Source: a virus (taxonomy: Duplodnaviria; Heunggongvirae; Uroviricota; Caudoviricetes). Taken from it: a stretch of DNA of 64,000 nt. Below the pieces are notes generated by a model. The model did no database searches and had not been told where the DNA came from. It was given only the letters and a program-made list of their open reading frames with translations. The position numbers and the translations under genes are program-made. Below are positions 1-64,000 of this stretch, piece after piece. How positions within the stretch are numbered: position 1 is the stretch's first letter; every line of letters begins with the position of its first letter. The stretch is from the IMG/VR virus record IMGVR_UViG_3300027852_001421. One strand, given 5' to 3'.

Positions 1-1284
1 GGAGACATGCGCTTCCACAGCCTTGCGCTTTGGGCCTTCGACAACTGCAAAGTCGCCTCCCATGACGTTTGACCAATGCGCGCTCAACGCATCATGTGCG
101 GCAAGATACCCTTGGATGGCCTCTAGGTCTGAAGCGGATCGATGGGCCCGCGGATCCAGTGGCATACGAAATAGATCAACGGTTTCTTGAGGTCGTGCTG
201 TAGTGGCCCGCAAGAATACGGCATCGGGAAACATTGCCTTCAACACGCCAGCGTGACGGATGTTCGTTCCCAAACCATCCACAAAGCTCGTGGCGCCGGC
301 AATGCGGTCCCGGTTCACCTCCAGGTACCGTTGGCGAAGGCTACTCATGTCGTCCCTTGTGAGCCGCGATAGGGCTTCCCCATAGCCCTCTTCATGGCTG
401 GGGCCGCAGAGCCGGTGTAGATCGCGCTCAAACATGCGCGGCTCACCAACACGGCCCATGCTTTGGTCAGCTGTCGCAGCTGTGTAAAGCTCAGCAAGGC
501 CGGATGCGGGTGATCCGAGAATGAAGACCGGCCGCGGGCTACGGCCGATCTCAAGGCTGTTTTCCTTGATCCATTGTGCGGAAATATGGTCCTGGATGCT
601 CTGCGCCAGCCGGCCCTCTTCATCCCCTTCCGCCATCTCGACAGCGTGATGGATCTCATTGCCCTTCTTGAAGGCGTCCCAGGCCGCATCGAGGTCTCCT
701 AAGGCCTCGTGGATCAGGCCGGCTGCGAAACACATGTGACCTTGATCGATCCCATATTCGATCGGGCTTTCCCTGATCTCCTGGATAAGTCCACTCAAGA
801 CATTCCGTGTCTCCGGGATGGGATGCAGCCAGAGCAGCCGTGCAGTGACGATCCAGGCACCTGCATTAAACGGGTTCTGAGGCATGTATTGGTTCAAAAC
901 AGTGCCAGCCCATTCAAACTCATGGGCGCGCAGCAGGCTCTCTGCCCATAGGGCCCAAAGCCCCTGATTGCCGCTGCTATGCATAAAGGCCTCAGCAGCC
1001 TCGGCAGCGCCTCGAGCATCGCCTTCGCGCAACAGGGCTTTGACACAATGTTCATGGATCTCAGCATGTGCCGGGAACTGGGCCGCCCCGCGACGCGCAA
1101 GTTTGAGCAACCTGAGGTCATCGCCCCGTTCGCCGAGCAGATTCAGCACTGACATGTATCCTTCGGGCGTGTCGATCCCCAGCGCGTCGAACATCTGTAG
1201 GGCCTCATCCTCACGCTCTCTGGCAATCAGGGAAGTAATGATTTTCGCGGGGTTGATCTGCTGCATGGTGGCGGCTTTCGTCAT
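1..1284 (-). CDS. TPR-repeat protein with C-terminal sulfotransferase-like region; partial, runs off the left window edge
   Basis: Hand translation of the reverse strand gives an uninterrupted frame from ATG (1284-1282) down to position 1, at least 428 codons with no stop. The ORF track omits it, presumably because there is no in-window stop. N-terminal TPR-like helical repeats are followed by RPVFILGSPASG, resembling the PAPS-binding P-loop (5'-PSB) of sulfotransferases. Confidence 0.45.
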   Translation of the reverse strand, partial: MTKAATMQQINPAKIITSLIAREREDEALQMFDALGIDTPEGYMSVLNLLGERGDDLRLLKLARRGAAQFPAHAEIHEHCVKALLREGDARGAAEAAEAFMHSSGNQGLWALWAESLLRAHEFEWAGTVLNQYMPQNPFNAGAWIVTARLLWLHPIPETRNVLSGLIQEIRESPIEYGIDQGHMCFAAGLIHEALGDLDAAWDAFKKGNEIHHAVEMAEGDEEGRLAQSIQDHISAQWIKENSLEIGRSPRPVFILGSPASGLAELYTAATADQSMGRVGEPRMFERDLHRLCGPSHEEGYGEALSRLTRDDMSSLRQRYLEVNRDRIAGATSFVDGLGTNIRHAGVLKAMFPDAVFLRATTARPQETVDLFRMPLDPRAHRSASDLEAIQGYLAAHDALSAHWSNVMGGDFAVVEGPKRKAVEAHVS

Positions 1285-1479
1285 AGGAGTGCGGCTATTA
1301 GGTCCGAGGGCCTGTTGACGCCACTGTAACGCGTTGCGAAAACCAAGCGAAAGCTAGGGTCGGTCTCATTCTGGGGGTTATCCACAACTAAGCCTCTTGG
1401 GCTGCATGGAAGTGAAGCTTTCGAGCGGCTAGGTTTGCGAATAACGGCGCAAGAAGCGATACCTACAGATGGAGCACCC

Positions 1480-1914
1480 ATGTCGAAGCCACCTTTTGAA
1501 GATATGTTCGGCTGGAAGTCCGGTCGTCGAAACCGCAAGAGTTTTGCGCTTTTCATGCTCGCCCAGCTTGGCGTATCGCTGTCCCTCTTTGTGTTGATTG
1601 TCTCTCTGACTCAACTTGGAAATGCTAACGATGTTGTCATTGGGATTACCGGGCTTGGCACGTTCGTTGTTGGTGTGGGTCTTATAACGTCCCAATTCTG
1701 CGTTATGGCGCAGCGTTGCCGGGATATTGGCTACAGTGGATTCTTTGTGCTACTAAACTTTGTTCCCTTTATTGCGCTCCTGTTCCAGGTTCTCCTACTC
1801 ATCGTTCCAGGCAGTAAGGGGCCTAATAAATATGGACCTGATCCGCGTGACCCGAATGCGCGGGCCGATGGCCTCACCTCGGCCAACACCAATGCTTCTC
1901 TTCTGAACAAATGA
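1480..1914 (+). CDS. DUF805-family inner membrane protein (YhaH-like)
   Basis: GGAG 6 nt upstream of ATG 1480. Translation has GRRNRKSF, a multi-TM core, QRCRDIGYSGFF and C-terminal G-PNKYGPDP motifs typical of DUF805. Confidence 0.6.
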   Translation: MSKPPFEDMFGWKSGRRNRKSFALFMLAQLGVSLSLFVLIVSLTQLGNANDVVIGITGLGTFVVGVGLITSQFCVMAQRCRDIGYSGFFVLLNFVPFIALLFQVLLLIVPGSKGPNKYGPDPRDPNARADGLTSANTNASLLNK

Positions 1915-2249
1915 CGGCGCTCAGTGCAGCCACCGCAGAGGTCTTCGAGCGGTACAGCAAGCTCATTAAGGAGCAGCAAGCCTCCGGCATGGCAGATCCT
2001 CTCGCAGAGGATCGTTACCTCTCGCTCACAAACCTCCTTTGGATGTGTGACCAAGCAGTTGCGGAGCACGACAGCTTGCCGATCGACAAGATCTCGCGCT
2101 GGTTGGGATGTGTGCAGGGCTGCCTTGCATCACGCGGCCTCATCAGCATCGAGGCCGAACGTGATTTCACAAGGACCCTCTTCCACGGCGCCTATGCACA
2201 AGACGGTATCGAGATCCCTGGCCGGAGAGAGCGCGCGATCGAGCCCTGA
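1911..2249 (+). CDS. hypothetical protein
   Basis: 112-aa ORF with balanced composition. ATGA overlap with upstream DUF805 gene suggests translational coupling. Confidence 0.4.
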   Translation: MTALSAATAEVFERYSKLIKEQQASGMADPLAEDRYLSLTNLLWMCDQAVAEHDSLPIDKISRWLGCVQGCLASRGLISIEAERDFTRTLFHGAYAQDGIEIPGRRERAIEP

Positions 2250-2307
2250 TACAGGAGGGCTCAAATGCCATTTGCCAAAACCCCGGTCGAGGTCCATATT
2301 CACTGAC

Positions 2308-2724
2308 ATGGACAAACTTCGTATTCATCGTGGGCTGACGCGATATTCCTCCCCCGGCTGGGAGGTGCGATTGTTTCGATTTGCTCCAAACGTAACACCA
2401 ACACGCGAGGCCGCGCCCGAGCTCCGTCATGCCGGTCTTTTCCTTGCCTTTGGTGTTGGATTGAACAGGCCGGTTGTGCTTCCGCGGCAAATCCCCCTCT
2501 TCGGTGAAGTCGCGTCCTTTCCACAAGGTGGATGCTCTGGAGCGATATTCCTCACAACCGCTCATGATACCTTGCAGATCGATGATCTGAACGGACTCTC
2601 TGAATGTCTTTTTGGACTGGGACGCAGCAAAACAAAGATTGCTCTTAGCGCAAATGCTCAGAAGCTCGAAGAGATGTTTCGCCAGGTATTGGCGGACGCC
2701 TATCACGTACCAGCCGCGGCTTAG
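2308..2724 (+). CDS. hypothetical protein (139 aa)
   Basis: Internal ATG of the 1924..2724 track ORF. Only the part downstream of 2308 has protein-like composition and does not overlap the 1911..2249 ORF. Confidence 0.35.
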   Translation: MDKLRIHRGLTRYSSPGWEVRLFRFAPNVTPTREAAPELRHAGLFLAFGVGLNRPVVLPRQIPLFGEVASFPQGGCSGAIFLTTAHDTLQIDDLNGLSECLFGLGRSKTKIALSANAQKLEEMFRQVLADAYHVPAAA

Positions 2725-2727
2725 ACC

Positions 2728-3273
2728 TCAGGGCCCATCCTGCCCGTCCAGATCGCTATCGGTATTGGCTGGCGAAGTCTGGAAGGCGATCCTATTTCTT
2801 GCTTCGAGAAGGTGATCGGCACAATAGATAGCAAAGATACAGCCAGCCCTCAGGGTCTTCTCCGACAGGAATGCTTTAAAATGCTTCTGCGCATGGGCGT
2901 CCATTGCGACATTCATGTGATCAGATACCTGGATGCAGACATCCCGCACAGGCACGTCCCCATCGGAAATGTCATTCAGTGAGATATGGAGGTTCAAATC
3001 GTCAGGCAGGCTGCTCAGATTTGCAAGAGCGTCAAATCTGATCCGGCGCAGCTTGTCGACCGGGCTGATCTGATAGATATGCCCATCGTTGTGGTAGGCC
3101 CACTTCTTGAAGATGACTGAATGCCAGCCATCTTTGACCCCGACATCCTGCGCAACCCTATCAAGCGCCCTGTGGAGGGGGATGGCCTCACGACGGCTCA
3201 GATTCTTGGCATCTTCTTTAAGCTTGGGAATATGGTGAACCACACCCTCGATGCATGCGAACTCAAGCGGCAA
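2728..3273 (-). CDS. hypothetical protein with acidic C-terminus ending DGP
   Basis: 181-aa ORF with globular-looking composition. C-terminal tail ...SDLDGQDGP. Confidence 0.5.
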   Translation of the reverse strand: MPLEFACIEGVVHHIPKLKEDAKNLSRREAIPLHRALDRVAQDVGVKDGWHSVIFKKWAYHNDGHIYQISPVDKLRRIRFDALANLSSLPDDLNLHISLNDISDGDVPVRDVCIQVSDHMNVAMDAHAQKHFKAFLSEKTLRAGCIFAIYCADHLLEARNRIAFQTSPANTDSDLDGQDGP

Positions 3274-3487
3274 TTCTTGACCTCCCCAATAACATTTCCA
3301 AAATCAGAAACCCGAGGGTCTCATCAGAAAATGCGTCAGCGCCAGGCCTTTACTTAGTGAGGGGTCCGCCGACCCTATCGTTCTCGCATCATCTAGTACG
3401 AAATATTTGTTTCAGCAACACCCAGTGACCCCGGGTGGGGTCTGGCAGGGTGCAGCCATGAAATCCACAGCTGCACCTTCATAGCAC

Positions 3488-4357
3488 CTACTTCAAAGAG
3501 CGTGTGCTTTTTTGGAGCTTCTTCATCTTGAGGACAGCGAAGGCTTCCTGCTCACGCAACCTCCGGATCTGTGTCTTATACTCATCCTGAGTGATCTCAC
3601 CGCGCAGACGACGAAGCTTCAGAATGGACTCGGCATCACGATGATCTGCGATTTTGCTGCGCATGCCGTCCAATTTCTCACGGCTCTCCTGAACCTTATT
3701 GTCAAGATCGACAGTGAGGGGCGGGACAGCTACCGGCGGCAATGCGACAGGAGGGAGTGGAAGCGGTGGGACGGTTACGTCAGGCGTGTCGGAGGTGCTC
3801 TCATCGCTTGATCCGCTATTCGACTCTTTAGCTGTGTCGCCATCTTCAGTGGATCCTGTGGGGTCGCTTGTGTCAGGTGCTGTCCCATTCTGATCGGTCG
3901 AGCCGTCAGAATCATCTTCCGGTCCCATTTCGCGGTCATCATCTTCCTCGGCGGCCTCTTCTTCCGCCTCTTCGGCTTCTTTAGCCGCTTCCTCGGCGGC
4001 CTCTTCTTCCGCCTCTTCGGCTTCTTTAGCCGCTTCCTCGGCGGCTTTCTCAGCCTCTTTAGCAGCCTTCTCGGCTTCCTTCGCCGCCTTCTCGGCTTCC
4101 TTCGCCGCCTCTTTAGCGGCCTTCTCGGCTTCCTTCTCAGCTTTTTCGGCGTCCTTAGCAGCCTTCTCGGCTTCTTTTTCAGCTTCCTTCGCAGCCTTTT
4201 TGTCCTTCTTGCCTTCTTTGCCAGACTTGGAAGCAGCAAGGGTAACGAATGAAGGCAGAGTGGTGAAACTATGTGCTGAGGTGATATTGGCGGCGAAGCT
4301 GGGTGTCGTCACCAAGCAGAATGTCATAGCAATTGCGATACGTGATACCGAGTTCAT
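3488..4357 (-). CDS. secreted low-complexity repeat protein with SHOCT-like C-terminal motif
   Basis: AAGGAG 5 nt before ATG at 4357. Signal peptide MNSVSRIAIAMTFCLVTTPSFA, then (KEAEKAA)n repeats, an acidic block, a Pro-rich PPLPLPPVALPPVAVPP segment, and C-terminal LRRLRGEITQDEYKTQIRRL matching the SHOCT pattern L..G.IT.EEY. Confidence 0.65.
   Translation of the reverse strand: MNSVSRIAIAMTFCLVTTPSFAANITSAHSFTTLPSFVTLAASKSGKEGKKDKKAAKEAEKEAEKAAKDAEKAEKEAEKAAKEAAKEAEKAAKEAEKAAKEAEKAAEEAAKEAEEAEEEAAEEAAKEAEEAEEEAAEEDDDREMGPEDDSDGSTDQNGTAPDTSDPTGSTEDGDTAKESNSGSSDESTSDTPDVTVPPLPLPPVALPPVAVPPLTVDLDNKVQESREKLDGMRSKIADHRDAESILKLRRLRGEITQDEYKTQIRRLREQEAFAVLKMKKLQKSTRSLK
3948..4037. repeat. perfect 45-nt tandem duplication inside the repeat-protein gene, followed by degenerate 12-24-nt periodic repeats up to about 4200
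   Basis: cggcggcctcttcttccgcctcttcggcttctttagccgcttcct occurs twice back to back. It encodes the AEEAAKEAEEAEEEA repeats on the minus strand. Confidence 0.7.
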
Positions 4358-4599
4358 GTGGGATCTCCTTACGAGAAGATGCATCTTTAAGGTATAACTA
4401 GAATTTTCGCAAACGGTTCTATCTCATTTGCGTGAGAATCGACGTAACGCGAGGTTGCGGCTGCAAACCGGGCGGCGACGTGGTGGTTTGACCATATAAA
4501 TAATGAAAGATTGAGCCTATTAGCGGTTTTGCGAAAAATCGGCTTGCTAGTCTGTTTCCAGTATGTCAGAAAGTTTATGAAAGCCAAAAGGAGATGTTT

Positions 4600-5814
4600 A
4601 TGGTTTCGCCTGTTTTAAGAGGCATCAGTTGTTCGGACTACCGCGCAACTTTAGCAGATCTCGAAGAGGATGGATGGTCGATCAGCAAAACCAATGGAGG
4701 CCATCTAAAGCTAGAGCACCCAAAGGCCAGCAAAGCTATTTTCGGTCCATGCTCCCCATCGGATTATCGCTCCAGGCACAATGTAGTTAGGAAATGCAAT
4801 ATCGCGATCGGCGAAGCAGCACGAGAAGAGAAAGTCTTCGGTCCAGCTCCCAAACAAAAGGAACTATCCGACCGCGAGTTCACCAGCATCCTGAAGAGCA
4901 GTAAGAAAATGCGAAAAACAAACCGTCACAAGCATGTGCCGACACCGAGCCACTTCCTTACAGATGCTGCCTCACCCGCGGATCCAGCTACGCCGAAGCG
5001 CAAGCTCGGCACACTTGCCCTGCCCGCATCCAAACAGGCCGTAAAGGCCAGTGCAGAAATCGCATCATCGCCCATGCAGGCGGTTGCGAAAAAGCTGAAT
5101 ATTACCAGCGCGACAAATCAGAAAGCGCCACCTCAGAAGAATAAGTCGGCGCCTACCCTCTCCAACGACAAAGACAAGGACACCAATACCATGCTCGCTT
5201 CCGTTTCCCCTACACCAGCCCCCGCGCAGCCTCAGGCCCCGGCTCACACATCCACACCCGCACCGCAGCCTGTCTCCAGGAAGCCCGATCCTCGTCAGGC
5301 AGGTTCCACCGCCATTCCGTCGATCTCCGCCGACGTTCTTGCGCTTGCAATGAAAATCACATCCGGCGAGATGATGCAGGTCGAAGTGACGGCTGATATG
5401 GTTGGCCAGACGCTCTACTACGATGGTCAGATCGTCCTGTCGGGCGCGGTGACCTCGAAGCCTGCGAAGTCTCTGTCGGTGGTGCCTTCTGCGACAGCAG
5501 CAGCGCCTGCGGCGACCCCCGCTCCTATGCCTGCCGCGGCAAGCGATACGTCGCACTCCTCTGCCGTTGCGACCAGGGGTCTCTCTCAGAATGAAGCGAT
5601 CACGTCGACCATCCTCGAAGCGCTGAAGGTTCTCGGCCCCGAACTGGTGACATTCAAGGAATTGACCCATGCGACCCTGCCGGATCTGCCCTATAAAAGC
5701 TTTAATTCGGCGCGCTCCTCCCTGCCTCTTCACGTCAACCGCATGATCGCAAGCGGCATGATCGAGGAAGGGACCAAGGACAACCAGAAGGCCTACCGCG
5801 TTAAGGCGTCCTAA
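4600..5814 (+). CDS. multi-domain ORFan: HicA-like N-terminal domain, Pro/Ala/Thr-rich linker, C-terminal globular domain
   Basis: AAAGGAG precedes ATG 4600 (alternative ATG at 4594). N-terminus LADLEEDGWSISKTNGGHLKLEHPKASKAIFGP resembles the HicA/YcfA fold (GW...GSH...HP...P). Residues about 150-300 are a low-complexity PAPAQPQAP linker. Confidence 0.5.
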   Translation: MVSPVLRGISCSDYRATLADLEEDGWSISKTNGGHLKLEHPKASKAIFGPCSPSDYRSRHNVVRKCNIAIGEAAREEKVFGPAPKQKELSDREFTSILKSSKKMRKTNRHKHVPTPSHFLTDAASPADPATPKRKLGTLALPASKQAVKASAEIASSPMQAVAKKLNITSATNQKAPPQKNKSAPTLSNDKDKDTNTMLASVSPTPAPAQPQAPAHTSTPAPQPVSRKPDPRQAGSTAIPSISADVLALAMKITSGEMMQVEVTADMVGQTLYYDGQIVLSGAVTSKPAKSLSVVPSATAAAPAATPAPMPAAASDTSHSSAVATRGLSQNEAITSTILEALKVLGPELVTFKELTHATLPDLPYKSFNSARSSLPLHVNRMIASGMIEEGTKDNQKAYRVKAS

Positions 5815-5835
5815 ACTCTCAAGATATGTGGATAA

Positions 5836-5866
5836 GGGGAGGGTGCGTGTCGCCCTCCCCTTTTTA
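5836..5866 (+). terminator. Rho-independent terminator
   Basis: ggggagggt-gcgtgtc-gccctcccc hairpin followed by ttttta, directly after the stop of the 4600..5814 gene. Confidence 0.6.
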
Positions 5867-5876
5867 TTGTGCGAAA

Positions 5877-6485
5877 ATGAAAAACCAACATATTTACGCA
5901 AAGGGCGCGTCTGTGGGCAACTACAAGAGCAACAAATTCGACGGGAGCCTCGCTCTTCGTGTGACCATCGCCAGCCTTATCTGTCCATTCCCCATCGTTC
6001 TGCTGGTTCTCTTAGGGCCAACGCTCATGGCGCTTTTAGGGGGTCTGCCGGGGATGATCCTAACGATGATCCTTTGTTGCCTTGTTATTGCGCTGGTTGC
6101 AGAACTGCTCAAGTTGGTGCCCTTCCCCCTAGTGACAGTTATGAAGGACGACACGCCGCCTTCGGATTTGGAAATCGCGCGCACACGCCTGTGGCACACT
6201 TTCAGCGCACTGCCGCTGTCATTCGCTGCAGCTTTGCTCTGGACAGTCTCTGCCGCCTTGTCATTGGAGTATTATGCAGCGCCAATCATGCTGATCATTG
6301 TCAGCCCCATGACGATCGCATTTCTGATCCTGCACCTCGACAGCGAAACAGCCGCTGAGGCCCTGCGAAAATCACTGCGCACATTCATCCTGATGTTGCT
6401 GGTCTCATTTATGTTTTCCCCAGAGCCCGCTGAGTTGGACAGCGTGGGGGCAGCGGATAACGCATCTGATAGCTTTCCGCGGTAG
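5877..6485 (+). CDS. polytopic membrane protein (ORFan)
   Basis: Start MKNQHIY. Four or more hydrophobic helices. The TGCGAAAA motif overlaps the ATG (tgtgcgaaaATG). Confidence 0.55.
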   Translation: MKNQHIYAKGASVGNYKSNKFDGSLALRVTIASLICPFPIVLLVLLGPTLMALLGGLPGMILTMILCCLVIALVAELLKLVPFPLVTVMKDDTPPSDLEIARTRLWHTFSALPLSFAAALLWTVSAALSLEYYAAPIMLIIVSPMTIAFLILHLDSETAAEALRKSLRTFILMLLVSFMFSPEPAELDSVGAADNASDSFPR

Positions 6486-6491
6486 TGCTGT

Positions 6492-7385
6492 TCAGGCGCG
6501 TTCACGGTCACGGAACAAACGACACTGGCGCGCCGCGGCTTTGAGATCTGAGGGATTGGCCGGCAGAGGCCGTCCCGCAGCCCGCGCCGCATCCAGAGCA
6601 TCGGGATCTTTTGAGATCTGCGCCGCGTATTTCTGCACCCGATCTAGGGCATCGCTGACAGGATTGCTCAGCCGCGCTGCGCGCCCTGTTAGGCGCATTA
6701 CCGATGTGATCTCATCCACACCGGCCGAGCCTAATCGATCAAACCCGGAAAGCAGCCGCATCAGAGCATAGTCAATCGCAAGCTTGCGCAGTTCCTTGGC
6801 CTCGAATGAAGCCTGTGAGCCACAAAGCAGTGCCGCCTCCTCAAGAAGGATCAGCGTATTGATGTGCCGCAGGAAAGCTTTGCGATCGAGATCCAGTACA
6901 GCATCTTTGAGCATGAGATCGACGATCTCTGTGCCGCATTTGCGGATGCGCGCCTTTACAGAGGCGCTCTCATCCTCTTCGCCCTTCGGACCAGGCTCAG
7001 GTTTCAGCGACAAGCGCCGACGCATCCCCTCATTATAGCCATAGCGCATCTCATCGACCATGACGTCGGGGTCAGGTGAGGCTTCCAAACGCTGCATGGC
7101 GGCCTCGAGCGGCGTACCCTCCGCACCAAGGCCAAGGCACATGGCCATTCGCAATCGGATCGCCTTATCCTGATGGGACAGGATGGAGCGCAGCCAGACA
7201 TCATCAGCGGCATTCAGGAGATTGGGGTTCGGGCGACCTCGCCCCTCGAATTCTTTGAAGACCTGCGCTTCACGTGCTTCGATCAAACCTGCGAGACCGA
7301 TTTTGGAGAAACTGCTCTCGATGCTGTCCGCTCGTTGGACATCGATCATCAGGTCCTCAATCAAGGCAGTGTAATGTTCTGGCAT
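6492..7385 (-). CDS. hypothetical protein (297 aa)
   Basis: Long ORF with protein-like composition. No recognisable motif. Confidence 0.55.
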   Translation of the reverse strand: MPEHYTALIEDLMIDVQRADSIESSFSKIGLAGLIEAREAQVFKEFEGRGRPNPNLLNAADDVWLRSILSHQDKAIRLRMAMCLGLGAEGTPLEAAMQRLEASPDPDVMVDEMRYGYNEGMRRRLSLKPEPGPKGEEDESASVKARIRKCGTEIVDLMLKDAVLDLDRKAFLRHINTLILLEEAALLCGSQASFEAKELRKLAIDYALMRLLSGFDRLGSAGVDEITSVMRLTGRAARLSNPVSDALDRVQKYAAQISKDPDALDAARAAGRPLPANPSDLKAAARQCRLFRDRERA

Positions 7386-7771
7386 GCCGCATCCCTAGCT
7401 CTGATGCCATATAAAGCACATAGCACCGGGATTCTGAAAGCGCATACTGATAGACGCGAGGGTCGTCTCAAGTCTGTGGTTTAGGGGCGCTCGCCGCGCA
7501 CCGGCCACTTCAGCTTTGCTTTCAGCGACCCAACCATCTTGCCGACGCTGAAGCTCGAAAATGCGACGATACATACGAAGAGAATGAGGAAGGTCAGAAT
7601 AAGAAGGATCTGCACGATATGGCTCCTTGCCGGGTTTCCTCCATATTTATGCAGTTTGCGATTTTTCGCAAGACTACAAGCTGCGGTATTTGCCACCGAT
7701 CCCTCAGTATCCCCTTGCCGAGACCGCGCTCATCCTCCAAAAAGTTATCGCCACATACTTATGGGGGTTCA

Positions 7772-8419
7772 GTGGAGCGTCAGATTCCCAACAAGGAAAA
7801 GCAGTTCAGCCTGGCGCGTGAAGCTGCAATTCTAATTCCCAGATACCCCGAGCAAGACGACCTTCCTGATGGGTCTGCGATACTGGCTCCATTGGACTCC
7901 CAAGGGCGCATGTATCCTCAAGGCGACCACATCATCTATTGCGTGGAAGATGGGAGCGGTTATGGGATCCGTCTGTGGGACTTCCTGGACATGACGACGA
8001 ACGCCGCTTTGGGGATCAGGTACTCCGGCCGATATGGCCGGCTGGGCACCTGCCCCGGACGAGACGTTCTTATGGCCGCGATATACGATCTTGATCGCCT
8101 GGTTATCAGTCAGTTTCTGCAGCCGTCCCTTCTCGAAGATTGGGCCGAGGAAGACCGGGATGACCTCAAGCCCCCCTGCGCGCCCAGCGGAACCCGCGAT
8201 GTCGGGGCGACCCGGCGCCTTATCGGCAGCGGGCGCGCTCTTCTGCATAAAAAACCGGGTATCATCCAGTTCAGGAACGGACAGGTGCTTGTACAGACCA
8301 AGAATCACACGCAACCGGTGATCTTTGATCACGACGATGCTGCCTTGGCCGCGGAGTTAAGCGACGTTGATCTCCCCGGAGAAGTTAGGCGTAGGATATT
8401 CGGTCGGGAAGACGGGTAA
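7772..8419 (+). CDS. hypothetical protein (GTG start proposed)
   Basis: The track ORF 7619..8419 has no good ATG. GTG at 7772 is preceded by GGGGG. An antisense 166-aa ORF (7832..8332) overlaps it and strand choice is uncertain. Confidence 0.4.
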   Translation: MERQIPNKEKQFSLAREAAILIPRYPEQDDLPDGSAILAPLDSQGRMYPQGDHIIYCVEDGSGYGIRLWDFLDMTTNAALGIRYSGRYGRLGTCPGRDVLMAAIYDLDRLVISQFLQPSLLEDWAEEDRDDLKPPCAPSGTRDVGATRRLIGSGRALLHKKPGIIQFRNGQVLVQTKNHTQPVIFDHDDAALAAELSDVDLPGEVRRRIFGREDG

Positions 8420-8611
8420 GCCCTTGGCCCTTGCAGTCATGACACAGTGCAGAAGATAAGTCCGGAAACCCAGATTAAATCTCGGTACGCCACTTGCGAA
8501 AAACACCGAAAGACATATTTTATTACCAGAGAAACGAAACAGATTTTCAGCGTTATGAACTTTCACAAGGTCGACGCAAGATACCACGAAGTCAGATATT
8601 AGGAGCAAGAC

Positions 8612-9874
8612 ATGCCGACGATTAATGAAGCATTCAAAACCCATGGCATCCGTGCCGAATTCGAAGGCATGCCCGCGATGGTCGTGCCGGTAACGCCGGA
8701 GCTTGCAGAAACGCTCGACCAGGAAAAGGTGAAAAAGCCTGCTATTTCTGGCAATATGCTCTTGAGCTGGAACAACGGCGATGAGCGCAAAGGTTTGGTT
8801 ATCAACAGCCTCGCAGCCAAAGATATCAATCTCCTGATCAAACGCCAGGACGGCAGCGACAAGAAGGTCAATGCCACCAGCATGACAGATGCAGCGCTTC
8901 AGGCGCTCCGTCTGCGCAATGCGCACCGCGAAGATGTGGCTCAGGTCGAAGCAGCAAATGCCAAGGCGCAGGAAGAATATCAGGAAGCCGTCGAACGCGG
9001 CGAAAATCCCGCCGAGCCTGAAGAGCGCAAAACCGAATTCACTGATGCATCCTTCAAGGGCATCGACGGTCTGGCGACATGTCTCCGCAGCGTGATGATT
9101 GGGATCAAGGAAGATGTGCTTTCCGATATCAAGGTCAAAGGCAAAGCAGACTCGTTCCTTGGCGAAATGCGTGAACTGACGCGCGACGAGCTGACCAGCT
9201 CTGATAAGGCCAAAGCACTTGAGGCGCGCCGCCTGAAAGCTGAAATCGCGATGCTTGCTCCTGAACATGAGAAAGCATCCGCCGCTATTATGCCGGCCGC
9301 TTATGAAGGTGACGGTGAGGCCGCTCGCGATCTTATGGATGCTATGCCTCATGATCCGGAAGGTCTGAGTGCCGCACAGCAGTCCGTTATGGTGCAGGCA
9401 GGCAACATTGCTCTGGTTAACCGCCTCTTCTCGGTTGCGACAACCACGCCGGTCATGGCTGTCGAAAAGCGCGCCTTGTCGCATACTGGCTTTGCAACCT
9501 TCGCACAGAATCTCGCCAAACACGAGAATAAGGATGCGGGCGAAATGGTTCTTCCCCGCATGGCAGCCGTGACCGGCGATGCCATGGAAGCCTATAAATG
9601 GCAGGGTAAGATCTATACCAAAGATGGTGCAGATATCCTTCTGATGCGCGATGAATATGCCGCCTTCGCCTACGCATGGGACTCTGAGAGCCGCGTCGGT
9701 GATATCAACATCGAAGCGTCGGTTTTGACAAACCTGACCCAGGCTGATGTGCCGACTGAAGATGAGCTGGTAGATCTGAAGGAAATCCATGAAGCCCTGA
9801 AGTTCGACAACGGTGCTGAAGTGAACTTCGATTGGGACGATGAGCCCGAAGAGGAAGACGTCTTCGAAGCCTGA
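8612..9874 (+). CDS. hypothetical protein with acidic E-rich C-terminal tail
   Basis: AGGAG before ATG. 420 aa. C-terminus ...NFDWDDEPEEEDVFEA. Confidence 0.65.
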   Translation: MPTINEAFKTHGIRAEFEGMPAMVVPVTPELAETLDQEKVKKPAISGNMLLSWNNGDERKGLVINSLAAKDINLLIKRQDGSDKKVNATSMTDAALQALRLRNAHREDVAQVEAANAKAQEEYQEAVERGENPAEPEERKTEFTDASFKGIDGLATCLRSVMIGIKEDVLSDIKVKGKADSFLGEMRELTRDELTSSDKAKALEARRLKAEIAMLAPEHEKASAAIMPAAYEGDGEAARDLMDAMPHDPEGLSAAQQSVMVQAGNIALVNRLFSVATTTPVMAVEKRALSHTGFATFAQNLAKHENKDAGEMVLPRMAAVTGDAMEAYKWQGKIYTKDGADILLMRDEYAAFAYAWDSESRVGDINIEASVLTNLTQADVPTEDELVDLKEIHEALKFDNGAEVNFDWDDEPEEEDVFEA

Positions 9875-9899
9875 TCGCCAAGTCGATTTGCGAATAAAT

Positions 9900-9926
9900 A
9901 AAGGGGCGGTCTTTACCGCCCCTTTA
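9900..9926 (+). terminator. Rho-independent terminator
   Basis: aaggggcggt-cttt-accgcccctt perfect hairpin plus T-rich tail, 25 nt after the 9874 stop. Confidence 0.7.
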
Positions 9927-9953
9927 TGATCAGACCCGAGAGAGGACCCAGCC

Positions 9954-10691
9954 ATGAATGATACGCGTTTTCTAAAAATTCAGAAGGGCTACCACGATGC
10001 CGGTGGTCTGGTAACGGCCTATGCCATTCAGACAAAACAGCCGATGAGGAACGCCATCAATGAACTGCGCGACGCGGGCATGGTCTATGATTTCGACAAT
10101 GTCCTGAACGAAGGCCTCGCCTTCTCGAAGGTCATGATTGGCAAAGATGGCACCTTCACCGGTGTCCCTTCCGACATCGCCACCCGCGGCGGCACCGAAC
10201 ATGTCATGGCCCAGCCCAGCGAGGTCCGAAAGGTGCTCGCGGATCGCGTGGTCGCTCAACAGCGCATTGATCAGAGTCCATCTGCCAAACGTATCTTCGA
10301 ACAGGCCGCCGACCGCGTGGAGCGCAATGGTAGGCCCCTCCCGATGGGACTTCTAGGGCCCGTCTATGAGCGCGCGGCACGCGTCCTCGAGAAGGAATGG
10401 GAGGCCAGCGGCCGACAAGACAAAGCGGCCTTCCGGTCCGCGAAAGTTCTGATGACACTCGCGGTGACCCATGCGGCAAGCTATGCTCAAGTCGAGAGCT
10501 ACCATGCGGCAAAAAAGATGATGCCCTCGGCATTGCTCAAAAACGCGGCCCGGAAACTGACTGGCCGTGCGGATCCCGAACAAAAGCGTCAGATCTTGGA
10601 TCTGTCGATCTGGTCTGAACCGGATGATCCTTTCAAACCTGAAAAGCTAACCCCTCAAAGCCCAGAGCAGAGCTTGGGTGAGCCTGTCTGA
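9954..10691 (+). CDS. hypothetical protein (245 aa)
   Basis: ORF with good composition immediately downstream of the terminator. Confidence 0.6.
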   Translation: MNDTRFLKIQKGYHDAGGLVTAYAIQTKQPMRNAINELRDAGMVYDFDNVLNEGLAFSKVMIGKDGTFTGVPSDIATRGGTEHVMAQPSEVRKVLADRVVAQQRIDQSPSAKRIFEQAADRVERNGRPLPMGLLGPVYERAARVLEKEWEASGRQDKAAFRSAKVLMTLAVTHAASYAQVESYHAAKKMMPSALLKNAARKLTGRADPEQKRQILDLSIWSEPDDPFKPEKLTPQSPEQSLGEPV

Positions 10692-10710
10692 TCAACATTA
10701 GATCTGGGTT

Positions 10711-10778
10711 ATCTGTACGCGAATCCGGTCTAACAGACGTGGTTTGTGTACAGATAGACAACAATCACCAACCCAGAT
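10711..10778. promoter_or_regulatory. long imperfect inverted repeat between convergent genes (possible bidirectional terminator or operator)
   Basis: atctgggttatctgtac ... gtacagat...aacccagat. The 3' arm overlaps the last codons of the SDR gene. Confidence 0.3.
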
Positions 10779-11517
10779 GCTGCCCTGCATCCGCGCAGAT
10801 GAGCTGCCCCGTGACGCCAGGTGCATCGAGGAAATAGCCCAGCGCGCCGGTGATATCCTCAAGGTTTGACCCGCGTCCCAAAATCGTGCCCGCGCGCTGA
10901 TCTGCATACTCCTGATCTGTCAGGTCATCGCTTTTCAGCGTGGGGCCGGGCCCAATCCCATTGACGCGAATGGTGGGTCCAAGGGCCTGGGCGGTCGTCT
11001 TCGCCATGCCCCAAAGCGCCATCTTGGCCATCGTATAGGTCATGAACTCAGGTGTGAGATTGCGGACCCGCTGATCGATCATATTGACGATCAGCCCTGT
11101 CGCGCGCATTTCTCCACTCTCATCCTTGAGCTGTTCTAGACCTTGGTTTGCCATGGCCTGTGTCAGCACAAAGGGCGCGCGCAGGTTGCTGCCCATGGAC
11201 CGATCCCAGCTCTCACGCGTGGCTGTGGTGATCTGGTCGGCCTCGAAGATCGAGGCGTTGTTGACCAGACAGGTAATGGGCCCGCCCAGCGCCTCAGCCG
11301 CGCGCGGCAGAAGGGCCTGGGTTTGTTCTTCATCGAGAAGATCTGCCTGAACGGCAATAGCCTGGCGGCCCATTCCCTTGATCTCATCAACGACCAACTG
11401 CGCGTCTATTTCCGAGCTGCGATAATGCACAGCAACGTCAAATCCGCGGCCGGCAAGATAAAGGGCCATCGCACGGCCGAGGCGCACGCCGGCTCCGGTT
11501 ACCAGGGCATTTTTCAT
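10765..11517 (-). CDS. SDR-family oxidoreductase, pteridine-reductase/FolM-like
   Basis: N-terminal TGAGVRLGRAMA (variant of the TGxxxRIG cofactor motif of PTR1/FolM-type SDRs), central NNAS, and YxxxK-equivalent region. Start chosen at MKNALVTGAG. Confidence 0.75.
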   Translation of the reverse strand: MKNALVTGAGVRLGRAMALYLAGRGFDVAVHYRSSEIDAQLVVDEIKGMGRQAIAVQADLLDEEQTQALLPRAAEALGGPITCLVNNASIFEADQITTATRESWDRSMGSNLRAPFVLTQAMANQGLEQLKDESGEMRATGLIVNMIDQRVRNLTPEFMTYTMAKMALWGMAKTTAQALGPTIRVNGIGPGPTLKSDDLTDQEYADQRAGTILGRGSNLEDITGALGYFLDAPGVTGQLICADAGQHLGW

Positions 11518-11625
11518 TAATCTCGCGCCTTTCAATAGTTTGTCATATTCAGGGCCGCATGTAGAGCAGCGGCGCGGGGCAGACAAGCAACGCCGCGGAG
11601 TTCCGCCGCCCTTGGCCCTGCTGGA

Positions 11626-13131
11626 TCAAATGATGAAATTGGCCTCATCAGCCAGATCGCTTTCTTGATCGTCGCCCATCTCTACGAGGAAGCGCTCACC
11701 TGTTTCTTTCAGGCTCACGGAGAACAGCAGCTCGTCATCGATACTCACTTCGCTGATATCAAGATCCGCAAAACTGTCTACGCTCACCCCATTTCCAAAT
11801 TGGATAACGTCTTCTCCAGCTGTGAAATCCTTGATGATATCGAGTTGCGCGTATTTTTCTGTCTCTGTTCCTTCGAGGGAGTCCCAGACCTGCAGGTCGC
11901 CGGCGTCAAAGCGGTAGGTGTCCTTCCCTGCCCCGCCATATAGCGTGTCTGTGCCCGAGCCGCCCGTCAGTGTGTCATTGCCGGTGCCGCCGCGGAGAAG
12001 GTCATCACCGGATCCACCCACGAGATGATCATCTTCAGAGCCCCCGTAGAGCGTGTCATCCCCGGCGCCGCCACGGACTTCGTCCATATCCATACCCCCG
12101 GCCAGGTGGTCGTCGCCATTGCCACCATAGATCGTGTCATTGCCCTTACCTGCATCGACAACATCATCCCCATCACCGGCGCGGAACAAGCCATCTGCAT
12201 CGGGTGTCTTCTGAACATCCCAGATCCAATCATCACCATCGGTGCCAGCAATCGAGTCCTCCGTGTTCTTCATCATGTTCAGGTCTTCATCAAATGAGCC
12301 CTTGGGGACGTAGTTTTGCTGGTCGATGTAATCGACCACTGGCAGTGCAGACAGATCCTCGGGCATTTCAGAGAAATGCGTTTCAGCTCCGGCATGGCGC
12401 GCGCCTTCGAGCGCATAGAGCCCTTTGTCTCCGAGGCGCAGCCATTGCTGGTCGAGATACTCGACCACATCGACGCCTTCAGGAAGATCATGCAGAACCA
12501 GTTCTTGCCCCTCAAGGACGATCACATCGCGGGTGATATCGAAGTCCTCGATGCGACCCAAAATGGGGCTGTTGAGCTGACCGATATTGTCAAACTCGAT
12601 CGTGTCGTTGCCGGTGCCTGTGTAGACATGATGGCCGTCGTAGTTGCTTTCATTGGTCAGATCGAGAACGATGCGATCGTCGCCCTCCCCGCCGCCGACA
12701 TGAACCTGACCGAAACCTGGGATCGAGGAGATAAGCGTATCATCGCCATGGCCGCCCCAAAGCTCGCTGTATCCTTCTGATCCGTCTAGGATGATGATGT
12801 CGTCACCGCCCAAACCGCTGAACCGGTCTTCACCGCCATTGCCGGACATGATGTCTTTTGCGCCAGTGCCCGAGAGACGCTCATCTGCCGAGGTGCCTTG
12901 GATGCGATCACCTGGGATATCACTCTCCAGATCAAGCGTATCGATGACCGCCACACCATCATCGTAGGACCTGATGTCAAAGCCACCCTCTTCCGGGTCT
13001 GGCTGGGTCGGCTCCACTGGGTCCACGGGATCCGGGCGGGAGGGATCCAAGGGTTCAGAGGATTTACTGCTGGATCCGCCACTCATTCCGAAGGCGGCGC
13101 CGAGGCCAAGTAGGATCAATAGGAATTGCAT
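11626..13131 (-). CDS. RTX (hemolysin-type calcium-binding repeat) secreted protein
   Basis: Multiple GGxGxDxL/I nonapeptide repeats (GGNGDDHLAGG..GGAGDDTLYGG..GGSGDDLLRGGTGNDTLTGGSGTDTLYGGAGKDTY). Leaderless acidic C-terminus is consistent with a T1SS substrate. Confidence 0.75.
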   Translation of the reverse strand: MQFLLILLGLGAAFGMSGGSSSKSSEPLDPSRPDPVDPVEPTQPDPEEGGFDIRSYDDGVAVIDTLDLESDIPGDRIQGTSADERLSGTGAKDIMSGNGGEDRFSGLGGDDIIILDGSEGYSELWGGHGDDTLISSIPGFGQVHVGGGEGDDRIVLDLTNESNYDGHHVYTGTGNDTIEFDNIGQLNSPILGRIEDFDITRDVIVLEGQELVLHDLPEGVDVVEYLDQQWLRLGDKGLYALEGARHAGAETHFSEMPEDLSALPVVDYIDQQNYVPKGSFDEDLNMMKNTEDSIAGTDGDDWIWDVQKTPDADGLFRAGDGDDVVDAGKGNDTIYGGNGDDHLAGGMDMDEVRGGAGDDTLYGGSEDDHLVGGSGDDLLRGGTGNDTLTGGSGTDTLYGGAGKDTYRFDAGDLQVWDSLEGTETEKYAQLDIIKDFTAGEDVIQFGNGVSVDSFADLDISEVSIDDELLFSVSLKETGERFLVEMGDDQESDLADEANFII

Positions 13132-13135
13132 TCTG

Positions 13136-13360
13136 TCATTCCGCTATAGAAGGGAGTCTCTGTGTGATTGTCCGGAACCAGCGGGTCATGAGGCCCCAGA
13201 TCACCTGAGCTGCGCTCTGAGGGCGGCAGAGCGCCTCCAAGCGCGACATGCGCTCCTCATGGGTGATCTCGCCACGCTGATAGGCCAGGCGCGCCTCACG
13301 GGCGCCCAGCGTCACTGCATGCAGTCTTTGCGGCTGAGGAAGAGTCCCGTGATCCGCCAT
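13136..13360 (-). CDS. small SHOCT-like protein; its stop lies 4 nt before the RTX gene start
   Basis: LAYQRGEITHEERMSRLEAL matches the same SHOCT-like pattern as the 3488..4357 protein. Confidence 0.35.
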   Translation of the reverse strand: MADHGTLPQPQRLHAVTLGAREARLAYQRGEITHEERMSRLEALCRPQSAAQVIWGLMTRWFRTITQRLPSIAE

Positions 13361-13522
13361 TCCTGGATCAGCGGCTGTGAGGCGGATTGGCGTGGATGAT
13401 CCAAGCGATAATTGCTAGGAGCATGCCGCAGATCATTAGCCCCGTGCCCTGGCCGGTGTCGGCATTGTAAAGCCCACCCCCAACAGAGATCATCGAGATG
13501 GAAGCACCTGCAAGGAGATTGC

Positions 13523-14140
13523 TCATGCCACCACTTTCAGTGTCTGATGATGCGTGTAGCGCATCTTGCGCGCCATGATCTCTTCATGGGCGTCGGGCAC
13601 ATCCTCGAAGAAGTCATCCGGCAGGAAGTGAACCGCGATCCAGAAATCGAAGAGGTCCAATGTCAGAAGCTGCCTGTTGTTCTGCTCCGGACGATCGGGA
13701 TGGAAGCTGTCGTAGCCGTGGCGCAGAATCTTGCCCACGGTTTGCACGACCTTGGCGGCCCTGGTTGACAGGATGTGGAGCTGCTCCATTTCGGCAAGGT
13801 CCACGCCATTGACAACGATCGTATTGCCCAGAGCGGACATGTCGATCAAGGCTTCAGAGTACGGGCTTTCATAAGCAGCCTCGTTTTTCGCAAAGTAGTT
13901 CCCAAATGCCTCGATGCTGAGGTCATTCTGCATGAAATGAGCCACAGCCAGGAGCTCAGCGACTTCGCGCCCGAGATGGCCGATGTTGTCGTCGAGTACC
14001 CCCTCAAAGTTCTCGTCGTAGGGTCCATGTTTCAAGACCTGGGTTGCGGCCTGGACCACTTCGCCGGCTTCTTCGGAAAGCATAGCCAGACGTTCAGTTT
14101 CTGCAGCTGTCAGTTTGTTGAAGTTCTCATGTTTGCTCAT
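13523..14140 (-). CDS. tandem MazG-like nucleoside triphosphate pyrophosphohydrolase domain protein
   Basis: Two internal repeats each with the MazG/EE-x-GE helix signature (LAMLSEEAGEVVQAATQVLKHG and LHILSTRAAKVVQTVGKILRHG). Confidence 0.5.
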   Translation of the reverse strand: MSKHENFNKLTAAETERLAMLSEEAGEVVQAATQVLKHGPYDENFEGVLDDNIGHLGREVAELLAVAHFMQNDLSIEAFGNYFAKNEAAYESPYSEALIDMSALGNTIVVNGVDLAEMEQLHILSTRAAKVVQTVGKILRHGYDSFHPDRPEQNNRQLLTLDLFDFWIAVHFLPDDFFEDVPDAHEEIMARKMRYTHHQTLKVVA

Positions 14141-14178
14141 GGGGTTCGTCCTAAGATTTTGTGAAACTTGTTCGATAC

Positions 14179-14454
14179 TCAGTTCTGCAGCATATGCATC
14201 AGGGCACGCATAAGAAGCTTGCCGATCAAAATGGCGGAAAGAGTGACAGAGAGGGTGAGAACCACACTCTGGAGATTAGCCTGAAAGAGCAGATCCCCGT
14301 TGGGGAGCATCGCCCGACCATAGTCTTGCAGGATGGCGGCCAGGCTTTCAGCCCCCTGCCCGCCCGCGGCTTTGAGGAACATCACGACGATGGCGACATT
14401 CGCCACCAGCAATGCTGCTGGCGCTTTGAATACGGTATCGATCGGTGCGTTCAT
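14179..14454 (-). CDS. small membrane protein (about 91 aa)
   Basis: Internal ATG (MNAPIDTVF...) of the track ORF. Two hydrophobic helices. Confidence 0.4.
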   Translation of the reverse strand: MNAPIDTVFKAPAALLVANVAIVVMFLKAAGGQGAESLAAILQDYGRAMLPNGDLLFQANLQSVVLTLSVTLSAILIGKLLMRALMHMLQN

Positions 14455-14667
14455 GGTCAGTCTTTCCAACCTCTCTGCTTTGCGAAAACTATATGAACAC
14501 TGGTTATCCGACTCAAGTAAGGAGATGCAAGCGATTTGCGAAAAACGCGGAAAATTTATTGTAAGTATGACTGAATGCCAATGAGATGTGGACAACGAGC
14601 CCATAGGCCTTGTTGGTCGGTGTTGCGAAAAATAGATGTTACGAAGACATCAAAAGAGGCTGAGCTC

Positions 14668-15141
14668 ATGAAATCGACCGGATTTACCCTGGCCTGCGTT
14701 GCAGTCCTTTCAGCATGTACCGCTGCATCCGTGCCGCAATTTAAGAATGACGTGCCACATAGCATTCCATTGAACGGCCATGTCCGTCTTCTTGAGGAAG
14801 TCAGTGAAATCCGCCGCGCAGAAGGTCTCTCCATTGTAGCATCAAGCCCACAAGCTGATCAGGCCGCTCACCGCGCCGCCGCAGACATGGCGCGCCATGG
14901 TACTTTCAGCCATACCGGTACGGATGGATCCTCAGCCGCAGGCCGTCTGCGCGATGCGGGCTGTTCTTACGGTTTGGCCGAAAATATCGCCAAGGGTAAA
15001 GCGCTGAACACCAGTAACATCATTCAGACTTGGATGGACTCGCCTGGGCACCGCGAGAACATCCTGCGGCCGAACATGCTTTGGATGGGGATTGCGAAGG
15101 TCGACGACATCTGGGTCATGACCCTCGCAGAGCGGTGCTGA
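14668..15141 (+). CDS. CAP/SCP/PR-1-like domain lipoprotein (YkwD-like)
   Basis: AGAGG before ATG. Lipobox VLSAC. CAP signatures HTGTDGS and GHRENIL. Confidence 0.7.
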   Translation: MKSTGFTLACVAVLSACTAASVPQFKNDVPHSIPLNGHVRLLEEVSEIRRAEGLSIVASSPQADQAAHRAAADMARHGTFSHTGTDGSSAAGRLRDAGCSYGLAENIAKGKALNTSNIIQTWMDSPGHRENILRPNMLWMGIAKVDDIWVMTLAERC

Positions 15142-15147
15142 TTAAGT

Positions 15148-16044
15148 TCAGTTAGGCTGGTCAGGGTTGTTGTTGGACAGTTCCTGTTCGGCAACCACTC
15201 CCGCAGTAAAGGGATCCTCCACATGCTGATCCAGTGGAGCGAGAACAACCGCGACCCTATGAGGGCTGGGATATACGGGAATCTTTTCGCGGTCGATCTT
15301 AACCGCAACCCTCTCGGTAGGATTGACCGCCATGCGCTCGACAGGCTTTTGCGCGTCGATTACATCCGTCTGGCTGTAAGCGACGGTGGCATTGGGTTCA
15401 TTGGGGCCACTGGTCATGAAGCCCATAACCTGGGCTGCCTGATACACCGGTGGCTGCATTTCACCTATGGTCCGCTCCTGACTGTAAGGCTCATTTGCAA
15501 AGGCAATTTCAACTGAAGCAACGGTCGTATGGATGATGCCTTCGAGACCTTCGCGGAAGTGCTTGCCAACATCATCCCACCGCGCGCCATAATCAGCTTC
15601 GATCTTGGCATTCAGTGCTTCAGGATTGATGTTCTCATCCCCCTCGAGCGTGGACTTGTTGAAATGATAAATATGCCGACCGGGCATCTCGACGACTTCG
15701 AGATATCCATCCAAGGCTGCCTCATCCCACTCGCCGTTGATACCTTGGCTGTAGGCTTTCTCATAGATGCCGGTCATGTGACGACGAAGCGGTTCATGGG
15801 TCGCCGCCTTGACGGCCGACAGGCGTTCTTCAATGCCAAAATTCGACCAGCCATTCGCCTTCATCCCATCCGAGGCGCCAAGAAGGACTTCAGCCGCATA
15901 GTGCTTGGCTGGAAGATCCAGCATGCCGTTCAGGCTGTTTTCCGCCGCGGACCTGTCGGACATAGAGAGAACGGCGGTGGCGGCATAAAGGGTGGCGAGC
16001 GCGCCCCATGCGATGGTTGCTGTAGGGAGGTTTTTTCTGGCCAT
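15148..16044 (-). CDS. secreted hypothetical protein
   Basis: Start MARKNLPTATIAWGALATLYAATAVLS (signal peptide). AGGAAT before ATG. Confidence 0.55.
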   Translation of the reverse strand: MARKNLPTATIAWGALATLYAATAVLSMSDRSAAENSLNGMLDLPAKHYAAEVLLGASDGMKANGWSNFGIEERLSAVKAATHEPLRRHMTGIYEKAYSQGINGEWDEAALDGYLEVVEMPGRHIYHFNKSTLEGDENINPEALNAKIEADYGARWDDVGKHFREGLEGIIHTTVASVEIAFANEPYSQERTIGEMQPPVYQAAQVMGFMTSGPNEPNATVAYSQTDVIDAQKPVERMAVNPTERVAVKIDREKIPVYPSPHRVAVVLAPLDQHVEDPFTAGVVAEQELSNNNPDQPN

Positions 16045-16126
16045 GGGGAATTCCTGTTGGTTCTTGCTTTGGGACAAGTGTCAAACAGGATTGCGAAAAA
16101 GCCAAGGACAACTCTGCGGTGGTAAA

Positions 16127-16471
16127 TTATATCTCCGCAAAGGCAGGCTGTTTGAACAGATCGGCCACTGTGATCTCATGGAAGTCGAACGTGGATCCGA
16201 CCTCATCCTTCACAACGACCTCGGGGTCTGCGCCGCTTTCATCAAAGATGATCTCAAACGAACGGCTACGCCCATTAAAAATCTTGAGCGGCAGCGTACC
16301 AACAGCTTTTAGGGCTTCGAAATCAGCTGCACCAAAGAGCGAGGCCAGGCTGTTGGTGTCAGAGACTGTGGCACCATAGCTGAGATCTCGGTACTTCGCT
16401 GGGCCCTGCCCCGCTGAGGCCATCATCTCCGCCTTCAGTAGGCAGATATCGCCCATATAGATCGTGTGCAT
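16127..16471 (-). CDS. hypothetical protein (114 aa)
   Basis: AAGGAG 7 nt before ATG. The TGCGAAAAC motif lies immediately upstream of the RBS. Confidence 0.55.
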   Translation of the reverse strand: MHTIYMGDICLLKAEMMASAGQGPAKYRDLSYGATVSDTNSLASLFGAADFEALKAVGTLPLKIFNGRSRSFEIIFDESGADPEVVVKDEVGSTFDFHEITVADLFKQPAFAEI

Positions 16472-16501
16472 TGCAGAACTCCTTTTGTTTTCGCATGAGT
16501 A

Positions 16502-19039
16502 TCACTGGGCTGCCCAGATGATATCATGTTCCGGTTCTTCATCTTCTGCGAAAGGGTCATCGACCTCACCCTCCTGCACCTCTTCAACCTCAAGTTCGGC
16601 GGCCTCTTCCTCTGCAAGGCGAACCCAGATATTCCGGGGATCACTGCCCTCGACGAACTTAAACTCCTCCCCTTTGATATCTGACCCGGCGATGAACTTA
16701 TCAAGGCCAGACTTGCGAATTTTGCGCGGCAGCAGAGAACTTAGCTCATCCCAGGCATCTTGAAGGTGCTCTCTGTCCCAGGGATTGTAGCCGGCCGAGC
16801 GCACCGACAACGGCAGCAGCCTCATCATGTCCTGTTCGTGCCGGGTCTCCGCAAGCCCATCCGCATAGCGCTCAAGATCATGGATCTCTAGGCTTTGGAT
16901 ATGCTTGGCGAGCCGTTTCGCGGCTTCCTCAGCAGCTTCACAGGGCTCCGCATTGTCATAGGCATAGTTCTGGCGGACCTTGCACTGTAGGCTGGACACT
17001 TCACGTTCACTGCCATCTTCGTTCTTTACGGTACGGGATTTGACCGCCACATCCAGTTCCACTGTGCTCGAAATACCCTCTTCGGTTTCGAGCGAGAAGA
17101 TGAGCCGCGCTTCTTTGTTGCGTCCTTTGAGCACCGTATTGAGGTAGCCACCCACAGAGTGGTTTTCCTCTCGCCCCTGTTTGGTCAGTGCTTTGGCGCT
17201 GTTCAACTCTCGTGCGCGCATGCCATTCCCAAGATCGACTTCGCCGACGAGCGGCTCCCATACTTCTTCCGTGCTGATCTTCTGGATCTTATCGGCATAG
17301 CGATGGATGTTGCGGTGATACCGGGTTGATAGCTCCAGCAATTCAGAGATTTTGAAGTCTTCCAGTACAGCTTCAAGGGCCTTCCTGCTTGGCGAAACAT
17401 AGTCATTGTTGTTCGAAGCATATCCGCGTTCGGAATTCGTCTCGTTCCACTCAAGGCCGCGCTCCTCGGCAACTTCACGGATCTTGTTCATGGTCGCGGG
17501 CACATAGAGCGTGTTGGCCAAATAGTTCACCGCATCCTTTACCTGCTCGGCCGGGGTGGCGAGGATTTTGTCCATCATCTTATAAGGATCGCCGTCCCGC
17601 GCTACGCGCTGCATCGTTTCAGGCAGGGACGTCATGAAGATACCTTTGCCGAACTTTTCCAGCTCTTTCAGGAAGCGATGCTCCTTGCGACTGGTCGGTA
17701 ATTTGTCATGGGGAAGCTTCAGGAGCGTCTTGATCTCTTCCATTGGATCGCGAGGACTCGCGCCGGCACGCTGCCAGGTTAGCCCCTGTAGACGTTTCAC
17801 ATCCTTCACATCACAGCGCAGGAATTTTGCGATCACTGGTGCAAGGGGCGCGCGTGCGTCGATTGCCTCCCGAAGCGCGGGCTCTTCGTGCATTGACCTT
17901 GCGAGGATCGGATAGGCTTTCACCGCTTGCTGGCGCGCGATGGCTGCTTCGGTGTTGATTGTATCTGGATCGAGCAAAGTGCTGCTGCCATGGATCCCAC
18001 AGAGCCACTGTGCATGACCCAGTTGGGTAAGACCGGTACCACGCATGATGCGCAAGACTTCGGGGTCCATAGCGTCTGCGATGGCCCAGCGCATCAGATT
18101 GAGGCGGCTGTCGGCTTTGTTTTTCAGCATATGTTTGACTTGGTGCCGAAGCTTGTCATCAATCACGCGTCGGCTCGTTCTGTCGACGCCCAGCATGCTG
18201 TAGAGACCGTCGGATTTAAGGAATTCCAGCCCCTCAAGCGCCATAGCGCGGGCGCTGTTTGAATGGCGGTTCAACTCGATATCGCCCCGGCCGTGGGAGA
18301 TTTGCCAGTCTGGATGCCCCTTGTAAATTACTTCGAGCGCCTCGGCGACTGTCCTGAGGGGGGCAACGTCTCGATTGTTGGGCACCAGCGTCCTGCTGAT
18401 GAGAGCTCCGTCGGCGTTCACCGCAATAACCGAAAGCGCTTTGTTGTGACGCGACGAGTCATCCCTTGCGATGATCAGCCGGCGGAAGCCGGGGAACTGA
18501 TCCTTGTAGGAGACAAAGATACGCGCAGCCTCAATGTACTCGGCGTATCCTTTTTCCCAATCCTCCATGAGCTCCTTAAGCTTTGGCTTTTCCAGTTCGA
18601 GTTTGTGCTTCTTAGCCAGGGTTCTGAAAAGCGTATACTCCTCGGGGCGTTTCGCCACAGGTTCCATTTTCAGGAAGGGATTGAGGTCCTTCATCAGTGG
18701 GTCGTTTGCGATGAAATCGGAAACCGGGATGCGCTTGAAGCGCACGCCTTTCTCACTCTCGACGATCTCGGGCTCTGGATCAGTCTGAGGTGCCCTGCGG
18801 AATAGCGAAGCGGCCATGGATGGTACTGCTGCAGCAGGCGGTACCGTTTCCTGCGGCGCGGTCTCATCTGCCTCAGGCACCCATGGGGCGCCCTCTTCTT
18901 CGGCAGGTTCAACTTCGTTCGAGCCCCCATAGCGATAAAATTCGAAGAGCTCGACCAATGTTTCACCGCCGGGATGCGCTTCTTCAACCTCTTTGATAGG
19001 CGCCTTCGACGGGAGGAGGGACGATAGGAATCTGAACAT
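16502..19039 (-). CDS. large ORFan protein (845 aa) with acidic E-block C-terminus
   Basis: Uninterrupted 2.5-kb frame with high coding-like GC3. C-terminus EVQEGEVDDPFAEDEEPEHDIIWAAQ. No recognisable catalytic motif. Confidence 0.65.
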   Translation of the reverse strand: MFRFLSSLLPSKAPIKEVEEAHPGGETLVELFEFYRYGGSNEVEPAEEEGAPWVPEADETAPQETVPPAAAVPSMAASLFRRAPQTDPEPEIVESEKGVRFKRIPVSDFIANDPLMKDLNPFLKMEPVAKRPEEYTLFRTLAKKHKLELEKPKLKELMEDWEKGYAEYIEAARIFVSYKDQFPGFRRLIIARDDSSRHNKALSVIAVNADGALISRTLVPNNRDVAPLRTVAEALEVIYKGHPDWQISHGRGDIELNRHSNSARAMALEGLEFLKSDGLYSMLGVDRTSRRVIDDKLRHQVKHMLKNKADSRLNLMRWAIADAMDPEVLRIMRGTGLTQLGHAQWLCGIHGSSTLLDPDTINTEAAIARQQAVKAYPILARSMHEEPALREAIDARAPLAPVIAKFLRCDVKDVKRLQGLTWQRAGASPRDPMEEIKTLLKLPHDKLPTSRKEHRFLKELEKFGKGIFMTSLPETMQRVARDGDPYKMMDKILATPAEQVKDAVNYLANTLYVPATMNKIREVAEERGLEWNETNSERGYASNNNDYVSPSRKALEAVLEDFKISELLELSTRYHRNIHRYADKIQKISTEEVWEPLVGEVDLGNGMRARELNSAKALTKQGREENHSVGGYLNTVLKGRNKEARLIFSLETEEGISSTVELDVAVKSRTVKNEDGSEREVSSLQCKVRQNYAYDNAEPCEAAEEAAKRLAKHIQSLEIHDLERYADGLAETRHEQDMMRLLPLSVRSAGYNPWDREHLQDAWDELSSLLPRKIRKSGLDKFIAGSDIKGEEFKFVEGSDPRNIWVRLAEEEAAELEVEEVQEGEVDDPFAEDEEPEHDIIWAAQ

Positions 19040-19116
19040 CTTGATCTCGCATATTTGTTTGACGCCAGTGTCGTCGGGTCATGCGAAAAGAAGAAGGCAT
19101 TCCTACCGTCAGAGGG

Positions 19117-19971
19117 TCAGACGGACCGCTTCATATGCTTGTACTTCCGATCAAAGCTCGCGAGCTTCGGCAAGTCCATGGCGGCTGGCGACGCGCGCAT
19201 CTTGCCATGATCCAGGAACAGGCTGACAGCACGATCCCGATTGATGATCTTCATCGATTTGTCGTCCTGACGTGGCCCCCAGCCGACCCGCAGCAGATAG
19301 TTCAGCATGGCATCCGGATCGACACCGTCATCGCGGTAGCCCAGAAGACTTGCCGCGGCATCGCGTTTGGACATCTTCTTGCCGTCCATGGTAATCAAGC
19401 CGACATGAGCGAAGTCCGGCATAGGTGCCCCTAAGGCGCTGTAGAGCCCAGCATGGCGGAAGGTATTTGTCAGATGATCCATGCCGCGGATCACGAGGTT
19501 CACTCCAAGATCGATGTCATCGACCACGGAGGCGAAATGATAGACCGGCATGCCGTCGGCTTTGATCAGAACCTGATCACGCGCCAGATCATGCGCCTTG
19601 GCGCTGGGCAGCTGATCGCCGGAAATCAGATCGCTCCATGGCGCTGCCGCCCCACCCTTCATCAACACGGCGCCATTGTCGGCACGCATGGCGAGCCCGG
19701 CATCGAGGAGCTTGGCGGCAGCGGCATCATAGATGTCGCGCCGGTGCGACTGACGGTAGACGGCATCGGGCGCAAGCCCCAACCAATCGAGGCAGTCATG
19801 AATGACGTCGATCGAGGCGTGGTTGTTGCGCGAAAGATCCGTGTCATCGATGCGCAGGATGAAGCGACCGCCACTGGCGCGTGCAGACAACCAGTTGAAA
19901 TAGGCGGTGCGGGCGGTGCCGATGTGAAAGTCGCCTGTTGGCGATGGGGCAACGCGGGTCGTATAGGTCAC
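19117..19971 (-). CDS. gluQ: glutamyl-Q tRNA(Asp) synthetase (truncated GluRS paralog)
   Basis: Class I HIGH region PSPTGDFHIGTARTA and KMSKR motif. About 284 aa, lacking the anticodon-binding domain. GTG start with AAAGGA 9 nt upstream gives an N-terminus colinear with E. coli GluQRS. Confidence 0.8.
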   Translation of the reverse strand: MTYTTRVAPSPTGDFHIGTARTAYFNWLSARASGGRFILRIDDTDLSRNNHASIDVIHDCLDWLGLAPDAVYRQSHRRDIYDAAAAKLLDAGLAMRADNGAVLMKGGAAAPWSDLISGDQLPSAKAHDLARDQVLIKADGMPVYHFASVVDDIDLGVNLVIRGMDHLTNTFRHAGLYSALGAPMPDFAHVGLITMDGKKMSKRDAAASLLGYRDDGVDPDAMLNYLLRVGWGPRQDDKSMKIINRDRAVSLFLDHGKMRASPAAMDLPKLASFDRKYKHMKRSV

Positions 19972-19984
19972 TGTGAAAATCCTT

Positions 19985-20335
19985 TCAGACGCCAATTCGA
20001 TGTGCGTGAGCCTGCAGGTCTTCCGGGTCCGCGATGCGCGAGACGCAGAATGCCATTGGCTCATTGAGAGAAGCCGCAACCAGATCAGGAAACTCGGCTT
20101 TGAGGGTTCGGTATGAGGCCAGGGCTTCTTCATCGAAATACGATCCTGTGTGGACCGATGTGGGCAAGTAATCTCCGGATGTCGGATCAAAGAGGCGTTG
20201 TGCATCATGAGTTGATCTCTGTCGCGTTTGAAGAACCTTGCTACGCATCCATGCAGCTGCTTCACCCCGATCGGGGAAGCGGGGCAGCTCCGGATCTGGG
20301 GAACGTCGTTTGAAACGGCTCAACATGGACAACAT
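19985..20335 (-). CDS. hypothetical protein (116 aa)
   Basis: ORF directly upstream of gluQ on the same strand. Confidence 0.45.
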   Translation of the reverse strand: MLSMLSRFKRRSPDPELPRFPDRGEAAAWMRSKVLQTRQRSTHDAQRLFDPTSGDYLPTSVHTGSYFDEEALASYRTLKAEFPDLVAASLNEPMAFCVSRIADPEDLQAHAHRIGV

Positions 20336-20340
20336 CTTGG

Positions 20341-20416
20341 TCTCCTAAATTTGGCATCCGCAGCGAGGATCGAACTCGCGTCTTCGGGGTGAGGTCCCGG
20401 TATTCTGACCAATTGA
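20341..20416 (-). tRNA. tRNA, probable tRNA-Glu (anticodon CUC) with atypical features
   Basis: Cloverleaf drawn by hand. Acceptor GTCCGCA/TGCGGAT (G1-U72 wobble), D arm GTTC-AATTGGTCA-GAAT, anticodon arm CCGGG-ACCTCAC-CCCGA (C at position 33, one C-A mismatch), T arm GCGAG-TTCGATC-CTCGC, discriminator G, encoded CCA. Total 76 nt. Confidence 0.6.
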
Positions 20417-20429
20417 ACTATGCGGACGT

Positions 20430-20505
20430 GGTGGTGATTTTGGCATCTCCTACGAGTCTCGAACTCGTTTCTGCTGCTTGAAAGGCGACTGTTCTAACCG
20501 GGTGA
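20430..20505 (-). tRNA. tRNA-Glu (anticodon UUC)
   Basis: Acceptor GTCTCCT/AGGAGAT (again G1-U72), D arm GTTC-ACCCGGTTA-GAAC, anticodon arm GTCGC-CTTTCAA-GCAGC, T arm ACGAG-TTCGAGA-CTCGT, G73, CCA. Same architecture as the neighbouring tRNA, 13 nt apart. Confidence 0.6.
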
Positions 20506-20525
20506 ACTAAGGAGACGTAAGGGCA

Positions 20526-20551
20526 TAAAAAAACCCGCCTCAGGGGCGGGT
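20526..20551 (-). terminator. Rho-independent terminator (minus strand)
   Basis: acccgcc-tcagg-ggcgggt hairpin with an A-run on the plus strand, giving a T-run after the hairpin on the minus strand. It lies between the 20805..21227 gene and the tRNA pair. Confidence 0.55.
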
Positions 20552-20804
20552 GCATGGGTATCGGGCGCGAAACTGAACTCTGGCGTCAGCGCGTCTCTCG
20601 ATACCCGGATTGTTCTTCCTGAAAACGGAACATGGTCTTCTTCCTTTGATTACACAGAGTTTCTCGCACATGAGTTTGGACAGCGCAAGTATTATTTTCG
20701 CAAAATGCGGAATTGGCTTGCAAGCCCCGCTCAAGCAGGGTTCTTCACCCAATCCCCCTGGAAGCCCCGTCTGTTCACGGCGGGAATGGATAGGGTGAAA
20801 CACA

Positions 20805-21227
20805 TTATTTAATCTCCGCAAGGTTGCTGTTCTTCTCCAATTGCTGACCTGAGATGGCAAAAGCCTCCGGCACCCCTGCCAGCCCTGTAACTTCAAAAAG
20901 GACCTTCTCGCCTTTTTCATAGCAATACCCCACGTCATCGCTGACGCTGCTAAAGGCAAAGCTGCCGCCGCGCTCTATGCAGGTCGTTTCAATATCGAGC
21001 AAAGCCGCCTCGCGCTCCGCAAAGCGCTCGTTCTGAGCGTCGAGCTGGATGAAGTAGAACGAGGCTCCGAAAACGATTAGAGAGACTGCCTGTAACACAA
21101 ACCCAACCGGTCCACGGATGAGTTGATACTCGATTGCATCCCCTCTTTTCTTCCAGCGCCGCGTACGTTCCGCATCCTTTTCCCGCATCTGCGATGTGCC
21201 TTCGGCATACTCATGTTGTCTCGGCAT
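20805..21227 (-). CDS. membrane-anchored hypothetical protein
   Basis: 140 aa with one TM helix. A TTTTTCGCG motif abuts the ATG. Confidence 0.5.
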   Translation of the reverse strand: MPRQHEYAEGTSQMREKDAERTRRWKKRGDAIEYQLIRGPVGFVLQAVSLIVFGASFYFIQLDAQNERFAEREAALLDIETTCIERGGSFAFSSVSDDVGYCYEKGEKVLFEVTGLAGVPEAFAISGQQLEKNSNLAEIK

Positions 21228-21407
21228 CGCGAAAAACCCTCTCTATGTTAAAGTTTATATATTCGCACTTCTTGTTGGGGCAACCTGTCGCCGTAGGAAT
21301 AATTCTGCCCAGCGGGGCTTAAAACTTCTTTGAACCTCTGGATTATCGCAAGCCATCCCTATACTGGCGGCACCAATCGAGACGAGAAAAACGAGACCAC
21401 AGGCAGT

Positions 21408-21932
21408 ATGATCACAGCAACCCTCATCGGCTATCTCGCGATCGCCATCAGCATCACGAGTTATATGCTTCGTGATGACCACCGTCTGCGGGTGCTGAAC
21501 GTCATCTCATGCCTGTTCTGGACCAGCTATTTTGTGATGCTCGGTGAGTGGACCTCGGTCGCCAGCCTCTCTCTGGCCTGCGTGATGATCTGGGGTGCGC
21601 TCTATGGGTACAAACGTACTGCGAATGTCGCCTGGTACCTTTGCATTGCAGCGATCCCGGCCTCCTTTGTGGCTGTCGCCGCAGGACAGATCACAATGAT
21701 CGATACCCTCCCCTTCATCGGCGGTGCGGCCATCAATACCGGTGTCGCATTTCTAAGCCGCGGCAAGCTCACCCTCGCCTGCGCAGCAGGAGAATGTACC
21801 TGGGGTCTCTTTGCGGTGATGATTGGCGCCTGGCCAAGCGCCTTCATGGCCCTGTTCTCACTGGGCGCTTTGGCCTATCGGGAGTTCTCGCGCTTCAGCT
21901 ACGAACGCCAGATCGGGAACGCGCCCGCCTGA
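21408..21932 (+). CDS. YgjV-like inner membrane protein
   Basis: Start MITATLIGYLAIAISITSY. Five or six TM helices and about 175 aa, consistent with the Imp-YgjV family. Confidence 0.5.
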   Translation: MITATLIGYLAIAISITSYMLRDDHRLRVLNVISCLFWTSYFVMLGEWTSVASLSLACVMIWGALYGYKRTANVAWYLCIAAIPASFVAVAAGQITMIDTLPFIGGAAINTGVAFLSRGKLTLACAAGECTWGLFAVMIGAWPSAFMALFSLGALAYREFSRFSYERQIGNAPA

Positions 21933-21945
21933 GGCAGGCGCCCCG

Positions 21946-23223
21946 TCAAGGACAGGGGGCCTCCACGTCTAGGGCTGTCCGTAGGGTGATCTCAACATTC
22001 TCGCGGCAGGGCCCTTCTGATTTGATCTTGAGATCATGCCCGCAAAGACCTGCGATGACCTCGGCGAGGTTCTCGCTGCTAATCTCTGAGACAAAAGGCC
22101 CCTCCCCCATATCCATCACCGAGATCTCGATATTATCGCCCAGCTGATCAAGGCAAGTGACCCCCAGGCCATGATCAATGTCTACGCCCTGCCCTGCGCT
22201 GCGCGCGAGATCGGCCGAGATGATGCGGTCCAACTCTCTGAGATCCAAGGGCGCGTAGCGGATGGCGTCCTGCCATTCGTTTGGCCTGTTGGTGCGGTCG
22301 ATCACCTCGGTGCCAGGCAAGGGTGTCGTTCCGCGGTCGAGCGGGAACGGCCCTGCCCCGTGCCGCGTGGCATAGGCGCGGGTCATGTAGATGATCTCTA
22401 GATCCGTGATCCCGGCGTTTCGGGCGATTTCCACCATGTTCTTGGCGCCCGTATGAGACCGCGTCACATGAGGAAAGACCCCGAGATCCATATCGAGCTG
22501 CAAACCTTGAGCGCCTTCGAAAACCACCGCATCGCGATCGCACAAGGCATCATCCGACATGAGGGAGACAACAGCCCTATATCTGTGCAGATCTTTTGCA
22601 AACCGGCCAGTGAAGCCCGATACATCGCTCAGAACAGGCTTCAGGTGATCTGGGATATCTGTAAGCCCCAAGGCTGCCAGCCGCGCGGGCACCCAGACCG
22701 AGGCGATCTCTCTCAGGCGTGACATCAGGTCTGGCGAGGTAAGGTCCTGCATGGTGAGAGAAGGGCCATTCTCTTGGCGCTCGAGGGTTTCCCCAAACCC
22801 CAGGCCGCAAGAGCCATGTTTATCACCACCGCGGGCAATTTCAGCGGCTTGATTGATGGCCATGTCCCAAGGTGTGGTGATTGGCGAGCGTGGATCGGCT
22901 GTGATTTGCAGATCTCGAACGCCTTTGCGCGCGAGATCCTCCAGCTCCGAAAAGAAGACCATTGGATGGGAGACAAAGAAGCGCGACAGATGCGTGGCCG
23001 CGCCCCGGAAGGATCCGGAGCCGATATGGTGAAATACATGGTGGCGACCGTCGCCCATGGTGACCCCGTGGCCCGCCTGTGCGCCGCCATTGGAGCGCAC
23101 CACGGTCACTTGGCGCCCCTGCTCCACAAGCTGTGCTGTAAGTGCGTCTGTGCCCAGCCCCTTACCTTCATCACCCCAGCCGGCGCCGATGATCCCATAG
23201 ACTTTGCGGATGTCATTTCCCAT
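21946..23223 (-). CDS. adenylosuccinate synthetase (PurA)-family protein, divergent paralog
   Basis: IIGAGWGDEGKGLGTD (PurA P-loop GDEGKGK with the last K replaced by L), GGAQAGHGV (the GGNNAGHT region), VVFEGAQGLQLDMDLGVFPHVTRSHT (the FEGAQG..D.D.GTYP.VTSS region). Confidence 0.7.
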   Translation of the reverse strand: MGNDIRKVYGIIGAGWGDEGKGLGTDALTAQLVEQGRQVTVVRSNGGAQAGHGVTMGDGRHHVFHHIGSGSFRGAATHLSRFFVSHPMVFFSELEDLARKGVRDLQITADPRSPITTPWDMAINQAAEIARGGDKHGSCGLGFGETLERQENGPSLTMQDLTSPDLMSRLREIASVWVPARLAALGLTDIPDHLKPVLSDVSGFTGRFAKDLHRYRAVVSLMSDDALCDRDAVVFEGAQGLQLDMDLGVFPHVTRSHTGAKNMVEIARNAGITDLEIIYMTRAYATRHGAGPFPLDRGTTPLPGTEVIDRTNRPNEWQDAIRYAPLDLRELDRIISADLARSAGQGVDIDHGLGVTCLDQLGDNIEISVMDMGEGPFVSEISSENLAEVIAGLCGHDLKIKSEGPCRENVEITLRTALDVEAPCP

Positions 23224-23749
23224 TCAGGACCTCACTCTCTTGAGTGTCATGATGGACCGTATTTTCCTGCTCGGGAGACAGCCGTGCGCAGAGATCCGCG
23301 ATGTAGTCGGTAAACCAAGCGGCGGCCTCAGGTGTCGCATGCTCAGCGACCGCCATGGGCTTCACGCGACCATCAGGGAAAGTGAAATCGACATGGACAG
23401 CCACGCGCTCCCCACGCTCGGGAGAGGCGAAGCGTTTGTCGCTCCCTTCAGTGATCCGAACCGCAGCTGGATAGCCGGCCGTGATCCCATGCATCACCAT
23501 GCCCAGAGCCCCATCATCAAAATAACGCAACTTGTCGAAGTCCTTGTCGAAGAAAGCCCCATAGGGCTTTAGCGTGTTGGCCAGTTCCCCCAGGCCGTAC
23601 ATCCCAAGCTTCATTTCCATTTCGCGGAAGGTCTTACGCATGAGGGGGAAGTGGCGCTCGGGGATGCGCAGAACGATTTCGGCCTCGCTGTTTTGCGGAG
23701 TCTCGCTCAAGGCAGGAGATGCAGCACCGCAGGTAGGGCATTTTGTCAT
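23213..23749 (-). CDS. hypothetical protein with N-terminal CPxC zinc-ribbon-like motif
   Basis: MTKCPTCGAAS at the N-terminus. It overlaps the PurA-like gene start by 11 nt, suggesting an operon. Confidence 0.5.
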   Translation of the reverse strand: MTKCPTCGAASPALSETPQNSEAEIVLRIPERHFPLMRKTFREMEMKLGMYGLGELANTLKPYGAFFDKDFDKLRYFDDGALGMVMHGITAGYPAAVRITEGSDKRFASPERGERVAVHVDFTFPDGRVKPMAVAEHATPEAAAWFTDYIADLCARLSPEQENTVHHDTQESEVLNGK

Positions 23750-23803
23750 AGGTCTTCGCTCCGGGGGAATTGGGCCTGATAGGCTTTATTCAGGCTCTTC
23801 TGG

Positions 23804-24766
23804 TTAGGGCGTGGGCATCTCATCTTCCGTGGTCAGGTCACTGTCGGGAGATGTAGGAATACTGAGGCGTATATCTGTGGTTGAAATACGCCAGTCCGCT
23901 TTACCCGCTGCAATCCGAACCAGATGGTCCCCCTCAAAGCTTGCGGTGATGTCTTCAGGCGTCACACCAGTGAGCTCTTCCAAGGACCGCGCTTCAATCC
24001 AGCTATCTTCCATGGAAGCGATGAAGGTATCCGTTGCCTTGTTCTGGATTTTCTCATCTACAAAAAGAGACCAGGCTTCTTGGCCCCCAAACTCGAGAAT
24101 GAGATATTGGGTGCCGTCCTTGCGGACCTTCATTGAAGCTTCCTTGCAGAACAGACTATATACGAGCGCCGCGTTAGCCCCCTGTCTTGCCTTCCTCGGG
24201 CTAAGATCGAGATCGAGGAAGGCATCGAAAGACTTCTGGTAGTGCTGTGAAAATTTGGTTTCGAAATCCCGTAGGACGCGCGCGGCGGCCTCAATCTCGG
24301 GTGGGGTGATGTCGCCATTCCGGGCATCTTCCAGGCCGCGGTCGTAGAATGCGGCATAGCGCTCCATGGAGGACTGATTGCGCATTGTGGAGAGGTCATC
24401 CACAAGAGCCGCGCCCTCCGGTGGCATCTGGCTGCCCGCGGCAGCCCCCGTAAGATATTCTGCCTGGGCCGCTTGATATTCACCGAGGACTTGGCCCGGA
24501 TCATCAAGATGGTGAGGCATGATCGGAAGTAAGCTCATTGCATATTGCAGCCCTTGGACAACGGCGATGCCACCGATACCCCAGACGGAGTACATTCTGG
24601 ACCACTTCGCTTTTGCGGTGCCTTTAGCGGTTTCGAGAGCTAGGGTCCCGATCCTTTGATACAGCGGCGTATCAGTGCTGGTCAGGCGGTCCTTGAAAGA
24701 TCGAAGTTCTTCTTTCTTCTTCTCAATGCTGGCCCGTGTTGCCGTTTTGATGCGCTTCATCTGCAT
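23804..24766 (-). CDS. hypothetical protein with one internal TM segment; C-terminus DLTTEDEMPTP
   Basis: 320-aa ORF with a hydrophobic segment WGIGGIAVVQGLQYAMSLL. Confidence 0.5.
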   Translation of the reverse strand: MQMKRIKTATRASIEKKKEELRSFKDRLTSTDTPLYQRIGTLALETAKGTAKAKWSRMYSVWGIGGIAVVQGLQYAMSLLPIMPHHLDDPGQVLGEYQAAQAEYLTGAAAGSQMPPEGAALVDDLSTMRNQSSMERYAAFYDRGLEDARNGDITPPEIEAAARVLRDFETKFSQHYQKSFDAFLDLDLSPRKARQGANAALVYSLFCKEASMKVRKDGTQYLILEFGGQEAWSLFVDEKIQNKATDTFIASMEDSWIEARSLEELTGVTPEDITASFEGDHLVRIAAGKADWRISTTDIRLSIPTSPDSDLTTEDEMPTP

Positions 24767-24780
24767 GCCTTTCTGTCAGT

Positions 24781-25194
24781 TCAGTCGAGCTCGATCTCAT
24801 CTTCAGGCTCGTCTTCGGGCTCATATCTCTGGATCCAATCCTCGATCGTGAGGACATGGGCCTCACAGGCAGCGGCGCCCAGGGGTCCAAAGGCGCCATG
24901 ACAGCCGCTCGGGCGCTGCGCTGTTTTGTGGAACACGGCGGCCCCATATACCTGAAGTTCTTCATCGGCCATCTCAGAAACTGCAGGGTCAGGCTTGATG
25001 TCCTGAGCCTTGATTTTTCCCATGACCACGGACCAGAGCGCTTCGGTCATCGAAGGTGCAACCCATTCGTCGGTCAACTCCAGCGATCCATCGAGAAGGC
25101 CGCCGCCGCGCTGAGAAAGTTCCCGGAGAACCAGGGCTGGTACGGAGTTGAAATCCTCTTCTGTGAAGGCTTCAGGGTGTTTGGGATCAGGCAT
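24781..25194 (-). CDS. small acidic protein; C-terminus YEPEDEPEDEIELD
   Basis: 137-aa ORF, 14 nt upstream of the next gene. Confidence 0.5.
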   Translation of the reverse strand: MPDPKHPEAFTEEDFNSVPALVLRELSQRGGGLLDGSLELTDEWVAPSMTEALWSVVMGKIKAQDIKPDPAVSEMADEELQVYGAAVFHKTAQRPSGCHGAFGPLGAAACEAHVLTIEDWIQRYEPEDEPEDEIELD

Positions 25195-25305
25195 GATTGG
25201 CTCCGGTCTAGGTAAGATACAACCCTACAAGAGGGCTGTGAAAAATCTTACAGTGATGCTCTTTCAAGGACGTAATGTCCGGGCGTTTCCACCCGGACCA
25301 CTGAC

Positions 25306-26229
25306 TCACAGCCGCTGAACACCGCGGGACTGGCCAGTCTTGGCCGGCACGCCCTTCAGGGCATTGGCCACGGTCAGCGCAGTCGAGCCAGACCAGCTCG
25401 CAGCCACATCGGAGGCCAGGGCCCCTTCGGTTACCTGGATCAGCGACACAACTGTCTCGGCCAGGGCATTGACGTCCTCGAGCTGAATGGTGCGCTCGGG
25501 CAGGATCTGGCGCCAGGTAGTGAGGACGTGATCGCGCGACTGGCCCCAGTTGCAGTAGCCCTCGTTGACCAGTGCGATGTGGAAGACCTCCCAATCGCGT
25601 TGAACCATACGGATGATGTCGGCCGCCGAGAGATCCGCCTCGACCGAGATGCCCAAAACACGCTCAATCTCTGCTTTGGTCATGCCATCGTGGATCGGCT
25701 CGTCGCCAATGGTGAAGAGGTAGCCCTTGCGGCCGCGTTTCTCGATCGCATCGGCGCGGACCTTGGTTGCGGCGAAAAGATGGGCCGACGAGTAGGATTC
25801 ACCGCCGTTTCCGCCCCCTGCCCCTTCAAGCCAGAGCTTGCGGGCCTGTTCAGCGACGCGAATATCGGCTTCGAACTGGGTTACCTGCAATGGCGCCCGG
25901 TCGGTTTTCGCATCCCCCACGCCCATGATCATGATATGCGGATCAGTGACCGGCTTGCGGTCATAGATCTGGGTCGCCAGAGTGTTGAGCCCGTCGCGCA
26001 TCAGCTTCTCAGCAATCATGCCCATGGAGCCGGTCACATCCGAGGCGAGGATGATCGGGGTCGACAGCGGGTTGTCCGCGGAGTCCCGGCTTTCACGGAA
26101 TTCGATCTTTGCAGGGTTGAATTCGTCTTTCATGTTGCGCGAGGTGAAAATCTGGCTTTGCGATTTACCCGCGGTGTTCTGTGCTGTGTAGCCGGCCCAA
26201 GCCGAGCTGTCCCAACGTCCGTCTCCCAT
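25306..26229 (-). CDS. von Willebrand factor A (VWA) domain protein
   Basis: AAGGAG 7 nt before ATG. MIDAS-like ILASDVTGSMG (DxTxS), then the downstream hydrophobic beta-strand pattern of a VWA fold. Confidence 0.65.
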   Translation of the reverse strand: MGDGRWDSSAWAGYTAQNTAGKSQSQIFTSRNMKDEFNPAKIEFRESRDSADNPLSTPIILASDVTGSMGMIAEKLMRDGLNTLATQIYDRKPVTDPHIMIMGVGDAKTDRAPLQVTQFEADIRVAEQARKLWLEGAGGGNGGESYSSAHLFAATKVRADAIEKRGRKGYLFTIGDEPIHDGMTKAEIERVLGISVEADLSAADIIRMVQRDWEVFHIALVNEGYCNWGQSRDHVLTTWRQILPERTIQLEDVNALAETVVSLIQVTEGALASDVAASWSGSTALTVANALKGVPAKTGQSRGVQRL

Positions 26230-26284
26230 TTCGATACTCCTTCATATGGTGTTACCCATGGTATAAATGATTAAGTTGCATTGT

Positions 26285-26315
26285 ACAAGTTGTAATGTGC
26301 AACTTAATAATTACG
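26285..26315. promoter_or_regulatory. palindromic candidate operator AAGTTGCA-N-TGCAACTT (a related copy at 27362-27392 is not listed separately)
   Basis: aagttgcattgtacaagttgtaatgtgcaacttaat downstream of the J-domain gene, and taacttgtatcatgcaacttaatatt between the J-domain gene and the divergent NrtR-like gene. Confidence 0.35.
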
Positions 26316-27324
26316 CGTATACACCAACCCCCGCACCGCTATATTTTGCAAAGCGCCGGACACCCCAGGCATCGGTCAAAGCCTTCTGCCATTTGGCGTA
26401 ATCGGCAATGCCATCTTGGCCTGGCGGGAGCATCAGCCAGTTTCGGATGGGCTCCGGAAGATTTAAGCTGGCGAGCTTGCTCAAAGAAGGTGCCCCTAAG
26501 GCCTCGCAGGTGGTGCGCCGGATTAATTCAAGATCCAAAGATGGATCGACTGTCACGCCCGGAACCGCGAGCTGGGGTGAAAGCTGCAGCGTCCGGTTGG
26601 GCAGCATTGCAGGGCGCATGCCGGCTTCAGTGGCAAAGCCCCAGCCAGCGACCAGGCGCACAGCATGGGTTTCGGGGTCGACCATGACAGTGTCAGGGCT
26701 AATGGCGCCATGCACCAAGCCTGCCCAAGTCAACCAGGCTGCGATGTTCATTAGGCCAGAGCAGAGCCAGGCCGCGTGTTTTGGTGCCATCGGGCCGTCG
26801 CTTGCAATGAGGTCTGCCAGAAGCACGTCTCCCTGCCGGCGTTCATGGGTGATCAAGATCCCGCCGCCCTGCAGATCGATCCGCGATTTGTGGCGGGGTA
26901 GAAACATCCGCATCTGCTTTTCCATCTTTGCATCGGCAAATTTGAAACCGGCCAGGGTGCGCAGCTCGGCTTCGGCGATATCCGCGAGATCGGCCTCGAA
27001 GATCTGGCCGATACTGACTGGACCAACCATCAAAAGACCAATGTCTGTCTCATGGCGCGACAGGTACCGCATGGCCTGGCGCTTGCCGGTGGTGGTGGTG
27101 AAGATCTGCTGATCGATCGGCCGCCGCGGTGCGCCGCGGGCGGCGTCCCGTAGGGTGACGAGCTTGGCAAAGACCTCATGAGCCTTCGGGTCCGGGCAGT
27201 GGTCCGGGTGCCAGCGTGCGGCGAGTGTGCGAAAAGACTTTTTGTCAGCCTTCTCATCTCCAGAGAAAATCTTGGCTGCTTCACTGAGACCCATGTTGAG
27301 AATGCGTTCTGCTGAAAGGTTCAT
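26311..27324 (-). CDS. J-domain (DnaJ-like) protein with uncharacterised C-terminal domain
   Basis: N-terminal KKSFRTLAARWHPDHCPD (HPD tripeptide with flanking J-domain helices). TGGAG before ATG 27324. Confidence 0.65.
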   Translation of the reverse strand: MNLSAERILNMGLSEAAKIFSGDEKADKKSFRTLAARWHPDHCPDPKAHEVFAKLVTLRDAARGAPRRPIDQQIFTTTTGKRQAMRYLSRHETDIGLLMVGPVSIGQIFEADLADIAEAELRTLAGFKFADAKMEKQMRMFLPRHKSRIDLQGGGILITHERRQGDVLLADLIASDGPMAPKHAAWLCSGLMNIAAWLTWAGLVHGAISPDTVMVDPETHAVRLVAGWGFATEAGMRPAMLPNRTLQLSPQLAVPGVTVDPSLDLELIRRTTCEALGAPSLSKLASLNLPEPIRNWLMLPPGQDGIADYAKWQKALTDAWGVRRFAKYSGAGVGVYA

Positions 27325-27459
27325 AATGGGCTCCAATATCACTGTTGTAGTTAAACTAAGTAAATAACTTGTATCATGCAACTTAATATTCTATATCTGA
27401 TTAAACGATGTAATTTAGGGGGCTTGGATAGAACCGGCCGCCTCTCGGCAGGAGACAAC

Positions 27460-28155
27460 ATGACAGAGACGCCATTACCAAAGGATGCCGCCTATAACCC
27501 GATTTGTACCGTTGATGCTGTTCTTCTGACCATTGAGGGCGATTGCCTAAAGGTGCTTTTACACCGTCGGCCTAAGGCGCCTTTTGAGGGGTGTTGGGCG
27601 CTTGTTGGCGGCTACATTCACCGCGATGAGGATCAGGGCGTTCTGGAGGCTGTGCAGCGCATCCTACGTGACAAGGCAGGACTGCCTGCGCTGCACCTTG
27701 AACAGCTGCAGACCTACTCCGGTCCCAAGCGGGATCCACGCGGCTGGTCTGTCTCAGTAGCCCATCTCGGTTTAGTGCCGCGCGCGCAACTTGAGCTTCC
27801 TCAAGACCCTGATGTTTTGCTGACAGATGTGGAAGAACTGCCCGAACTGGCTTTCGACCACCGAACCATACTTGATGATGCGGTGGCACGCCTGCGCGGA
27901 AAGAGCGCCTATTCCACTCTGCCAGCGTCATTCCTCGATGCGCTCTTCACTCTGCCCGAACTGCACCGTGCCTATGAGATTGTCCTGGGGGTGAAGCTCG
28001 ATCCAAGTTCGTTCCGACGCAAAGCCCTCGACCGCGGCATGATTGAAGATAGCGGTGAGATGCGCACCGATGGGAGCCGGCGTCCAGCAAAACTATACCG
28101 TCTTTGCGCGCCAGCCCAGACATTCGATCAGACCTTCGCGCCGCAGCAGTGGTGA
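27460..28155 (+). CDS. NrtR-like regulator (degenerate Nudix domain plus C-terminal winged helix)
   Basis: AGGAGACAAC-ATG. Nudix-box remnant GGYIHRDEDQGVLEAVQRILRDKAGL with the catalytic RE/EE positions substituted (RI, DK), as in non-catalytic NrtR proteins. A C-terminal region of about 80 aa is consistent with a wHTH. Confidence 0.6.
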   Translation: MTETPLPKDAAYNPICTVDAVLLTIEGDCLKVLLHRRPKAPFEGCWALVGGYIHRDEDQGVLEAVQRILRDKAGLPALHLEQLQTYSGPKRDPRGWSVSVAHLGLVPRAQLELPQDPDVLLTDVEELPELAFDHRTILDDAVARLRGKSAYSTLPASFLDALFTLPELHRAYEIVLGVKLDPSSFRRKALDRGMIEDSGEMRTDGSRRPAKLYRLCAPAQTFDQTFAPQQW

Positions 28156-28157
28156 CC

Positions 28158-29507
28158 ATGCCGGGGATTGAGGGTTATAAGATCTATCCAACGCCGGGCG
28201 ACCTGTCGCCCGTGCTGCGCCAATATTGCATGGAGGCCGGGAACAGCGGCATCTTTATCTTCCACCACCGGTTCTGCGTCTGCCCCTTTCCTCTGGCATT
28301 CCCGCTGCCGCTCGAAGATCTGCTTCATGAGCGTGAAAAGGCTGCCATGGCAGCACTCGCGGCCGGAGACACGTGGTCCTACCTGCAGCGCAACGAAAAG
28401 CCTTACCGGCCTGAAGCCCTGATGGAGCTGGTCAATGAAGGCTATTTCTCCAGCAAGCCAGAGGATTACTGGCGGCTCGTGCGCAAGGTTTGGGTGGATA
28501 GCGATCTGCCCGAAGATGACCCCTACTGGGCGGAAATGCTCGACGTAGAGATTGGGGGTATTCAGGCCATGATGGGCAAAGAGGATAGCGCCGCCTTGGA
28601 AGCGATGCCCGCGATCATTCAAGTCTGGCGCGGTGTTGAGGGTTTGGATGCGGCAGCGGCGCAGGAGGCTGTGACATCTGGCCATAGCTGGAGCATTGAC
28701 CAGAAGATCGCAGAGCGCTTTGCGAAAAGCTTTGCACGGAGTACCGGTGGCGCCTGGGTCGCAAGCGCCCAGATCCCGAAAACTCAGGTCGTTGCTTATC
28801 TGACCAATCGCGGCGAGGCGGAGATCATCCTTCGGCCGCGCGATATTGCCGATCTGAAGTTTAACCTGACCTCTCTCGGGTCGAAGGTGCAGGGGTTTTC
28901 AGACCTTCGGGATAGACTGCCCAAGAAACAGCATAACGGAGAGACCATGACCTTCACTGACAAGATCAAAGCGCACCTTGAGAGCTTCAAGAACGACGAA
29001 GAGGGCCACAAGCTCTTCCCACTCGCGGATTGGCGCTATGAAGTCGATAACGATGACACCAGCCTGGGCTATGACGATTGGCTTTCGGACAAGATCGACT
29101 TCGAAGTCGATGATATTGTGGATACCGTCGACCGCTTTATCTATCGCGGCTGCAAAGCCACCGACGGCGAGATCTCCGAGATTGAGTTCAACCGCGATGT
29201 GGTCGACACCTTCTCGACCCTGCGGATCATCGATGACGAAGCTGTTGATCGCGCCAATGGGTTTTTGAACGAGAAGCCTGAAAAGCCCGTCTTCGGTGAA
29301 AGCTTCGGCGCTGTACCCTCTGATGTTGCCGCAGATCTTTCGCGGATCGCGCATCTTGGCATGGTCTTTTTTGAAGGCCGCTGTAGCGTAGAAAAGCTGA
29401 TCTCTGTTATGGCCGAGACAGCCACAAAATATGACATGGAGGGTGACGGCGCGGAGGCCGTCCGCGCGCGGGCCGGTCATACCCCGGACGAAACCCCGCA
29501 ACCTTGA
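28158..29507 (+). CDS. ORFan protein translationally coupled to the NrtR-like gene; weak R-S-E ADP-ribosyltransferase-like motif set
   Basis: ATG 3 nt after the NrtR stop. N-terminal half contains VWRGVEG, then SGHSWSIDQ (STS-like), then NRGEAEIIL (E-x-E). C-terminal half is very acidic. Confidence 0.45.
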   Translation: MPGIEGYKIYPTPGDLSPVLRQYCMEAGNSGIFIFHHRFCVCPFPLAFPLPLEDLLHEREKAAMAALAAGDTWSYLQRNEKPYRPEALMELVNEGYFSSKPEDYWRLVRKVWVDSDLPEDDPYWAEMLDVEIGGIQAMMGKEDSAALEAMPAIIQVWRGVEGLDAAAAQEAVTSGHSWSIDQKIAERFAKSFARSTGGAWVASAQIPKTQVVAYLTNRGEAEIILRPRDIADLKFNLTSLGSKVQGFSDLRDRLPKKQHNGETMTFTDKIKAHLESFKNDEEGHKLFPLADWRYEVDNDDTSLGYDDWLSDKIDFEVDDIVDTVDRFIYRGCKATDGEISEIEFNRDVVDTFSTLRIIDDEAVDRANGFLNEKPEKPVFGESFGAVPSDVAADLSRIAHLGMVFFEGRCSVEKLISVMAETATKYDMEGDGAEAVRARAGHTPDETPQP

Positions 29508-29552
29508 TGATGTGAGCTTCTGGGGCGCCCGTGGCGCCCCGAAATTGCTGCG

Positions 29553-30185
29553 TTACACGCCGGCTATAGGCGCGTAATAGTCGACGTGGCCCGGTACCTG
29601 GCTCGGATCAATGACCGCGCGCCAGATCCGATCATCGATCAAGTCTGACAGATCATTGGCGATATCGGCCTCATCACCGATCAGCGGTGCGGCATGGAAA
29701 TCAAAGAAGAGATCACGCTGAGCATCATCCCATTCCGAGACCGGGCCCCAGTCATCTGCATCCTTCGGGTACTTTGAGAACGGAACGAAGCCTGGACGCT
29801 CGGTAAGCTCTGCCTCGACCCGGTCACGCCATTCTTCTTTGCGCGCATCATCCATCGAGGCGAAAGCCTCCTCGAGATCGCGCAGGGGATAGGTCACGAT
29901 GATCTCATCATTGCCCATCGCGTAATCCCGTGGCGAAATGATCTTCTGGAAAGACATGTCGAGATCGGAGATCTCCGCAGCCTTCTGGGTGTAGGCTTGG
30001 ATATAGGCAAGGTGTACCTCAGCCCAACGCACATTCGAGCTGCAGATCTCTTGCTGCTCTGCCCCCTCATCATTTGTGTTGATCTGTTCCAGCGCGATAT
30101 CCATCATTTGATCATGAATGGTATTATAAAGCCCTGAAAAGGGCAGTTTGACAGTGACGCGGTCAGTCTCGGGGGCTTTTGACAT
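29553..30185 (-). CDS. hypothetical acidic protein (210 aa)
   Basis: AAGGAG 7 nt before ATG at 30185. Confidence 0.55.
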   Translation of the reverse strand: MSKAPETDRVTVKLPFSGLYNTIHDQMMDIALEQINTNDEGAEQQEICSSNVRWAEVHLAYIQAYTQKAAEISDLDMSFQKIISPRDYAMGNDEIIVTYPLRDLEEAFASMDDARKEEWRDRVEAELTERPGFVPFSKYPKDADDWGPVSEWDDAQRDLFFDFHAAPLIGDEADIANDLSDLIDDRIWRAVIDPSQVPGHVDYYAPIAGV

Positions 30186-30466
30186 GAGTTGGATCTCCTT
30201 GGTTGCCTCCAATATGGAGGCATCCCGCGAAAAAGAAGATTCCGTTCAGACTGTCAGGAAGGTCGAACCGAAGGTGACGAGCGTTCCTGCGACCCCCATG
30301 TCGAAGAGGTAGACGCAAAGGGCAGTCACGAAGAGCGAGATGAAAAACTTATGTCCAAACCTGTCCAAGTCGGTATTCCTCCAGTAGATAGATAATCTAT
30401 GCTTGCTTTGTTTTTCGCAACACCTTAGATAAGCCAGACCAAGATATTCAAAGAGGGACGAGAGAG

Positions 30467-31039
30467 ATGGAAGTTAATCTGCGCAAAGCGAATGCAATCC
30501 AGCACGAGATCAAGAATGCGATCCGCGCACTCGAAGCCCCTACCCGCGTCGATATCACCGAGTTTGAAAACGGTGAAGATGCTATTGCGAAAACAAAAGA
30601 GAAGGCGCTTGAAGCGCGTCGCTCCTGGGACGATCTGACCAAGACCCTCTACGACATCCGTCGTAAGGTCGGCGTGGCAAACACCACCTCCGGGATCGAC
30701 ACGGCCCTTTCCGAGGTTGCTGAGATCGACGATCGCGTTGCGATGCTGCGCCATCTCGTGGCACCCTCCGCTCAGCGTATGGAGCCTGAGGTCCTGGCCG
30801 GTCGTTTGAATAAGTTGAAAGACTCGCCGCGGGAAACGCATCATTATGCGATGCCCGACGAAAAGGTCACCACTGGCATCTACACGGCTGATGAGATCGA
30901 AGCCTTCAACGCCGAGATTGCAAATCTGCGCCGGCGCAAGCGCGCGTTGCAGGATGATCTGCTCGCTATGAACGTACAGAATACGATCGGGCTCACCGAT
31001 GAGAGCATTACATGCCTCCAGGGTGCCGGTATCGTTTAA
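30467..31039 (+). CDS. hypothetical coiled-coil protein (190 aa)
   Basis: GGGACGAGAGAG-ATG. TTTTTCGCA motif about 50 nt upstream. Heptad-rich sequence. The antisense 239-aa track ORF is judged a shadow. Confidence 0.55.
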   Translation: MEVNLRKANAIQHEIKNAIRALEAPTRVDITEFENGEDAIAKTKEKALEARRSWDDLTKTLYDIRRKVGVANTTSGIDTALSEVAEIDDRVAMLRHLVAPSAQRMEPEVLAGRLNKLKDSPRETHHYAMPDEKVTTGIYTADEIEAFNAEIANLRRRKRALQDDLLAMNVQNTIGLTDESITCLQGAGIV

Positions 31040-31373
31040 GTTTGATGGCACGTCGCCGCCCACGGGTGGCGATAACCATCCGGAAAGGGAGTTGAGAGAC
31101 AGGTTATTTATGCGGTCATTCACCGCATGATCCTCAAGCTTCACTGCTTGCTATGGCTCATAAAAAGGCGTGTTCCGGTGTCACCCAGGCCCTACCAGAA
31201 GCCAAGTGCATTTTGATCACCGGTTTAAGCCTCTTTTGCACAGTTGCTTCTTGCATCTTGCCATCCTCGCGGAGTGCTTATTGCTTTACCTGGCTATCGC
31301 CCCTTTCCGTCAAATACCCCTAAAGGCGCAAGATCAGCGGGCGCACGCACATGCGGTCGCCCTGCCCGACGGC

Positions 31374-31955
31374 TCACTTGTCTAGGTAGACCATGATGGT
31401 GCCCTCATCCGGGCAGGCAGCACCAAGATCCGCAGGTGTCGGTCGCCCATTGATGACGGTGGCATTACGACCTTCCGATACGGTCATGTTGCGGACGCTC
31501 AACCCTGAGGCTTCGGAAATTGACATCATCTGCTCGCCGACCCGCAGGCAGACGGATTTGGGGATGTTGACCAACTCCAGCCTCAATCCAGCAGGATCGG
31601 TTGGCATGTTGCTACCGATCCAAAATTCACCCCCCCAGGCATGCTCAAGAATTTCATTCGTCTCATCGAAATGGAAGGCGCTCCCCTCTGTCAGGAAACC
31701 CGCCTTGTGCAGGATGAGAGGGATGTTCGCGCCATCGAGGTCCGAGAGGTCCCCTTCCTGCGACAGGTTCAACGTTGCGGGGAGCATGGCCGCCATGCCG
31801 CGGGTGGTTGCATCAATCTTGGAACTCTCTTGAGCTTGTTGAAAAAAGACGATGCCGCCTACGATCACTGCCAAGGCGATGACGAGGTAGAGCACCCCTT
31901 CAATGAGGGAAATCCCGCGCCGGCGCGCAGAGGTGCGTAGGGAGATAAATTGCAT
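31374..31955 (-). CDS. prepilin-type N-terminal cleavage/methylation domain protein (type IV pilin or pseudopilin-like), orphan
   Basis: MQFISLRTSARRRG-ISLIEGVLYLVIALAVIVGGIVFF. Basic leader, G at -1 and E at +5, then a hydrophobic helix: a class III signal peptide. Confidence 0.6.
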   Translation of the reverse strand: MQFISLRTSARRRGISLIEGVLYLVIALAVIVGGIVFFQQAQESSKIDATTRGMAAMLPATLNLSQEGDLSDLDGANIPLILHKAGFLTEGSAFHFDETNEILEHAWGGEFWIGSNMPTDPAGLRLELVNIPKSVCLRVGEQMMSISEASGLSVRNMTVSEGRNATVINGRPTPADLGAACPDEGTIMVYLDK

Positions 31956-32161
31956 GTTGGATACCTTGAGCTGTTTCTGCTCATTAGGATGCCACAGTCA
32001 GTTTTTCGCATCATTCCCGGTACAGTGGAAACTTGTGGCCAAATGATCCCATGGGAGGCAATACAAGCTCCAGTTTCTCCATGAAATAGGGGGATAATGA
32101 GAGCAAAGCATTTGGATTTATAGCGAGGTTCTGAGAAACCCATTCCTACGCCAAATCATGC

Positions 32162-32716
32162 TCAACCGGCGTGCAGCTCATTATTTCCAAAGATATTTGG
32201 CGATAAATACAGCCCGCGGCGCCAGAACCAATGCGGGGGTTTATCATAGGTGAACGTGGGGATAGTCTCCCACGAGCCCCTGGCAACAACCTCCTTCATG
32301 ACATCCCGTGCAGCTGTCTCGAAGTGCTGACATCGCGTAATCTCCTCATCGATTCTGAAGGTAACGTCATAGGCCCAGACCTGAGACGCATAGCGCAATG
32401 TCACAGCAGTTTCCGAGTGGGCTTGAACGGAACCATCAGGGTAAAATTCGCATGACACCTTCATAGGTCGGAACGTGTCATGCTGAGTATGCTCAACCCA
32501 GGCCACCACTTTAATGTCGCCAACAGCCCTTACCTTGATGCGCTCTTCTGCCAAGAGCTTTTCGCCGGGTGTGGTCGCCGCCAGGAAGACGTCGGCTGCC
32601 CTATTCTTTGGGGATCGGACCTCGATCCCAGCGAACCACATGATGCCATAGACGACCGCGATATAGGCCATCACGCGCACGGTCACCTCCCAGATGTTCA
32701 AACGTTTTTCGCTCAT
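32162..32716 (-). CDS. membrane-anchored protein, paralog of 32768..33301
   Basis: N-terminal TM helix. Shared C-terminal blocks (KV.C.F..DG.V.A..E, RC.HFE.AA, W..IP.F.Y) with the upstream gene. Confidence 0.55.
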   Translation of the reverse strand: MSEKRLNIWEVTVRVMAYIAVVYGIMWFAGIEVRSPKNRAADVFLAATTPGEKLLAEERIKVRAVGDIKVVAWVEHTQHDTFRPMKVSCEFYPDGSVQAHSETAVTLRYASQVWAYDVTFRIDEEITRCQHFETAARDVMKEVVARGSWETIPTFTYDKPPHWFWRRGLYLSPNIFGNNELHAG

Positions 32717-32767
32717 GAAGGTGGTCCTATGCTTCCTGGAGGCCGATGGCGTGTTGGCCCCACAATA

Positions 32768-33301
32768 TCAGTGGTATTTGAATTCCGGGATGGATTTCCA
32801 AAACCCATCCTTCACCGCACTCTCCATTCCGCGTTGAGCGGCCATTTCAAAATGCGCACAGCGTGCGATCGCCTCGTCGATCTTGCCGGTCACTTTGTAG
32901 TTCGAGAGATTGGTGCTCCAACGCCCGCTCACAAGAACTTCGGCATAGGCATCGACTCCGCCATCCCGGCTGAAAACGCAGGTGACCTTGGTCCGACGTG
33001 TGTCGCGATATTTTCGGCCGCTCACCATAGCCACGATGGTCTTGTCCTCGCCGCGGCCGGTCAAGATCATCCCTTCCTCGAGCAAACCGCCGCTGTCTCG
33101 GGTGGCATTCAGGAAATTCTCAGCAGCTTTGGTCCGAGATGTGCGCACATCAGCCCCAATTGCCCATGCGAAACCGATCGTGATTGCAAAGACCGCACCC
33201 AGAACGAAGCAGGCGCCAATGATGCTGGTAATGAAGTCTTTCACAGGCGTGTTTTGCTCAGGGAGGCCCCGCTCGAGATCTTGTTTGTCTGTCGATGACA
33301 T
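32768..33301 (-). CDS. membrane-anchored protein, paralog of 32162..32716
   Basis: Start MSSTDKQ (alternative ATG 18 nt upstream at 33319). Same domain organisation as the downstream paralog. Confidence 0.55.
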   Translation of the reverse strand: MSSTDKQDLERGLPEQNTPVKDFITSIIGACFVLGAVFAITIGFAWAIGADVRTSRTKAAENFLNATRDSGGLLEEGMILTGRGEDKTIVAMVSGRKYRDTRRTKVTCVFSRDGGVDAYAEVLVSGRWSTNLSNYKVTGKIDEAIARCAHFEMAAQRGMESAVKDGFWKSIPEFKYH

Positions 33302-33403
33302 TGGCTTTTCTCTTCTCATGGATATTTGACAGCGCCCTGTGGTGCGGTCTTCTTGGCGATCAGCTATGCCAGGAAATCTGGCGCGCAATCCTAAAAGAGA
33401 AGG

Positions 33404-33527
33404 CTCTCCCAGAGATTTGCGGAGCAAACTCGTCGGAGCAACGCGCATCGCTGAAGCGATACGCTGGCTCGCACTTCCTTCGGAAATGCTGCCGCCTGTC
33501 ACTCCCTGACGGGAGTGACTATGCGAA
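33404..33527 (+). repeat. approximately 125-nt intergenic element, copy 1 of 2 (other copy 57469..57593), containing palindrome GCGCATCGC-N4-GCGAT(A/G)CGC and ending in hairpin plus TATGCGAAAA
   Basis: About 85% identity to 57469..57593 over the core ctctcccagagattt...cgctggctc(g/a)cac....ctgtcac. Confidence 0.55.
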
Positions 33528-33969
33528 AATAAAATATGATGATGTATTGTGTTTGCGAAAATCACTATCTATCTAGGTGGTATCAGAGAGGCCCCGGAGC
33601 TCGTAAGAAGAGTCCCGGTCTTTAAAACCGGTTGTCTGGGGGCGGAGCCCAGCGGGGTCACCATCTGAACCGTACTGCGAAAAATGTGGATTGACCTCTT
33701 TACAGTAGATCAAGCATCCCTATATTCAAATCACGATGAACAGAACCCCCCTGCCCCATGCAGGTCACTTGAAAGGACAGATCATGAGCAAGGATTAAAC
33801 CAGCGTCTCACTCCGCACCAAAGACGACACGGCGCCTCCTGGCGACGATGCATATCGTGGGTTTACCCGCGAGCTGAAGACCACCGCTTCACCGTCGAGC
33901 TCCGCTCAGCAGGTTGAAGGCCTCGGTGATGATCTTCGCCTCTATTCCATTCTCAGAACAGATATCACC

Positions 33970-34305
33970 ATGTCGCAAGGCAAGGCGAATGCCCAATGTG
34001 GTCACGCCTATGTCGCAGCTGCAATCGGTGCTCTGGGCACGCCTGAAGGCGATGCCTATGCCTCTCTGAGCCCTGGAACCAAGATCTGCCTCGATGGCGG
34101 ATCTCTTCAGAAGATGCAGCTCCTGATCGAGCAGATCTCCCTGCAGGGCATTCCCTGCTTTCCCATCATCGACCGCGATCATGTGGAGCTGCCTGACTTT
34201 GATGGCTCTCCGATCCTGACGGCCATTGGCCTCGGGCCCTTCACGCGTGCCGATACGCCACGCGCTCTGCGCAAACTAAAGCTTTTTAAAGGACTTCAAG
34301 CATGA
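33970..34305 (+). CDS. peptidyl-tRNA hydrolase, PTH2 (archaeal/eukaryotic-type) family; annotated from first ATG but homology continues upstream
   Basis: MSQGKANAQCGHA matches the PTH2 GKGK(I/V)AAQC(S/A)HA catalytic region. C-terminal GLGPFT...RKLKLF matches the GIGPGP...GHLKLY end of PTH2. The in-frame upstream codons LRLYSILRTDIT align with the first beta-strand of PTH2, yet no ATG/GTG/TTG precedes them before an in-frame TAA at 33796. Confidence 0.6.
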   Translation: MSQGKANAQCGHAYVAAAIGALGTPEGDAYASLSPGTKICLDGGSLQKMQLLIEQISLQGIPCFPIIDRDHVELPDFDGSPILTAIGLGPFTRADTPRALRKLKLFKGLQA

Positions 34306-34775
34306 CCGACTTTTCCAATTGTCCCGACTGTGGCGGCTACACCCCAGAGGGCACGCCACTTTGCACGACCTGCAACAGCACCGGCCGGCGCCAGCTGACC
34401 GAGGAGCATATCGATCTGGCGATCAGTGCCAAGGAATGGGCCGACGAAGAAGTTGATCGCTTCTTCTCCGAATGGTGCCGTATCAACAGTAAGCATCACG
34501 GTTACGGTGTGGCCAGCTGGGAGATCGGCTCGAAGCTCCACATCACCCAGGACACCTCCTGCATGGGCTGCGCCAGCAGTGAGGACCACAGCTTCCCTGC
34601 TGAGTGGTTCTACGCCACCGGTGATGTGCGGACTGCGCTGATCGAAAAAGACCTCAAAGATAAACAGGCAGCTGAGCTCCAGCTTCGCAACAGCTCTCGC
34701 GTGGCCCGCATCGAGCGGCTCAAGAAAGAAGCCGCGGAGCTGGAAGCTGACATCATGAAGGGGGCCCCGGCATGA
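34302..34775 (+). CDS. zinc-ribbon-containing hypothetical protein
   Basis: ATGA overlap with pth2. N-terminal CPDCGG...CTTCNSTG. Confidence 0.55.
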   Translation: MTDFSNCPDCGGYTPEGTPLCTTCNSTGRRQLTEEHIDLAISAKEWADEEVDRFFSEWCRINSKHHGYGVASWEIGSKLHITQDTSCMGCASSEDHSFPAEWFYATGDVRTALIEKDLKDKQAAELQLRNSSRVARIERLKKEAAELEADIMKGAPA

Positions 34776-35248
34776 GAAAAGCACCCTTCCAGAACAGCCA
34801 GCAGTGGAAGATCGAGCGCGAACATTCGCGGATGAAGAGCCACTACAATCAGAAGATCATTCAGATGCGCATCGAGGGCGGCCACGGTCTGACTTGGCTG
34901 CCGCACCTCGACCCCAAGATGAGCGACAGCGATTTGTCGATCGCCTTTTACTGGCTCCTGCGCCCTTGGGATGACAGCCCGGCCGCGCGCCTTGGTCTGC
35001 TCACGCGCGCCTGCCCGCCAGGCGATAAGGATGCCTATCTCCTTCACCGCTTCCTGCTCAAGGGCTGGATCAAGGAGTTCGAACACCGCCAGCGCCGTCT
35101 CAAAGCGCGCTGGAGCGCCCCCGGTGGCGACCCGGACGCGCGCAGCCTCTGCATGCGCAACCGGGCCATCATTACCCGCCTGATTTCGATCTTGCGGGCC
35201 TCGCGACGCTATGCCGGCCAGATGGCCGACCTGGCGCACACCCTGTGA
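34772..35248 (+). CDS. hypothetical protein (158 aa)
   Basis: ATGA overlap with the upstream gene, so third gene of the operon. Confidence 0.5.
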   Translation: MRKAPFQNSQQWKIEREHSRMKSHYNQKIIQMRIEGGHGLTWLPHLDPKMSDSDLSIAFYWLLRPWDDSPAARLGLLTRACPPGDKDAYLLHRFLLKGWIKEFEHRQRRLKARWSAPGGDPDARSLCMRNRAIITRLISILRASRRYAGQMADLAHTL

Positions 35249-35306
35249 CCCCAGCAGCCGGGTCGTAATGGTGCGGTCCCGGCGTCCAACAAAAAGGAAT
35301 TTGGAC

Positions 35307-35726
35307 ATGACGACGACAGTGACAAAAGCAACATTCCCTACAGTATCTGAAGAGATGAAGGCTGCGGCAGCACGCTACCCCGATTGCCTTACGGCGATGC
35401 TGGAGCTCCAGAAGGCGACCGCCTTCAAGGGTTGGTATACGGTCTCCAACGAGGCCGACCAGTCTGCCTACTTCGCTGACAAGCTCGAGTTGAAAACAAA
35501 GGAAGACTACATCGAGATGCGCGATGCTTTGAAAGCCTGGCTGCGTCTCATGGAGACCACGCAGCGCAGCCTGAAAGAGATGACATCTCGTCCGGGGGAT
35601 CAGTCAGCACCCCAGATGCACAAACACTTCGGGGCAGGTCTGGTGACCCAGCTCATCGAGATCCGCCGCGCGGGTAAGGTTTGGTCTGCGGCTCAGGCGA
35701 AGAGCAAACTCGAAGCTGCGGCATGA
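35307..35726 (+). CDS. hypothetical protein (139 aa)
   Basis: AAAGGAAT 6 nt before ATG 35307. Confidence 0.55.
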   Translation: MTTTVTKATFPTVSEEMKAAAARYPDCLTAMLELQKATAFKGWYTVSNEADQSAYFADKLELKTKEDYIEMRDALKAWLRLMETTQRSLKEMTSRPGDQSAPQMHKHFGAGLVTQLIEIRRAGKVWSAAQAKSKLEAAA

Positions 35727-35764
35727 ATAAGCTGGTGGCGGGCTCTGCCGCCGCCCTAGCGGTT

Positions 35765-36031
35765 TTATGGCTCAACAGGATCTTCGTTCTGATCGGGATG
35801 TGGACCTTCGGCGACATTGTCGCGGCGCTTGAAGTTCGCCGGCTCCAGGTCGGAAAGGATATCGAGGCTCTTGGGGTCGTAGTCCTGATTTCCATCATCC
35901 GGGTGCGGCCTTCCATGCTCAACGTGATCCGTAGAGTATGGCGGTGTATCATGCACTTTGATCAGGCTGGGGTCGTACCCCATCTCTGCATCGTCATCTA
36001 CCGAGGTTTCGGGCTCATCGGATTTGGGCAA
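35765..36031 (-). CDS. small acidic protein (TTG start); C-terminus QNEDPVEP
   Basis: Perfect GAAGGAGG 7 nt upstream of TTG. Acidic, Pro-terminated tail like other ORFans here. Antisense to a plus-strand ORF, so strand assignment is by RBS quality. Confidence 0.45.
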   Translation of the reverse strand: MPKSDEPETSVDDDAEMGYDPSLIKVHDTPPYSTDHVEHGRPHPDDGNQDYDPKSLDILSDLEPANFKRRDNVAEGPHPDQNEDPVEP

Positions 36032-36061
36032 TGTCGTCCTCCTTCGCAGTTCCCGCTGAAC

Positions 36062-36283
36062 TCATGCAACAGCAGGTTTGATCTCTCGTGTCGAATAGGT
36101 ATGCCCTGCCAGATCACGGTTGCGGAAGAACTGGTCCATTGCCCAATCCGGCCGATCCGTGGGGAAGCAGGCAACAATCCTGTTCTTGCCATCTAGGATC
36201 TCGAGCATCACCCGCGGTCCCTCGGCGCGCTCAGGCCCGCCTGCAGGCTCAGCTGTCATCACGGTTTTTCCACCCTTATTCAT
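36062..36283 (-). CDS. small hypothetical protein (73 aa)
   Basis: TAAGG before ATG. Immediately upstream (same strand) of the 35765..36031 gene. Confidence 0.4.
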   Translation of the reverse strand: MNKGGKTVMTAEPAGGPERAEGPRVMLEILDGKNRIVACFPTDRPDWAMDQFFRNRDLAGHTYSTREIKPAVA

Positions 36284-36426
36284 AGAACCTTACTCCTCGC
36301 TTCACAACTCAAGCCTATGCTGGACCCGATATCGCGAAAATGCATAGTTATTGGTTATCCACAGAAAGCCGCGCTGCGCTGGCTGTGGGATCTAGAAAGC
36401 CACCTCTTTGCGGATAGTCTGGTGGC

Positions 36427-36744
36427 ATGGATGATAAACACTCTCTCGAATGCCTAGACCCCATGTCCCAGGACTGGGATCCAACGCCGCGCTGGCTGCG
36501 CCGCCTGTTTCGAGGCGTCGTGGGTCTCTTTGGCCTGGCGATGCTTCTGGCGGCCTGGTCGGTTTTCACGTTGGAATCCACCATCAAATGCAAATATCAG
36601 GGTGTCTGTGAAACGCCATCGATCATTGGCCCTCATGCCTTCGGGACACTTTGGCCGCTGATTACCATTGGGCTCTTTTGCCTATGGCTAGCCTGGCGCA
36701 TGTCCGGCGGGACTTCAAAGAACGGGAAGATCCAAAAGCCGTAG
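36427..36744 (+). CDS. small membrane protein (2 TM)
   Basis: 105-aa ORF with two hydrophobic helices. Confidence 0.45.
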   Translation: MDDKHSLECLDPMSQDWDPTPRWLRRLFRGVVGLFGLAMLLAAWSVFTLESTIKCKYQGVCETPSIIGPHAFGTLWPLITIGLFCLWLAWRMSGGTSKNGKIQKP

Positions 36745-36921
36745 CGGCTTTTCTTTTTCGGTCCTGCGGTCTGCCTCATCAAAGAGCTTATCGGTGCTCG
36801 AGGGTACTGTCGGGAAAGCATAGGACCGATAGAGGGGCTCAACCTCGTCGGCCGGAGGTTTCCGTGCCTCTGTATTGCCGCTCAAAAGCGATATGAGGGT
36901 TGCGAGGGTTGTTCTGATCAT
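36715..36921 (-). CDS. small secreted protein (about 68 aa)
   Basis: GGAGAA 6 nt before ATG 36921. Signal-peptide-like MIRTTLATLISLLSGNTEA. Confidence 0.35.
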   Translation of the reverse strand: MIRTTLATLISLLSGNTEARKPPADEVEPLYRSYAFPTVPSSTDKLFDEADRRTEKEKPLRLLDLPVL

Positions 36922-37013
36922 CCGGTTTCTCCGATTACACAGAACAACCATATGCCGCCGTTTTTCGCATCCAACCCTAGCAGGTAATTTTACCCCTCCA
37001 GACACTGAAGGTT

Positions 37014-37460
37014 TTACAGGCCTGGTTCTTCTGACGGTGCCGCAAGGCGGAAGCGCTCCAGATCGGCATCACCGATCATAGACAAGAACTCCGTAGCGCG
37101 GCGCGCGGCGTCGCTGGGCAGCACATCTGCAAGATGGTCTCCCTCTTCCGCTTTGACCATGGCCGAGAGGGTTTGGATGTCGAAATCGAATGGGTCAGCC
37201 GATGCCAGGCAAAGACGCTCGCCCGCGCCGGGCGCCGGGAAGTCGCAATCGCCGCGATCATATCCCTTGTCGATCGTCCGTCCCGTCCCCGCATCTAGCA
37301 AGAACCAAAGGGCCCCTTGGCGAAAAGTTTCATCAAGCTCGATCATATCCGCACCAAGCTCCTCACCTGGCGGCCCCATAACGATCACGCCCTGGCGATC
37401 TGGATCGCGCAGGACGTAGAAATGCTCATCGAACTGTTTTTCGTCGAACATCGGCTTCAC
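37014..37460 (-). CDS. hypothetical acidic protein (148 aa)
   Basis: Adjacent to the upstream gene with no gap, suggesting an operon. Confidence 0.55.
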   Translation of the reverse strand: MKPMFDEKQFDEHFYVLRDPDRQGVIVMGPPGEELGADMIELDETFRQGALWFLLDAGTGRTIDKGYDRGDCDFPAPGAGERLCLASADPFDFDIQTLSAMVKAEEGDHLADVLPSDAARRATEFLSMIGDADLERFRLAAPSEEPGL

Positions 37461-38384
37461 TTATTCTGGCTCCTGATCGTCAAGATTCAACTCGAACTTC
37501 ACAGGCTCAGCAAAGGGGTTGACGGGTCTGGGGAGTGCCTCAGTTTTCCCGCTGAGGCGCATCATGACAGCTTCATCAATATCCGGGCCAGACTCAGGGA
37601 GATCAACAGTCACAGGCTCTCCCCGCTGGGGGTGGGTACGGCCCATCGACTGCTGGATGTTGCTTTCCGAAACTGGCTCGTACTTGGTTCGGTCCTTCTT
37701 GGCCGCGTAAGCGGGGAGCTCCTCTTCATAAAGCGCAGGGCTCTGTGGTTTGCGCGGAATGCGACCCAAGTCCTGCAACGGCGCGTGATCCCCGGTGTAA
37801 GAAAGCTGACGGCGCGATTTGAACATTGGGGAAACTCCCGCAGCAACGGGCTCGATCCCTTTCACCGTCTTGGCGAACTTAGCGGATACCTTCAGCGCGT
37901 GAAGCTTGTCGAAGTTATGAGCCTCACCAAGCATGACCACATCCACGGGCTTCTGCCCTTTGCGGTGGAGGCGGCTTTTCGACTGCTCGAGTTCAATCTC
38001 AGGCATCGGATGCATGCGTCGGTCGCCATGTCCCACTAAAAGCTTGCTGAGCTCTTCAGGGTCCATTTCCCGAACCGCTTTGATCATCTCTTCTTGAAAC
38101 GGGCGAAGTTTCACCATGCCCAGCTTGCTCCGATCACGGGCTTCGGCCTGAAGCCTTGCTTTTGTGCCCTTCTCGCAGTTCTCGGTGAATTCGATCGTGG
38201 CGTTCTCTGGCAGGCTGTACCCCATGTTGAACTTATGCATGGATACGACAGCCGTGCCGCCATCCCTAATGTGGGCGAGCATATCTCTGATGTCCTGGGG
38301 CCGAGCAAAGCCGCGGGCTTCGCGGCGCACGGCCTCAAGCATCATTTCTTGATCATCTGCTGTAAATACGAGTTTGCCGGACAT
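37461..38384 (-). CDS. hypothetical protein; C-terminus FELNLDDQEPE
   Basis: 307-aa ORF. Confidence 0.6.
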   Translation of the reverse strand: MSGKLVFTADDQEMMLEAVRREARGFARPQDIRDMLAHIRDGGTAVVSMHKFNMGYSLPENATIEFTENCEKGTKARLQAEARDRSKLGMVKLRPFQEEMIKAVREMDPEELSKLLVGHGDRRMHPMPEIELEQSKSRLHRKGQKPVDVVMLGEAHNFDKLHALKVSAKFAKTVKGIEPVAAGVSPMFKSRRQLSYTGDHAPLQDLGRIPRKPQSPALYEEELPAYAAKKDRTKYEPVSESNIQQSMGRTHPQRGEPVTVDLPESGPDIDEAVMMRLSGKTEALPRPVNPFAEPVKFELNLDDQEPE

Positions 38385-38522
38385 GGATCGATTTCCTGTG
38401 AATATTTGATGTTATCCTATTATGGGAGGAGGTAGCGAAAAATCCCAACTTATCTCTAACGGTGGGTTGCCCTCGGACCTTATTCAAGACAGTTTTAGAG
38501 TGATTAATATTGGGAGTTCCAA

Positions 38523-39146
38523 GTGAACCGTGATGCAGCCAAGACCTTCCTGTCCCAGTACACGCCTGCCACAGCCGTCCAGACCGTCTCTCAGTTGCGC
38601 TACCACAGATCATATCACGCCTTATTGGGCCTCGGCCGGCTTTCATGTGACGATGATCGCAGCTCTAGCCTGCTGGCACTCTCCTGCGCTGTCTATGGTT
38701 GGATGCCAACCATCCTCAGAGCGTTTGAGCCGGAAAGGTTTAACAAAAACGATCCGGTATCGGCGATCAGAGAGATCAAAACCGCGGCTGAGGCCGTCAC
38801 GTTTCTCACCGCCATGGAAAAACGTGCGCCGCTCAATGGCTCCTGGATCGGCACGAGCAAGCTGATGCATATGCTTAATCCTGGCATCTTTCCGATCTGG
38901 GACGGCCGGGTGGCTGCGCGGTTCGGCCCTATCAGTGATTACAGCACCAACCTGAAGCGGACCTACATCTCTTATCTAGGCTTCATGCACGAAGAGATCC
39001 CCCACCGCTTTGATCTTATCGGCGCTACGCGTGATCACATCAACAGCACGCAGGGCTACCAAGCGACAGACATGCGCTGCCTCGAGCTGCTTCTCTTCGC
39101 TTACGATCCACTGGATGGCTCCGCAGAGATCGCCATGGTCGCGTAG
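38523..39146 (+). CDS. hypothetical protein (GTG start)
   Basis: GGGAG 7 nt before GTG. AGCGAAAAA motif 80 nt upstream. Confidence 0.5.
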   Translation: MNRDAAKTFLSQYTPATAVQTVSQLRYHRSYHALLGLGRLSCDDDRSSSLLALSCAVYGWMPTILRAFEPERFNKNDPVSAIREIKTAAEAVTFLTAMEKRAPLNGSWIGTSKLMHMLNPGIFPIWDGRVAARFGPISDYSTNLKRTYISYLGFMHEEIPHRFDLIGATRDHINSTQGYQATDMRCLELLLFAYDPLDGSAEIAMVA

Positions 39147-39282
39147 CTTGCTGAGCGGAGCTTAAGCACGCCCTGGCGAACCGGCTGGGACTACATGACA
39201 GTCGTGTTTCTATTTTTCAGATGCCGCTATGGCCTTTCATGCACGGGACATATCCTGCTGGAAGAACAAAGTGAGGTTAGAT

Positions 39283-40245
39283 ATGTCCAAGAAATTAACT
39301 GCTGAGCAGGCGTCGGAACGTCTTCTGGGACTGGCGCGCGGTATCGCACATCAGACCGAAACCGAGCCTGGTCTGACCCGCGAGCAGAAATGCGAGAAGA
39401 CAGCCTATGGGTTGCTGGCGCTGCTCGATGGCAAGACACCGCATTTTCCGCGCTGCCTGCTTGCTCCGCAACAGCTTGAAGAAGTCATCGCCGAAGCGAA
39501 AGCTGAGGGCATGCCTTGGTACAATGAAGACATCTTCAGCAGCCCCGGCCTCTCGGATCACTTCATGGCCCGACTGAAAGATCCCTCCTGGCTTCCAGAT
39601 CGCACAGATGCTGCGCCCTACTCCGCCGATGAAATTCGCGATCAGATCGTCCGCTCTTTTATGGGCACTGCTGAATACTGGGCAAAGAATGACAAGACGG
39701 ATGAGTTGAAGCGCTGTGAAGGTGTGGCCTTCAGCTGTTTTGCCGCGCTCGACGGGGTGAGCTTGAGCGGGCAGATGATGGAGATCTCGCTTGATGCTGA
39801 AGATATTGCGGGCCGTGTCGAGATGGGCGCATTCCAGCCCGAGGTCCTGCAGCCTTATCTGCACGAGACCTATCACAGTATCGACCCCATCGAGATCGAG
39901 ATCCCGACGCCGGGAGCGCTGAACCTCTATACGGTCAGTGTTTCAAATTCTTTGGAGGACACGGAATATTATGTGGTCGCTCGCGACTGCACACATGCGG
40001 CAGAGATCTACGTACAAGCCGTTATCGATGACATTCTTTCCGCCGATCTGGAAGAGATGGAGCAAGAGGCCGCTCTTACTGTCGAGAGAGTTGGCAAGAA
40101 TGCGACGGGCGAGCCGCGTTGGATTGGGTGGGCTAGTGATGATGTAATCACACGGCGCATGAGGCCTTATGATGGGGAGGTCGTCGATCTTGCAAATCTC
40201 GAAAACTGGAAGGCTTACCAGAGTGACGAGGAGTTGGAGCCGTGA
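39283..40245 (+). CDS. ORFan protein; C-terminus KAYQSDEELEP
   Basis: GTGAGG before ATG 39283. 320 aa. Confidence 0.6.
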   Translation: MSKKLTAEQASERLLGLARGIAHQTETEPGLTREQKCEKTAYGLLALLDGKTPHFPRCLLAPQQLEEVIAEAKAEGMPWYNEDIFSSPGLSDHFMARLKDPSWLPDRTDAAPYSADEIRDQIVRSFMGTAEYWAKNDKTDELKRCEGVAFSCFAALDGVSLSGQMMEISLDAEDIAGRVEMGAFQPEVLQPYLHETYHSIDPIEIEIPTPGALNLYTVSVSNSLEDTEYYVVARDCTHAAEIYVQAVIDDILSADLEEMEQEAALTVERVGKNATGEPRWIGWASDDVITRRMRPYDGEVVDLANLENWKAYQSDEELEP

Positions 40246-40844
40246 GCCACGCCCCGATCGAGATCATCGCGCATAAGTCTTCGGGCTATGGCCCGCGGAC
40301 CTATGCCAACGCCCATGAGGGTGATCTGACGATCGCTGTGGCCGCCAACTACAAGACTGTCGGCGAGCGCCTGACCCACAAGGCGGCCGGGGACAAGTTC
40401 CTCGCCCTGCCCCTGGCTATGGATGCGCTCGAGGCTGCGCGTCTGATGTACCGCACGCTGCGGGATCGTGACCTGAAGAACCCGGTGATCAACGTCGCAG
40501 GCAACGGCATGCAGACGATGAACCGCAATGGCTTCACCCAGGAGTTCGTGAACATCCGGCTCCTGGAGATCCTGAGCCCGGTCCATAAGCATTGGCCGAT
40601 CGCAAAGGTGATCTCCGGCGGCCAGACCGGCGCCGATATGGCGGGCGGTATCGCGGCGCACGCGTTGGGCATCCCCGTGAAGCTGCATTTCCCCGCGGGG
40701 TTCAAGCAGCGCTATGCGGATGGTGTGGATCGGCCCTTCTCGAAAGACGAGATCCTCCAGCAGGTGACTGATGGTGTGGCTGCGCTGAAGCAAGAAGCCC
40801 AGAAGAGGCGTGAGCAGGCTCAGGAAGATGCGCCATCACCGTAG
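40242..40844 (+). CDS. SLOG-superfamily protein, molybdenum-cofactor-carrier-like, apparently circularly permuted
   Basis: GTGA overlap with the upstream gene. SGGQTGADMAGGIAAHALGIP (the GGQTG(V/A)D signature that is normally N-terminal) lies at residues about 120-140, while the N-terminal half (EGDLTIAV...GERLT...GDKFLAL) resembles the usual C-terminal half of that family. Confidence 0.5.
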   Translation: MSHAPIEIIAHKSSGYGPRTYANAHEGDLTIAVAANYKTVGERLTHKAAGDKFLALPLAMDALEAARLMYRTLRDRDLKNPVINVAGNGMQTMNRNGFTQEFVNIRLLEILSPVHKHWPIAKVISGGQTGADMAGGIAAHALGIPVKLHFPAGFKQRYADGVDRPFSKDEILQQVTDGVAALKQEAQKRREQAQEDAPSP

Positions 40845-40845
40845 G

Positions 40846-41151
40846 CTAAGAGAGATCCTTCATCGCTCTGTCGATCAGCTTCTGATCGTAAATCTCCCCT
40901 TCAGGTGTGGAAATGACGATAATGATTTTACCATTCCGATACTTGTAAGAGATATCCAGCGGTGGCACGTCGTGCTTGAATGCAGCCATTGGGCGCAAGA
41001 TCAGTTCCTGGACCACCTTATTGATGTTCGGACTGGCTTCCTGACGCAGGTGCTCCCATGCGGCCAAACCGACATATGCGTGACCACCTGCGCCTTCATA
41101 GGCCGAGATCATCTGGTCCAATGCAGCACAGGGGGTGCCATCCATAACCAT
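40846..41151 (-). CDS. small hypothetical protein (about 100 aa)
   Basis: Internal ATG of the track ORF. Overlaps the 3' end of the upstream nuclease-like gene by about 42 nt. Confidence 0.4.
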   Translation of the reverse strand: MVMDGTPCAALDQMISAYEGAGGHAYVGLAAWEHLRQEASPNINKVVQELILRPMAAFKHDVPPLDISYKYRNGKIIIVISTPEGEIYDQKLIDRAMKDLS

Positions 41152-41897
41152 GAGAACAGGCTTGTAGCCAGAGTCCCGGCAATCCAAAGGCAGCTGAGCT
41201 CATCCCGGCTCCTGCCGCGGCCGCTGGCTGCGCCCGTGATCCTCGTCTTCACCTCGTAGGCAAAATCTTCAACGATACAGTCGATTTGCCGACCAACTTC
41301 CCCCTCACCAAAACGCGTGATGGGGGAATCCTTATCTGAGTAAGACTGACCACAAAGACAGGAAGTAATAACCTTTTCTGTCAGATAGCCAGCTTCAGCC
41401 GCCGAGCGGTTGTCGATGGTGCCCCAGAACTTTCTCCATAGGATATTCGCAATGGTTGATTTGGCGTCCTTGAACCCGTTTTCCAATACCGCACGGTTCG
41501 CAAGTTGCTCAGAAACTGGCAGTTCTTGATTTTCTTCAATCCACTGGAAGCGCAGGCGACGCTTCACAACCTCATAAACCAGCTCGAAAACGGCAGGAAA
41601 ATCATCGATCTTCTGTTCTGCCTCAAGATAAAGGTCGACGAAATCCTCAACCTCGAGCGGTTCAACAAACCAATAAGCAGAAGTATCAAAGATATCATCC
41701 GTCAAACGCATTTCTGGCGTTACCGTCGTGAGCGTCTTTTCAGTTGCGCAGATCTGCTCGACAAGAGCGACGATTTTCGCAAGGGCGCCATCATGAAAAC
41801 GATAGGCCGACAACCCGTTCTTACCGACTTCACGGAGTTTGGAAATTTGCTTTTTCTGCGTACTTGAAAGCCGCTTGTCTCTGGATGTCTTCTGCAT
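41109..41897 (-). CDS. PD-(D/E)xK nuclease-fold protein (YraN/restriction-endonuclease-like C-terminal domain)
   Basis: C-terminal GRQIDCIVEDFAYEVKTR (hhhD ... EVK motif). The last about 30 residues are low-complexity and overlap the next ORF, so the true C-terminus is uncertain. Confidence 0.5.
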   Translation of the reverse strand: MQKTSRDKRLSSTQKKQISKLREVGKNGLSAYRFHDGALAKIVALVEQICATEKTLTTVTPEMRLTDDIFDTSAYWFVEPLEVEDFVDLYLEAEQKIDDFPAVFELVYEVVKRRLRFQWIEENQELPVSEQLANRAVLENGFKDAKSTIANILWRKFWGTIDNRSAAEAGYLTEKVITSCLCGQSYSDKDSPITRFGEGEVGRQIDCIVEDFAYEVKTRITGAASGRGRSRDELSCLWIAGTLATSLFSWLWMAPPVLHWTR

Positions 41898-42103
41898 GGC
41901 GGGACCTTCAAAATATTCACCCGCATATTAGGCCAGGTAGGCTTTCGGGCCTACCTTTGGAACTTCTTTATCCACATAATTAAGCGCTATCACTTCACCC
42001 TTCCCCGATGGGTTCGGTACACCGACGAAAGGGCGAAGTCAGCTCTCATCTATAAAACATCTGTCAATCGAACAACATCAACCAACCACGCCTCCTAGAG
42101 CTA

Positions 42104-42562
42104 TCAGTACCGGCAGTTCGTATAGAAGCCGCTGGAAACCGTGATGCAGTGGGCCACATTGTTGCTCCGACCCAGGGTCAGTGGTGCAACCTGCGGCGTG
42201 GGCATCGGCTGATAGCCATAATTTGTCCCGAAATCCATATTCATCATCCGGTCTGCCAATGCGCTCTTCTGAGCACTGACCTGGGCCTGACGCTGCATCG
42301 CGACCTGCTGGTTGTACTTCCACATCTCCAGCTGCTGGTTGGTTAATGCCGCGCGGCGCTCCCCTGTGGGTTGACCAGCATCCGTATGGCACATCGCCAC
42401 GGCCTGACCCGGGAAGGGCGCCGCCCGCGGGCAGGCTGCATCTCCGAACATGAAGTAGTGCCCTCCCAAGAAGGTCGGTTGTGCTACGCGCACTTGCGTG
42501 GTTGGGCCGCCGCATGCTGTGAGTGAAAAGGCCGCCACGGCCATTGCGATTACAGTTCTCAT
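42104..42562 (-). CDS. lipoprotein (hypothetical)
   Basis: GAGGTG before ATG. Lipobox SLTAC. Confidence 0.55.
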   Translation of the reverse strand: MRTVIAMAVAAFSLTACGGPTTQVRVAQPTFLGGHYFMFGDAACPRAAPFPGQAVAMCHTDAGQPTGERRAALTNQQLEMWKYNQQVAMQRQAQVSAQKSALADRMMNMDFGTNYGYQPMPTPQVAPLTLGRSNNVAHCITVSSGFYTNCRY

Positions 42563-42673
42563 CGAAAAACACCTCAATCAATTTGCCATCAAATACAGAC
42601 AGCACATGCATTCAGAGAGAGGCGGAATTGGGTCGACTTCAGGGCCTTTCAGCGAAGTTCCTTCATGGTGGAA

Positions 42674-44008
42674 TTACAGCTCCGGCAGCGCAGGACCCTT
42701 AAGCTCGCACACCGGAGCCCCAAAGGGGTCCGCCACTGCGCTGTGATCCAAACCCACAGACCTGCCAGCTTCCGAGAAACTTGTCTGAAGTGTTTCGAGG
42801 TCTGCCTCGCTTGCTCCACGGTCCGAGAGCACCCGGCGCCAGCTTTTGCCCACCATGTGGCTCATATCATTGGCAATCTCGATCGCGCGTACCTGAGAGA
42901 CACCAAGGCTGGCGGCACCCATCACAGCATTCTCCAATGTCGCCTCCCGGCCGCAACCCGCCTTACCGAGGTGCATGAAGAGGCTGCGGCTCGTCGAGAA
43001 GCCTGTAGAAGGTGTGACGTCATAGACCGGGCTCGGCTCATAGAGCCCCTGATCGTTCAGCAGAAAGGCATGGTTCCGGTAGTGGTCATCTGTATTGCCA
43101 CATAGGACATTCATGACCATCCGCTTATAGATGGTCTCGCCAGCATCCTCCGCAGCGCCATAGCGGCGCATCCCATCATAGAGGTCCGCATAGCCGGAGG
43201 CGGCCCGGTCCATCTCATGGGCCCCGAGCAGGGTAAGGCCCGAGATCATATGACGCCGGTGGAGCTTGCCGCTCTCATCAGGCTCGCGGTCAAAGCGTTT
43301 CAGAAGCAATGTCGGACGCCCGGCCACATCAATGATGTCGCGTTCGCAAACCGCGAGGCCCGCCATCTCACACAGATCGAGGCAGCCCGCCTCGGCCGCG
43401 GCCATGGTGATGCTGTCGCTCTCGATGCCGAACTTGGCCAACCAGGGATGATCATTGATCGTCACCGTGCCCTTGGGGCGCGCGCCACCCAGATCAGCAC
43501 CGGGTGAAACGTGGTCAAGCAGGTGATCCGGCACATGGCGGCCCGTCTTGAAGGTGTCGACCATCTCCTGAAAAGCCTCGAGCGTGCCGAGATCAGAGGA
43601 GACATCGGGCAGACCCACATCGAGGATTTGACCGGGCCCTTCCGTGGTGGGGCCGAACTGCACACCGCCGATCCGCGTGCCGCGCTGGGAGACCAGGAGA
43701 TACTCGGCCTCGGAGGCATTCCGGCCCTCGGTGCGCTTCATGTAGAGATCGATGAGCTTGCGCCCCCAGGCGTCCGGAGCGGCATCGCGGATCCCGTTAA
43801 ACAGGGTGAAGTCCTCATGGGTGCGCAGATGGTCTTTGCCCAAAGGCATCTGGACGGGGTCGATGGCCACTGCGTCGGGGCGCTCGAGGTACTTGCGGCC
43901 GTAGTCGAAATCTGAGCGCGAATAACGTCCGTCTTCTGTGATTACCAAACGTCCGACCGGTACAGTTTCGCCGTGCAGTTCAAGAAATACGATTGCCTTA
44001 TGTTCCAT
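42674..44008 (-). CDS. hipA: HipA-family serine/threonine kinase toxin
   Basis: HipA N-terminal coupling domain pattern, DLGGARPKGTV, and catalytic NTDDHYRNHAFLL (NxDDHxxN loop). 444 aa. Confidence 0.8.
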   Translation of the reverse strand: MEHKAIVFLELHGETVPVGRLVITEDGRYSRSDFDYGRKYLERPDAVAIDPVQMPLGKDHLRTHEDFTLFNGIRDAAPDAWGRKLIDLYMKRTEGRNASEAEYLLVSQRGTRIGGVQFGPTTEGPGQILDVGLPDVSSDLGTLEAFQEMVDTFKTGRHVPDHLLDHVSPGADLGGARPKGTVTINDHPWLAKFGIESDSITMAAAEAGCLDLCEMAGLAVCERDIIDVAGRPTLLLKRFDREPDESGKLHRRHMISGLTLLGAHEMDRAASGYADLYDGMRRYGAAEDAGETIYKRMVMNVLCGNTDDHYRNHAFLLNDQGLYEPSPVYDVTPSTGFSTSRSLFMHLGKAGCGREATLENAVMGAASLGVSQVRAIEIANDMSHMVGKSWRRVLSDRGASEADLETLQTSFSEAGRSVGLDHSAVADPFGAPVCELKGPALPEL

Positions 44009-44706
44009 CAGAAATCCAATTCATTGTCGCTGGCCGAGACCGGCTCGGGCGTTTCGTTATCGACCTGTGTTATGGGGCCGCGCCGGCCCGCAATGCGGTC
44101 ATGGAGATTGTCGTTGAGATTGGCTTGCTGCACAGGATCAGTCTTGCTGCAAAAAGCGGACAGAACCTGATCATCAAGCCCCATGACCCAAGCCGCTGTG
44201 GCAATTGCGCCAAAGCTGATCCGGTCATCCCCCTTCTCCATGCGGATGACAGTACGCCTTCCTACGTTCATCCTATCGGCAAGCTGCTCCTGGCTCATCA
44301 CTCGAGCACGACGTGCCGCACTGATGTCCTGTCCGAATTGCTCGATTTCAGAGATCGGTTCAGCAGGTGCTGCTTTGATCTCCGCAGCGCGATTTTGATG
44401 AATACGCCTCTTCAAATTCAGACGCGCCTCACGCTGTCGAACGGCGTCCTTTGCGCCCTCAAATGCAGACAGGATTTGTTGCTGCATTCCCATAACGCGT
44501 GCCCCGGCGACATAGGTGCCGAAGCTCACTCGGTCGTCCCCTTTTTCCATGCGGATAACCGTTTGTCGTGTAACGTCGATCTGATCTGCCAATTGCCCCT
44601 GACTCAGATTCCGCGCGCGACGCGCAGCGCTGAAATCACGGCCGAAATCAGCCAGCTTCTCAAGCAGCTTGTCTGGCATCGTCTCATAGATCTTCCGCTC
44701 TCTCAT
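44008..44706 (-). CDS. hipB: HipB-like antitoxin with two tandem XRE-type HTH domains
   Basis: Two copies of ARRARN/VLSQ.QLAD.....RQT.IRMEKGDDR.SFG. ATGA overlap with hipA. Start taken at ATG 44706 (GAGGG RBS); alternative GTG at 44724. Confidence 0.7.
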   Translation of the reverse strand: MRERKIYETMPDKLLEKLADFGRDFSAARRARNLSQGQLADQIDVTRQTVIRMEKGDDRVSFGTYVAGARVMGMQQQILSAFEGAKDAVRQREARLNLKRRIHQNRAAEIKAAPAEPISEIEQFGQDISAARRARVMSQEQLADRMNVGRRTVIRMEKGDDRISFGAIATAAWVMGLDDQVLSAFCSKTDPVQQANLNDNLHDRIAGRRGPITQVDNETPEPVSASDNELDF

Positions 44707-44856
44707 GCTGCCCTCATGTGTCACATGGATTACAATTTCCGCTTAATGTGCCAGATAAGTAACATATAAGATACCCATTTGTCTAAGAGAAGCAGAGCAT
44801 AACCCTCTCAGTCCATCATCACTCAAGACAAAGAAAATCCAAAATGGGGAAGGAAT

Positions 44857-45945
44857 TCAGTCTTCGATCAGGCTTTCATCATCGGGATCGTCCAAACTGG
44901 GTGGGCGTCCTTGCAGTTGCAGCTGACGGACCGACATCAGTTCTTCGTATGTGGGGATAGGTGAATACTCCAAGCAGTCAGTCGCTTTGTTAACCCCAGT
45001 TGGCAGGGTTCGACCGCGCTGCTTAAAGCATACCATTGGCGTGCTGCCGGAATTGCTGATCGCACCATAGCGGCATTGCAGGCAAGTCCTGGTAGGAATG
45101 CCCCTGTCGTAATGCGCGCGCCTAAGTATAGCATCATACCGCTCTATGATCCTGTAACGTGCGAACTCATGGGTCACGACTTCCCAATGAATGATGCTCC
45201 GCTTGGCCAAGACCTTCTTCAGAGCACGACAGCTCTGTGTGGTGAGCAGGACCTTACCACTTTTGAACACGACAAATACGCACTGCTCTATCGGGCAAAG
45301 CTTGCATTGGCCTACCTTTCTCTCCGCCAAAGGAGACAGATTGAAACCTCGGCCGCGGTCACTGTCGATGGTGATACCGGACTTGAGTCTGGCGATGTCC
45401 TTTTCGGATGAAACCTTCGTCTCCAGGATCGGCAGGCCACTGGCCAGCTTCTCCGGCGCGCAAGGGTGGGAGACCTCGATCTCTATAAGCAGCCGGGCCG
45501 CCTGCCCCGCCTTCGTTAGGAGCACATCCGCAATGAATCCCTCGACGCCAACTTCTTCTTTGGCTGTGTCGAGCCACTGGGTCAGGTCAAAGACCTCCGG
45601 CGTCTCTGATTTACTGCAACCCTCAGGAAAGAACTGCGCGGCCGACATGCACCGGACCTTACGGTTGCGGGTGAGCTTGTAAGGCCTCCCATCGCGGCAC
45701 GCCGTGGCGAACCCCGCCACCACAGCCATCTTTGCGGCGCGGTGGAGATAGGTTTCATGAGAGCAATCGATATCTGCGTCAGACATATGACGGAAGTGAT
45801 GGACACGAATCTTGCCGAGCACCGGCAGCATGCCATTGCCGCAACCCAGGCAGATATAGGGACCGCGCGCATCACGCTCCTCGGTCGACAGATCTTTGAC
45901 GTCGACAAGCTCGCCCAGGCCATTGGTGCAGAACCGCGCCTTCAT
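44857..45945 (-). CDS. CoiA-like (competence protein CoiA family) nuclease-related protein with Cys-rich C-terminal half
   Basis: N-terminal YICLGCGNGMLPVLGKIRVHHFRHMSD...CSHETYLHRAAK (CxxC...HFxH signature). ADVLL....LLIEIEVSH nuclease-like block. GAGGTGG RBS. C-terminus SLDDPDDESLIED. Confidence 0.55.
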   Translation of the reverse strand: MKARFCTNGLGELVDVKDLSTEERDARGPYICLGCGNGMLPVLGKIRVHHFRHMSDADIDCSHETYLHRAAKMAVVAGFATACRDGRPYKLTRNRKVRCMSAAQFFPEGCSKSETPEVFDLTQWLDTAKEEVGVEGFIADVLLTKAGQAARLLIEIEVSHPCAPEKLASGLPILETKVSSEKDIARLKSGITIDSDRGRGFNLSPLAERKVGQCKLCPIEQCVFVVFKSGKVLLTTQSCRALKKVLAKRSIIHWEVVTHEFARYRIIERYDAILRRAHYDRGIPTRTCLQCRYGAISNSGSTPMVCFKQRGRTLPTGVNKATDCLEYSPIPTYEELMSVRQLQLQGRPPSLDDPDDESLIED

Positions 45946-46028
45946 TTATGGTACCACCTCGCCTACCCTTGCCAAAACCATGGCAGATTACCAATCTGGC
46001 GGCAAATACGACGGTATGGGATCTGAAT

Positions 46029-46937
46029 ATGACTTCTAGCAGTGATCTAAATCGAGAGCCGCCATTCGATACCAATATGACCGATGCTCTGGGCCTCTAT
46101 GTCTATGCGCTCTTTGATCCAAGAGATGGCTGTCCGTTCTATGTCGGTAAAGGCGGCGGCAAACATGGGAATGATCGCGTCCTGCATCACTTCCTAGAGG
46201 CCAGAGAGAACATCAGGACTTCGACAGATCAGCCTCGCGCCGGCAAGGAACGTGCCAAGGTCAGAAGAATTCAACAGATTTGGCGCGACGGTCATGAAGT
46301 CGAATGGAAGATCATCAGACGTCACCTGCGTGATGAAGAAGAGGCCCTGAATGTAGAAGCTGCTTTGATGGATGCGTTTGCCGCCTGCGGTCACGAGCTC
46401 ACGAATATTCAAGGTGGCCACAGAAGCGCCCGCCAAGGGTTCGTCGAGCGAGATAGCCTGCGGGAGTTGGCGGCACCCCCGATCATGGGGCATGATTTTC
46501 CAGCCGAGCTGCGAAACCGACCGATCTTTATATTCAACATTGGCACCAAGGTCGGCAAGATGTGGAAGAAGATCGACCGGATCAAATACCCCAAGGAGAG
46601 ACCTGATTACGTTAAGGCAACACAATGCTGCTGGAAGCTGGGGCCATATTGGCCAAATCAGGATGACGCCCTTGCTGTGGGGGTCGTGGCAGGCATCAGC
46701 CGCTCCGCGATCGGTATTGCCAATTGGACACCTTGCTACAATGACCCGGATCGGTGGCAGATCACGCCTTTAGATTTGGCTTCGGAAACGCACCAAGCTG
46801 TGGTGAACAGAAAGTTCAGCGAGATATTGGAACCCGTAAAAGGGTACCTGCAGCTCGGGGGCTTTGCTGTCATCGAAATCTCCAATACCGGGGAATGCAT
46901 TTTCCGAAGAGGTTCTAAAAGCAGTATCGCCACCTGA
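46029..46937 (+). CDS. GIY-YIG nuclease domain protein with uncharacterised C-terminal domain
   Basis: GLYVYALFDPRDGCPFYVGKGGG...R...H, then RIQQIW.DGHEVEW.II, then EALNVEAALMDAF, the canonical GIY-YIG element order. Confidence 0.6.
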   Translation: MTSSSDLNREPPFDTNMTDALGLYVYALFDPRDGCPFYVGKGGGKHGNDRVLHHFLEARENIRTSTDQPRAGKERAKVRRIQQIWRDGHEVEWKIIRRHLRDEEEALNVEAALMDAFAACGHELTNIQGGHRSARQGFVERDSLRELAAPPIMGHDFPAELRNRPIFIFNIGTKVGKMWKKIDRIKYPKERPDYVKATQCCWKLGPYWPNQDDALAVGVVAGISRSAIGIANWTPCYNDPDRWQITPLDLASETHQAVVNRKFSEILEPVKGYLQLGGFAVIEISNTGECIFRRGSKSSIAT

Positions 46938-46950
46938 GCTGCGTTTCCTA

Positions 46951-48102
46951 TTACCTAAAAGCGTCTCGGGATGCCTTGAAGGACGCTACCAGGGCATCAT
47001 GAACCACAGGTTCTGGCGGTGCTTCCCCCTCCTCGCAGTCTCCCCCCAAGCTCACGAGCTCTGAGAGCGCCGCAGAGCGCCCAGGACGGCCCTCAAGACC
47101 AAAGGCGCGGCGCACATCTGCCAAGGTCTCCATGGTGATCACATGGGCGCGTTTGCGGCCCTCCTCGAGGATGTGGGCCACCAACCCTTCGTCAGCTGCG
47201 GCTTCAGCGCGACGCATCCGCATCGGCGCCAACATGTCCTGCAAGATCCCGTCCAAGCGACGCTTCAGAACCATATCGCCGAGCCCGCCGGCGCGGTACT
47301 GATCCTTAAGTTCGGCGACAGCATCGCTGTCCGGATCAAATGCATCGAGCATCGCAAAGACAACATTGCCCTCGACCTTGCCAGGATCAGAGACCTTCAG
47401 GTGACCGGGATCGGTGAACATCCGCAAGACCGCCGCGCGGATCTCCTCCGGGCTGTCGCGGAGCGCGATGGCATTTCCGGCGGACTTTGACATCTTGCCC
47501 GCCCCGTCGATGCCCGGTAGGCGCGGTGCGTTGCTCTGGATCAAGGTCGGGGTGACCAGCACGTTGCGCCCCGCCATGCGGTTTACCTTTCCCGCGATCT
47601 CACTGGTGATCTCCACAAGCGGCGCCTGGTCGGCGCCCGCGGGCACAATGTCCGCGCCAAAGGCTGTGATGTCGGCCGCCTGGCTCACGGGGTAGCAAAG
47701 AAAGCCCGCCGGGGTGCCATCGCCAAAGCCGCGCTGGGCGATCTCCTCACGGATTGTGGGGATGCGCATCAGCCGCGGCACGGTGACCAGGTTCATATAG
47801 AGCATGGTCAGCTCGTTGAGTGCCGGCAGATCGGATTGACGTACGATGGTCACCCGTTCCGGGTCGATGCCGGCCGCAATGTAATCGAGCACCACCTCGC
47901 GCACATTGGCCGCCACATCAGCGGCGCGCCCGGCGTTGTCTGTCAGCGCCTGCATGTCAGCCACCAGAATGGTCACATCGTTCTTGTCCTGCAGAGCGGC
48001 GCGCGCCTGAAGGGTGCCGGCCAGATGGCCGAGATGCAGCGGACCGGTGGGCCGGTCGCCGGTGAGAATGGTTTTGCCTTCGAGGGTCGAGAGATCTTGC
48101 AT
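46951..48102 (-). CDS. trpS: tryptophan--tRNA ligase
   Basis: HIGH-type TGPLHLGHLAG and KMSKS motifs. 383 aa with a C-terminal extension of about 40 aa. Confidence 0.85.
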   Translation of the reverse strand: MQDLSTLEGKTILTGDRPTGPLHLGHLAGTLQARAALQDKNDVTILVADMQALTDNAGRAADVAANVREVVLDYIAAGIDPERVTIVRQSDLPALNELTMLYMNLVTVPRLMRIPTIREEIAQRGFGDGTPAGFLCYPVSQAADITAFGADIVPAGADQAPLVEITSEIAGKVNRMAGRNVLVTPTLIQSNAPRLPGIDGAGKMSKSAGNAIALRDSPEEIRAAVLRMFTDPGHLKVSDPGKVEGNVVFAMLDAFDPDSDAVAELKDQYRAGGLGDMVLKRRLDGILQDMLAPMRMRRAEAAADEGLVAHILEEGRKRAHVITMETLADVRRAFGLEGRPGRSAALSELVSLGGDCEEGEAPPEPVVHDALVASFKASRDAFR

Positions 48103-48214
48103 GGTCTTGTCCTTTATGAAGAGAGGACAGCCACATGATGGGAAGGGTCTTTCAGGACATCACAAGCCGCATCACGCGGCCGGTCCTGGGGTTGGTCACA
48201 GGAATTGGGCCGCC

Positions 48215-48312
48215 TCAGAGAGGCAGCCACCAATTGATCGCGCAGATGGGTTTATCCTGTTTCATAAGCTGATCTTAGAAAGCGCGAGGCAGAAAGGCAA
48301 TGCGAAAAACAC
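48215..48312 (-). promoter_or_regulatory. trpS leader: TTTTTCGCA motif, sigma70-like promoter (TTGCCT-17-TAAGAT) and 16-codon leader ORF MKQDKPICAINWWLPL with tandem Trp codons
   Basis: Read on the minus strand. The leader ATG is 6 nt after the -10 hexamer (leaderless geometry); TGG TGG at plus coordinates 48228-48233. Confidence 0.45.
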
Positions 48313-48398
48313 GCCATTCGGCAGGAGGTCATGGAAAAAGCCCAGTGGGGTGATCCACTGGGCTTTGGCATTCTGGCGCCTAGCGCCCGGTGGGGACC

Positions 48399-48863
48399 TT
48401 AACCTGCATCCTTCGACGCTGGCGACGTGATCGTAGCCGCTCCTTCAGGGGTGGCGTCTTTCAGCATTTTCAGGCCACCGTAGAGCGCCAAGCCAGCCCC
48501 AATGAAGTAAACCGGCATGCCGATGCTGGCCAGTTGCAAGAGCTCACCCACACCGCTGATGGGCAGATCACCTGCAGCCGAGCTGAGGCGCATCATGGCA
48601 AGTACGGCCAACACAAAAGGGAGCGCACCGGCCGCCACGGCCATGCGTGCATCGAGGCGCCCCGTCGCGGCCATGCCGCAGGTAGCGGCTGCGAGAATGA
48701 AGCTGCCGAGGAATACGAGGACGCCAAATGACATCATGTCACCCCCGGCCCTCAGGAGGTAGCTTGGCGAAAAGCTCCCAAGCCAGGTGCTGACCCAGGG
48801 CAGGAAGAAACTGATGGCCGTAGCGGCCGTGCCGCCGATGATGAGTTTGGTGTTCTTATTCAT
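48399..48863 (-). CDS. polytopic membrane protein (154 aa)
   Basis: Four hydrophobic helices. Confidence 0.55.
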   Translation of the reverse strand: MNKNTKLIIGGTAATAISFFLPWVSTWLGSFSPSYLLRAGGDMMSFGVLVFLGSFILAAATCGMAATGRLDARMAVAAGALPFVLAVLAMMRLSSAAGDLPISGVGELLQLASIGMPVYFIGAGLALYGGLKMLKDATPEGAATITSPASKDAG

Positions 48864-48931
48864 TGGGTCGTATTCCTTATTTGTCTGGGAAAGTCAGTAT
48901 TGCCGAGGCGGGTTCGCCTCGGCATTTATGT

Positions 48932-49267
48932 TCAGCATTGCTTGTAGATACGCGCGACGCCGCGGCTGTAGACAATTAGGTCGTCAAAGCTAGAACCAAT
49001 GAACGCGCGCTCGGTCCATGTGCTCCCTTCCCCGCTACAGAACATGTCGTAGAGCTTTGCTTCCGGCATATCCCGAAGGCTGGTGATGCTGGTGAGCTCG
49101 CAGGTTGTCTCAATGAAACGGATCTTGTTGCCCGAAATCATGACCTGCGTCTCCGGGTAGGCGCCGCTGCAGTGCTGGGGGTCCATAGCCCAGGTTCCCT
49201 GAATGGAACCTGCGGCGGCCGGTAAGGCGAGAAGACCAAATACGGTTGAGAGAATGAGGTTGCGCAT
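48932..49267 (-). CDS. small secreted Cys-containing protein
   Basis: AAGGAG before ATG 49267. Signal peptide MRNLILSTVFGLLALPAAAG. Confidence 0.5.
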   Translation of the reverse strand: MRNLILSTVFGLLALPAAAGSIQGTWAMDPQHCSGAYPETQVMISGNKIRFIETTCELTSITSLRDMPEAKLYDMFCSGEGSTWTERAFIGSSFDDLIVYSRGVARIYKQC

Positions 49268-49435
49268 AAATACTCCTTGATTGCGTAATACCGATATCGC
49301 GGCAGCCGGGCGGCCATGACAGGCTCTCACCATTAAATTACATTTTTCGTTGTCAGAAAACCTCGGTTTGGGGTATTTCGCAGGCGATTTCAAGGTCAAT
49401 GCGGTTCACCCTGCCACATTTGGGTGGCCCCCCAG

Positions 49436-49792
49436 TCAATGCCGACTTTCAGGTCGAACGATCTCGAGGGAAGCTTGAACAGCAATAAGTCGGTCAGATT
49501 GCTTTCTGAGGTCCTGCGCGATTTCGCCGATGAGATCATAGTGGTGCTTATCGATGGTTTTACCATTGTGCCAATGTTGCGCCGGTTCTGTGCAGAGCCG
49601 CTCAAGGCTGAAGGTATTGCTGCCAAATTCCTCCTCATCAAGGAACACGGTTATGCTAATATCCTTGTTGTGCCAGCCGGTTAAGAAGTTCAACATATAC
49701 CCCTCAGAGCGCATTTTGAGCACCTCATCTTTGTACGATTGCGCTATCCGATCGAGCATCCATTCAGGGATATCAAATCTCTCTTCAGTCAT
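49436..49792 (-). CDS. hypothetical protein (118 aa)
   Basis: AAGGAG 8 nt before ATG. Confidence 0.55.
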   Translation of the reverse strand: MTEERFDIPEWMLDRIAQSYKDEVLKMRSEGYMLNFLTGWHNKDISITVFLDEEEFGSNTFSLERLCTEPAQHWHNGKTIDKHHYDLIGEIAQDLRKQSDRLIAVQASLEIVRPESRH

Positions 49793-50019
49793 AACCTTAC
49801 TCCTTTTTCAGTTCGATGGAGATCATGTCAGGCGGAGTTCTCAACTGACGCAAGCCGCAATTTTGCAATGATACGGTATGAGACGCTATGCGACTAAAAA
49901 AACTTCGACGGTGCCTTTCGTCCTGCGGGGAAATCGGTCCGTGAGCGTGACAGCCTGTGCGAAAACAAATATCTCTAGGCGAATCATCTAACTGTTCACG
50001 GCGTTACATCGGGGGAGTC

Positions 50020-50904
50020 ATGCTTAACTTGGATCATCTGTCCGATGGCGATCGTGCTCGTGTGTTTTTCGACCCGCCTCGGGTCGAGGACAGCATCGAA
50101 ATCAATTCCGCTGAAGGGCCTGTCCTCGCGGTCGCCGGCATGCGCTACATCCAAGACGAAACCCACCGCCGTGCCTGGGCCATGCCGACAATTCTCGATC
50201 TCAAGGGCGCGGACATCGTCAGCGTTGAGGTTATCGAGACGGCGGATGGAATTGTCCGGCGCCGGGCGGAAGTAGCGCGCGGTGAACTGGTCTTTCCTGA
50301 TCCTCCGGCTGATCCGGGTGAAATCGAGGACGCGCTTGACCACCTGGCCGCCCTGATTGCACGGGAACCTGACAAGCGGATCATCCGTGGCCGGCAGCGC
50401 CAGCTGCACGTGCAATTCGATGATATCGCCGATCAGATCTCACTGGCTGCATCAAAACGACAGTATGTACTGACCCGCGCCTTGACCGGGGGCGACTTCC
50501 ATCCTTGGGAGACCCGGGACCCCCATGTCTTCCGCAACGGCACAGTCCGTCCCCTCCCGGCTGATTTCGAGCCGGACCCAGCAGCCCGGCGCGACCGGCC
50601 GCGGCGTTTAGAAGAAGCGGTGCGCATCTTCGGTGAGGCTGAGCGTGAAGTGCGCTCCCTGCTGTCCGCTCTGCGTGCCCAGGGCTTCGACGTGCGGCGG
50701 CCGCATCCCAATGCTCAGGAGATCAGATCGCGGTACCGCCAAGGCCGCTCCGCTGTCGATCTCGGCATTACTGTAACCGGAAATGGCCTATGGCAGGTCA
50801 TGCGTGTCCCACCGGAGAACAAGACCAAGGGAAAGGTCTTGCGCCAGGTCATGGCCCGCGGGGAATGGGAACGCCTGGAGGCGGTCCTTATGGCTCTGGT
50901 GTAA
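50020..50904 (+). CDS. hypothetical protein (294 aa)
   Basis: GGGGGAG before ATG 50020. TGCGAAAAC motif about 55 nt upstream. Confidence 0.55.
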   Translation: MLNLDHLSDGDRARVFFDPPRVEDSIEINSAEGPVLAVAGMRYIQDETHRRAWAMPTILDLKGADIVSVEVIETADGIVRRRAEVARGELVFPDPPADPGEIEDALDHLAALIAREPDKRIIRGRQRQLHVQFDDIADQISLAASKRQYVLTRALTGGDFHPWETRDPHVFRNGTVRPLPADFEPDPAARRDRPRRLEEAVRIFGEAEREVRSLLSALRAQGFDVRRPHPNAQEIRSRYRQGRSAVDLGITVTGNGLWQVMRVPPENKTKGKVLRQVMARGEWERLEAVLMALV

Positions 50905-51337
50905 GTGCCTTTTCTGGCTGCGCTTGCGGTGACCGGCTCATGACCGGCCCTTCATCCATGAAAGATGCTTCCGCGGGGATAAAGCCCCTCCTGCTGTACC
51001 AGTTGGTGAGGTTCATTTCGTTGAGCGGGCCGGTAGGCACCACTTCCATACGCAGAGCAATTTCATGTTTGTCTGCCAAAGCGCAAAGAGCCTCAAGCAT
51101 ACGCGTGCCGTGCCCCTGCCCTAGCATCGGGCGCCGGACCTTGATCAGACTGACGCTGACCTCCTGATCTTCATGGATGTCATCGAGACAGAAGGCCCCG
51201 ATTTCCACGCCCTCATGCGCAAAACGATAAAAACCGTCGACATCCGGCCAAAGCGCATCTGCTTCAGCCAGGAAGGCTGCGGCCGGTGACAGGTCTTGAT
51301 CAGCGGGCGCCGCATCGTGCTGGTCGTAATGTGTCAT
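50888..51337 (-). CDS. GNAT-family N-acetyltransferase
   Basis: VRRPMLGQGHGTRMLEAL (motif A, R/Q-x-x-G-x-G/A) plus a downstream acidic/hydrophobic motif B region. 149 aa. Confidence 0.65.
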   Translation of the reverse strand: MTHYDQHDAAPADQDLSPAAAFLAEADALWPDVDGFYRFAHEGVEIGAFCLDDIHEDQEVSVSLIKVRRPMLGQGHGTRMLEALCALADKHEIALRMEVVPTGPLNEMNLTNWYSRRGFIPAEASFMDEGPVMSRSPQAQPEKALTPEP

Positions 51338-51553
51338 AAGAGCTCCGCAATCTTGTGTTCCGCTCAGCATAGCCCCTATCGCCGAAAACCGGGCATCCTG
51401 CCCGGGGAGGATAATTTCAGTTATTCTTGGTCTTTTCATACAGTCTCTCCAGAATCCCGATAAAGAAGTCTCGCTTTAAAATTCGCATATCTTGTCTTGA
51501 AGTGGATAAGGGCCCACATAATATTGATAGAAGGATCACAGGGGGCATGAACG

Positions 51554-51781
51554 ATGAGCTTTTCCAAAACCAAAGAGTTTCAGGAGATGAAGCGCAGCCT
51601 GCAAGAACGCAGCCAGGCGAGCCGCAAGGAGCATGCACAAGCCATGGCAGCCGCCGAGATCGACCAGGAAGCAGACCTCTCGGGCAGCACACTTCTGTCT
51701 CCCGCGGAGTTCAAATTCGCGATGGCCACCGGTGTGGATCCGCAAGGAGCCTACACCGATGAGCAAGAGGAAGATCACTAA
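51554..51781 (+). CDS. small acidic protein (possible antitoxin-like partner); C-terminus TDEQEEDH
   Basis: 75-aa ORF overlapping the start of the downstream RelE/ParE-like gene by 23 nt. Confidence 0.4.
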   Translation: MSFSKTKEFQEMKRSLQERSQASRKEHAQAMAAAEIDQEADLSGSTLLSPAEFKFAMATGVDPQGAYTDEQEEDH

Positions 51782-52433
51782 GGTCGAGATTTCCAAGCTC
51801 TTTTGGAAGGACCTCGCGAAAGCGCGCAACAACCCGGATTACTGGACGATCCGCAAACAGATCGGTGAGATGGTCAGCAAGACCGCCGCGGGAGAGCCAG
51901 GGGGCGACAACCCTTTCTCCGGCAAGCGCTTTGCTGGCATCCGGCATATGCATGTCGCCGCCAAGCTCATTGTCTTTACCACCTACCCCGACGATGACAC
52001 GATGCGCATCTGCGCGCTGAAGAAGCATGACTTCTATGGTTTCAAGCGTGAGCGCAAAGGTATGGCCGAAAAGGCTGCGCAAAAGATCTGGAACGCGTCG
52101 AACAGCCCGGCCGTGGGCTCTCCAGGCTGGGGCACGATCAAATGGTCAGACCCCGGCGAGATTCCGGGGCACCCGGAGCTGCCGGAGTGTTCTTCGGAGA
52201 CGCTCAACACGCTTTATCAGGAGGTTCTCGATGAGATCGACAGCCTCGAGAAGCTCGATGTGCAGATCGCAGGCATGTCGAACCGGACCGGTCAGCGTGT
52301 CGCGGAATCCTGGATTGAAAGCCTGATCGAGGCACAGGAGGCTGTGGAGATGCAGATCCTGAAGCAGGCGCGCCGCAAGCCAGATGCATTGCCTGTGGCG
52401 GAGTTTGAGCGTTGGACCCTATCACCTGAATAG
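51759..52433 (+). CDS. RelE/ParE-like toxin-fold N-terminal domain fused to an about 130-aa C-terminal extension
   Basis: GIRHMHVAAKLIVFTTYPDDDTMRICALKKHDFYG resembles the RelE/ParE/YafQ beta-sheet (R...YRIIY..DD....I..I.HR.D.Y), preceded by the usual two helices. Confidence 0.45.
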   Translation: MSKRKITKVEISKLFWKDLAKARNNPDYWTIRKQIGEMVSKTAAGEPGGDNPFSGKRFAGIRHMHVAAKLIVFTTYPDDDTMRICALKKHDFYGFKRERKGMAEKAAQKIWNASNSPAVGSPGWGTIKWSDPGEIPGHPELPECSSETLNTLYQEVLDEIDSLEKLDVQIAGMSNRTGQRVAESWIESLIEAQEAVEMQILKQARRKPDALPVAEFERWTLSPE

Positions 52434-52581
52434 GAAGCCGCGCCCGCGGTAGCGGACCGGAACCCTGCCAGTTTGACCTATTAAGAATTGTGCCCTACCG
52501 TTTCATCTGTGTTGCGCCACCAGCTGGGTGAACGTGACGATGCAATTTTCAGACTCCGCGAATTTTCAAGAAAGGTCATAT

Positions 52582-53574
52582 ATGCCCAAATTCCTTGATG
52601 GTGCTAAATTACTCCAGCGCATGAATACCGAACTAAGACACTCAAAAAGCGCCGATCTCGCAGTCGCATTCTGGGGTGCCGGCGCGGCAGATGCGCTTGG
52701 CATCCAAGATGGAGCCAAGTTGCGGATCGTCTGCAACCTGATGAGCGGCGGCACGAACCCCAAAGAGATCAGCAAGCTTCAGGCGGGCGGTGCTGAGGTA
52801 CGCCAGCTTAACGATCTTCACGCAAAGATTGGCGTGATCGGAAATATGTCCTTCGTGGGGTCATCGAACATGTCGGCCAATGGCCTCGGCGCGGAGGGAC
52901 GCGCTGCACATTGGAGAGAGGCAAATGCTGTTTATGCAAAGGCTCGACCCGAAATTGCAAAGATGTTCAAAGGTTACTGGAAAGCTTCAGAGCCCATTAC
53001 AGAGGATGACCTGACAGCAGCCGCAGCCGCTTGGGCCAACCGGCAGCGTGGCAATGCAGTGGTGGCTGCGCGCAAAGGCGATCGAGGCTTGATCGACGTC
53101 CTGCGCAGCGCGCCTGAAGAACTGGATGCGCTCAATGTAAGAATGGTGGTCTTCGACACGATGACCGACCCGGATGAACTGGAGGTTCTCGATACGGCGG
53201 ACCAACAAGCCCAGGAAATGTACGGCCCTACCTTCTCCGTGTATTGGGACTGGGAGAGCATGGCGAAAGCCGCCCAATCCGCCTATCTCGTCTCATTCGA
53301 CTGGCCTGCGCGCGGCGGTATAGCGCGGGGCACGGTCCTTCGGCGCAATGCAGATGAGTTCTCGGATTTCGAAAAGGATGGCAGCATCTTCCATCCTGCC
53401 TATGAGGTCGAAAGCATTGAAGGGATGACGGTCGATGCGGGCGACAAAGCCGCCCTGCGCAAGGCATTCTCAGCCTATGTCAAAGCCGGTGCGACTGGAG
53501 AAGAGGATGAAGATCGGGCCTACAACTTCCCCATTTCGGAGTTGGCGCCCTATCTTCCACCGGCCAACAGCTGA
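52582..53574 (+). CDS. PLD-like (HKD-motif) domain protein, degenerate motif
   Basis: HAKIGVIGNMSFVGSSNMSANG: H-x-K then G in place of D, then the G/S-S-x-N tail of the HKD signature. Acidic C-terminal region. Confidence 0.5.
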   Translation: MPKFLDGAKLLQRMNTELRHSKSADLAVAFWGAGAADALGIQDGAKLRIVCNLMSGGTNPKEISKLQAGGAEVRQLNDLHAKIGVIGNMSFVGSSNMSANGLGAEGRAAHWREANAVYAKARPEIAKMFKGYWKASEPITEDDLTAAAAAWANRQRGNAVVAARKGDRGLIDVLRSAPEELDALNVRMVVFDTMTDPDELEVLDTADQQAQEMYGPTFSVYWDWESMAKAAQSAYLVSFDWPARGGIARGTVLRRNADEFSDFEKDGSIFHPAYEVESIEGMTVDAGDKAALRKAFSAYVKAGATGEEDEDRAYNFPISELAPYLPPANS

Positions 53575-53575
53575 G

Positions 53576-54790
53576 TCAGATACAGTTGCGCCAGGCCAGA
53601 GCAATGGATTGGCGCGCTGCTTCATCCAAGGCGCTCTCCTCACGGAAATTCCCCATAACCCGAGGAGCATCCAAAGAAAACTCCACCTGAGTGGCAGATG
53701 AAAACCTGTCACTCAGACCGATCATCGAGGCCCGGATCAGGATCATATCCCCGTTGTAACGGACATCGAGGTTCCGCCTCGTGATTTTGTGAAGCTGGCC
53801 ATCGATAACGACCTCCACAGCATCGAGCGGCAAATCATCTGGGTTCGGATAGGATGGGGTCCGCAGATCCATTATTATCATCATCATGGGTTTGCGATCA
53901 TTTAAGCAATACATCGTAATTTGCTCCAGCATGGAGTCGGAGCGTCTCGGCTTTGCAGCTGTAACCAGTCCGGTGCTGTAAGGCTCCATAAACCACGCCG
54001 CGAGGCCACTGCCGGAAGCGATGTTGAGCTCATCAATCTCATCCGCTGTGGGGAAGTATAGATCGTTGCTCTGTGTTGAAGATGCAAAGGCGACAACCCG
54101 TGGATCAATACCCATTTCGACAGCATACATGAGGATTTGGCCTGTGATCGCCTGGGCTACTGAGAGCGTGCTGGACCTTATTTGGGCAGCTTGTTCAGCA
54201 GTCACCAGATCGCTGTTATCCTCGCCGCCGCCGTAAAACTGATGGAAGCCCAGGGAGGCGTCATTCGTGGGGTAGTAGGGAGATTCCACAAAGCGTACTT
54301 CCCCGCCTAGAAAAGCATAGGCGCAGGAGCTTGCGCATATGCCGGGCTCGACGCCATCGTACCAGCTATCGCAAGGCGTGTTGTAGCTCTCATGCGTTCT
54401 TTCGGTCCGGCCAATATGTGCGGTGAGCCCGGCCTTCCGAAACAAACGACCCAACTCCAAGCCGGCAGACAGGTTTCCTCCTGGAGAATGCAAAACCAGC
54501 TGGCTCCCGCCCCAACTGCCGCCATCGTCGTTCAGGAATTCCCGGAAGCGGGCTGGTGTGTCTGGCTGAATGACGCCCGTAGCGGCGATCCAAGCTGAGG
54601 TGTTCGAGTTCCCTTTGCTTGTCGCCCAGGAGAACGTCATGGGGGCATCGAAGGCGCCGGGTTCAAGTGCTGCGGGCACTGCGCAGGCATCAGCTTGTTG
54701 CTGTGCAGATGCGCTGGAAGCGGCAAGCGTAAAAAGAACGCCAGCACAGGCTGAAAATACCGTAGTCCCGAGTTTTTCGTATGCGGACAT
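53576..54790 (-). CDS. secreted protein with ClpP/crotonase-fold serine-peptidase-like region
   Basis: Signal peptide MSAYEKLGTTVFSACAGVLFTLAASSASA. LVLHSPGGNLSAGLELGRLF and GICASSCAYAFLGG resemble the ClpP/SppA INSPGG...G.AAS blocks. Confidence 0.45.
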   Translation of the reverse strand: MSAYEKLGTTVFSACAGVLFTLAASSASAQQQADACAVPAALEPGAFDAPMTFSWATSKGNSNTSAWIAATGVIQPDTPARFREFLNDDGGSWGGSQLVLHSPGGNLSAGLELGRLFRKAGLTAHIGRTERTHESYNTPCDSWYDGVEPGICASSCAYAFLGGEVRFVESPYYPTNDASLGFHQFYGGGEDNSDLVTAEQAAQIRSSTLSVAQAITGQILMYAVEMGIDPRVVAFASSTQSNDLYFPTADEIDELNIASGSGLAAWFMEPYSTGLVTAAKPRRSDSMLEQITMYCLNDRKPMMMIIMDLRTPSYPNPDDLPLDAVEVVIDGQLHKITRRNLDVRYNGDMILIRASMIGLSDRFSSATQVEFSLDAPRVMGNFREESALDEAARQSIALAWRNCI

Positions 54791-54944
54791 CACCACATGT
54801 GAAGCTCTACCCAATCTCATCCGGATACCATCCTTTGCAAACAGCCGACCACAGACCCTATAGGGATACAACTATGGCACGCGATGCGGATTATCGATGA
54901 GTTTCTTCGGTATTGCGAAATAATCCCCGTGGAACTTCAGGGAG

Positions 54945-55535
54945 CTATGGTCCCGCCATCTCGATATCGTCATCTTCATCGAGAGAGATGTCGGGCGCAT
55001 CGAAGATCTCTTGCAAGCGTTCCAGCTCGCTGCGCTCTGCAGAGGGTTCAGGTAGGTGGAATGGATCATGAACCTCGTGAGGTGATATCACAATGCCATC
55101 CAGGGCCGAAGCTTTGTCGATCGTCATCATAGCGCGGCGGGTGGCAGTACCGTACAAATCCTTTTCGTGAAAGCCGAACAGGCCCCTCAGACCACCTGCC
55201 TTTTGCACCTCCGATCGCAGTTTTCTCTCCATATCTGTACGTGCGCTTAGATATCTCTCTTGAGAATCCGCAGGGAAGGCGTGATCCTCGTGCCCAGCCA
55301 TTCGGCGCAGGGCACCCCAATGCAAATTCAAGACATCAACGACTTCGACTAGGGCTGGCATGTAAATCGCACCAGTAGCCGCGCGACTGTTAAGTTCCTT
55401 TCTCAACCCCTGAAGCCCAATCAGGCCATGGATTTGGCCACTACAGATATCGATCTCGGCAAGGACCTCATCGATCTGTTCTGTCTGACTAGCATCTGGT
55501 TGCGTCACGGTTTTCTCCGTTCGCAGCAAGGTCAT
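54945..55535 (-). CDS. operon gene A: small acidic protein; paralog of gene D in its body; C-terminal tail LERLQEIFDAPDISLDEDDDIEMAGP
   Basis: ATGA overlap with gene B. Shares about 25 C-terminal residues and about 84 nt of DNA with gene B. Confidence 0.55.
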   Translation of the reverse strand: MTLLRTEKTVTQPDASQTEQIDEVLAEIDICSGQIHGLIGLQGLRKELNSRAATGAIYMPALVEVVDVLNLHWGALRRMAGHEDHAFPADSQERYLSARTDMERKLRSEVQKAGGLRGLFGFHEKDLYGTATRRAMMTIDKASALDGIVISPHEVHDPFHLPEPSAERSELERLQEIFDAPDISLDEDDDIEMAGP

Positions 55536-56209
55536 GGTCCCGCCATCTCGATGTCGTCGCTATCCTCAATAGATACGTCGGGCGCATCGAAGATCTCTTG
55601 CAAACGTTCCAGCACGATGTCCCGAAGCTCGGTCTCGCTCCGCGGCCGCGGAATGTTCGGATGGTGGATCGATTGACCGATCTGCGGAAATTCATCCGCA
55701 AGCTCCACCATGATGGCATCGATGACACTCGCGCGATCATAGACGCCCTCTTCAATGCCCTTCTGGCCAGTGGCGACCAACAGTTTGAAGAAGAACTCCG
55801 CGTGGCGCGCGCCCTGGATGTTGTCCAGCCAGCTGCCGCCGAGTGGCCATTGGCCATAACTGTCGTGGCATTGCTTCATGACCTCATTGGGGTCCAGGCC
55901 CAGGATGACGAACTTCTCCTTCCGGTCCCAGTGGCGCATGAGGCGGTAGTGCAGATCGTACCCTTTCAGGCATCCGTAGCGGCTCTCGTCCAGTGCGGCT
56001 TCACGGATACGCGTTCCACAGTTCTTTGCTGAGGTTTCGAAGTCTTCACCGTAGCCACTGGGAGCAAAATCCGGGTCTGAAACTTGCTCGTAGAAACCAG
56101 TATCCAACACCGCCCCGCCGCGCGAAGTGGATCTGCAGATGATCGTATCTGCAAAGTCATCCAGTGTACGTTTGCCGGGCGAATAGTATTTCTTGGAAAG
56201 CTGCATCAT
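55532..56209 (-). CDS. operon gene B: unrelated body carrying the same C-terminal tail LERLQEIFDAPDVSIEDSDDIEMAGP
   Basis: DNA 55534..55617 is about 85% identical to 54947..55030. Confidence 0.55.
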   Translation of the reverse strand: MMQLSKKYYSPGKRTLDDFADTIICRSTSRGGAVLDTGFYEQVSDPDFAPSGYGEDFETSAKNCGTRIREAALDESRYGCLKGYDLHYRLMRHWDRKEKFVILGLDPNEVMKQCHDSYGQWPLGGSWLDNIQGARHAEFFFKLLVATGQKGIEEGVYDRASVIDAIMVELADEFPQIGQSIHHPNIPRPRSETELRDIVLERLQEIFDAPDVSIEDSDDIEMAGP

Positions 56210-56210
56210 T

Positions 56211-56825
56211 TCAGGGCTCCATTTCGCAGTCGTCGTCTTTGTCGCAGCTGTCCTCAGGAGAACCTCGGACAGGGCGCCAATCTTCGCGCAGGCCCTTCTC
56301 CATCAGTTCAATGCTGTCCCAGCCATCAAGCCTGACCAGGTAGCTAATCTCCCGATCATCGAAGTCGCCAAAGCTCGTGCCACGGGGAAGCATATGGTCT
56401 TTTTGGAACTGCTTTGGATGTTCCAGCCATTTCTCGACTTTGAGGGCAACGGCCGCGAGGGACTTGTGGAAACCTTCCTTGTCGTGGATCTCTTCGCCGT
56501 TGCGATTAGAGAACTTGCTGAAGGCCTCACCGACAATGGTGTCGACCTTATCAAGTAGGATTGCCGAGGTCAGATACATCTCGATCTTGCCCTTGGGATC
56601 GTGCCCCGCTGCCAGAGCATTCCAGGCCGCGCCCTCATCGAAGCGGCGGCCTTCCAGACCCTCAAATGTTCCGAGCTTCCCGGCATCCCGGGCGCGCTGC
56701 ATCGCTTTCACGACGAGCTCTTCACGCGCGCAGCGGTGCAGGTAGACTCCGAAGGTCCGATCATAGGCGTGCTCATGATCGAAGATCGGGTCGAAGAAGG
56801 CCTTGGTGATGAGTCTATCGGTCAT
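56211..56825 (-). CDS. operon gene C: hypothetical protein; C-terminus DSCDKDDDCEMEP
   Basis: 1-nt gap to gene B and 6-nt gap to gene D. Confidence 0.5.
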   Translation of the reverse strand: MTDRLITKAFFDPIFDHEHAYDRTFGVYLHRCAREELVVKAMQRARDAGKLGTFEGLEGRRFDEGAAWNALAAGHDPKGKIEMYLTSAILLDKVDTIVGEAFSKFSNRNGEEIHDKEGFHKSLAAVALKVEKWLEHPKQFQKDHMLPRGTSFGDFDDREISYLVRLDGWDSIELMEKGLREDWRPVRGSPEDSCDKDDDCEMEP

Positions 56826-56831
56826 ATCAGA

Positions 56832-57341
56832 TCACCAGGCCGGGCTGTCGTAGTCAGGTCGGGTATGCTCTGCAGAGATCTTTGGCCGACCAAAAGGATC
56901 GCTGACACTCAGCGGCGCGCACTTGATGTCCGTGTATCCGCAGGCTTTCTCAATGGCTAAGATGGCGCGCTCCGCGATGTCCTGTCCGGCGTTCTTCTTG
57001 TGCAGGCCGAGGACCCCACGAATTCCGCTGGTCTTTTGAATCTCTTCTTTCACTCCAGAGGCAATCTCATCCCGGGCCGCGAAGCGACGCTCAACCCCAG
57101 CCTGGGCCTCATCTGAGATCTCAGAGATGCCGCGCCTGTCTTGCATGCCGAGATAGGAATGCTGGGACTCAATCGCGGATTTGATTTCCGACAGGGTTTT
57201 GACATCGATCGGTCCAGTGACCTTTTCGACGCCGACAAGCAGGCTGACATCGAGAAGGCCCTCGATTTGGCCTTGGCAGACATCAAGCTCTGCCATTGTC
57301 TCTCGGATACGGGCGGTCTTGCTGCGGAACGGGTTTTTCAT
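56832..57341 (-). CDS. operon gene D: paralog of gene A body (no DIEMAGP tail)
   Basis: TAGGAG 8 nt before ATG 57341. ELDVCQGQIEGLL and IRGVLGLHKKN blocks align with EIDICSGQIHGLI and LRGLFGFHEKD of gene A. Confidence 0.55.
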   Translation of the reverse strand: MKNPFRSKTARIRETMAELDVCQGQIEGLLDVSLLVGVEKVTGPIDVKTLSEIKSAIESQHSYLGMQDRRGISEISDEAQAGVERRFAARDEIASGVKEEIQKTSGIRGVLGLHKKNAGQDIAERAILAIEKACGYTDIKCAPLSVSDPFGRPKISAEHTRPDYDSPAW

Positions 57342-57402
57342 GGTGGAACTCCTAATGCTTGAAGGAATTCTGCGCGGAGGGCACGAAAATTCAAACAACC
57401 AA

Positions 57403-57658
57403 GTGGCTCTCGCACATCCCAAGAGATGTGCTGCCACCCTCACTCCAGCTCCGCTGAAGTGAGTATGCCTCTCCCAGAGATTTCCGGAGGAAACTCGTCG
57501 GAGCGACGCGCATCGCTTATGCGATGCGCTGGCTCACACCTCCATCCGGAGGTGTTGCCGACTGTCACACTGACTTCGCCAGTATGACTAGGCTCTCGCA
57601 CATCTAAAGAGATGTGCTGCCGCCCTCACTTCAGCTGCGCTGGAGTGAGTATGCGAAA
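57403..57658 (+). repeat. two about 68-nt direct repeats (57403..57470 and 57590..57658), each with two hairpins, flanking copy 2 of the 125-nt element (57469..57593)
   Basis: ggctctcgcacatc(cc/ta)aagagatgtgctgcc(a/g)ccctcact(c/t)cagct(c/g)cgctg(a/g)agtgagtatgc, about 90% identical; the second copy ends in TATGCGAAAAA. Confidence 0.55.
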
Positions 57659-57822
57659 AATCGTTGACCGGATGTAATCTCTGGCTTACATAGGCCTCAT
57701 GATGAACATGATCGCCTCCACCACGACGACAACAACCACCCATCCCGGGCGGAGCGTTGTCGTGTGAGTTGATCGGATCAACATACCAGACTTTGAACCC
57801 CGCCACCGACGCGGGGTTTTTT
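57652..57822 (+). promoter_or_regulatory. thrS-paralog leader: TGCGAAAAA motif, sigma70-like promoter TTGACC-17-TACATA, leaderless 22-codon leader peptide with 7 consecutive Thr codons (57699..57767), intrinsic terminator (57798..57822)
   Basis: ATG ATG AAC ATG ATC GCC TCC ACC ACG ACG ACA ACA ACC ACC CAT ... TGA; ccccgc-caccgac-gcgggg followed by tttttt, 45 nt before the thrS-like ATG. Confidence 0.6.
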
Positions 57823-57866
57823 ATTGTCTCGCGTCCAATCTGACACCCCTCAAAAGGACCAAGACA

Positions 57867-59117
57867 ATGAATGAGAACAGCCCCCAAGACCTGAATATTC
57901 CACAAGAGCAAGGCATGGACCCGCTGGACCATCGCGTGCTCGCGCGCCGCCTCGATCTCTATCACATCGAGGAAGATGCCCCGGGCATGATCTACTGGCA
58001 CTCTGCCGGCTGGCAGATCTACCGCGAGCTCGAAGACTACATCCGCGGCCGCATGCGCAGCCTGGGCTACGGCGAGGTGCGTTCGCCGCAGCTGCTGCCC
58101 CAGTCCCTCTGGGAGGCGTCAGGTCACTGGGAGAAGTTCGGCGAGAACATGTTCGCAGTGCCGGCGCGCGAGGAAGGCGGCCGGGACATGGCACTGAAGC
58201 CTATGAGCTGCCCCTGCCACCTGCAGATCTTCAACTCCGACCTGCGTTCCTGGCGTGATCTGCCGATGCGCATTGCCGAGTTCGGCCAGTGCCACCGCGA
58301 TGAGGCTTCTGGATCGATGCACGGGTTGATGCGCACCAAGGCCTTCGAGCAGGACGATGCCCATGTGATATGCGATGCCGATCAGGTCCGCGGCGAGGTG
58401 GCGCGTTTCGTTGAGCTGCTGAAGGAAGTTTATGCCGCCTTGGGTTTTGCCGATTTTGAAGTGGCGCTGTCGCTGCGCCCCGAAAAGCGTGCCGGCAATG
58501 ATGCAGATTGGGATCACGCGGAAAAGGAACTGCTGGAAGCGGCCCTCTCCTGCGGGCTCGACCCGAGGCTGCAGCTCGGCGAAGGCGCCTTCTACGGGCC
58601 CAAACTGGAGTTCGCGCTGCGCGACAAGAAAGGCCGTTCCTGGCAGTGTGGCACCATCCAGCTCGATATGGTCCTGCCGGGCCGTCTGGACGCCTCCTAT
58701 GTTGGTAAAGACGGCGCTAAACATGTGCCGGTCATGCTGCACCACGCGGTGCTGGGATCCCTGGGGCGCTTTATCGGCATCCTTCTTGAGCATTGTGAAG
58801 GCCGCCTGCCCCTTTGGTTGGCACCGGTGCAGGTGGCGGTGCTGCCAATCGGGGACGACCAGCGCGACGCCGCAGTTGCGGTCATGGATCAGCTGCGCGC
58901 GGCGGGGCTGCGCCCTGCCCTTTTTGATCAGTCCGAAGGGCTCGGCCGCCGGATCGTCATGGTCCGCGATCAGTTGATCCCGGTACAGATCGTGATTGGC
59001 AAACGGGAGGTGGAGCGCGGCGAAGTGATGCTGCAGATCGGCGGAGGCAAAGAGGCGCTGTCGTCGGCCGCGGCCATCGCGCGGCTGGATGAGCTTGCCG
59101 GGGTGCCGAAGGGGTGA
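57867..59117 (+). CDS. thrS: threonine--tRNA ligase paralog lacking the N-terminal TGS and editing domains (catalytic core plus anticodon-binding domain only)
   Basis: Begins about 20 residues before DHRVLARRLDLYHIEEDAPGMIYWH, which aligns with E. coli ThrRS from about residue 243. Class II motifs FRELE..IR, PMSCPCHLQIF, AEFGQCHRDEASGSMHGLMRTKAFEQDDAHV, GEGAFYGPKLEF and HHAVLGSLGRFIGIL all present. 416 aa versus about 640 for the full enzyme. Confidence 0.8.
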   Translation: MNENSPQDLNIPQEQGMDPLDHRVLARRLDLYHIEEDAPGMIYWHSAGWQIYRELEDYIRGRMRSLGYGEVRSPQLLPQSLWEASGHWEKFGENMFAVPAREEGGRDMALKPMSCPCHLQIFNSDLRSWRDLPMRIAEFGQCHRDEASGSMHGLMRTKAFEQDDAHVICDADQVRGEVARFVELLKEVYAALGFADFEVALSLRPEKRAGNDADWDHAEKELLEAALSCGLDPRLQLGEGAFYGPKLEFALRDKKGRSWQCGTIQLDMVLPGRLDASYVGKDGAKHVPVMLHHAVLGSLGRFIGILLEHCEGRLPLWLAPVQVAVLPIGDDQRDAAVAVMDQLRAAGLRPALFDQSEGLGRRIVMVRDQLIPVQIVIGKREVERGEVMLQIGGGKEALSSAAAIARLDELAGVPKG

Positions 59118-59324
59118 TGCATATCAGGCCGCTGAGAGGCGGCCTGCACTCTTTGATAAATCCGATAAAATTCCCTGCCGGAATGTTGGGTGACGTTTCG
59201 GTGGCGACACATGGTCAACCATAAGTGTGGATAACCTATCGTATCTGCGAAAACCGAGATTGTAGGGGCGTATTTTGCCCATAGCTGAACCGCGAGTTAA
59301 ACGCCCAACGCAAAGGTTCAACTA

Positions 59325-60275
59325 ATGCTTATTTCCGCAACGGCGATCTATGTCGCCATCTTCACCGTCGTGTTTCTCCTGATGGCCGCGTCGACCGTCG
59401 TCATCACACAGCAACAACACGTCAAGATCATCTCCACGTTCGGCAGGTTCTCCTCCGTCAAAAAATCTGGCTTGTCGTTCAAAGCGCCCTGGCCGTTCCA
59501 GGCGGCATCCCCGAACTTCTCTTTGAAGATCCGTGAGATCTCTGAAGATGTTAATGTGAAGTCTTCGGATAATGCCTTCGTGTTGGTGCCAATCCGCGTT
59601 CAGTTCTGCGTAGATGAAGATACAGCGCAGGACGCCTTCTACAAGCTGAACAACCCTGAGGGCCAGATCCGGTCCTACGTCGTCAATCAGGTGCGCTCCA
59701 CGGCCTCCAGCCTGTCGTTCAATCAGCTCTTTCAGGCTCGTGACACTTTCGAAGATGGTGTCGAAGGCACTCTGACCGAGAAGATGTCCGGTTTCGGCTT
59801 CCGGATTGAGAACGTGCTCGTTGATGACCCGCAGCCCTCGGAAGAACTCCGCCAGGCCTTCGACCGCGTCATCGCATCTGAGCGTCTGAAAGAAGCTGCG
59901 ATCAATGAAGGTGAAGCTGCGAAAACGCTGTCGATTGCAAAATCGCGCGCCGAAGGCGAAGCAATGAACATCAAAGCCGAAGCCTATGCGTCCTTCCGCA
60001 AAAAGGTGGCCGAAGGCAACGCAGAAGCGCTGCAGGCCTTTGTGGGCAGCACCGGCCTTTCGGCCAGCGCCGGCCTCGACTTCTTCACGTCGATCAATGA
60101 GATGGAAGCGCTGCGTGACGCTGCATCCGCGGGTGGCAGTGTGGTCTTTGTGACGGCCGCGGCAAAGGAAACCAAAGACGCTGCGACCATGGGCATGATC
60201 GCCGCAGGTCAGCAGGTGAAAACCCCAGCCAAAGCGACACCGCGCAAGGCAGCACAGCCAGCCAAAGCCAAGTAA
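59325..60275 (+). CDS. SPFH/band-7 (stomatin/prohibitin/HflKC-like) membrane protein
   Basis: N-terminal TM helix then VVITQQQHVKIISTFGRFSSVKKSGLSFKAPWPFQ and the rest of the SPFH domain. Ala/Lys-rich C-terminal tail. Confidence 0.7.
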   Translation: MLISATAIYVAIFTVVFLLMAASTVVITQQQHVKIISTFGRFSSVKKSGLSFKAPWPFQAASPNFSLKIREISEDVNVKSSDNAFVLVPIRVQFCVDEDTAQDAFYKLNNPEGQIRSYVVNQVRSTASSLSFNQLFQARDTFEDGVEGTLTEKMSGFGFRIENVLVDDPQPSEELRQAFDRVIASERLKEAAINEGEAAKTLSIAKSRAEGEAMNIKAEAYASFRKKVAEGNAEALQAFVGSTGLSASAGLDFFTSINEMEALRDAASAGGSVVFVTAAAKETKDAATMGMIAAGQQVKTPAKATPRKAAQPAKAK

Positions 60276-60396
60276 CGGCAATTCCGTATTGCAAAGTCAT
60301 CGGGCGCCAGGAAACTGGCGCCCTTCCTATTTTTGATATGCGCATTTTTCGCACTGTGATAAGCTATTCTGAATACACCCGACAAAGGATACCAAA

Positions 60397-61041
60397 ATGA
60401 CCGTAAAGTCCTCCGGCCAGATGGCCTTCCCCACCTATACTGGCGCGCGCTGCTACATGATACCCTTCATCCAGGGGCGTGCTGAAAGCCTGCCTGAAGC
60501 CTATGCGGGCTATGGTGATGTGGTGGAACGCTTCGCCCTGCCCGGCCAGGAGGGCGAGTTGGGTCTCATCACCATCGACGAGAGCATGGTAGCCGCCGGC
60601 GCATCGCAGCGTGGCTACGGCGCCGGGGATCGCACGATCCATACGGAAGCCTGCCTGCGCGAAAGCCTTCTGACCTGGGGGCCGAGCTCTCCCACCTGGG
60701 GCGACGGGCCCGGCTTTGTCGAGCTGGAGCGCGAAACGCGTGTGCTGATCGCCAACTCAATTCCGGACACCTGCATGATCTGGGACCTTGATGTCGAAGA
60801 CACCACAGCGGACGGCGATCTCTCGGCGCGCGCGGCCGAGTTCCCGCGGACATCAGGGCGTATGATGGCGGCCGGTGAAGTGGTGGAAATCGGGATCTTC
60901 ACCCCGCATGAGCCAATCGCACAGGCGGAGGCTGGGCCGCGCCAGTTCTTCCGGATCGTTGGTAAAGGGGTCCACGGCCGTGAAGAATATTTCACCCGGA
61001 ATCCAGTTCTGGAGAAGCGGGTGGGTCTGGCACAGCTTTAA
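60397..61041 (+). CDS. hypothetical protein (214 aa)
   Basis: TTTTTCGCA motif 50 nt upstream. Globular composition. Confidence 0.5.
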   Translation: MTVKSSGQMAFPTYTGARCYMIPFIQGRAESLPEAYAGYGDVVERFALPGQEGELGLITIDESMVAAGASQRGYGAGDRTIHTEACLRESLLTWGPSSPTWGDGPGFVELERETRVLIANSIPDTCMIWDLDVEDTTADGDLSARAAEFPRTSGRMMAAGEVVEIGIFTPHEPIAQAEAGPRQFFRIVGKGVHGREEYFTRNPVLEKRVGLAQL

Positions 61042-61251
61042 GACATACCTCCCTCGCGGCCGTTGCGCAGGATCCGAACCTCGCGCTGATCGACTGACAT
61101 AATGAGAAGATGGCCGAGTTTGACGAAGAAGAACTCGATGCCGAGCCTTCGTAAACGAGAAAGGCCCCGACAGTGATGCCGGGGCCTATGTTTCGATCTT
61201 TGCCCAAACAGGGCGAGCCACTCTTGCCTAGTATTCAGGATTTCTCAGATT

Positions 61252-62559
61252 CTAGGTTCTGCGGTTTCTCTTTAGTTTCACTTTGGGTCTCACGTGAACA
61301 GCATCAGGGTCAACAGGACGCTCAATAGGGTCCTTAACCTTGATCGCCTTGACCTTCTGTTCGTACCCAGAGGACGGGAAAACATCTCGGATATAGGGGT
61401 TCGAATCCAGCACCTTGTTGATCGCCAGGTTCGACAGGAGCTCCAGCCGCTTTTCCTGTCGTGGGCTCACATCTCCGATCTGGAGATCGTTGGTAATGGC
61501 CTCATGAGCGTAGCGGTAAGGATTGACCTCATTCATTACGAAATCACAGTAGGCCCGCACCCATGAAATTGGTCGTGCCCCACTGTCAGTGTTGGCGCGC
61601 GCCAAGGGAAGGTAGTTCTCAAAGCGTTTCAACGCATCACCGGGGCTTTTTGCATCATGTCGCCAATAGAACTCGGAGAAGTCATCCGAATGATAATCTG
61701 CACTTCGATACGCTGCCGCTTCCAGCTTTACTGGAGACTTCTTTGAGTAGGTCAGCATAAGATTGACGGCATCCGCCACATGAACACGGGATGGAGCTTT
61801 CACATTGATCCGCTCCGCAAGTTGATGGGAGTGATGGCCTCCAATATCATTGCTGAACATACATGCTTCAGCAAAATCTTCGACCTGCTTGGATGTCAGT
61901 CCCAAGACGTCCTCTGCCGCCAGATCCTTTCGAAGCAGCTTCGGCAGTAGAGCGGCAATATCTGTGAGAGCACCGATTACCTTCTCACGGTAGGGTTCAG
62001 CCTTCTGATGCGTTTCATTGAGGAGGGCTCTGATCTCCGGAGATTCATTTTCCCCCTCCTCACGGGAGGCATTTTCGAGCTCCTCTTCGCCTTGATCGAA
62101 GATCTTATCCAGTTTTTCGATCTCTACGACATTCCGATAGATTTCCTGGACAAGCTCATAGGCCCGCGCGGCGAGTTCCGCTCGGGCGGCGATATCTCCG
62201 GAGTCGATATAGGTTTCACGCCAGGACTGAACATTTGCCATCTGGTTTTGAGCCACGGTCAGCTTTTCGACGCGATAAGCAAGCCAGATCGCGATCGCGG
62301 AACCTGCAAGACCGATGGAGACGCCGACCACGCCCGAAAACCAGTCCGACACCGATCCCCAACGCGCCTTGTCCCCGTCAAACTCATCTCCTTGCATGAA
62401 GTTCTGGCCAAACTGATGGCTCAACCAAGTGGTGCCGAGGGCCAGCCCGACAAAGAGAAACAAGATGCCGAACAGTGCGCCGGCTGATTTCAAGCCCGGT
62501 GAGGCTCGCTTTCTCAGTTTAGGTTTATGGTTTGCTGCTGCGAGGTCTGAAGAAGTCAC
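61252..62559 (-). CDS. membrane-anchored hypothetical protein (2 N-terminal TM helices, 435 aa)
   Basis: Long ORF with hydrophobic segments at residues about 25-45 and 65-90. Confidence 0.55.
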   Translation of the reverse strand: MTSSDLAAANHKPKLRKRASPGLKSAGALFGILFLFVGLALGTTWLSHQFGQNFMQGDEFDGDKARWGSVSDWFSGVVGVSIGLAGSAIAIWLAYRVEKLTVAQNQMANVQSWRETYIDSGDIAARAELAARAYELVQEIYRNVVEIEKLDKIFDQGEEELENASREEGENESPEIRALLNETHQKAEPYREKVIGALTDIAALLPKLLRKDLAAEDVLGLTSKQVEDFAEACMFSNDIGGHHSHQLAERINVKAPSRVHVADAVNLMLTYSKKSPVKLEAAAYRSADYHSDDFSEFYWRHDAKSPGDALKRFENYLPLARANTDSGARPISWVRAYCDFVMNEVNPYRYAHEAITNDLQIGDVSPRQEKRLELLSNLAINKVLDSNPYIRDVFPSSGYEQKVKAIKVKDPIERPVDPDAVHVRPKVKLKRNRRT

Positions 62560-62757
62560 TTTTATACCTGTATCAATTCTAATCTATGGTGCGCGAAAAA
62601 TACGCAACTACGTCAAATTCTGATCTGCGCACCGGGGCTGATCGTCTTTCGGTTGTAAAGGGATGTCAATCTCCCTCATACTGTTATATGCTTGCTTTGG
62701 CTTAGTTATTTTCATGAGCCCAACATAATGTCTCCTTAAATTCGAAAGGAACGACAG

Positions 62758-63252
62758 ATGAAAGTAGAGCTCCGCTTTAGAAATACAGATCAGGGAGACA
62801 CGATTGCCTATCTCCGCACGGCTGGTGCTGCACCGGACGGCGGCCAGGCAGTGCGGTCGGAAGATGACTACGAGCATCTCGTTAAAGGTGTCATGGGCGC
62901 CCGGAACCGGCGACGCGAGATCCTGATCACCTCCAGCATGGAAAACGCCCGCACGGTGGCGCTCCTGCGCCGCGGTGACAGTCTTGGCGAAGCCCTGATC
63001 ACCGAGCTGGCTGATAATGTCTATGCCGTGGGCCTCACAACGCGCGATGGTGCCTATGACGATGGCATGCCGCTGATCTATGACTTGCGAGAAGTGGGAC
63101 GACCTCTCGAACTCCTGGGGGACTTCCAGCCATTGAACGACATCCACGTCGAGGTTGCCAATGGCCCACTTGAGTTGATCACGGCAGACCCCTGTGAGCC
63201 TGGCATCGAAGTCACCCAGATCGATGAAGACGAACTCGACATGGCAATGTGA
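62758..63252 (+). CDS. hypothetical protein (164 aa); C-terminus IDEDELDMAM
   Basis: AAAGGAA 7 nt before ATG. Confidence 0.5.
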   Translation: MKVELRFRNTDQGDTIAYLRTAGAAPDGGQAVRSEDDYEHLVKGVMGARNRRREILITSSMENARTVALLRRGDSLGEALITELADNVYAVGLTTRDGAYDDGMPLIYDLREVGRPLELLGDFQPLNDIHVEVANGPLELITADPCEPGIEVTQIDEDELDMAM

Positions 63253-63280
63253 TCTGTTGGCCGGGCCCTGCCCGGCCGCT

Positions 63281-64000
63281 CTATTTATCCTCTGCGGTAT
63301 CTTCAGCGTTTCTTGTAGCCTCGAGAAGCTGCTCGTACAGGTCTTCTGAAGATGAATATAGGGCCTCCCATGCCTCCCATTCGAGCCTCTGGGCCTCAAG
63401 CCAGATTTCAACGTAATAATCCGCGGCATCCTCGAAGGACGGATCGCGAAGGACCTTGTCGAACGCCAGGGCCGCCAGCGCATAGCTATTGCCGACGTTG
63501 GCGTGGTTGCCGTAGCCACAGGTCTGATCAGCAAAGTTCATCATTTGCTCAATCTCAATGATCGTGAGAGGCAGAATGAAATCGCTGAGTGCTTCCGGCG
63601 TCTCTTTGATCTCGGCAAATATGTTGATCGTCTCGCGGGCGCCTTGGGTGAAGAGGGCCTTGATAGAAGCCTTGCTGAGGTTACCCACCTCTCTGCATTG
63701 ATCATCCCTGCAGAGCTCCAGATCGCCGCGAGCAATTATGGGTTCAAGACAATCATCGCAGATGGTGCATTTCGCGGGGATATCCTGAGGTGCCAGGGTC
63801 CATACATAGCGCCGTTTCTGTCCCTCGGTACCATAGAGCTGCGTGCCATCGTGCTCCCAGTAGCCCACTTTGCGGCGACAGAGCGCACATCCGGTGTCTT
63901 CGACCTGGCTGCTGCTGTAGTACCACCCGGGGGTGTAGATGTTATCCACCTCGGGCACACCTGGACCTGTGTCGCGGGAGAAATCGGGCTTCTCGGTCAT
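63281..64000 (-). CDS. hypothetical Cys-rich protein (239 aa); its start codon is the last three bases of the window
   Basis: ORF begins with ATG at 64000-63998. Several CxxC pairs. C-terminus NAEDTAEDK. Confidence 0.5.
   Translation of the reverse strand: MTEKPDFSRDTGPGVPEVDNIYTPGWYYSSSQVEDTGCALCRRKVGYWEHDGTQLYGTEGQKRRYVWTLAPQDIPAKCTICDDCLEPIIARGDLELCRDDQCREVGNLSKASIKALFTQGARETINIFAEIKETPEALSDFILPLTIIEIEQMMNFADQTCGYGNHANVGNSYALAALAFDKVLRDPSFEDAADYYVEIWLEAQRLEWEAWEALYSSSEDLYEQLLEATRNAEDTAEDK

What the first reader, a model, noticed from the sequence alone, without database searches (positions are those of the whole stretch)
1335..62600. TGCGAAAA(A) motif at about 30 sites, almost exclusively intergenic, often abutting a sigma70-like -35 box
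Copies of TGCGAAAA or its reverse complement TTTTCGCA (including CGCGAAAA, AGCGAAAA and TGCGAATA variants) occur at approximately 1335, 1432, 4404, 4530, 5870, 7656-7672 (palindromic TTGCGA-N5-TCGCAA), 8495, 9889, 14481, 14537, 14624, 16092, 16488, 19082, 20695, 21228, 30226, 30412, 32003, 33521, 33553, 33676, 36333, 36962, 38435, 48301, 49958, 54914, 57652, 59246, 60346 and 62593. A random 8-mer on both strands is expected about twice in 64 kb. Intergenic DNA is only about 15% of the window yet holds nearly all copies. The motif is orientation-independent relative to the downstream gene, sometimes clustered (three copies in 14481-14631, three in 33521-33683), and in a few cases overlaps the start codon (5870-5879; 21228). 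In the two cases where a clean promoter is readable it sits directly 5' of the -35 hexamer: thrS leader TGCGAAAAA-tcg-TTGACC-17-TACATA, and trpS leader TTTTTCGCA-TTGCCT-17-TAAGAT on the other strand. This looks like a genome-wide promoter-associated element: an UP-element-like A/T tract with an added conserved GCG, or the site of a global regulator or nucleoid protein. I do not recognise it as a known alphaproteobacterial box (not CtrA, LexA, sigma54, EcfG, RpoH or tts).
Basis: seen in the sequence. Interest (0 to 1): 0.75.

Follow-up and report, generated by a model that had tools for sequence, protein, structure and literature searches.

The report
Clade-wide promoter octamer TGCGAAAA
An exact eight-base word, TGCGAAAA, is built into about half of the promoter regions of an uncultured marine alphaproteobacterial clade and is kept by selection, so it is most likely the docking site of an unidentified global transcription protein.

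Summary
TGCGAAAA occurs 34 times in the window against about 3 expected. Twenty-three or 24 copies lie in the 12.7% of the window that is non-coding, and it is the commonest intergenic 8-mer. Every single-base variant is rare.

These are themselves about five times more frequent than codon-aware models predict.

The word is not private to this genome. It is also the top intergenic 8-mer in four relatives, down to 61% PurA identity and across 50-62% GC. It is absent from a Sneathiella genome.

Copies are conserved where neighbouring DNA drifts: 11 of 12 against an 85%-identical relative, where about 41% of other 8-mers survive.

Copies sit at defined promoter positions:
- Just upstream of the -35 box of three attenuator-controlled promoters (thrS, trpS, tRNA-Glu).
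- As the -35 box itself, TTGCGA followed by a -10-like hexamer at the right spacing, in 12 of 29 sites.
- Inverted, 41-51 nt before start codons.

The best reading is a box for an unknown, abundant, sequence-specific DNA-binding regulator that works in both orientations. An UP-element-like role and a genome-wide DNA signal remain possible. No known motif matches.

The parts
57652..57659 (+). Motif copy 4 nt upstream of the thrS -35 box (TGCGAAAA-atcg-TTGACC-17-TACATA). It spans about -47 to -40 from the inferred transcription start.
   Evidence: Sequence read. Conserved in L088. In L089 the copy is kept but lies 15 nt from the -35 box instead of 4, amid unrelated upstream DNA.
57664..57692 (+). 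thrS core promoter: -35 TTGACC (57664-57669), a 17-nt spacer, then -10 TACATA (57687-57692).
   Evidence: Coordinates. The -10 lies 6 nt before the leader ATG. Conserved in L088 and L089.
57699..57822 (+). thrS attenuator used to anchor the promoter: leader ORF MMNMIASTTTTTTTHPGRSVVV (57699-57767) and an intrinsic terminator (57796-57822).
   Evidence: Alignment. RNA fold with z = -4.7. The same design occurs in Sneathiella locus L008.
48301..48308 (+). Motif copy inverted relative to trpS and abutting its -35 box (minus strand: TTTTCGCA|TTGCCT-17-TAAGAT). It spans about -43 to -36.
   Evidence: The motif, -35 and -10 are conserved in L088, while the spacer and the upstream DNA are not.
48215..48300 (-). 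trpS promoter and leader: -35 at 48300-48295, -10 at 48277-48272, and leader ORF MKQDKPICAINWWLPL at 48265-48215 with tandem Trp codons.
20695..20702 (-). Motif copy 6 nt upstream of the -35-like TTGCGC (20688-20683) of the promoter that drives the tRNA-Glu leader.
   Evidence: The orthologous promoters read motif-N6-TTGACG (L168), motif-N5-TTGACC (L170) and motif-N8-TTGACG (L171).
20661..20668 (-). Degenerate copy TGCGAGAA at the -10 region of the same promoter. The orthologous position in L168 carries the exact word TGCGAAAA.
60346..60353 (-). Inverted copy upstream of gene 60397-61041: TTTTCGCA-ctg-TGaTAAGCT (extended -10 at 60357-60365). It lies 43 nt before the ATG, at about -26 to -19.
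   Evidence: TTTTCGCA-N3-TGnTAnnnT is kept in the window, L088, L089 and L090, although the DNA and the genes upstream of the motif differ in all four.
4404..4411 (-). Forward copy acting as a -35 box: TTGCGA-17-TAAAGA, directed at gene 3488-4384.
   Evidence: Conserved in L006.
4530..4537 (+). Forward copy 62 nt before the ATG at 4600.
   Evidence: Conserved in L006.
1335..1342 (+). Copy in a divergent region. Read inverted it gives TTTTCGCA-N6-TACAGT, 50 nt before the ATG at 1284 on the minus strand.
   Evidence: Conserved in L006.
5870..5877 (+). Forward copy just after terminator 5834-5862: GTGCGA-16-TATTTA, 35 nt before the GTG at 5913.
   Evidence: Conserved in L006.
7656..7671 (-). Palindromic double copy TTGCGAAAAATCGCAA (exact copy at 7663-7670 on the minus strand): TTGCGA-16-TAAATA, directed at the small ORF 7615-7481.
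   Evidence: Conserved in L006.
8495..8502 (+). Forward copy acting as a -35 box: TTGCGA-16-TATTTT, directed at gene 8612-9874.
   Evidence: Conserved in L006.
14481..14488 (+). First of three copies in the divergent region 14455-14667. Read inverted, it lies 26 nt from the ATG at 14454.
   Evidence: Identical in L168.
14537..14544 (+). Second copy of the cluster: TTGCGA-15-TATTGT.
   Evidence: Identical in L168.
14624..14631 (+). Third copy of the cluster, 36 nt before the ATG at 14668.
   Evidence: Identical in L168 at the same distance from the start codon.
16092..16099 (+). Inverted copy 47 nt before the ATG at 16044 (minus-strand gene).
   Evidence: Identical in L168.
16488..16495 (-). 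Forward copy inside a 30-nt gap between two genes of one operon. It lies 6 nt after the upstream stop codon, directly before the Shine-Dalgarno sequence, and 16 nt before the ATG at 16471.
   Evidence: Identical in L168. This position does not fit any promoter reading.
19082..19089 (+). Inverted copy 42 nt before the ATG at 19039 (minus strand). It abuts a -35-like ATGACC.
   Evidence: Identical in L168.
30412..30419 (-). Copy in a divergent region. Read inverted it gives TTTTCGCA-N6-TAGATA, 47 nt before the ATG at 30467. Read forward it gives TTGCGA-15-TAGATT.
   Evidence: Identical in L168, including the TAGATA.
32003..32010 (-). Forward copy 47 nt before the ATG at 31955.
33522..33529 (+). 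First of three copies upstream of the PTH2 gene (ATGCGA-18-TATTGT). Its TGC comes from the end of a REP-like hairpin.
33554..33561 (+). Second copy of that cluster.
33676..33683 (+). Third copy of that cluster. It is followed after 7 nt by TTGACC, or after 15 nt by TTTACA-16-TATATT.
36962..36969 (-). Forward copy 40 nt before the ATG at 36921.
49958..49965 (+). Forward copy 54 nt before the ATG at 50020.
59246..59253 (+). Forward copy 71 nt before the ATG at 59325, and 11 nt after a TGTGGATAA word.
21228..21235 (+). Variant CGCGAAAA (TCGCGA-16-TAAAGT toward gene 21408). It abuts the ATG of gene 20805-21227. The orthologous position in L168 has the exact word.
30226..30233 (+). Variant CGCGAAAA, intergenic.
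36333..36340 (+). Variant CGCGAAAA, intergenic, 14 nt before TTATCCACA.
38434..38441 (+). Variant AGCGAAAA, intergenic.
62592..62599 (+). Variant CGCGAAAA. Read inverted, it lies 5 nt before TAGATT. It is not kept in L088, which has GCGCGAATAG.
4910..4917 (+). Coding copy, sense strand, in gene 4600-5814.
   Evidence: Kept in L006.
5085..5092 (+). Coding copy, sense strand, in frame nnT-GCG-AAA-Ann, in gene 4600-5814.
   Evidence: Kept in L006.
6364..6371 (+). Coding copy, sense strand, in gene 5913-6485.
   Evidence: Kept in L006.
13885..13892 (-). Coding copy, sense strand, Ala-Lys frame, in gene 13523-14140.
   Evidence: Kept in L006 and L168.
25905..25912 (-). Coding copy, sense strand, Ala-Lys frame, in gene 25306-26229.
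   Evidence: Kept in L168, L169 and L171.
27228..27235 (+). Coding copy, antisense to gene 26311-27324.
   Evidence: Kept in L168.
28721..28728 (+). Coding copy, sense strand, in gene 28158-29507. L168 has CGCGAAAA at this position.
30586..30593 (+). Coding copy, sense strand, in gene 30467-31039.
   Evidence: Kept in L168.
41774..41781 (-). Coding copy, sense strand, in gene 41109-41897.
59918..59925 (+). Coding copy, sense strand, in the Band_7 gene 59325-60275.
   Evidence: Kept in L090.

Best explanation
TGCGAAAA (core GCGAAAA, usually preceded by T and followed by A) is the recognition box of an abundant, sequence-specific DNA-binding protein. That protein is shared by a clade of uncultured marine alphaproteobacteria and works at sigma-70-type promoters.

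Shown:
- The word is sharply defined and strongly enriched between genes.
- It is kept by purifying selection.
- It is conserved across a deep clade.
- It sits at a few preferred places in promoters: (a) 0-8 nt, or one helical turn more, upstream of a good -35 box at strongly regulated translation genes (thrS, trpS, the tRNA-Glu leader), in either orientation; (b) in the forward orientation on top of the -35 position, where its TTGCGA serves as the -35 hexamer 15-18 nt before a -10-like hexamer; (c) inverted, about 6 nt upstream of a -10 or extended -10 hexamer and 41-51 nt before the start codon.

Inferred:
- One protein reads the asymmetric 8-10 bp box as a monomer or through a single reading head. 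No second half-site is detectable.
- Depending on position, it helps RNA polymerase dock (upstream or -35-replacing positions, as PhoB, MotA or class I/II activators do) or hinders it (spacer positions).
- Because roughly half of the promoter-capable intergenic regions carry a copy or a one-mismatch variant, the protein would be a global regulator or an accessory factor of the polymerase rather than a pathway-specific regulator.

The protein itself is not identified.
For: Enrichment and sharpness:
- 34 copies against 2.95 expected.
- 23-24 copies lie in 12.7% of the DNA, and the word is the top intergenic 8-mer.
- Each of the 24 single-base variants has 0-4 intergenic copies, against 23 for the exact word.
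- Flanking positions carry almost no information, so this is not a longer repeat.
- No copy lies in any of the 13 convergent gene gaps.

Selection:
- 10 of 10 copies are unchanged in a 95%-identical genome.
- 11 of 12 are unchanged in an 85%-identical genome, 7 of 7 among intergenic copies, where 40-43% of other 8-mers survive.

Breadth:
- 17, 6, 6 and 12 copies against 0.4-0.9 expected in L168-L171.
- It is the top intergenic 8-mer in each of them, at PurA identities of 85, 63, 61 and 61% and GC content of 50-62%.
- It is also present in L088-L090.
- Sneathiella locus L008 has 0 copies.

Promoter anatomy:
- The thrS, trpS and tRNA-Glu leader promoters are anchored by leader ORFs and conserved -35 and -10 boxes, with the motif next to the -35.
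- At thrS the spacing changes from 4 to 15 nt in L089, which is one helical turn.
- At the promoter of gene 60397, sequence conservation begins exactly at the motif in four genomes that have unrelated upstream DNA.
- A -10-like TAnnn[T/A] lies 12-15 nt after the forward motif in 12 of 29 sites, against a background of 9.3% (P = 4.5e-6).
- Inverted copies lie 41-51 nt from a start codon in 7 of 22 cases, against 1.3 expected (P = 4.5e-4). Independent further cases occur in L169 and L171.
Against: - No protein has been identified and no transcription start site has been measured. All promoter positions are inferred from sequence and conservation.
- The distance window for inverted copies was chosen after seeing the data.
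- Some conserved copies fit no promoter reading. Copy 16488 lies inside a 30-nt operon gap right before a ribosome-binding site. Copies in L168 abut start codons at 11209 and 13513.
- A promoter-only regulator does not predict the excess inside genes: 18 sense-strand copies against 2.3 expected over four genomes. The coding copies also lack a downstream -10-like hexamer.
- Per-position conservation of about 93% is higher than for most transcription-factor sites.
- In tandem gene gaps the copies show no preference for the half nearer the start codon (distances).
Confidence: 0.5

Rival explanations
1. The word is read by RNA polymerase itself. It would be an UP-element-like docking site for the alpha subunit C-terminal domains, or an extended -35 element for the housekeeping sigma factor, that has become sharply defined in this clade. 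No separate regulator would be involved.
For: - At thrS and trpS the A/T tract of the motif falls at the same place (about -43 to -40) although the motif is in opposite orientations. That is the position of the proximal UP subsite.
- In L089 the thrS copy moves one helical turn upstream and a T7 tract fills the proximal position.
- At the tRNA-Glu leader promoter the 5-8 nt between motif and -35 are always A/T-rich.
- All three promoters serve translation genes, where UP elements are typical (established knowledge of E. coli rrn and tRNA promoters).
- TTGCGA matches 4 of 6 positions of TTGACA and stands at -35 spacing in 12 of 29 sites.
Against: - Alpha C-terminal domains read a narrow minor groove and tolerate many A/T sequences. 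They do not explain an invariant TGCG with 0-4 copies per variant.
- Inverted copies 6 nt from the -10 and copies inside operon gaps or genes lie outside any UP or -35 position.
- Good canonical -35 boxes (TTGACC, TTGCCT, TTGACG) coexist with the motif in the same promoters.
Confidence: 0.18
2. The word is a genome-wide DNA-level signal rather than a promoter part. It could be a DNA-uptake-sequence-like self mark, or the preferred site of a nucleoid-structuring protein. It would be maintained everywhere it can be tolerated, and therefore concentrated in non-coding DNA.
For: - The word is exact, occurs on both strands, and has a density of about 0.5 per kb.
- There is a significant excess inside genes, with a preferred reading frame nnT-GCG-AAA-Ann. 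This is the behaviour described for Haemophilus and Neisseria uptake sequences, from my knowledge of that literature.
- Coding copies are conserved between genomes (4 of 5).
- The intergenic-to-coding density ratio of about 15 is of the same order as I recall for Neisseria DUS.
- Copies show no preference for the start-proximal half of tandem gene gaps.
Against: - Intergenic copies are not placed at random. They keep fixed relations to -35 and -10 boxes and to start codons.
- There are no copies in convergent gaps or terminators and no inverted pairs forming hairpins.
- The word is only 8 bp with uninformative flanks, whereas known uptake sequences have 9-12 bp cores plus flanks.
- Nothing is known about competence in this clade.
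Confidence: 0.12
3. The word is the target of a DNA methyltransferase, and its promoter copies act as epigenetic switches, as GANTC does with CcrM and GcrA in Caulobacter.
For: - An exact word with no tolerated variants is what an enzyme recognition site looks like.
- It is enriched between genes and placed inside core promoters.
- It works in both orientations.
Against: - Enrichment of roughly 90-fold in non-coding DNA is far beyond what is known for GANTC, which is merely less avoided there.
- An 8-bp asymmetric site ending in A4 is unusual for known methyltransferases (my knowledge; not tested).
- No methyltransferase gene was seen among the proteins scanned.
Confidence: 0.06
4. The copies are remnants or ends of a small mobile repeat (REP or MITE), or a by-product of base composition.
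For: Two copies (33522 and 57652) directly follow a REP-like double hairpin whose last bases (TATGC) supply the TGC of the motif.
Against: - The other 22 intergenic copies share no flanking sequence.
- Dinucleotide shuffles, codon shuffles and synonymous resampling all fail to reach the observed counts.
- The word is enriched in genomes ranging from 50 to 62% GC.
Confidence: 0.02

Closest known systems
Spo0A '0A box' (TGNCGAA) of Bacillus
   Same: Both are short asymmetric boxes read by a single DNA-binding domain. Both function in either orientation and at different promoter positions: upstream of the -35, overlapping it, or inside the core promoter. Both activate or repress many promoters. 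The sequences also resemble each other (TGtCGAA against TG-CGAAAA).
   Different: - The window's word lacks the base between TG and CGAA and requires A4.
- Spo0A is restricted to Firmicutes.
- 0A boxes are degenerate and serve about a hundred genes, not half of all promoters.
- No homologue was looked for or found here.
UP element (alpha-CTD site) of rrn and tRNA promoters
   Same: At thrS, trpS and the tRNA-Glu leader promoter, the motif puts an A/T tract at about -43 to -40, or one turn further upstream. These are translation-related promoters. The element works in both orientations there.
   Different: UP elements are degenerate A/T-rich sequences without a fixed GCG. They never lie at the -35 hexamer, in the spacer or inside genes.
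Boxes that replace the -35 hexamer: the PhoB pho box and the phage T4 MotA box (centred near -30)
   Same: In the forward class, a specific box occupies the -35 region 12-15 nt upstream of an ordinary -10 hexamer. This suggests an activator that contacts sigma region 4.
   Different: - Pho boxes are direct repeats of 7 bp.
- The MotA box is TGCTTtA and needs the phage co-factor AsiA.
- Both are orientation-dependent and serve small regulons.
MarA/SoxS/Rob marbox
   Same: It is an asymmetric site bound by a monomer. Orientation and distance to the -35 go together (class I backward and upstream, class II forward and overlapping the -35). The forward/-35 and inverted/upstream cases here recall that rule.
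   Different: The marbox is a degenerate 20-bp site of different sequence with a regulon of about 40 genes. thrS here has a forward copy upstream of the -35, which breaks the marbox rule.
DNA uptake sequences (Neisseria DUS, Pasteurellaceae USS)
   Same: Both are exact words at about 0.5-1 per kb on both strands. Both are far denser between genes but also in excess within genes, in preferred reading frames. Both are conserved within a clade and absent outside it.
   Different: - DUS and USS are 9-12 bp with flanks.
- They often occur as inverted pairs in terminators.
- They have no fixed relation to -35 or -10 boxes.
- The copies here are tied to promoters and are absent from convergent gaps.
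Mimivirus early-promoter octamer AAAATTGA
   Same: An exact octamer lies upstream of about half of the genes of a genome that is rich in orphan genes.
   Different: That element is viral and eukaryote-like, strictly oriented, and sits at a fixed distance. The window is bacterial, with Shine-Dalgarno sites, intrinsic terminators and attenuators. No viral relatives were found.

Membership tests
UP element (alpha-CTD binding site) | Located between about -38 and -59, upstream of the -35 hexamer | tested here: inconclusive
   Met at thrS, trpS and the tRNA-Glu leader promoter. Not met for the 12 of 29 copies at the -35 position, for the inverted copies 6 nt from the -10, or for the coding copies.
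UP element (alpha-CTD binding site) | Degenerate A/T-rich sequence without fixed G/C positions | tested here: not met
   T, G, C and G are each close to invariant. Variants have 0-4 intergenic copies against 23 for the exact word.
UP element (alpha-CTD binding site) | Bound by the alpha C-terminal domain and stimulates transcription without other factors | not testable with these tools
   Needs in vitro transcription or footprinting.
Sigma-70 -35 hexamer | TTGACA-like hexamer 16-18 nt upstream of a TAnnnT hexamer, oriented toward a gene | tested here: inconclusive
   TTGCGA with a -10-like hexamer at the matching offset occurs in 12 of 29 sites (P = 4.5e-6). However, conserved inverted copies and copies upstream of a separate good -35 box cannot be -35 hexamers.
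Alternative-sigma promoter element (ECF, RpoH, sigma-54) | Fixed orientation toward the gene and a fixed partner element at constant spacing | tested here: not met
   In tandem gaps, 7 copies point with the gene and 4 against it, and the inverted ones are conserved. There is no GG 10 nt upstream, no CGT 16-17 nt downstream, and no information outside the word.
CRP/FNR-type or LacI-type palindromic operator | Second, inverted half-site at fixed spacing | tested here: not met
   The position-frequency table shows no TCGCA or other half-site within 25 nt. Only one palindromic instance exists (7656-7671), and its spacing is N4.
PhaR/AniA box of alphaproteobacteria (TGC-N3-GCA with A/T arms) | Palindromic GC pairs TGC...GCA | tested here: not met
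   The motif as listed in PMC12542648 needs the second GCA, which the window's sites lack.
DNA uptake sequence (DUS/USS) | Exact word, high copy number, both strands, in excess within genes as well | tested here: met
DNA uptake sequence (DUS/USS) | Placement independent of promoter elements, and frequent in terminators or as inverted pairs | tested here: not met
   Copies keep fixed relations to -35 and -10 boxes and to start codons. None lies in the convergent gaps.
DNA uptake sequence (DUS/USS) | Preferential uptake of DNA carrying the word by a competent cell | not testable with these tools
   Needs an experiment. Only a weak, sub-threshold type IV pilin-like hit was seen (31374-31955).
REP/MITE-type dispersed repeat | Copies share extended flanking sequence or a hairpin | tested here: not met
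   Information content is about zero outside the word. Only copies 33522 and 57652 adjoin a REP-like repeat.
Archaeal BRE/TATA promoter (considered because of CGAAA and PTH2) | Archaeal host, with a fixed orientation about 25 nt upstream of the transcription start | tested here: not met
   The host is bacterial: ThrRS is closest to alphaproteobacteria, and the window has Shine-Dalgarno sites, leader-peptide attenuators and intrinsic terminators. Orientation is mixed.

The most novel reading that the evidence does not exclude
The word is not an ordinary regulator site. It would be a new kind of basal or genome-wide signal in a bacterial clade, in one of two forms. Either it is a promoter element read by a clade-specific accessory subunit that is present at most promoters, a cellular analogue of sigma appropriation or of the giant-virus promoter octamers. 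Or it is the first uptake-sequence-like self mark outside Neisseriaceae and Pasteurellaceae, one that has been co-opted into promoters. Either form would explain both the promoter anatomy and the frame-biased excess inside genes.
Probability: 0.15. Interest if true: 0.8.

Novelty: new member of a known kind. Interest (0 to 1): 0.55.

Why it matters
If this reading is right, a whole clade of uncultured marine alphaproteobacteria runs a large share of its promoters through one very sharply defined 8-bp box. The genomes of this clade are rich in genes without known families.

That would give a simple handle for several tasks:
- Predicting promoters and operon starts in these metagenome-assembled genomes.
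- Recognising members of the clade.
- Fishing out the unknown factor, either by DNA affinity or by phylogenetic profiling against Sneathiella, which lacks the word.

The unexplained excess inside genes raises a further possibility. The factor, or some other process, may act on the chromosome as a whole. That would be unusual for a bacterial promoter motif.

Tried and rejected
- Archaeal BRE/TATA. I considered this early because of CGAAA and a PTH2 gene, and rejected it because the host is bacterial.
- Jumbo phage or giant virus. I considered this because most proteins have no family and the window carries aaRS and tRNA genes. I rejected it because there are no relatives in IMG/VR, PHROG hits are few and of unknown function, and cellular genes lie nearby.
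- The generic sigma-70 promoter scan gave no more hits than shuffles and was of no use.
- Motif as an extended -10 element (TGnGAAAAn) with a -35 box 14-15 nt upstream. This fits 1335, 20695 and L168 12913, but only 3 of 29 sites, which is not above chance.
- A second half-site, or sigma-54, ECF or RpoH partner elements: none found.
- An RNA-level motif. Rejected because the copies at the anchored promoters lie upstream of the transcription start and conserved copies occur in both orientations.
- Coding copies as internal promoters. None has a -10-like hexamer at 12-15 nt (read).
- Literature searches for the word and its 7-mers returned primers and unrelated sites. The S. meliloti PhaR motif does not match.
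- Winged-helix (Trans_reg_C) genes with motif copies upstream in L170 and L171 have no homologue at the corresponding place in the window.
- Taxon names could not be obtained from cluster look-ups.
- Co-occurrence with the DnaA-box word TGTGGATAA holds for 4 of 5 copies in the window, but that word is not enriched in L169-L171.

Full report
**Source and annotation.**
The window is identical to part of a 112-kb ENA metagenome contig. It is 95% identical over its first 14 kb to contig DRFN01000049.1 of MAG GCA_011050585.1. I transferred the gene calls of these records to window coordinates, which gave 80 genes and 87.3% coding.

The host is a bacterium. Its 416-aa ThrRS passes the thrS model, and its nearest genome hit is a Sneathiella MAG at 70% identity, followed by other alphaproteobacteria. 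The sequence shows Shine-Dalgarno sites, intrinsic terminators and leader-peptide attenuators.

Twenty-seven of 30 proteins scanned have no Pfam family above threshold. A phage origin found no support.

**The observation.**
TGCGAAAA occurs 34 times on both strands, against 2.95 ± 1.7 in shuffles. Twenty-three copies lie in the 12.7% of non-coding DNA. The count is 24 if gene 7619-8419 starts at 7772, as called on the related contig. It is by far the commonest intergenic 8-mer.

The word is sharp. Each of the 24 single-base variants has 0-4 intergenic copies against 23 for the exact word. The best-tolerated change is T to C at position 1.

Outside the eight bases there is only a weak preference: T before, A after, then C/T and A. 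So this is not a longer repeat, and there is no second half-site.

None of the 13 convergent gene gaps (771 bp) holds a copy. About 2 would be expected, so this is only weak evidence.

**Copies inside genes.**
Eleven copies lie in called genes (ten after the re-annotation). Codon shuffling predicts 1.8 and synonymous-codon resampling predicts 2.4, and no resample reaches the observed number.

Nine are on the sense strand, and seven of those are in the frame nnT-GCG-AAA-Ann. Of the 15 GCG-AAA codon pairs in the window, 7 have T before and A after.

Pooled over the window and three distant relatives, there are 18 sense copies against 2.3 expected, and 3 antisense copies against 1.1. None of the window's coding copies has a -10-like hexamer at promoter spacing. 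This excess is real, and I could not explain it.

**Conservation and breadth.**
- All ten copies in the region shared with the 95%-identical MAG are unchanged.
- A syntenic contig found through PurA (L168; 85% nucleotide identity in both coding and non-coding DNA) keeps 11 of 12 copies, 7 of 7 among intergenic ones. Only 40-43% of all other 8-mers are unchanged there. The single change is the tolerated T to C.
- The word is enriched 11- to 19-fold in L168, L169, L170 and L171 (17, 6, 6 and 12 copies against 0.4-0.9 expected). It is the top intergenic 8-mer in each. Their PurA identity to the window is 85, 63, 61 and 61%, and their GC content is 50-62%.
- It is also present in three thrS-region relatives (L088-L090).
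- The Sneathiella locus has none, and no other of about 160 loci from other taxa stands out.

The element is therefore old and clade-wide, not a quirk of one genome.

**Position in promoters: anchored cases.**

*thrS.* The sequence reads TGCGAAAA-atcg-TTGACC-17-TACATA-6-ATG. The ATG opens a leader ORF with seven Thr codons, and a terminator follows. L088 is the same. In L089 the DNA upstream is unrelated, yet the word is kept. It lies 15 nt from the -35 box instead of 4, which is one helical turn, and a T7 tract fills the gap.

*trpS (minus strand).* The sequence reads TTTTCGCA|TTGCCT-17-TAAGAT-6-ATG, followed by a leader ORF with tandem Trp codons. The motif, -35 and -10 are conserved in L088, while the spacer and the upstream DNA are not.

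*tRNA-Glu genes.* They are preceded by a small ORF (MFRFQEEQSGYRETR), a long hairpin and a terminator. The promoter of this leader reads motif-N5 to N8-TTGAC(G/C) in the window, L168, L170 and L171.

In the thrS and trpS promoters the A/T tract of the word falls at about -43 to -40, whichever way the word points.

*Gene 60397-61041.* It has the inverted word followed by N3-TGnTAnnnT in four genomes whose upstream neighbours differ. Alignable sequence begins exactly at the word.

**Position in promoters: statistics.**
These use 29 intergenic sites with the 7-bp core.
- A TAnnn[T/A] hexamer lies 12-15 nt after the forward word in 12 sites, against a 9.3% background (P = 4.5e-6). This is the spacing expected if TTGCGA is the -35 hexamer.
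- Inverted copies lie 41-51 nt from a start codon in 7 of 22 cases, against 1.3 expected from uniform placement in the same gaps (P = 4.5e-4). I chose this window after looking at the data. Three further independent cases occur in L169 and L171. About half of these copies have a -10-like hexamer 5-8 nt downstream.
- Forward copies show no comparable clustering relative to start codons.
- A few conserved copies fit nothing. One example is 16488, in a 30-nt operon gap just before a ribosome-binding site.

**Interpretation.**
The following together indicate that the intergenic copies are working parts of sigma-70-type promoters:
- the non-random placement;
- conservation amid drifting flanks;
- persistence across a deep clade;
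- use in both orientations at several discrete positions.

The most economical reading is a box for one abundant DNA-binding protein with a single asymmetric reading head. It would act as activator or repressor according to position. In logic it resembles Spo0A 0A boxes, MarA-type sites, and the -35-replacing PhoB or MotA boxes.

Exact copies occur in 18 of the 53 divergent or tandem gene gaps, and 5 more gaps hold a variant with the intact 7-bp core. That is about half of the gaps long enough to hold a promoter. The factor would therefore be global.

I put this at 0.5.

**Rivals.**
- *An element read by the polymerase itself (UP-like or extended -35).* This explains the anchored promoters well. 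It does not explain the invariant TGCG or the core-promoter and coding copies. Confidence 0.18.
- *A genome-wide DNA signal of the uptake-sequence or nucleoid-protein type.* This explains the exactness and the frame-biased coding excess, but not the promoter geometry. Confidence 0.12.
- *A methylation target.* This cannot be tested here. Confidence 0.06.
- *Composition or a mobile repeat.* Excluded as a general cause, although two copies borrow their TGC from the end of a REP-like repeat.

**Comparison with known motifs.**
The sequence and anatomy do not fit CtrA, DnaA, LexA, sigma-54, ECF, RpoH, CRP/FNR or LacI-type operators, as I recall their consensus sequences. One search shows no partner element or second half-site. 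They also do not fit the PhaR box as listed in PMC12542648. Full-text searches for the word gave nothing relevant.

I therefore file it as a new member of a known kind: a promoter-associated protein-binding box. Two features are unusual, namely its sharpness and its excess inside genes.

**Limits.**
- There are no transcription start data.
- No binding protein has been identified.
- Only about 190 kb of the clade's DNA was available.
- All promoter elements are inferred from sequence and conservation.

Noticed in passing
57699-57822 (+); also L088, L089, L008 9840-9960: thrS is preceded by a leader ORF with seven consecutive Thr codons (MMNMIASTTTTTTTHPGRSVVV) and an intrinsic terminator, which is a classic attenuator design. 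The -10 hexamer lies 6 nt before the leader ATG, so the leader ORF would be leaderless. The design is conserved as far out as a Sneathiella MAG. The ThrRS itself is short (416 aa; 396 aa in Sneathiella) and lacks the usual N-terminal part.
   Followed up: partly
48215-48300 (-); L088 about 4560-4800: trpS has the same design: promoter TTGCCT-17-TAAGAT, then 6 nt, then a leader ORF MKQDKPICAINWWLPL with two adjacent Trp codons, followed by conserved hairpins. The leader ORF is kept in L088 (MTQNIPICSTNWWLPL).
   Followed up: partly
20527-20633 (-), upstream of tRNA-Glu genes 20352-20516 (-); L168 about 12940-13060, L170, L171: A small ORF MFRFQEEQSGYRETR (two Glu codons), a long conserved hairpin and a terminator lie directly upstream of the tRNA-Glu(UUC) and tRNA-Glu(CUC) genes. 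The arrangement is conserved in relatives down to 61% PurA identity. It looks like a leader-peptide attenuator controlling tRNA genes. No Rfam family matches at gathering score. The four-sequence alignment shows no compensatory changes.
   Followed up: partly
1378-1386 (-), 5827-5835 (+), 36355-36363 (-), 41968-41976 (-), 59226-59234 (+): The perfect DnaA-box consensus TGTGGATAA occurs five times, always between genes. Four of the five copies lie within 45 nt of a TGCGAAAA-type site. There is no cluster that would suggest an origin of replication. The word is not enriched in the distant relatives L169-L171.
   Followed up: partly
57405-57468 and 57591-57654 (+); related copy about 33395-33520: A 64-nt REP-like unit with two hairpins (GCACATC...GATGTGC and CTCACTCCAGC...GCTGAAGTGAG) is repeated upstream of thrS and, in part, upstream of the PTH2 gene. 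Its last bases (GAGTGA-G/C-TATGC) run into motif copies 57652 and 33522.
   Followed up: partly
whole window: Most predicted proteins have no recognisable family: 27 of 30 in Pfam and 7 of 10 in NCBIfam. Several are large and have acidic ends (for example 16502-19039, 845 aa). The gene order NrtR, a 337-aa gene, a 307-aa gene, PurA and, further along, GluQRS is nevertheless conserved across the clade.
   Followed up: partly
33970-34305 (+); L170 4526-4852: A PTH2-type peptidyl-tRNA hydrolase, the type usual in archaea and eukaryotes, is encoded in this bacterial clade.
   Followed up: no
42674-44706 (-): A HipA-family kinase gene (444 aa) overlaps by one base an upstream 232-aa gene with helix-turn-helix domains. 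This is a HipBA-like toxin-antitoxin pair.
   Followed up: no
3488-4384 (-): The called ATG at 4384 lies only 19 nt after a motif copy and inside the predicted promoter. A second in-frame ATG 27 nt downstream has a good AGGAG ribosome-binding site and is the more likely start.
   Followed up: no
L170 5121-5197 (-): ARAGORN calls a tRNA with a CUA anticodon (labelled tRNA-Pyl) in a distant relative. It could be a suppressor tRNA or a miscall.
   Followed up: no

Follow-up and report, generated by a model that had tools for sequence, protein, structure and literature searches.

A 64,000-nucleotide stretch of viral DNA (the window) carries, at 21946–27324, one copy of a mobile, widespread gene cassette with a core of a vWA gene followed by a gene for a PurA-like enzyme. 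The same gene set is present in many bacteria and in large phages numbering in the hundreds, and no description of it was found in the searchable literature. The best explanation of its sequence features, which we favor tentatively, is that the enzyme would be a vWA-dependent, GTP-driven purine-C6 ligase with an acceptor other than free aspartate, operating in the NAD+/ADP-ribose arena.

All six minus-strand ORFs of the gene run were confirmed at the coordinates in Table 1, and gene calls made independently on identical metagenome contigs match them. The CPxC ORF and the start of the PurA-like ORF overlap by 11 nt, and three lineage-specific small genes sit between the vWA and PurA-like genes in this copy. 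A first-pass annotation of the window had overlooked both the adjacent divergent NrtR-type regulator, which belongs to the cassette in its bacterial form, and the pseudokinase fused to the J domain.

Table 1. Features of the cassette copy in the window and its divergent neighbor
Feature	Position	Strand	Remarks
PurA-like protein, predicted PurA-family GTP-dependent ligase	21946..23223	-	425 aa; vWA-linked clade
CPxC protein	23213..23749	-	178 aa; N-terminal CPxC knuckle; accessory, lineage-specific
318/320-aa protein	23804-24760/24766	-	function without assignment; lineage-specific insert
Acidic protein	24781..25194	-	137 aa, pI 4.24; lineage-specific insert
MIDAS-type vWA protein	25306..26229	-	307 aa; invariant partner of PurA-like gene
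J-domain-pseudokinase fusion	26311..27324	-	337 aa; kinase fold without catalytic residues
Divergent intergenic (promoter) region	27325..27459	.	between cassette and nrtR-like gene
NrtR-type regulator	27460..28155	+	degenerate Nudix + winged-helix DNA-binding domain; divergent

Related loci (80 bacterial and 80 viral) were fetched with the vWA protein. The PurA-like gene was directly downstream of the vWA gene in 73/80 bacterial and 74/80 viral loci, and the J-domain-pseudokinase gene was directly upstream of it in 43/80 and 40/80, respectively. The vWA and PurA-like pair was also found in ~200 cluster-C mycobacteriophages, and the two genes co-occurred in isolated phages of Mycobacterium (201 versus 202 records), Rhizobium (10/10) and Vibrio (6/6), while PurA homologs without vWA were present in phages of Listeria, Salmonella, Acinetobacter and Staphylococcus. 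De novo clustering of neighbors in the bacterial loci gave no further recurrent family. Recurrence in bacterial and viral loci supports the earlier suggestion that the enzyme serves a dedicated pathway, here a conserved gene set, and not purine biosynthesis, and the conflict or signaling role proposed with it is plausible. The Rhizobium cassette occupies a stable chromosomal site and thus resembles ordinary physiology more than a defense island. Large phages often carry genes of nucleotide metabolism, and NrdDG, ThyA and DHFR lie nearby here.

Among the partners named in the first-pass annotation, the vWA protein is conserved, as is the J-domain protein in half of the loci, whereas the acidic, 320-aa and CPxC proteins are not. 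The acidic and 320-aa proteins had no homologs among the 160 related loci. Family searches gave no match for the acidic protein and, for the 320-aa protein, only a weak match to PADLOC PDC-M34B (E = 0.003); the latter had been called a TM protein, of which a single borderline hydrophobic segment is left (maximum Kyte-Doolittle score of 1.42 in a 19-residue window). The CPxC protein matched no Pfam, PHROG or PADLOC family, and its only homolog, 170 aa long and 55% identical, is encoded at the equivalent place of Cereibacter element L008, with no match in the 160 other related loci. Its description as a zinc ribbon does not hold, as it has one N-terminal CPxC knuckle and lacks a second Cys pair.

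By profile comparison, the PurA-like protein is homologous to PurA far above chance, matching Pfam PF00709 (E = 1.4e-44, profile positions 2–275 of 416 only) and phrog_1211 (5.4e-55). Databases and phage annotators label it adenylosuccinate synthetase. It scored 127–132 bits with the NCBIfam PurA equivalogs (cut-offs 395–402) and 37 bits with the NCBIfam PurZ model (cut-off 300). In a phylogeny with PurA and PurZ-like proteins, the vWA-linked clade was monophyletic and separate from both (100/100 bootstraps), which together with the scores supports the earlier view of a divergent, non-housekeeping PurA paralog.

The motifs reported before were seen in the translation: GDEGKGL (K18 replaced by L), GGAQAGH and FEGAQGLQLDMDLGVFPHVT. 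Active-site residues were tabulated for 77 members of the family, and the P-loop and aspartate loop were compared with those of E. coli PurA, one canonical-like phage PurA and three PurZ-like proteins. The GTP P-loop GDEGKG, the base D13, the acid H41, Q224, T239 and the guanine-reading D333 were kept across the 77 members. The aspartate loop TTGRxRR is replaced by a strictly conserved N-x-[WYF]-Q-G-x-[LI]-R, with T300, T301, R303 and R305 all changed; alignment with PurA is poor in the C-terminal third and leaves single-residue equivalences in this loop uncertain, but the TT...RR motif is absent under both alignments considered. The IMP 5′-phosphate contacts N38, T129 and R143 are swapped for other conserved residues, and the substitutions relative to PurA comprise K18→L, N38→Q, T129→C, V273→H, K331→C and loss of R143. 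Newly conserved are an Arg (S240→R) and a His (I126→H), which may still bind the 5′-phosphate, so that plain IMP could be the substrate. One phage copy has an intein directly after the catalytic AGH, a placement indicating that the site is functionally constrained. The first-pass claim that the enzyme probably ligates an amino acid to a purine nucleotide is not secure, as the family has lost the aspartate loop; all residues that bind GTP and phosphorylate O6 are retained.

The vWA protein matched no Pfam model and matched phrog_2971 at 3.7e-47. Its AlphaFold (AF2) model (pLDDT 86.8) resembled integrin beta-I and vWA domains in Foldseek (probability 1.0, TM-score ~0.45), and the DVTGSM motif is conserved, in keeping with the MIDAS-bearing VWA protein noted earlier. 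Also conserved, from Alphaproteobacteria to mycobacteriophages, is an N-terminal M-G-x-x-x-[WF]; no covariation of this N-terminus with the enzyme loop was seen. There were >6300 homologs, with 60–90% identity among the 120 best listed and ~50% in other phyla. Within the same Alphaproteobacteria, vWA identity was ~60–80% versus ~50% for the PurA-like enzyme, and this stronger conservation is more typical of a subunit than of a fast-evolving sensor.

For the J-domain protein, the single sequence scored 19.7 bits with the J domain, below the Pfam cut-off of 27.8, but the family profile matched solved J domains (2e-7) and kinases (~5e-4) in the PDB, and HPD was present in at least 90% of 36 aligned family members, which bears out the earlier J-domain assignment. 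The best Foldseek matches of its AF2 model (pLDDT 90.5) were the DNAJB1-PKA chimera, PKA, NIK and ASK1. HGAISPDT forms the catalytic loop, and DFG is replaced by AGW. These comparisons and the model identify the product as a J domain fused to a dead kinase-fold domain.

The NrtR-type regulator matched Pfam NrtR_WHD (5.9e-20) and NUDIX (4.1e-08), scored 153 bits with the NCBIfam NtrR equivalog (cut-off 400) and has RILRDKAGL in place of the Nudix box REUxEExGU. Of the 80 bacterial loci, 48 had an NrtR-like homolog, and in 41 it lay upstream of the cassette in divergent orientation; such homologs were essentially absent from the 80 viral loci. In 27/43 related bacterial loci, the divergent intergenic region contained 2–5 heptad-spaced TTGCAA hexamers, a pattern that no more than 1 of 200 shuffles per locus reproduced; the corresponding region of the window has one near-copy only (TTGCAT), which is not significant. 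NrtR proteins are ADP-ribose-responsive repressors, and their relatives regulate non-NAD pathways too (PMC2330246). The Cereibacter copy has an inositol-phosphatase/ADP-ribosylglycohydrolase fusion inserted in the cassette, and NadV and NadM-Nudix genes were within 1.5–3 kb in 7/80 viral loci. The bacterial cassette is probably wired to ADP-ribose/NAD+ sensing. NAD-salvage neighbors were present in <10% of viral loci, which counts against the NAD+ link.

In the mechanism we favor, the retained PurA parts would serve for GTP binding and for O6 phosphorylation on a hypoxanthine nucleotide, and the purine C6 carbonyl activated in this GTP-driven step would be joined to some acceptor that is not free L-aspartate. 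This would yield an N6-substituted adenine nucleotide instead of adenylosuccinate; the usual precursor of AMP is probably not what the enzyme makes. R143 in PurA is supplied by the second subunit of the homodimer. The PurA-like enzyme may form a heteromer with the vWA protein, which would replace that second subunit and help to bind the acceptor through its metal site, and the J-domain-pseudokinase may bring host DnaK to the complex or its target. In bacteria, the NrtR-type repressor would couple expression to ADP-ribose, i.e. to NAD+ breakdown, while phage copies, without the repressor, would be expressed within the infection program. The likely arena is the phage-host contest for NAD+/ADP-ribose and adenine-nucleotide pools. 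The substrates and the biological role are inferred, and all of the chemistry proposed here is drawn from residue conservation in a sequence alignment.

It is unlikely, though conceivable, that the enzyme is a genuine isozyme of adenylosuccinate synthetase, encoded by an auxiliary metabolic gene that raises IMP-to-AMP flux for phage DNA/RNA synthesis or for recovery after NAD+/adenylate loss, with aspartate bound differently and vWA as a regulatory or stabilizing subunit. The kept GTP-binding and O6-phosphorylation residues, the PurA-type D13, the database label and the abundance of nucleotide-metabolism genes in large phages, including those nearby, would fit. Replacement of seven aspartate-loop and IMP-contacting residues speaks against it, the more so as distant PurZ-like proteins keep TT...RR; scores are about one-third of the curated equivalog cut-offs, a normal purA is expected in bacterial carriers such as Rhizobium and Clostridium, and the strict coupling to vWA and chaperone-type partners would be left unexplained. 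We give almost no credence to the reading that the enzyme is of PurZ type and serves a genome with 2-aminoadenine (Z), and the PurZ analogy of the first-pass annotation fails. PHROG 1211 groups the PurA-like protein with PurZ as '2-aminooxy adenylosuccinate synthetase', and the family occurs in phages. However, it also has stable chromosomal locations in bacteria, its recurrent neighbors include no DatZ/MazZ-type gene, and the gene is not beside a PolA-type polymerase as PurZ-like genes are. With this difference in context, the low PurZ score and the retention of D13, which is Ser in PurZ (10.1101/2025.10.22.683976), PurZ-type identity is effectively refuted.

Quite unlikely is transfer of the activated purine nucleotide onto an amino group of a protein, e.g. 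the invariant N-terminal glycine of vWA or a lysine of a bound target, as a protein tag rather than a free metabolite; vWA/MIDAS and pseudokinase domains would hold the target and the J domain would recruit DnaK. Proposed binding of modified proteins by vWA in related ARG-centered, NrtR-regulated systems (PMC9503650) is consistent with this, as are the protein-binding, chaperone-type accessory partner, a Met/Gly-rich 243-aa protein at the accessory position in T4-like phages, the conserved vWA N-terminus and the lack of a lyase or other small-molecule enzyme among conserved neighbors. Where PurA has the carboxylate-binding Arg and Thr of its aspartate loop, the family has N, Q and an aromatic residue, which would accommodate a peptide backbone. 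Yet the PurA active site is buried, the vWA N-terminus and enzyme loop do not covary, a mere substrate needs no high conservation along the whole vWA protein, and we know of no PurA-family enzyme that acts on a protein. We consider it very unlikely that the pair is an NTPase-vWA remodeling or assembly machine like MoxR-vWA, with the PurA-like protein as a GTP-driven switch and the ligation product irrelevant. NTPase and vWA gene pairs recur as a theme, the partners are of chaperone type, and in ~10 T4-like viral contigs both genes flank the neck genes gp14/gp15. Invariance of D13, H41, Q224 and T239 points instead to PurA chemistry beyond mere GTP hydrolysis, the AGH site is an intein target, and to our knowledge the PurA fold has no remodeling activity.

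Among known systems, the ARG-centered NrtR/WYL-regulated systems (Iyer, Burroughs, Anantharaman, Aravind 2022, PMC9503650, section 3.8) carry vWA 'chaperones' and share with the cassette a divergent Nudix-wHTH repressor, a vWA protein, a proposed ADP-ribose link and, in the L008 cassette, an ADP-ribosylglycohydrolase fusion. Unlike in those systems, ADP-ribosylglycohydrolase, their defining core, was present in only 2/160 cassette loci; the paper makes no mention of the PurA-like enzyme or of the J-domain-pseudokinase. NAD+ is an established phage-host battleground (PMC13464706), and the cassette resembles NrtR regulons and the phage NAD+ reconstitution pathways NARP1-3 in its NrtR-type regulator and in the occasional proximity of NadV and NadM-Nudix in phages. 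It differs in lacking NARP enzymes, in a PurA-type enzyme assignable to no NAD-synthesizing step and in a TTGCAA-array operator distinct from the published GT-N7-AC core (PMC2330246). In MoxR-vWA pairs (NorQD, CbbQO, CobST/BchID), a P-loop NTPase gene is likewise tightly coupled to a MIDAS vWA gene, but the NTPase here is a PurA-type ligase with conserved ligase-specific residues and not an AAA+ ATPase. PurZ (succino-amino-deoxyadenylate synthase of Z-genome phages), also a phage-borne PurA paralog with altered specificity, is a precedent for PurA paralogs making unusual nucleotides. The PurZ-like proteins compared carry Ser in place of D13, retain the TT...RR aspartate loop and adjoin a DNA polymerase gene, whereas the vWA-linked family has D13, lacks that loop and adjoins vWA. 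PurA itself (EC 6.3.4.4) is of the same superfamily and fold, with ~26–30% identity across the first 300 residues and with the GTP P-loop, D13, H41, Q224, T239 and D333 in common, but the PurA-like family is without TTGRxRR, fails the curated cut-offs, forms its own clade and is obligatorily paired with a vWA gene.

The PurA-like gene of the window belongs to a conserved gene set built around its pairing with a vWA gene. In loci fetched with the vWA alignment (80 bacterial of at least 136 matches and 80 viral of 281), the PurA-like gene immediately follows the vWA gene in 73/80 bacterial and 74/80 viral cases, most of the others being at contig ends. A J-domain-pseudokinase homolog stands directly upstream of the vWA gene in 43/80 bacterial and 40/80 viral loci, while an NrtR-like homolog was present in 48 of the 80 bacterial loci (in 41/80 it lay upstream in divergent orientation) and in essentially none of the viral loci. 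Unsupervised clustering of all neighbours returned no other recurrent family in the bacterial loci, and exact-protein look-ups showed this neighbourhood again in Cereibacter, Rhizobium leguminosarum and Pelagibius. A dedicated gene set rather than a housekeeping purine enzyme had been proposed in the first-pass annotation, and the vWA pairing bears this out. Of the operon partners named there, the vWA gene is conserved but the acidic, 320-aa and CPxC genes are lineage-specific; the true partners are the vWA, J-pseudokinase and NrtR-like genes.

In the window, six co-directional minus-strand ORFs occupy 21946-27324 with intergenic gaps of -11 to 111 nt, and the same genes were called on identical metagenome contigs (ENA ERZ27237540, 112.6 kb; three JGI samples). 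Homologs of the acidic and 320-aa genes were absent from the 160 fetched loci, and the CPxC gene recurred there only in a related Cereibacter element, at the identical position. The acidic label is correct (pI 4.24); the "TM" label is weak, the 320-aa protein having a borderline hydrophobic stretch only, as is the "zinc-ribbon" label, with one CPxC in the protein and nothing more. A YgjV-family inner-membrane protein gene (PF10688 in the gene calls of the identical contig) is convergent with the PurA-like 3′ end, 14 nt apart, and adjoins the PurA-like gene in this lineage only.

Coordinates of the cassette, other genes of the window and features of related loci (L-numbers, fetched loci)
Locus	Feature	Position	Strand	Remark
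Window	RTX repeats	11626-13131		
Window	tRNA-Glu pair directly upstream of GluRS/GluQRS-like gene	19117-20516	-	anticodons CUC, UUC; 284-aa product
Window	YgjV-family inner-membrane protein	21330-21932	+	
Window	PurA-like enzyme	21946-23223	-	425 aa
Window	CPxC protein	23213-23749	-	
Window	320-aa protein	23804-24766	-	
Window	Acidic protein	24781-25194	-	137 aa
Window	vWA protein	25306-26229	-	307 aa
Window	Conserved vWA N-terminus	26212-26229	-	
Window	J-domain-pseudokinase	26311-27324	-	337 aa
Window	nrtR-cassette intergenic region	27325-27459		
Window	NrtR-like protein	27460-28155	+	
Window	PilS-like type IV pilin	31374-31955		
Window	HipA-like protein	42674-44008		
Window	GIY-YIG protein	45948-46937		
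Window	Aminoacyl-tRNA-synthetase-like, class Ib Trp/Tyr type	46951-48102	-	PHROG 9e-86
Window	PLD-like protein	52528-53574		
Window	Aminoacyl-tRNA-synthetase-like, class II with HGTP anticodon domain	57867-59117	+	PHROG 3e-141
L163	Phage PurA-like gene with intein	3403-5925		IMG/VR 3300035181_001311
L146	Met/Gly-rich 243-aa family	7252-7983		
L002	Met/Gly-rich 243-aa family	5243-5956		
L001	Met/Gly-rich 243-aa family	4753-5544		10 more members elsewhere
L008	Inositol-monophosphatase-like/ADP-ribosylglycohydrolase fusion	6081-7844		587 aa; Cereibacter sphaeroides JAIRAT010000143.1

Bacterial carriers comprise at least 136 species genomes from several phyla, including Alphaproteobacteria, Clostridium, Melainabacteria, Competibacter and Geobacter, and viral carriers comprise 281 IMG/VR contigs of up to 607 kb, about 200 sequenced cluster-C mycobacteriophages, and Vibrio and Rhizobium jumbo phages. 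In isolated phages the core genes co-occur almost without exception (201 vs 202 records in Mycobacterium phages, 10/10 in Rhizobium and 6/6 in Vibrio phages); in Listeria, Salmonella, Acinetobacter and Staphylococcus phages the PurA homologs are not accompanied by a vWA gene. The vWA gene was also found on 21 plasmids. Rhizobium carries the minimal form (NrtR-like gene divergent from vWA and PurA-like) at a conserved chromosomal site, and a locus this stable is as suggestive of ordinary physiology as of conflict. Extra genes between the pair are common in phages. In about ten T4-like viral contigs (L121, L123, L131-L133, L139 and others), neck genes, gp14-like and gp15 (tail sheath stabiliser), separate vWA from PurA-like, so that the pair sits inside the late structural cluster of those contigs.

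The PurA-like protein (>7700 homologs) matched Pfam PF00709 (Adenylsucc_synt) with E = 1.4e-44 at profile positions 2-275 of 416 only, and scored below the NCBIfam PurA equivalog cut-offs (TIGR00184, 126.7 vs 395.55 bits; NF002223, 132.1 vs 402) and below that of the PurZ model NF038379 (37.1 bits, cut-off 300). In a neighbour-joining (distance) tree of 47 sequences with only five references, the vWA-linked clade was monophyletic in 100/100 bootstraps; outside it stood E. coli PurA, a phage PurA of 48% identity and three PurZ-like proteins. The protein had been called a non-housekeeping paralog, and both the scores and the separate clade agree with this; the phylogeny against PurA and PurZ that had been proposed as a check did not cluster it with housekeeping PurA among these five references.

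Active-site residues were tabulated for 77 family members aligned to E. coli PurA, whose numbering is used here. The motifs noted earlier were all present in the window protein (GDEGKGL, GGAQAGH and FEGAQGLQLDMDLGVFPHVT), its P-loop reading GDEGKGL vs canonical GDEGKGK. Across the family G12-D13-E14-G15-K16-G17, H41, Q224, T239 and D333 are invariant or nearly so: D13, H41 and Q224 are invariant among the 75-77 of 77 members aligned at those columns (D kept in 75/77). The guanine-specificity motif (T/N)KxD reads TCLD, with D333 kept in 76/77 and K331 replaced by C in 74/77; S414 is kept in 59/77 and G416 in 73/77, in the C-terminal part where the alignment to PurA is weak. Substitutions comprise K18 to L (62/77), Q34 to N, N38 to Q (74/77), T128 to S, T129 to C (71/77), R131 to L or V, S240 to R and V273 to H, and R143 is not conserved (variable E/G/A/D). 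In E. coli PurA structures the IMP 5′-phosphate is held by N38, T129 and R143, the last from the other subunit, and aspartate by T300, T301, R303 and R305. The loop bearing these four residues, G-x-T-T-G-R-x-R-R, is replaced in the family by N-x-[WYF]-Q-G-x-[LI]-R, which a pattern search recovered in 122 of 145 pairs; TTGR is kept in E. coli PurA and the canonical-like phage PurA, and TT..RR in PurZ-like proteins. With D13 kept and the aspartate loop replaced, the base-recognition site of this family resembles that of PurA, and its acceptor site resembles neither that of PurA nor that of PurZ. One phage PurA-like gene (L163) is interrupted directly after the catalytic AGH (H41) by an intein, about 430 residues long, that contains homing-endonuclease motifs.

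The vWA partner (>6300 homologs) is more conserved than the PurA-like protein and is annotated "hypothetical" everywhere. It had no match in Pfam or NCBIfam, and phrog_2971 (function unknown; 3.7e-47) was its sole family match in Pfam, NCBIfam and PHROG. The AlphaFold model (AF2, 35 homologs; pLDDT 86.8) matched integrin beta-I, the Ku80 vWA, the RGLG5 vWA and NorD in Foldseek with probability 1.0 and TM-scores of about 0.35-0.49. The predicted MIDAS of the window protein is D64-V-T-G-S68; of the homologs, 64/80 bacterial and 72/77 viral ones carry DVTGSM and the remaining 16 and 5 depart from this exact six-residue pattern; G175-D176-E177 after beta-4, the predicted downstream acidic ligand, is invariant in alignment A1. 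On the fold model and this motif the 307-aa protein is assigned as a MIDAS-type vWA protein, as the DxTGS motif had indicated. From Alphaproteobacteria through to mycobacteriophages (L013-L173), the vWA protein begins with a conserved M-G-x-x-x-[W/F].

The gene upstream of vWA encodes more than the J-domain protein recognised at first: the J domain stands, and it is fused to a kinase-fold pseudokinase. The single sequence falls below the Pfam J-domain cut-off (19.7 vs 27.8), and a profile of the 36-member family matched solved J domains at 2e-7 and protein kinases at about 5e-4. H, P and D of the HPD tripeptide (WHPD in the window), which is expected between J-domain helices II and III, are individually retained by 90% or more of the 36 members, and the AF2 model (pLDDT 90.5) places helices at 24-38 and 48-62. 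Its top Foldseek match was a DNAJB1-PKA chimera, with PKA, NIK, ASK1, PknB and PknG also matched (probability 1.0). The kinase catalytic Asp, Asn and DFG Asp are replaced (HGAISPDT and AGW in the window; H-N-A-I-S and GGW in the family consensus), and the protein is therefore called a pseudokinase; a few family members keep the catalytic Asp. Where the J-pseudokinase is absent, the slot upstream of vWA can hold a 243-aa protein whose N-terminal domain is conserved and whose low-complexity tail is rich in Met and Gly; it occurs in eleven viral contigs and in the phages pv27 (Vibrio) and TM30 (Rhizobium). This protein had no Pfam family, and a diverged J-pseudokinase was rejected for it on the absence of a match to the J-pseudokinase family HMM.

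The divergent regulator matched PF21906 (NrtR winged helix, 5.9e-20) and PF00293 (Nudix, 4.1e-08), with 153.3 bits against the NtrR equivalog NF050029 (cut-off 400) and a degenerate Nudix box, RILRDKAGL. NrtR proteins are ADP-ribose-responsive repressors, and the family also controls other pathways (PMC2330246). De novo motif search found the palindromic hexamer TTGCAA in 2-5 copies at 7-bp spacing in the nrtR-cassette intergenic region of 27/43 related bacterial loci, a pattern that no more than 1 in 200 shuffles reached at any locus. These putative operator arrays (in L014-L061) differ from the published 21-bp NrtR palindromes with a GT-N7-AC core; that core matched only inside the nrtR coding region and was rejected. 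The window intergenic region holds one near-copy of TTGCAA only and no significant palindrome.

Weaker links to NAD+/ADP-ribose come from 7 viral loci with NadV and NadM-Nudix genes no more than 1.5-3 kb away, from phosphoribosyltransferase-like and cytidyltransferase genes close to the vWA/PurA-like pair of Rhizobium phage TM30, and from the Cereibacter fusion protein (L008), encoded between J-pseudokinase and vWA. The contig of that fusion, which also has thyA and DHFR nearby, resembles the element of the window. Taken together, the vWA, J-pseudokinase and NrtR-type partners suggest a system that is regulated, forms complexes and has ties to NAD+/ADP-ribose, a central current theme of phage-host conflict. 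A PADLOC search for known defence systems returned two weak kinase-like matches and nothing else.

Across the window (1-64000), which is part of an uncultured element, most ORFs had no Pfam or PHROG family. Near-identical DNA was absent from plasmid and phage collections, and an exact 37-mer found none in IMG/VR. Three aminoacyl-tRNA-synthetase-like genes suggest that the element is a phage, or something similar, of very large size. One of them, GluRS/GluQRS-like, has the catalytic domain only: gltX_bact matched only to profile position 317 of 470, below every curated cut-off. A tRNA-Glu pair beside a GluRS with no anticodon domain is unusual on a mobile element.

Loss of the aspartate loop is conserved and the catalytic core is kept, a combination in the aligned sequences that points to new nucleotide chemistry. 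Our preferred reading is a non-aspartate purine ligase with a vWA subunit, DnaK recruitment and NrtR control, and we hold it tentatively, at a little less than an even chance, on sequence and neighbourhood comparison. The enzyme would retain GTP-driven O6 phosphorylation of a hypoxanthine-type nucleotide and couple it to some acceptor that is not free aspartate. In this model the vWA protein would replace the second subunit of the PurA dimer and help acceptor binding through its predicted metal site, in favour of which it is more conserved than the enzyme and always present while R143 is lost. The J domain would bring in DnaK, and in bacteria the NrtR-type repressor would release the operon in response to rising levels of ADP-ribose or a related ligand. 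The first-pass annotation had the enzyme probably ligating an amino acid to a purine nucleotide; the GTP/O6 catalytic residues it needs are kept, but an amino-acid substrate is in doubt with the aspartate loop replaced. The same two observations bear on a true adenylosuccinate synthetase isozyme, which we consider unlikely.

A nucleotide tag directed at proteins would fit the conservation of the vWA N-terminus, an uncommon trait at this end of a protein and the observation from which the idea of a protein acceptor arose; covariation between this N-terminus and the replaced loop gave no signal, and we regard such a tag as rather improbable. Its specific form, in which the acceptor is a protein amino group (best candidate, the vWA N-terminal glycine) and a purine nucleotide becomes N6-linked to protein as a new modification, gated by an ADP-ribose sensor in bacteria, used by large phages and drawing on DnaK through the J-pseudokinase, is quite improbable. 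An NTPase-vWA remodelling machine would account for the P-loop and the vWA pairing; the kept H41 and Q224 belong to ligase chemistry, and this reading appears quite improbable too. The analogy to PurZ drawn at first breaks down at the residue diagnostic of PurZ, a Ser in place of D13 (10.1101/2025.10.22.683976), since D13 is kept. Three PurZ-like phage proteins have GS(T/E)xKG with this Ser, yet keep TT...RR, and the fetched PurZ-like genes adjoin or stand near a DNA polymerase gene; DatZ, MazZ and PolA-type DpoZ were absent from the annotated recurrent neighbour families of the cassette loci. We give a PurZ enzyme almost no chance.

The nearest published description is that of NrtR/WYL-regulated systems centred on ADP-ribosylglycohydrolase (ARG) with vWA "chaperones" (PMC9503650, section 3.8), in which PurA, J domains and pseudokinases are unmentioned. 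The ARG-centred system of Iyer et al. 2022 was rejected as the family, since its core ARG occurs in only 2/160 loci (L008 and L079). A full-text literature search found no description of the PurA-like/vWA pair; the enzyme is a variant of a known PurA kind within a gene set not found described. PurA paralogs gave one earlier surprise, PurZ and the Z genome. The PurZ-like proteins combine Ser at the D13 position with TT...RR, whereas the vWA-linked family keeps D13 and replaces TT...RR, and its clade is much more widespread than PurZ.

What the first reader, a model, noticed from the sequence alone, without database searches (positions are those of the whole stretch)
27362..29507. Non-catalytic Nudix-wHTH (NrtR-like) regulator translationally coupled to an ORFan carrying R / S-x-S / E-x-E motifs reminiscent of ADP-ribosyltransferases
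The 27460..28155 product has a Nudix fold whose catalytic box is degenerate (REUxEE positions read RI..DK) plus a C-terminal winged-helix-like region, the architecture of ADP-ribose-sensing NrtR repressors. Its stop is 3 nt from the ATG of a 449-aa ORFan whose N-terminal half shows, in order, VWRGVEG, SGHSWSID and NRGEAEIIL, the arginine, STS and ExE elements of R-S-E-class ADP-ribosyltransferases; the spacing is shorter than in classical toxins. Known NrtR regulons are NAD biosynthesis or salvage genes, not an ORFan like this. A regulator that senses ADP-ribose, coupled to a protein that could generate it, would be a coherent but undescribed module. A palindromic AAGTTGCA...TGCAACTT-type site (27362-27392, with a related copy at 26285-26315) sits in the divergent promoter region shared with the J-domain gene and could be its operator.
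Basis: inference. Interest (0 to 1): 0.7.

Follow-up and report, generated by a model that had tools for sequence, protein, structure and literature searches.

The report
ADP-ribose repressor coupled to ART-fold enzyme
A repressor of the ADP-ribose-sensing NrtR type is co-transcribed with a protein from a large, unnamed family that has the fold and catalytic motifs of ADP-ribosyltransferases, suggesting an NAD-consuming enzyme switched on by an NAD breakdown product; no activity has been tested.

Summary
27460-28155 encodes an NrtR-family Nudix/winged-helix repressor with a degenerate Nudix box. Its TGA lies 2 nt before the ATG of a 449-aa ORF.

That ORF is not an ORFan:
- Residues 1-~247 belong to a family with about 2,900 cluster representatives (a count that includes C-module hits). 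The family has no Pfam model. It occurs in phages, giant polyvalent-type proteins and cellular loci.
- Y/W-R-G, G-x-S-W-[ST] and R-G-E-x-E are near-invariant across the family.
- Residues 264-449 are a separate all-alpha module. It is a separate gene in sister loci.

The palindrome refines to TTGYA-N3-TRCAA. It occurs three times in 64 kb (0.19 expected), all in this cluster, and at equivalent positions in distant orthologous loci.

This NrtR subfamily belongs to a conserved module: a PurA-like paralog, a 307-aa protein and a J-domain/kinase-like protein. None of 80 related NrtR loci and none of 80 viral loci carries the ART gene. It sits beside NrtR only in three divergence groups, so it looks like accessory cargo.

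Catalysis, ligand and target are untested. Verdict: new variant of known kinds, interest 0.6.

The parts
27366..27384 (.). Operator O1: 19-bp palindrome AACTTGTA-TCA-TGCAACTT, in the divergent region between the J-domain gene and nrtR. By eye it overlaps a -35/spacer-like stretch upstream of a conserved TATAT.
   Evidence: Sequence. Motif search. Conserved in L001-L003. Equivalent sites upstream of nrtR in L015, L036, L046, L075 and L079.
26273..26305 (.). Operators O2 and O3: two overlapping 19-bp palindromes (AAGTTGCA-TTG-TACAAGTT and AAGTTGTA-ATG-TGCAACTT), 14 bp apart start to start. They lie in the 81-bp gap between the J-domain gene and the 307-aa gene.
   Evidence: (D2, I10). Conserved in L001 and L002. 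Equivalent sites in L011 and L012.
27460..28155 (+). nrtR: a 231-aa Nudix-fold plus NrtR-type winged-helix repressor with a degenerate Nudix box. A conserved AGGAGA ribosome-binding site lies just upstream.
   Evidence: Pfam and NCBIfam. Match to S. oneidensis NrtR. RBS conservation.
28158..29507 (+). 449-aa ORF translationally coupled to nrtR (TGA-CC-ATG). It is a fusion of an ART-fold domain and an unrelated all-alpha module.
28158..28898 (+). ART-fold domain (aa 1-~247). Key residues: R158 (28629-28631), S177/W178/S179 (28686-28694), E220 and E222 (28815-28823). Further conserved residues in the N-terminal half are H37, R84, W105, W112, E116 and W124.
28947..29507 (+). C-terminal module (aa 264-449): acidic, all-alpha, with the motif LFP-x2-DW-x-YEV-x-N-x-DT-x-LGY-x2-WL. 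The internal ATG at 28947 keeps a GGAG 7 nt upstream. It is a separate gene in sister loci.
26311..27327 (-). 338-aa J-domain (HPD present) plus protein-kinase-like protein, divergent from nrtR. Core module member.
   Evidence: The orthologue in L009 carries a Pfam DnaJ hit. Co-occurrence.
25306..26229 (-). 307-aa conserved protein (phrog_2971) with an invariant D-x-T-G-S. It may be vWA/MIDAS-like, but this is unverified. Core module member.
   Evidence: No Pfam or PDB sequence hit.
23213..25194 (-). Three small genes (137, 320 and 178 aa) between the 307-aa gene and the PurA-like gene. They are lineage-restricted; the 178-aa protein also occurs in L009.
21946..23223 (-). Divergent adenylosuccinate-synthetase paralog (425 aa). 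It is not housekeeping purA. Core module member.
   Evidence: Pfam 153 bits over profile positions 2-275 of 416. 132 bits against the purA equivalog cut-off of 402. Adjacent to the 307-aa gene in 14 of 80 NrtR loci and in viral-collection contigs.

Best explanation
An ADP-ribose-type sensor/repressor is wired to a probable ADP-ribosyltransferase.

Shown in silico:
- nrtR encodes a non-catalytic Nudix-wHTH repressor.
- Three 19-bp palindromes (core TTGYA-N3-TRCAA) sit in front of nrtR and in front of the 307-aa gene.
- The downstream gene is translationally coupled. Its first ~247 residues have an ART fold with a conserved R / S-x-[ST] / E-x-E constellation.
- The whole thing is embedded in a conserved module: PurA-like paralog, 307-aa protein, J-domain/kinase-like protein and NrtR.

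Inferred:
- An NrtR dimer occupies the palindromes. It represses its own nrtR-ART operon, the divergent J-domain gene and the 307-aa...PurA-like transcription unit.
- ADP-ribose, or a close NAD-breakdown product, releases it. Such a product could appear when NAD is cleaved or proteins are ADP-ribosylated, for example during phage attack or toxin activity.
- The ART-fold protein then uses NAD+ to mono-ADP-ribosylate a target. The E-x-E form of the motif favours arginine in a protein.
- Any NAD-glycohydrolase side reaction, or removal of the modification, would yield more ADP-ribose and reinforce induction.
- The ART gene is accessory cargo in a variable slot downstream of nrtR, not the core of the module.
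- The fused C-terminal module is an independent accessory protein of unknown role.
- The setting suggests a conflict function (defence or counter-defence) rather than NAD housekeeping. It has variable neighbours, sits next to Wadjet in one relative, and has homologues in phages and giant polyvalent-type proteins.
For: NrtR identity.

Coupling. The arrangement is the same in L001-L003, L006 and L009/L010.

ART fold and motifs:
- Conservation in 144 and 127 sequences.
- The AF2 model has pLDDT 93.6 and pTM 0.87. Its order of elements is strand (R158), helix, strand (S-W-S), helix, strand, strand, strand (E-x-E), strand.
- The best Foldseek hits are TreX, ParT and cholera toxin.
- hhalign places family R158-G159, S177 and A185/F188 on the invariant R73-G74, S99 and A107/F110 of T4 ModA/ModB.

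Operator:
- 3 sites against 0.19 expected.
- Footprints in close relatives and distant ones.

Recurrent association of the ART gene with this NrtR module, at 35-43% ART identity: L006, L009 and L096.

Core module without the ART gene.

Precedents:
- NrtR proteins release DNA on binding ADP-ribose (PMC2330246).
- An ART-superfamily NADase toxin derepresses an NrtR regulon in vivo (PMC11535050).
- Nudix-HTH regulators are predicted to gate ADP-ribose-processing conflict systems (PMC9503650).
Against: - No sequence-level match to any curated ART family or solved ART.
- Convergence of R, S and E on a pocket could not be measured.
- R158 is Q or K in 13 of 144 members.
- The phage homologue LeBron gp117 is only mildly toxic when overexpressed in M. 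smegmatis (PMC13148394). It is not a potent NADase there.
- No ADP-ribosylglycohydrolase or macro-domain partner is in the window.
- Most loci with this NrtR subfamily lack the ART gene, so the link could be opportunistic.
- The operator differs from the 21-bp GT-N7-AC core reported for most NrtR groups.
- The ligand could be something other than ADP-ribose. The related AraR binds arabinose.
Confidence: 0.55

Rival explanations
1. The ART-fold protein does not modify proteins. It is an NAD+ glycohydrolase or phosphorylase (like RES/NatT, Tse6 or TNT). Its job would be to deplete NAD+ or make an ADP-ribose-derived small molecule, with NrtR closing a feedback loop on that product.
Against: The conserved triad is the transferase-type R-S-ExE. 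RES proteins have replaced the S and E (PMC9503650). LeBron gp117 is only mildly toxic on overexpression, which is unlike strong NADases. No antitoxin or immunity partner is consistently adjacent.
Confidence: 0.15
2. The ART-fold protein acts on nucleic acid, especially RNA or tRNA (2'-phosphotransferase-like, DarT-like or RNAylation-like), rather than on protein arginine.
Confidence: 0.12
3. There is no functional link. The ART-fold gene (plus the fused C-module) is selfish or accessory cargo inserted behind nrtR. The real NrtR regulon is the PurA-like / 307-aa / J-domain module, and the ART protein works independently of ADP-ribose sensing.
For: None of 80 related NrtR genome loci and none of 80 viral-collection loci has the ART gene, while 14 and about 11 of them respectively have the PurA-like and 307-aa genes. 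ART-domain homologues occur in unrelated contexts: a type I-E CRISPR-Cas locus, phages and giant proteins. The slot downstream of nrtR holds other cargo in L096.
Against: The ART gene has ended up directly behind or within 1.6 kb of this NrtR subfamily in three divergence groups (35-43% ART identity). In two of them the genes overlap or are separated by only 2-3 nt. That is hard to get by chance. Co-transcription makes it NrtR-regulated whatever its origin.
Confidence: 0.13
4. The domain is a catalytically dead ART-like NAD+/ADP-ribose-binding module (pseudoenzyme, sensor or decoy).
Against: Invariant E-x-E and near-invariant S and R across about 140 divergent sequences are the signature of retained catalysis. 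Dead ARTs typically lose them.
Confidence: 0.05

Closest known systems
NrtR repressors of NAD metabolism (S. oneidensis SO1979 / PDB 3gz5, Synechocystis Slr1690, P. aeruginosa NrtR)
   Same: Same two-domain architecture, with full-length homology (E 1e-35). The Nudix box is degenerate as in the non-catalytic S. oneidensis protein. There is a palindromic site in its own upstream region.
   Different: Scores 154 bits against the NCBIfam equivalog cut-off of 400. The operator is a 19-bp TTGYA-N3-TRCAA, not the 21-bp GT-N7-AC core. The neighbours are a PurA-like paralog, a 307-aa protein, a J-domain/kinase-like protein and an ART-fold gene instead of nad, pnc or prs genes.
ARG-centred host systems regulated by Nudix-HTH or WYL factors (Iyer, Burroughs, Anantharaman, Aravind 2022, PMC9503650 section 3.8)
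   Same: An NrtR-like one-component repressor gates ADP-ribose-related conflict genes. The accessory genes are variable. One relative (L009) has an ADP-ribosylglycohydrolase 4 kb away and sits beside Wadjet.
   Different: Those systems were defined by the absence of a coupled ART and the presence of an ARG plus a phosphatase. The window has an ART-fold gene, no ARG and no phosphatase identified. DnaJ and adenylosuccinate-synthetase-like components are not mentioned in that paper.
R-S-E clade mono-ADP-ribosyltransferases (T4 Alt/ModA/ModB, C3, VIP2/iota, cholera/LT, Certhrax, Vis)
   Different: No detectable sequence-family membership. The R-to-S spacing is short (19 residues, against 26 in ModB). 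There is a conserved W in S-W-[ST], and a conserved R two residues before E-x-E. The conserved 150-residue N-terminal region has its own invariant H, R, W and E residues.
ART domains of phage/conjugative polyvalent proteins (Tox-ART-HYD2 clade; Iyer et al. 2017, PMC5512222)
   Same: The present domain also occurs embedded in 2,000-3,700-aa proteins, alongside Zeta-toxin, pentapeptide-repeat and multiple HTH regions.
   Different: The described polyvalent ARTs have an H-Y-D active site. [quoted passage not shown]
NatR-NatT (RES toxin) and NrtR in P. aeruginosa (PMC11535050)
   Same: An ART-superfamily NAD-consuming enzyme whose activity is read out by NrtR derepression.
   Different: There the toxin and NrtR are unlinked, and NrtR induces NAD salvage as compensation. 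Here the ART-fold gene is in the NrtR operon itself.

Membership tests
NrtR family (Nudix-related transcriptional regulators) | N-terminal Nudix-fold domain fused to a C-terminal NrtR-type winged-helix DNA-binding domain | tested here: met
   Pfam NUDIX 3.1e-8 (aa 19-138) and NrtR_WHD 4.8e-20 (aa 157-215). Full-length match to S. oneidensis NrtR 3gz5 at E 1e-35.
NrtR family (Nudix-related transcriptional regulators) | Score above the curated equivalog threshold for the ADPR-responsive repressor | tested here: not met
   NF050029 gives 153.8 bits against a cut-off of 400. It is a family member, not an equivalog of the reference protein.
NrtR family (Nudix-related transcriptional regulators) | Palindromic operator upstream of its own or target genes | tested here: met
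   Three TTGYA-N3-TRCAA palindromes against 0.19 expected. Conserved in close and distant orthologous loci. Binding itself was not tested.
NrtR family (Nudix-related transcriptional regulators) | Common 21-bp palindrome with a GT-N7-AC core (most groups, Rodionov 2008) | tested here: not met
   The sites are 19 bp with a TTGYA-N3-TRCAA core. The paper itself notes divergent motifs in some lineages.
NrtR family (Nudix-related transcriptional regulators) | ADP-ribose binding that releases DNA | not testable with these tools
   Inferred only from homology to S. oneidensis NrtR and the literature.
NrtR family (Nudix-related transcriptional regulators) | Regulon made of NAD biosynthesis or salvage genes | tested here: not met
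   All three sites in the 64-kb window lie within the nrtR / J-domain / 307-aa cluster. The neighbouring genes are not nad, pnc or prs genes.
ADP-ribosyltransferase superfamily, R-S-E clade | Split beta-sheet ART fold | tested here: met
   [not shown]
ADP-ribosyltransferase superfamily, R-S-E clade | Conserved Arg on core strand 1, S-x-[ST] on strand 2 and [QE]-x-E before strand 5 | tested here: met
   R158 127/144; S177 133/144; position 179 is S or T in 144/144; E220 and E222 144/144. The motifs fall on strands 153-162, 177-179 and 222-224 of the model.
ADP-ribosyltransferase superfamily, R-S-E clade | The three motifs converge on one NAD+ pocket | not testable with these tools
   [not shown]
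ADP-ribosyltransferase superfamily, R-S-E clade | Sequence-profile relationship to a characterised R-S-E family | tested here: inconclusive
   hhalign against a T4 ModA/ModB profile gives Prob 25%, E 7.6e-4. It is motif-consistent over R-G / S / A..F but does not reach E-x-E. No Pfam ART model hits any of 127 members. No PDB sequence hit.
ADP-ribosyltransferase superfamily, R-S-E clade | NAD+-dependent ADP-ribosyl transfer | not testable with these tools
   No biochemical data. The only experimental datum for a homologue is mild cytotoxicity of LeBron gp117.
Polyvalent-protein ART (Tox-ART-HYD2) | H-Y-D active-site configuration | tested here: not met
   The family has R-S-E at the equivalent strands. 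The definition comes from PMC5512222.
KptA/Tpt1 RNA 2'-phosphotransferase | Membership of the 2'-phosphotransferase sequence family | tested here: not met
   [not shown]
Toxin-immunity / toxin-antitoxin pair (ART + downstream C-module) | Obligate pairing of the two genes | tested here: not met
   ART homologues lack the C-module in L007-L010, L096 and phages. C-module homologues occur without an ART gene.
ARG-centred Nudix/WYL-regulated systems (Iyer 2022) | ADP-ribosylglycohydrolase core with no coupled ART | tested here: not met
   No ARG homologue in the window, and an ART-fold gene is present. The relative L009 does carry an ARG.

The most novel reading that the evidence does not exclude
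A previously unnamed R-S-E ADP-ribosyltransferase family is used by phages, by giant injected polyvalent proteins and by cells. In one cellular lineage it serves as an ADP-ribose-gated effector. NrtR senses NAD breakdown or ADP-ribosylation during attack and unleashes the enzyme, together with an undescribed conflict module (PurA-like, 307-aa and J-domain-kinase proteins). This would give a self-reinforcing ADP-ribosylation switch.
Probability: 0.3. Interest if true: 0.8.

Novelty: new variant of a known kind. Interest (0 to 1): 0.6.

Why it matters
If the enzyme is active, a family with roughly 2,900 sequence clusters would gain a function. The family is present in mycobacteriophages, roseophages, giant polyvalent proteins and a CRISPR-Cas locus, and it is currently annotated everywhere as 'hypothetical'. 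It would be an R-S-E ADP-ribosyltransferase that current profile libraries miss.

The operon gives a simple, testable regulatory logic: an NAD-consuming transferase placed under a repressor that reads an NAD breakdown product. That logic has been proposed for ADP-ribose-removing systems but not for a transferase.

The finding also exposes a conserved four-gene module (NrtR, J-domain/kinase-like, 307-aa protein, PurA-like paralog) in alpha-, beta- and gamma-proteobacteria. I found no description of it. NrtR is evidently doing something there other than NAD housekeeping.

Tried and rejected
- Sequence searches of the 449-aa protein, the 127-sequence family profile and a core-only profile against PDB sequences gave nothing or one spurious hit.
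- Pfam on the protein and on all 127 family members gave no ART or any other consistent family. NCBIfam and PADLOC gave nothing for it.
- Foldseek against PDB gave no significant hit. Only the ranking was suggestive.
- hhalign against single ModA and ModB sequences gave probabilities of 1.5-4.7%. With a small profile it rose to 25%. I treat this as weak support only.
- I considered the toxin-immunity reading of ART plus C-module and rejected it, because each occurs without the other.
- The search for related loci with the broad ART alignments failed for lack of a conserved stretch. The close-relative alignment found nothing in viral contigs.
- Megablast of the locus against plasmids gave no match.
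- The sigma-70 and terminator scan of the region was uninformative. The promoter overlap with O1 is my reading by eye only.
- I first called the 307-aa protein 'vWA' from its D-x-T-G-S motif. Pfam on 16 orthologues and a PDB profile search gave no support, so the label stays tentative.
- Housekeeping purA was rejected for 21946-23223.
- Source names for homologues were all 'hypothetical protein' or absent.
- The supplement of PMC9503650 is not held. I therefore could not check whether this family is listed there under another name.
Full report
**What is at the coordinates**

The ORF map shows 27460-28155(+) encoding 231 aa and 28158-29507(+) encoding 449 aa. The junction reads ...CAGTGG TGA CC ATG CCG.... 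The two genes are therefore separated by 2 nt, and the second has no good Shine-Dalgarno of its own. Translational coupling is plausible. The same arrangement, a 3-nt gap or overlapping codons, is kept in all relatives that carry both genes.

**The regulator**

- The first product hits Pfam NUDIX, NrtR_WHD and AraR_C.
- It hits the NCBIfam 'ADPR responsive transcriptional repressor' model at 154 bits, below the equivalog cut-off of 400.
- It aligns over its full length with the crystallised S. oneidensis NrtR (3gz5, E 1e-35). It also aligns with Bacteroides AraR and the wHTH of NadQ.
- Its Nudix box has I, D and K where the catalytic glutamates of REUxEE should be, much like the non-catalytic S. 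oneidensis protein.

**The 449-aa protein is not an ORFan and is two modules**

- A word-indexed search found near-full-length relatives (84% and 68% identity), 263-aa proteins matching only the N-terminal 57%, and 183-aa proteins matching only the C-terminal 41%.
- In sister loci L002 and L003 these are two genes that overlap by ATGA. In the window and in Sulfitobacter sp. 1A13353 (L001) a one-base frame difference fuses them. The internal ATG (28947) and its GGAG are retained.
- PHROGs already has the two halves as families of unknown function.
- An exhaustive profile search found 2,933 cluster representatives at E<=1e-3 and 1,003 at E<=1e-10. Most are 220-260-aa stand-alone proteins matching the N-terminal module. 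Seven proteins of 1,960-3,740 aa carry it as an internal domain.
- The three giants I scanned have no Pfam model over that domain. Two of them also contain Zeta-toxin, pentapeptide repeats or arrays of HTH domains; the third has only weak HTH-type hits. One lies among other giant ORFs on a 70-kb contig. This is the architecture of phage or conjugative 'polyvalent' proteins (PMC5512222).
- tblastn finds the domain in Ruegeria phage RpAliso, about 100 mycobacteriophages (for example LeBron gp117) and Gordonia phages. All are annotated hypothetical.

**Is the N-terminal module an ADP-ribosyltransferase?**

- [YWF]-R158-G159, with G invariant and R in 127/144;
- G175-x-S177-W178-[ST]179;
- R218-G-E220-x-E222, with both E invariant (also 127 sequences).

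*Structure.* AlphaFold2 with that alignment gives pLDDT 93.6 and pTM 0.87. The C-terminal 100 residues run strand (R158), helix, strand (S-W-S), helix, strand, strand, strand (just after E-x-E), strand. That is the canonical order of the ART core.

*Fold search.*
- Sequence identities are 15-18% to R-S-E enzymes, against 6-9% to most PARPs listed (PARP10 is 13%).
- Foldseek finds nothing significant. Its best-ranked hits are TreX, ParT and cholera toxin.

*Profile comparison.* Against a small profile of T4 ModA/ModB, hhalign gives only 25% probability (E 7.6e-4). It does align family R158-G159, S177 and A185/F188 with the invariant R73-G74, S99 and A107/F110 of the Mod proteins.

*Negatives.*
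- No Pfam model hits any of 127 members.
- PDB sequence searches are empty.
- I could not measure three-dimensional convergence of the residues.

*Conclusion.* An ART fold with an R-S-E-type catalytic constellation is well supported. Enzymatic activity is inferred. The E-x-E form suggests arginine specificity; this rests on established knowledge of C3, iota and cholera-type enzymes and was not tested here.

The family differs from the ART described in polyvalent proteins, which is H-Y-D.

The only experimental datum I found comes from a genome-wide overexpression screen. LeBron gp117 (245 aa, 'no known function') gave mild growth inhibition in M. smegmatis, score 1 of 3 (PMC13148394). That argues against a potent NADase toxin.

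**The C-terminal module**

**The palindrome**

- There is one copy at 27366-27384, 76 nt upstream of the nrtR ATG.
- There are two overlapping copies at 26273-26305, in the 81-bp gap between the J-domain gene and the 307-aa gene.
- The core occurs three times in 64 kb against 0.19 expected, and none of 100 shuffles reaches three.
- Alignment of the intergenic regions of L001-L003 shows these sites as islands of conservation. In the relatives the nrtR-proximal site is the better palindrome, AACTTGCA-TTA-TGCAACTT.
- Loci whose NrtR is only 47-59% identical carry the same kind of site at the same two positions: L011, L012, L015, L036 and L079. L046 and L075 carry it upstream of nrtR, and L009 has a TACA-N3-TGTA variant.
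- This is good comparative evidence for an NrtR operator and for autoregulation. Binding itself is untested.
- The motif differs from the 21-bp GT-N7-AC core typical of most NrtR groups (PMC2330246).

**Wider context: the conserved unit is not NrtR-ART**

*Genome scan.*
- A scan with an NrtR alignment returned 80 loci at 44-59% identity. None contains the ART domain.
- 14 of the 80 contain homologues of both the window's 307-aa protein and its adenylosuccinate-synthetase-like protein, next to each other.
- 10 of the 80 also have the J-domain/kinase-like protein, and 9 have all three. In the loci whose ORFs I inspected, the J-domain gene is divergent from nrtR.
- In the viral-contig collection, NrtR relatives (35-42% identity) on 100-570-kb contigs are followed by the same 307-aa and PurA-like genes, again without the ART gene.

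*The module components.*
- The PurA-like gene (21946-23223) scores 132 bits against the purA equivalog cut-off of 402. It is a dedicated paralog, not housekeeping purA.
- The J-domain protein has an HPD motif and weak kinase-like matches.
- The 307-aa protein has an invariant D-x-T-G-S that could be a MIDAS-like motif. I could not confirm a vWA fold.

*Where the ART gene joins the module.*
- It lies directly behind nrtR in the window lineage (L001-L003), in L006 (ART 43% identical) and in L009/L010 (35%). In L009/L010 an ADP-ribosylglycohydrolase lies 4 kb away and Wadjet is adjacent.
- In L096 (about 37%) it lies 1.6 kb downstream, behind other small cargo genes.
- Other ART homologues of similar divergence sit elsewhere. 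One is between cas3 and cse1 of a type I-E CRISPR-Cas locus.

I read this as a variable cargo slot downstream of nrtR that has captured, or retained, the ART gene in three divergence groups. That is more than chance, but it is not an obligate pair.

**Mechanism proposed and how sure**

| Step | My confidence | Basis |
|---|---|---|
| NrtR represses via the three palindromes | about 0.75 | Inference from comparative data |
| The ligand is ADP-ribose or a close derivative | about 0.5 | Homology to S. oneidensis NrtR; Bacteroides AraR shows the family can switch ligands |
| The ART-fold protein is an active NAD-dependent transferase | about 0.6 | Fold plus invariant catalytic motif |
| It serves a conflict function and feeds ADP-ribose back onto NrtR | about 0.3-0.4 | Context only |

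The published precedents are partial. ADP-ribose releases NrtR from DNA. An ART-superfamily NADase derepresses an NrtR regulon in P. aeruginosa. Nudix-HTH factors were predicted to gate ARG-centred anti-ADP-ribosylation systems, which were explicitly defined as lacking an ART. I found no description of an NrtR-ART operon or of the PurA-like / J-domain module. The library is incomplete and the supplement of PMC9503650 was not available.

**Verdict**

This is a new, unannotated family within the known ART superfamily, placed in a new regulatory arrangement with a known type of sensor. I class it as a new variant of known kinds and worth experimental follow-up. I keep the score moderate because every functional step is still computational.

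Noticed in passing
window 21946-27327 (- strand) plus nrtR; also L011, L012, L015, L031, L036, L037, L054, L067, L079, L080, L086, L104-L122: A conserved module (divergent PurA-like paralog, 307-aa protein, J-domain/kinase-like protein, NrtR) recurs in alpha-, beta- and gamma-proteobacterial genomes and on large contigs of the viral collection. I found no description of it.
   Followed up: partly
window 19117-20516: A GluRS-like gene lies directly beside two tRNA-Glu genes (CTC and TTC anticodons), at the edge of the cluster of unannotated genes. It scores 252 bits against the gltX cut-off of 290. The gene called in relatives is only 284 aa, roughly the length of the catalytic domain.
   Followed up: partly
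[not shown]
   Followed up: no
L009 685-1563 and 9392-12759: In one relative the NrtR-ART module lies 4 kb from an ADP-ribosylglycohydrolase and directly beside a Wadjet (JetA/B/C) system.
   Followed up: partly
window 28935-28949: The fused ORF keeps the GGAG and ATG of the formerly separate downstream gene. The C-terminal module may therefore also be translated on its own.
   Followed up: partly
L091, L094: Stand-alone homologues of the acidic all-alpha C-terminal module occur without any ART gene. The L094 one lies near N6/N4 methyltransferase and ResIII/SNF2 helicase genes, which looks like a mobile element or anti-restriction neighbourhood. The L091 one lies near two-component regulator genes.
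   Followed up: partly
L097 1-22432: A 2,143-aa protein carrying the ART domain is flanked by ORFs of more than 3,800, 2,025 and more than 900 aa on a 70-kb contig. This is a run of giant polyvalent-type genes.
   Followed up: no
L005 3926-4663 (LeBron gp117): In the published LeBron screen gene 117 was mildly cytotoxic. It also gave reporter expression without inducer, which the authors take as a possible internal promoter.
   Followed up: no
window 31374-31955, 32162-32716 and 32768-33565: A pilin-like protein (weak PilS N-terminal hit, with a prepilin-like hydrophobic N-terminus) is followed by two paralogous genes (39% identity over 141 aa) of unknown function.
   Followed up: no
window 23804-24766: The 320-aa protein inside the cluster has a weak hit (E 0.003) to the PADLOC candidate family PDC-M34B.
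   Followed up: no
window aa 1-150 of the 449-aa protein (28158-28607): The region before the ART core has its own near-invariant residues (H37, E80-R81-P-Y-R84, W105, W112-x-D114-x-E116, W124). This hints at a second functional site or a target-binding surface.
   Followed up: no
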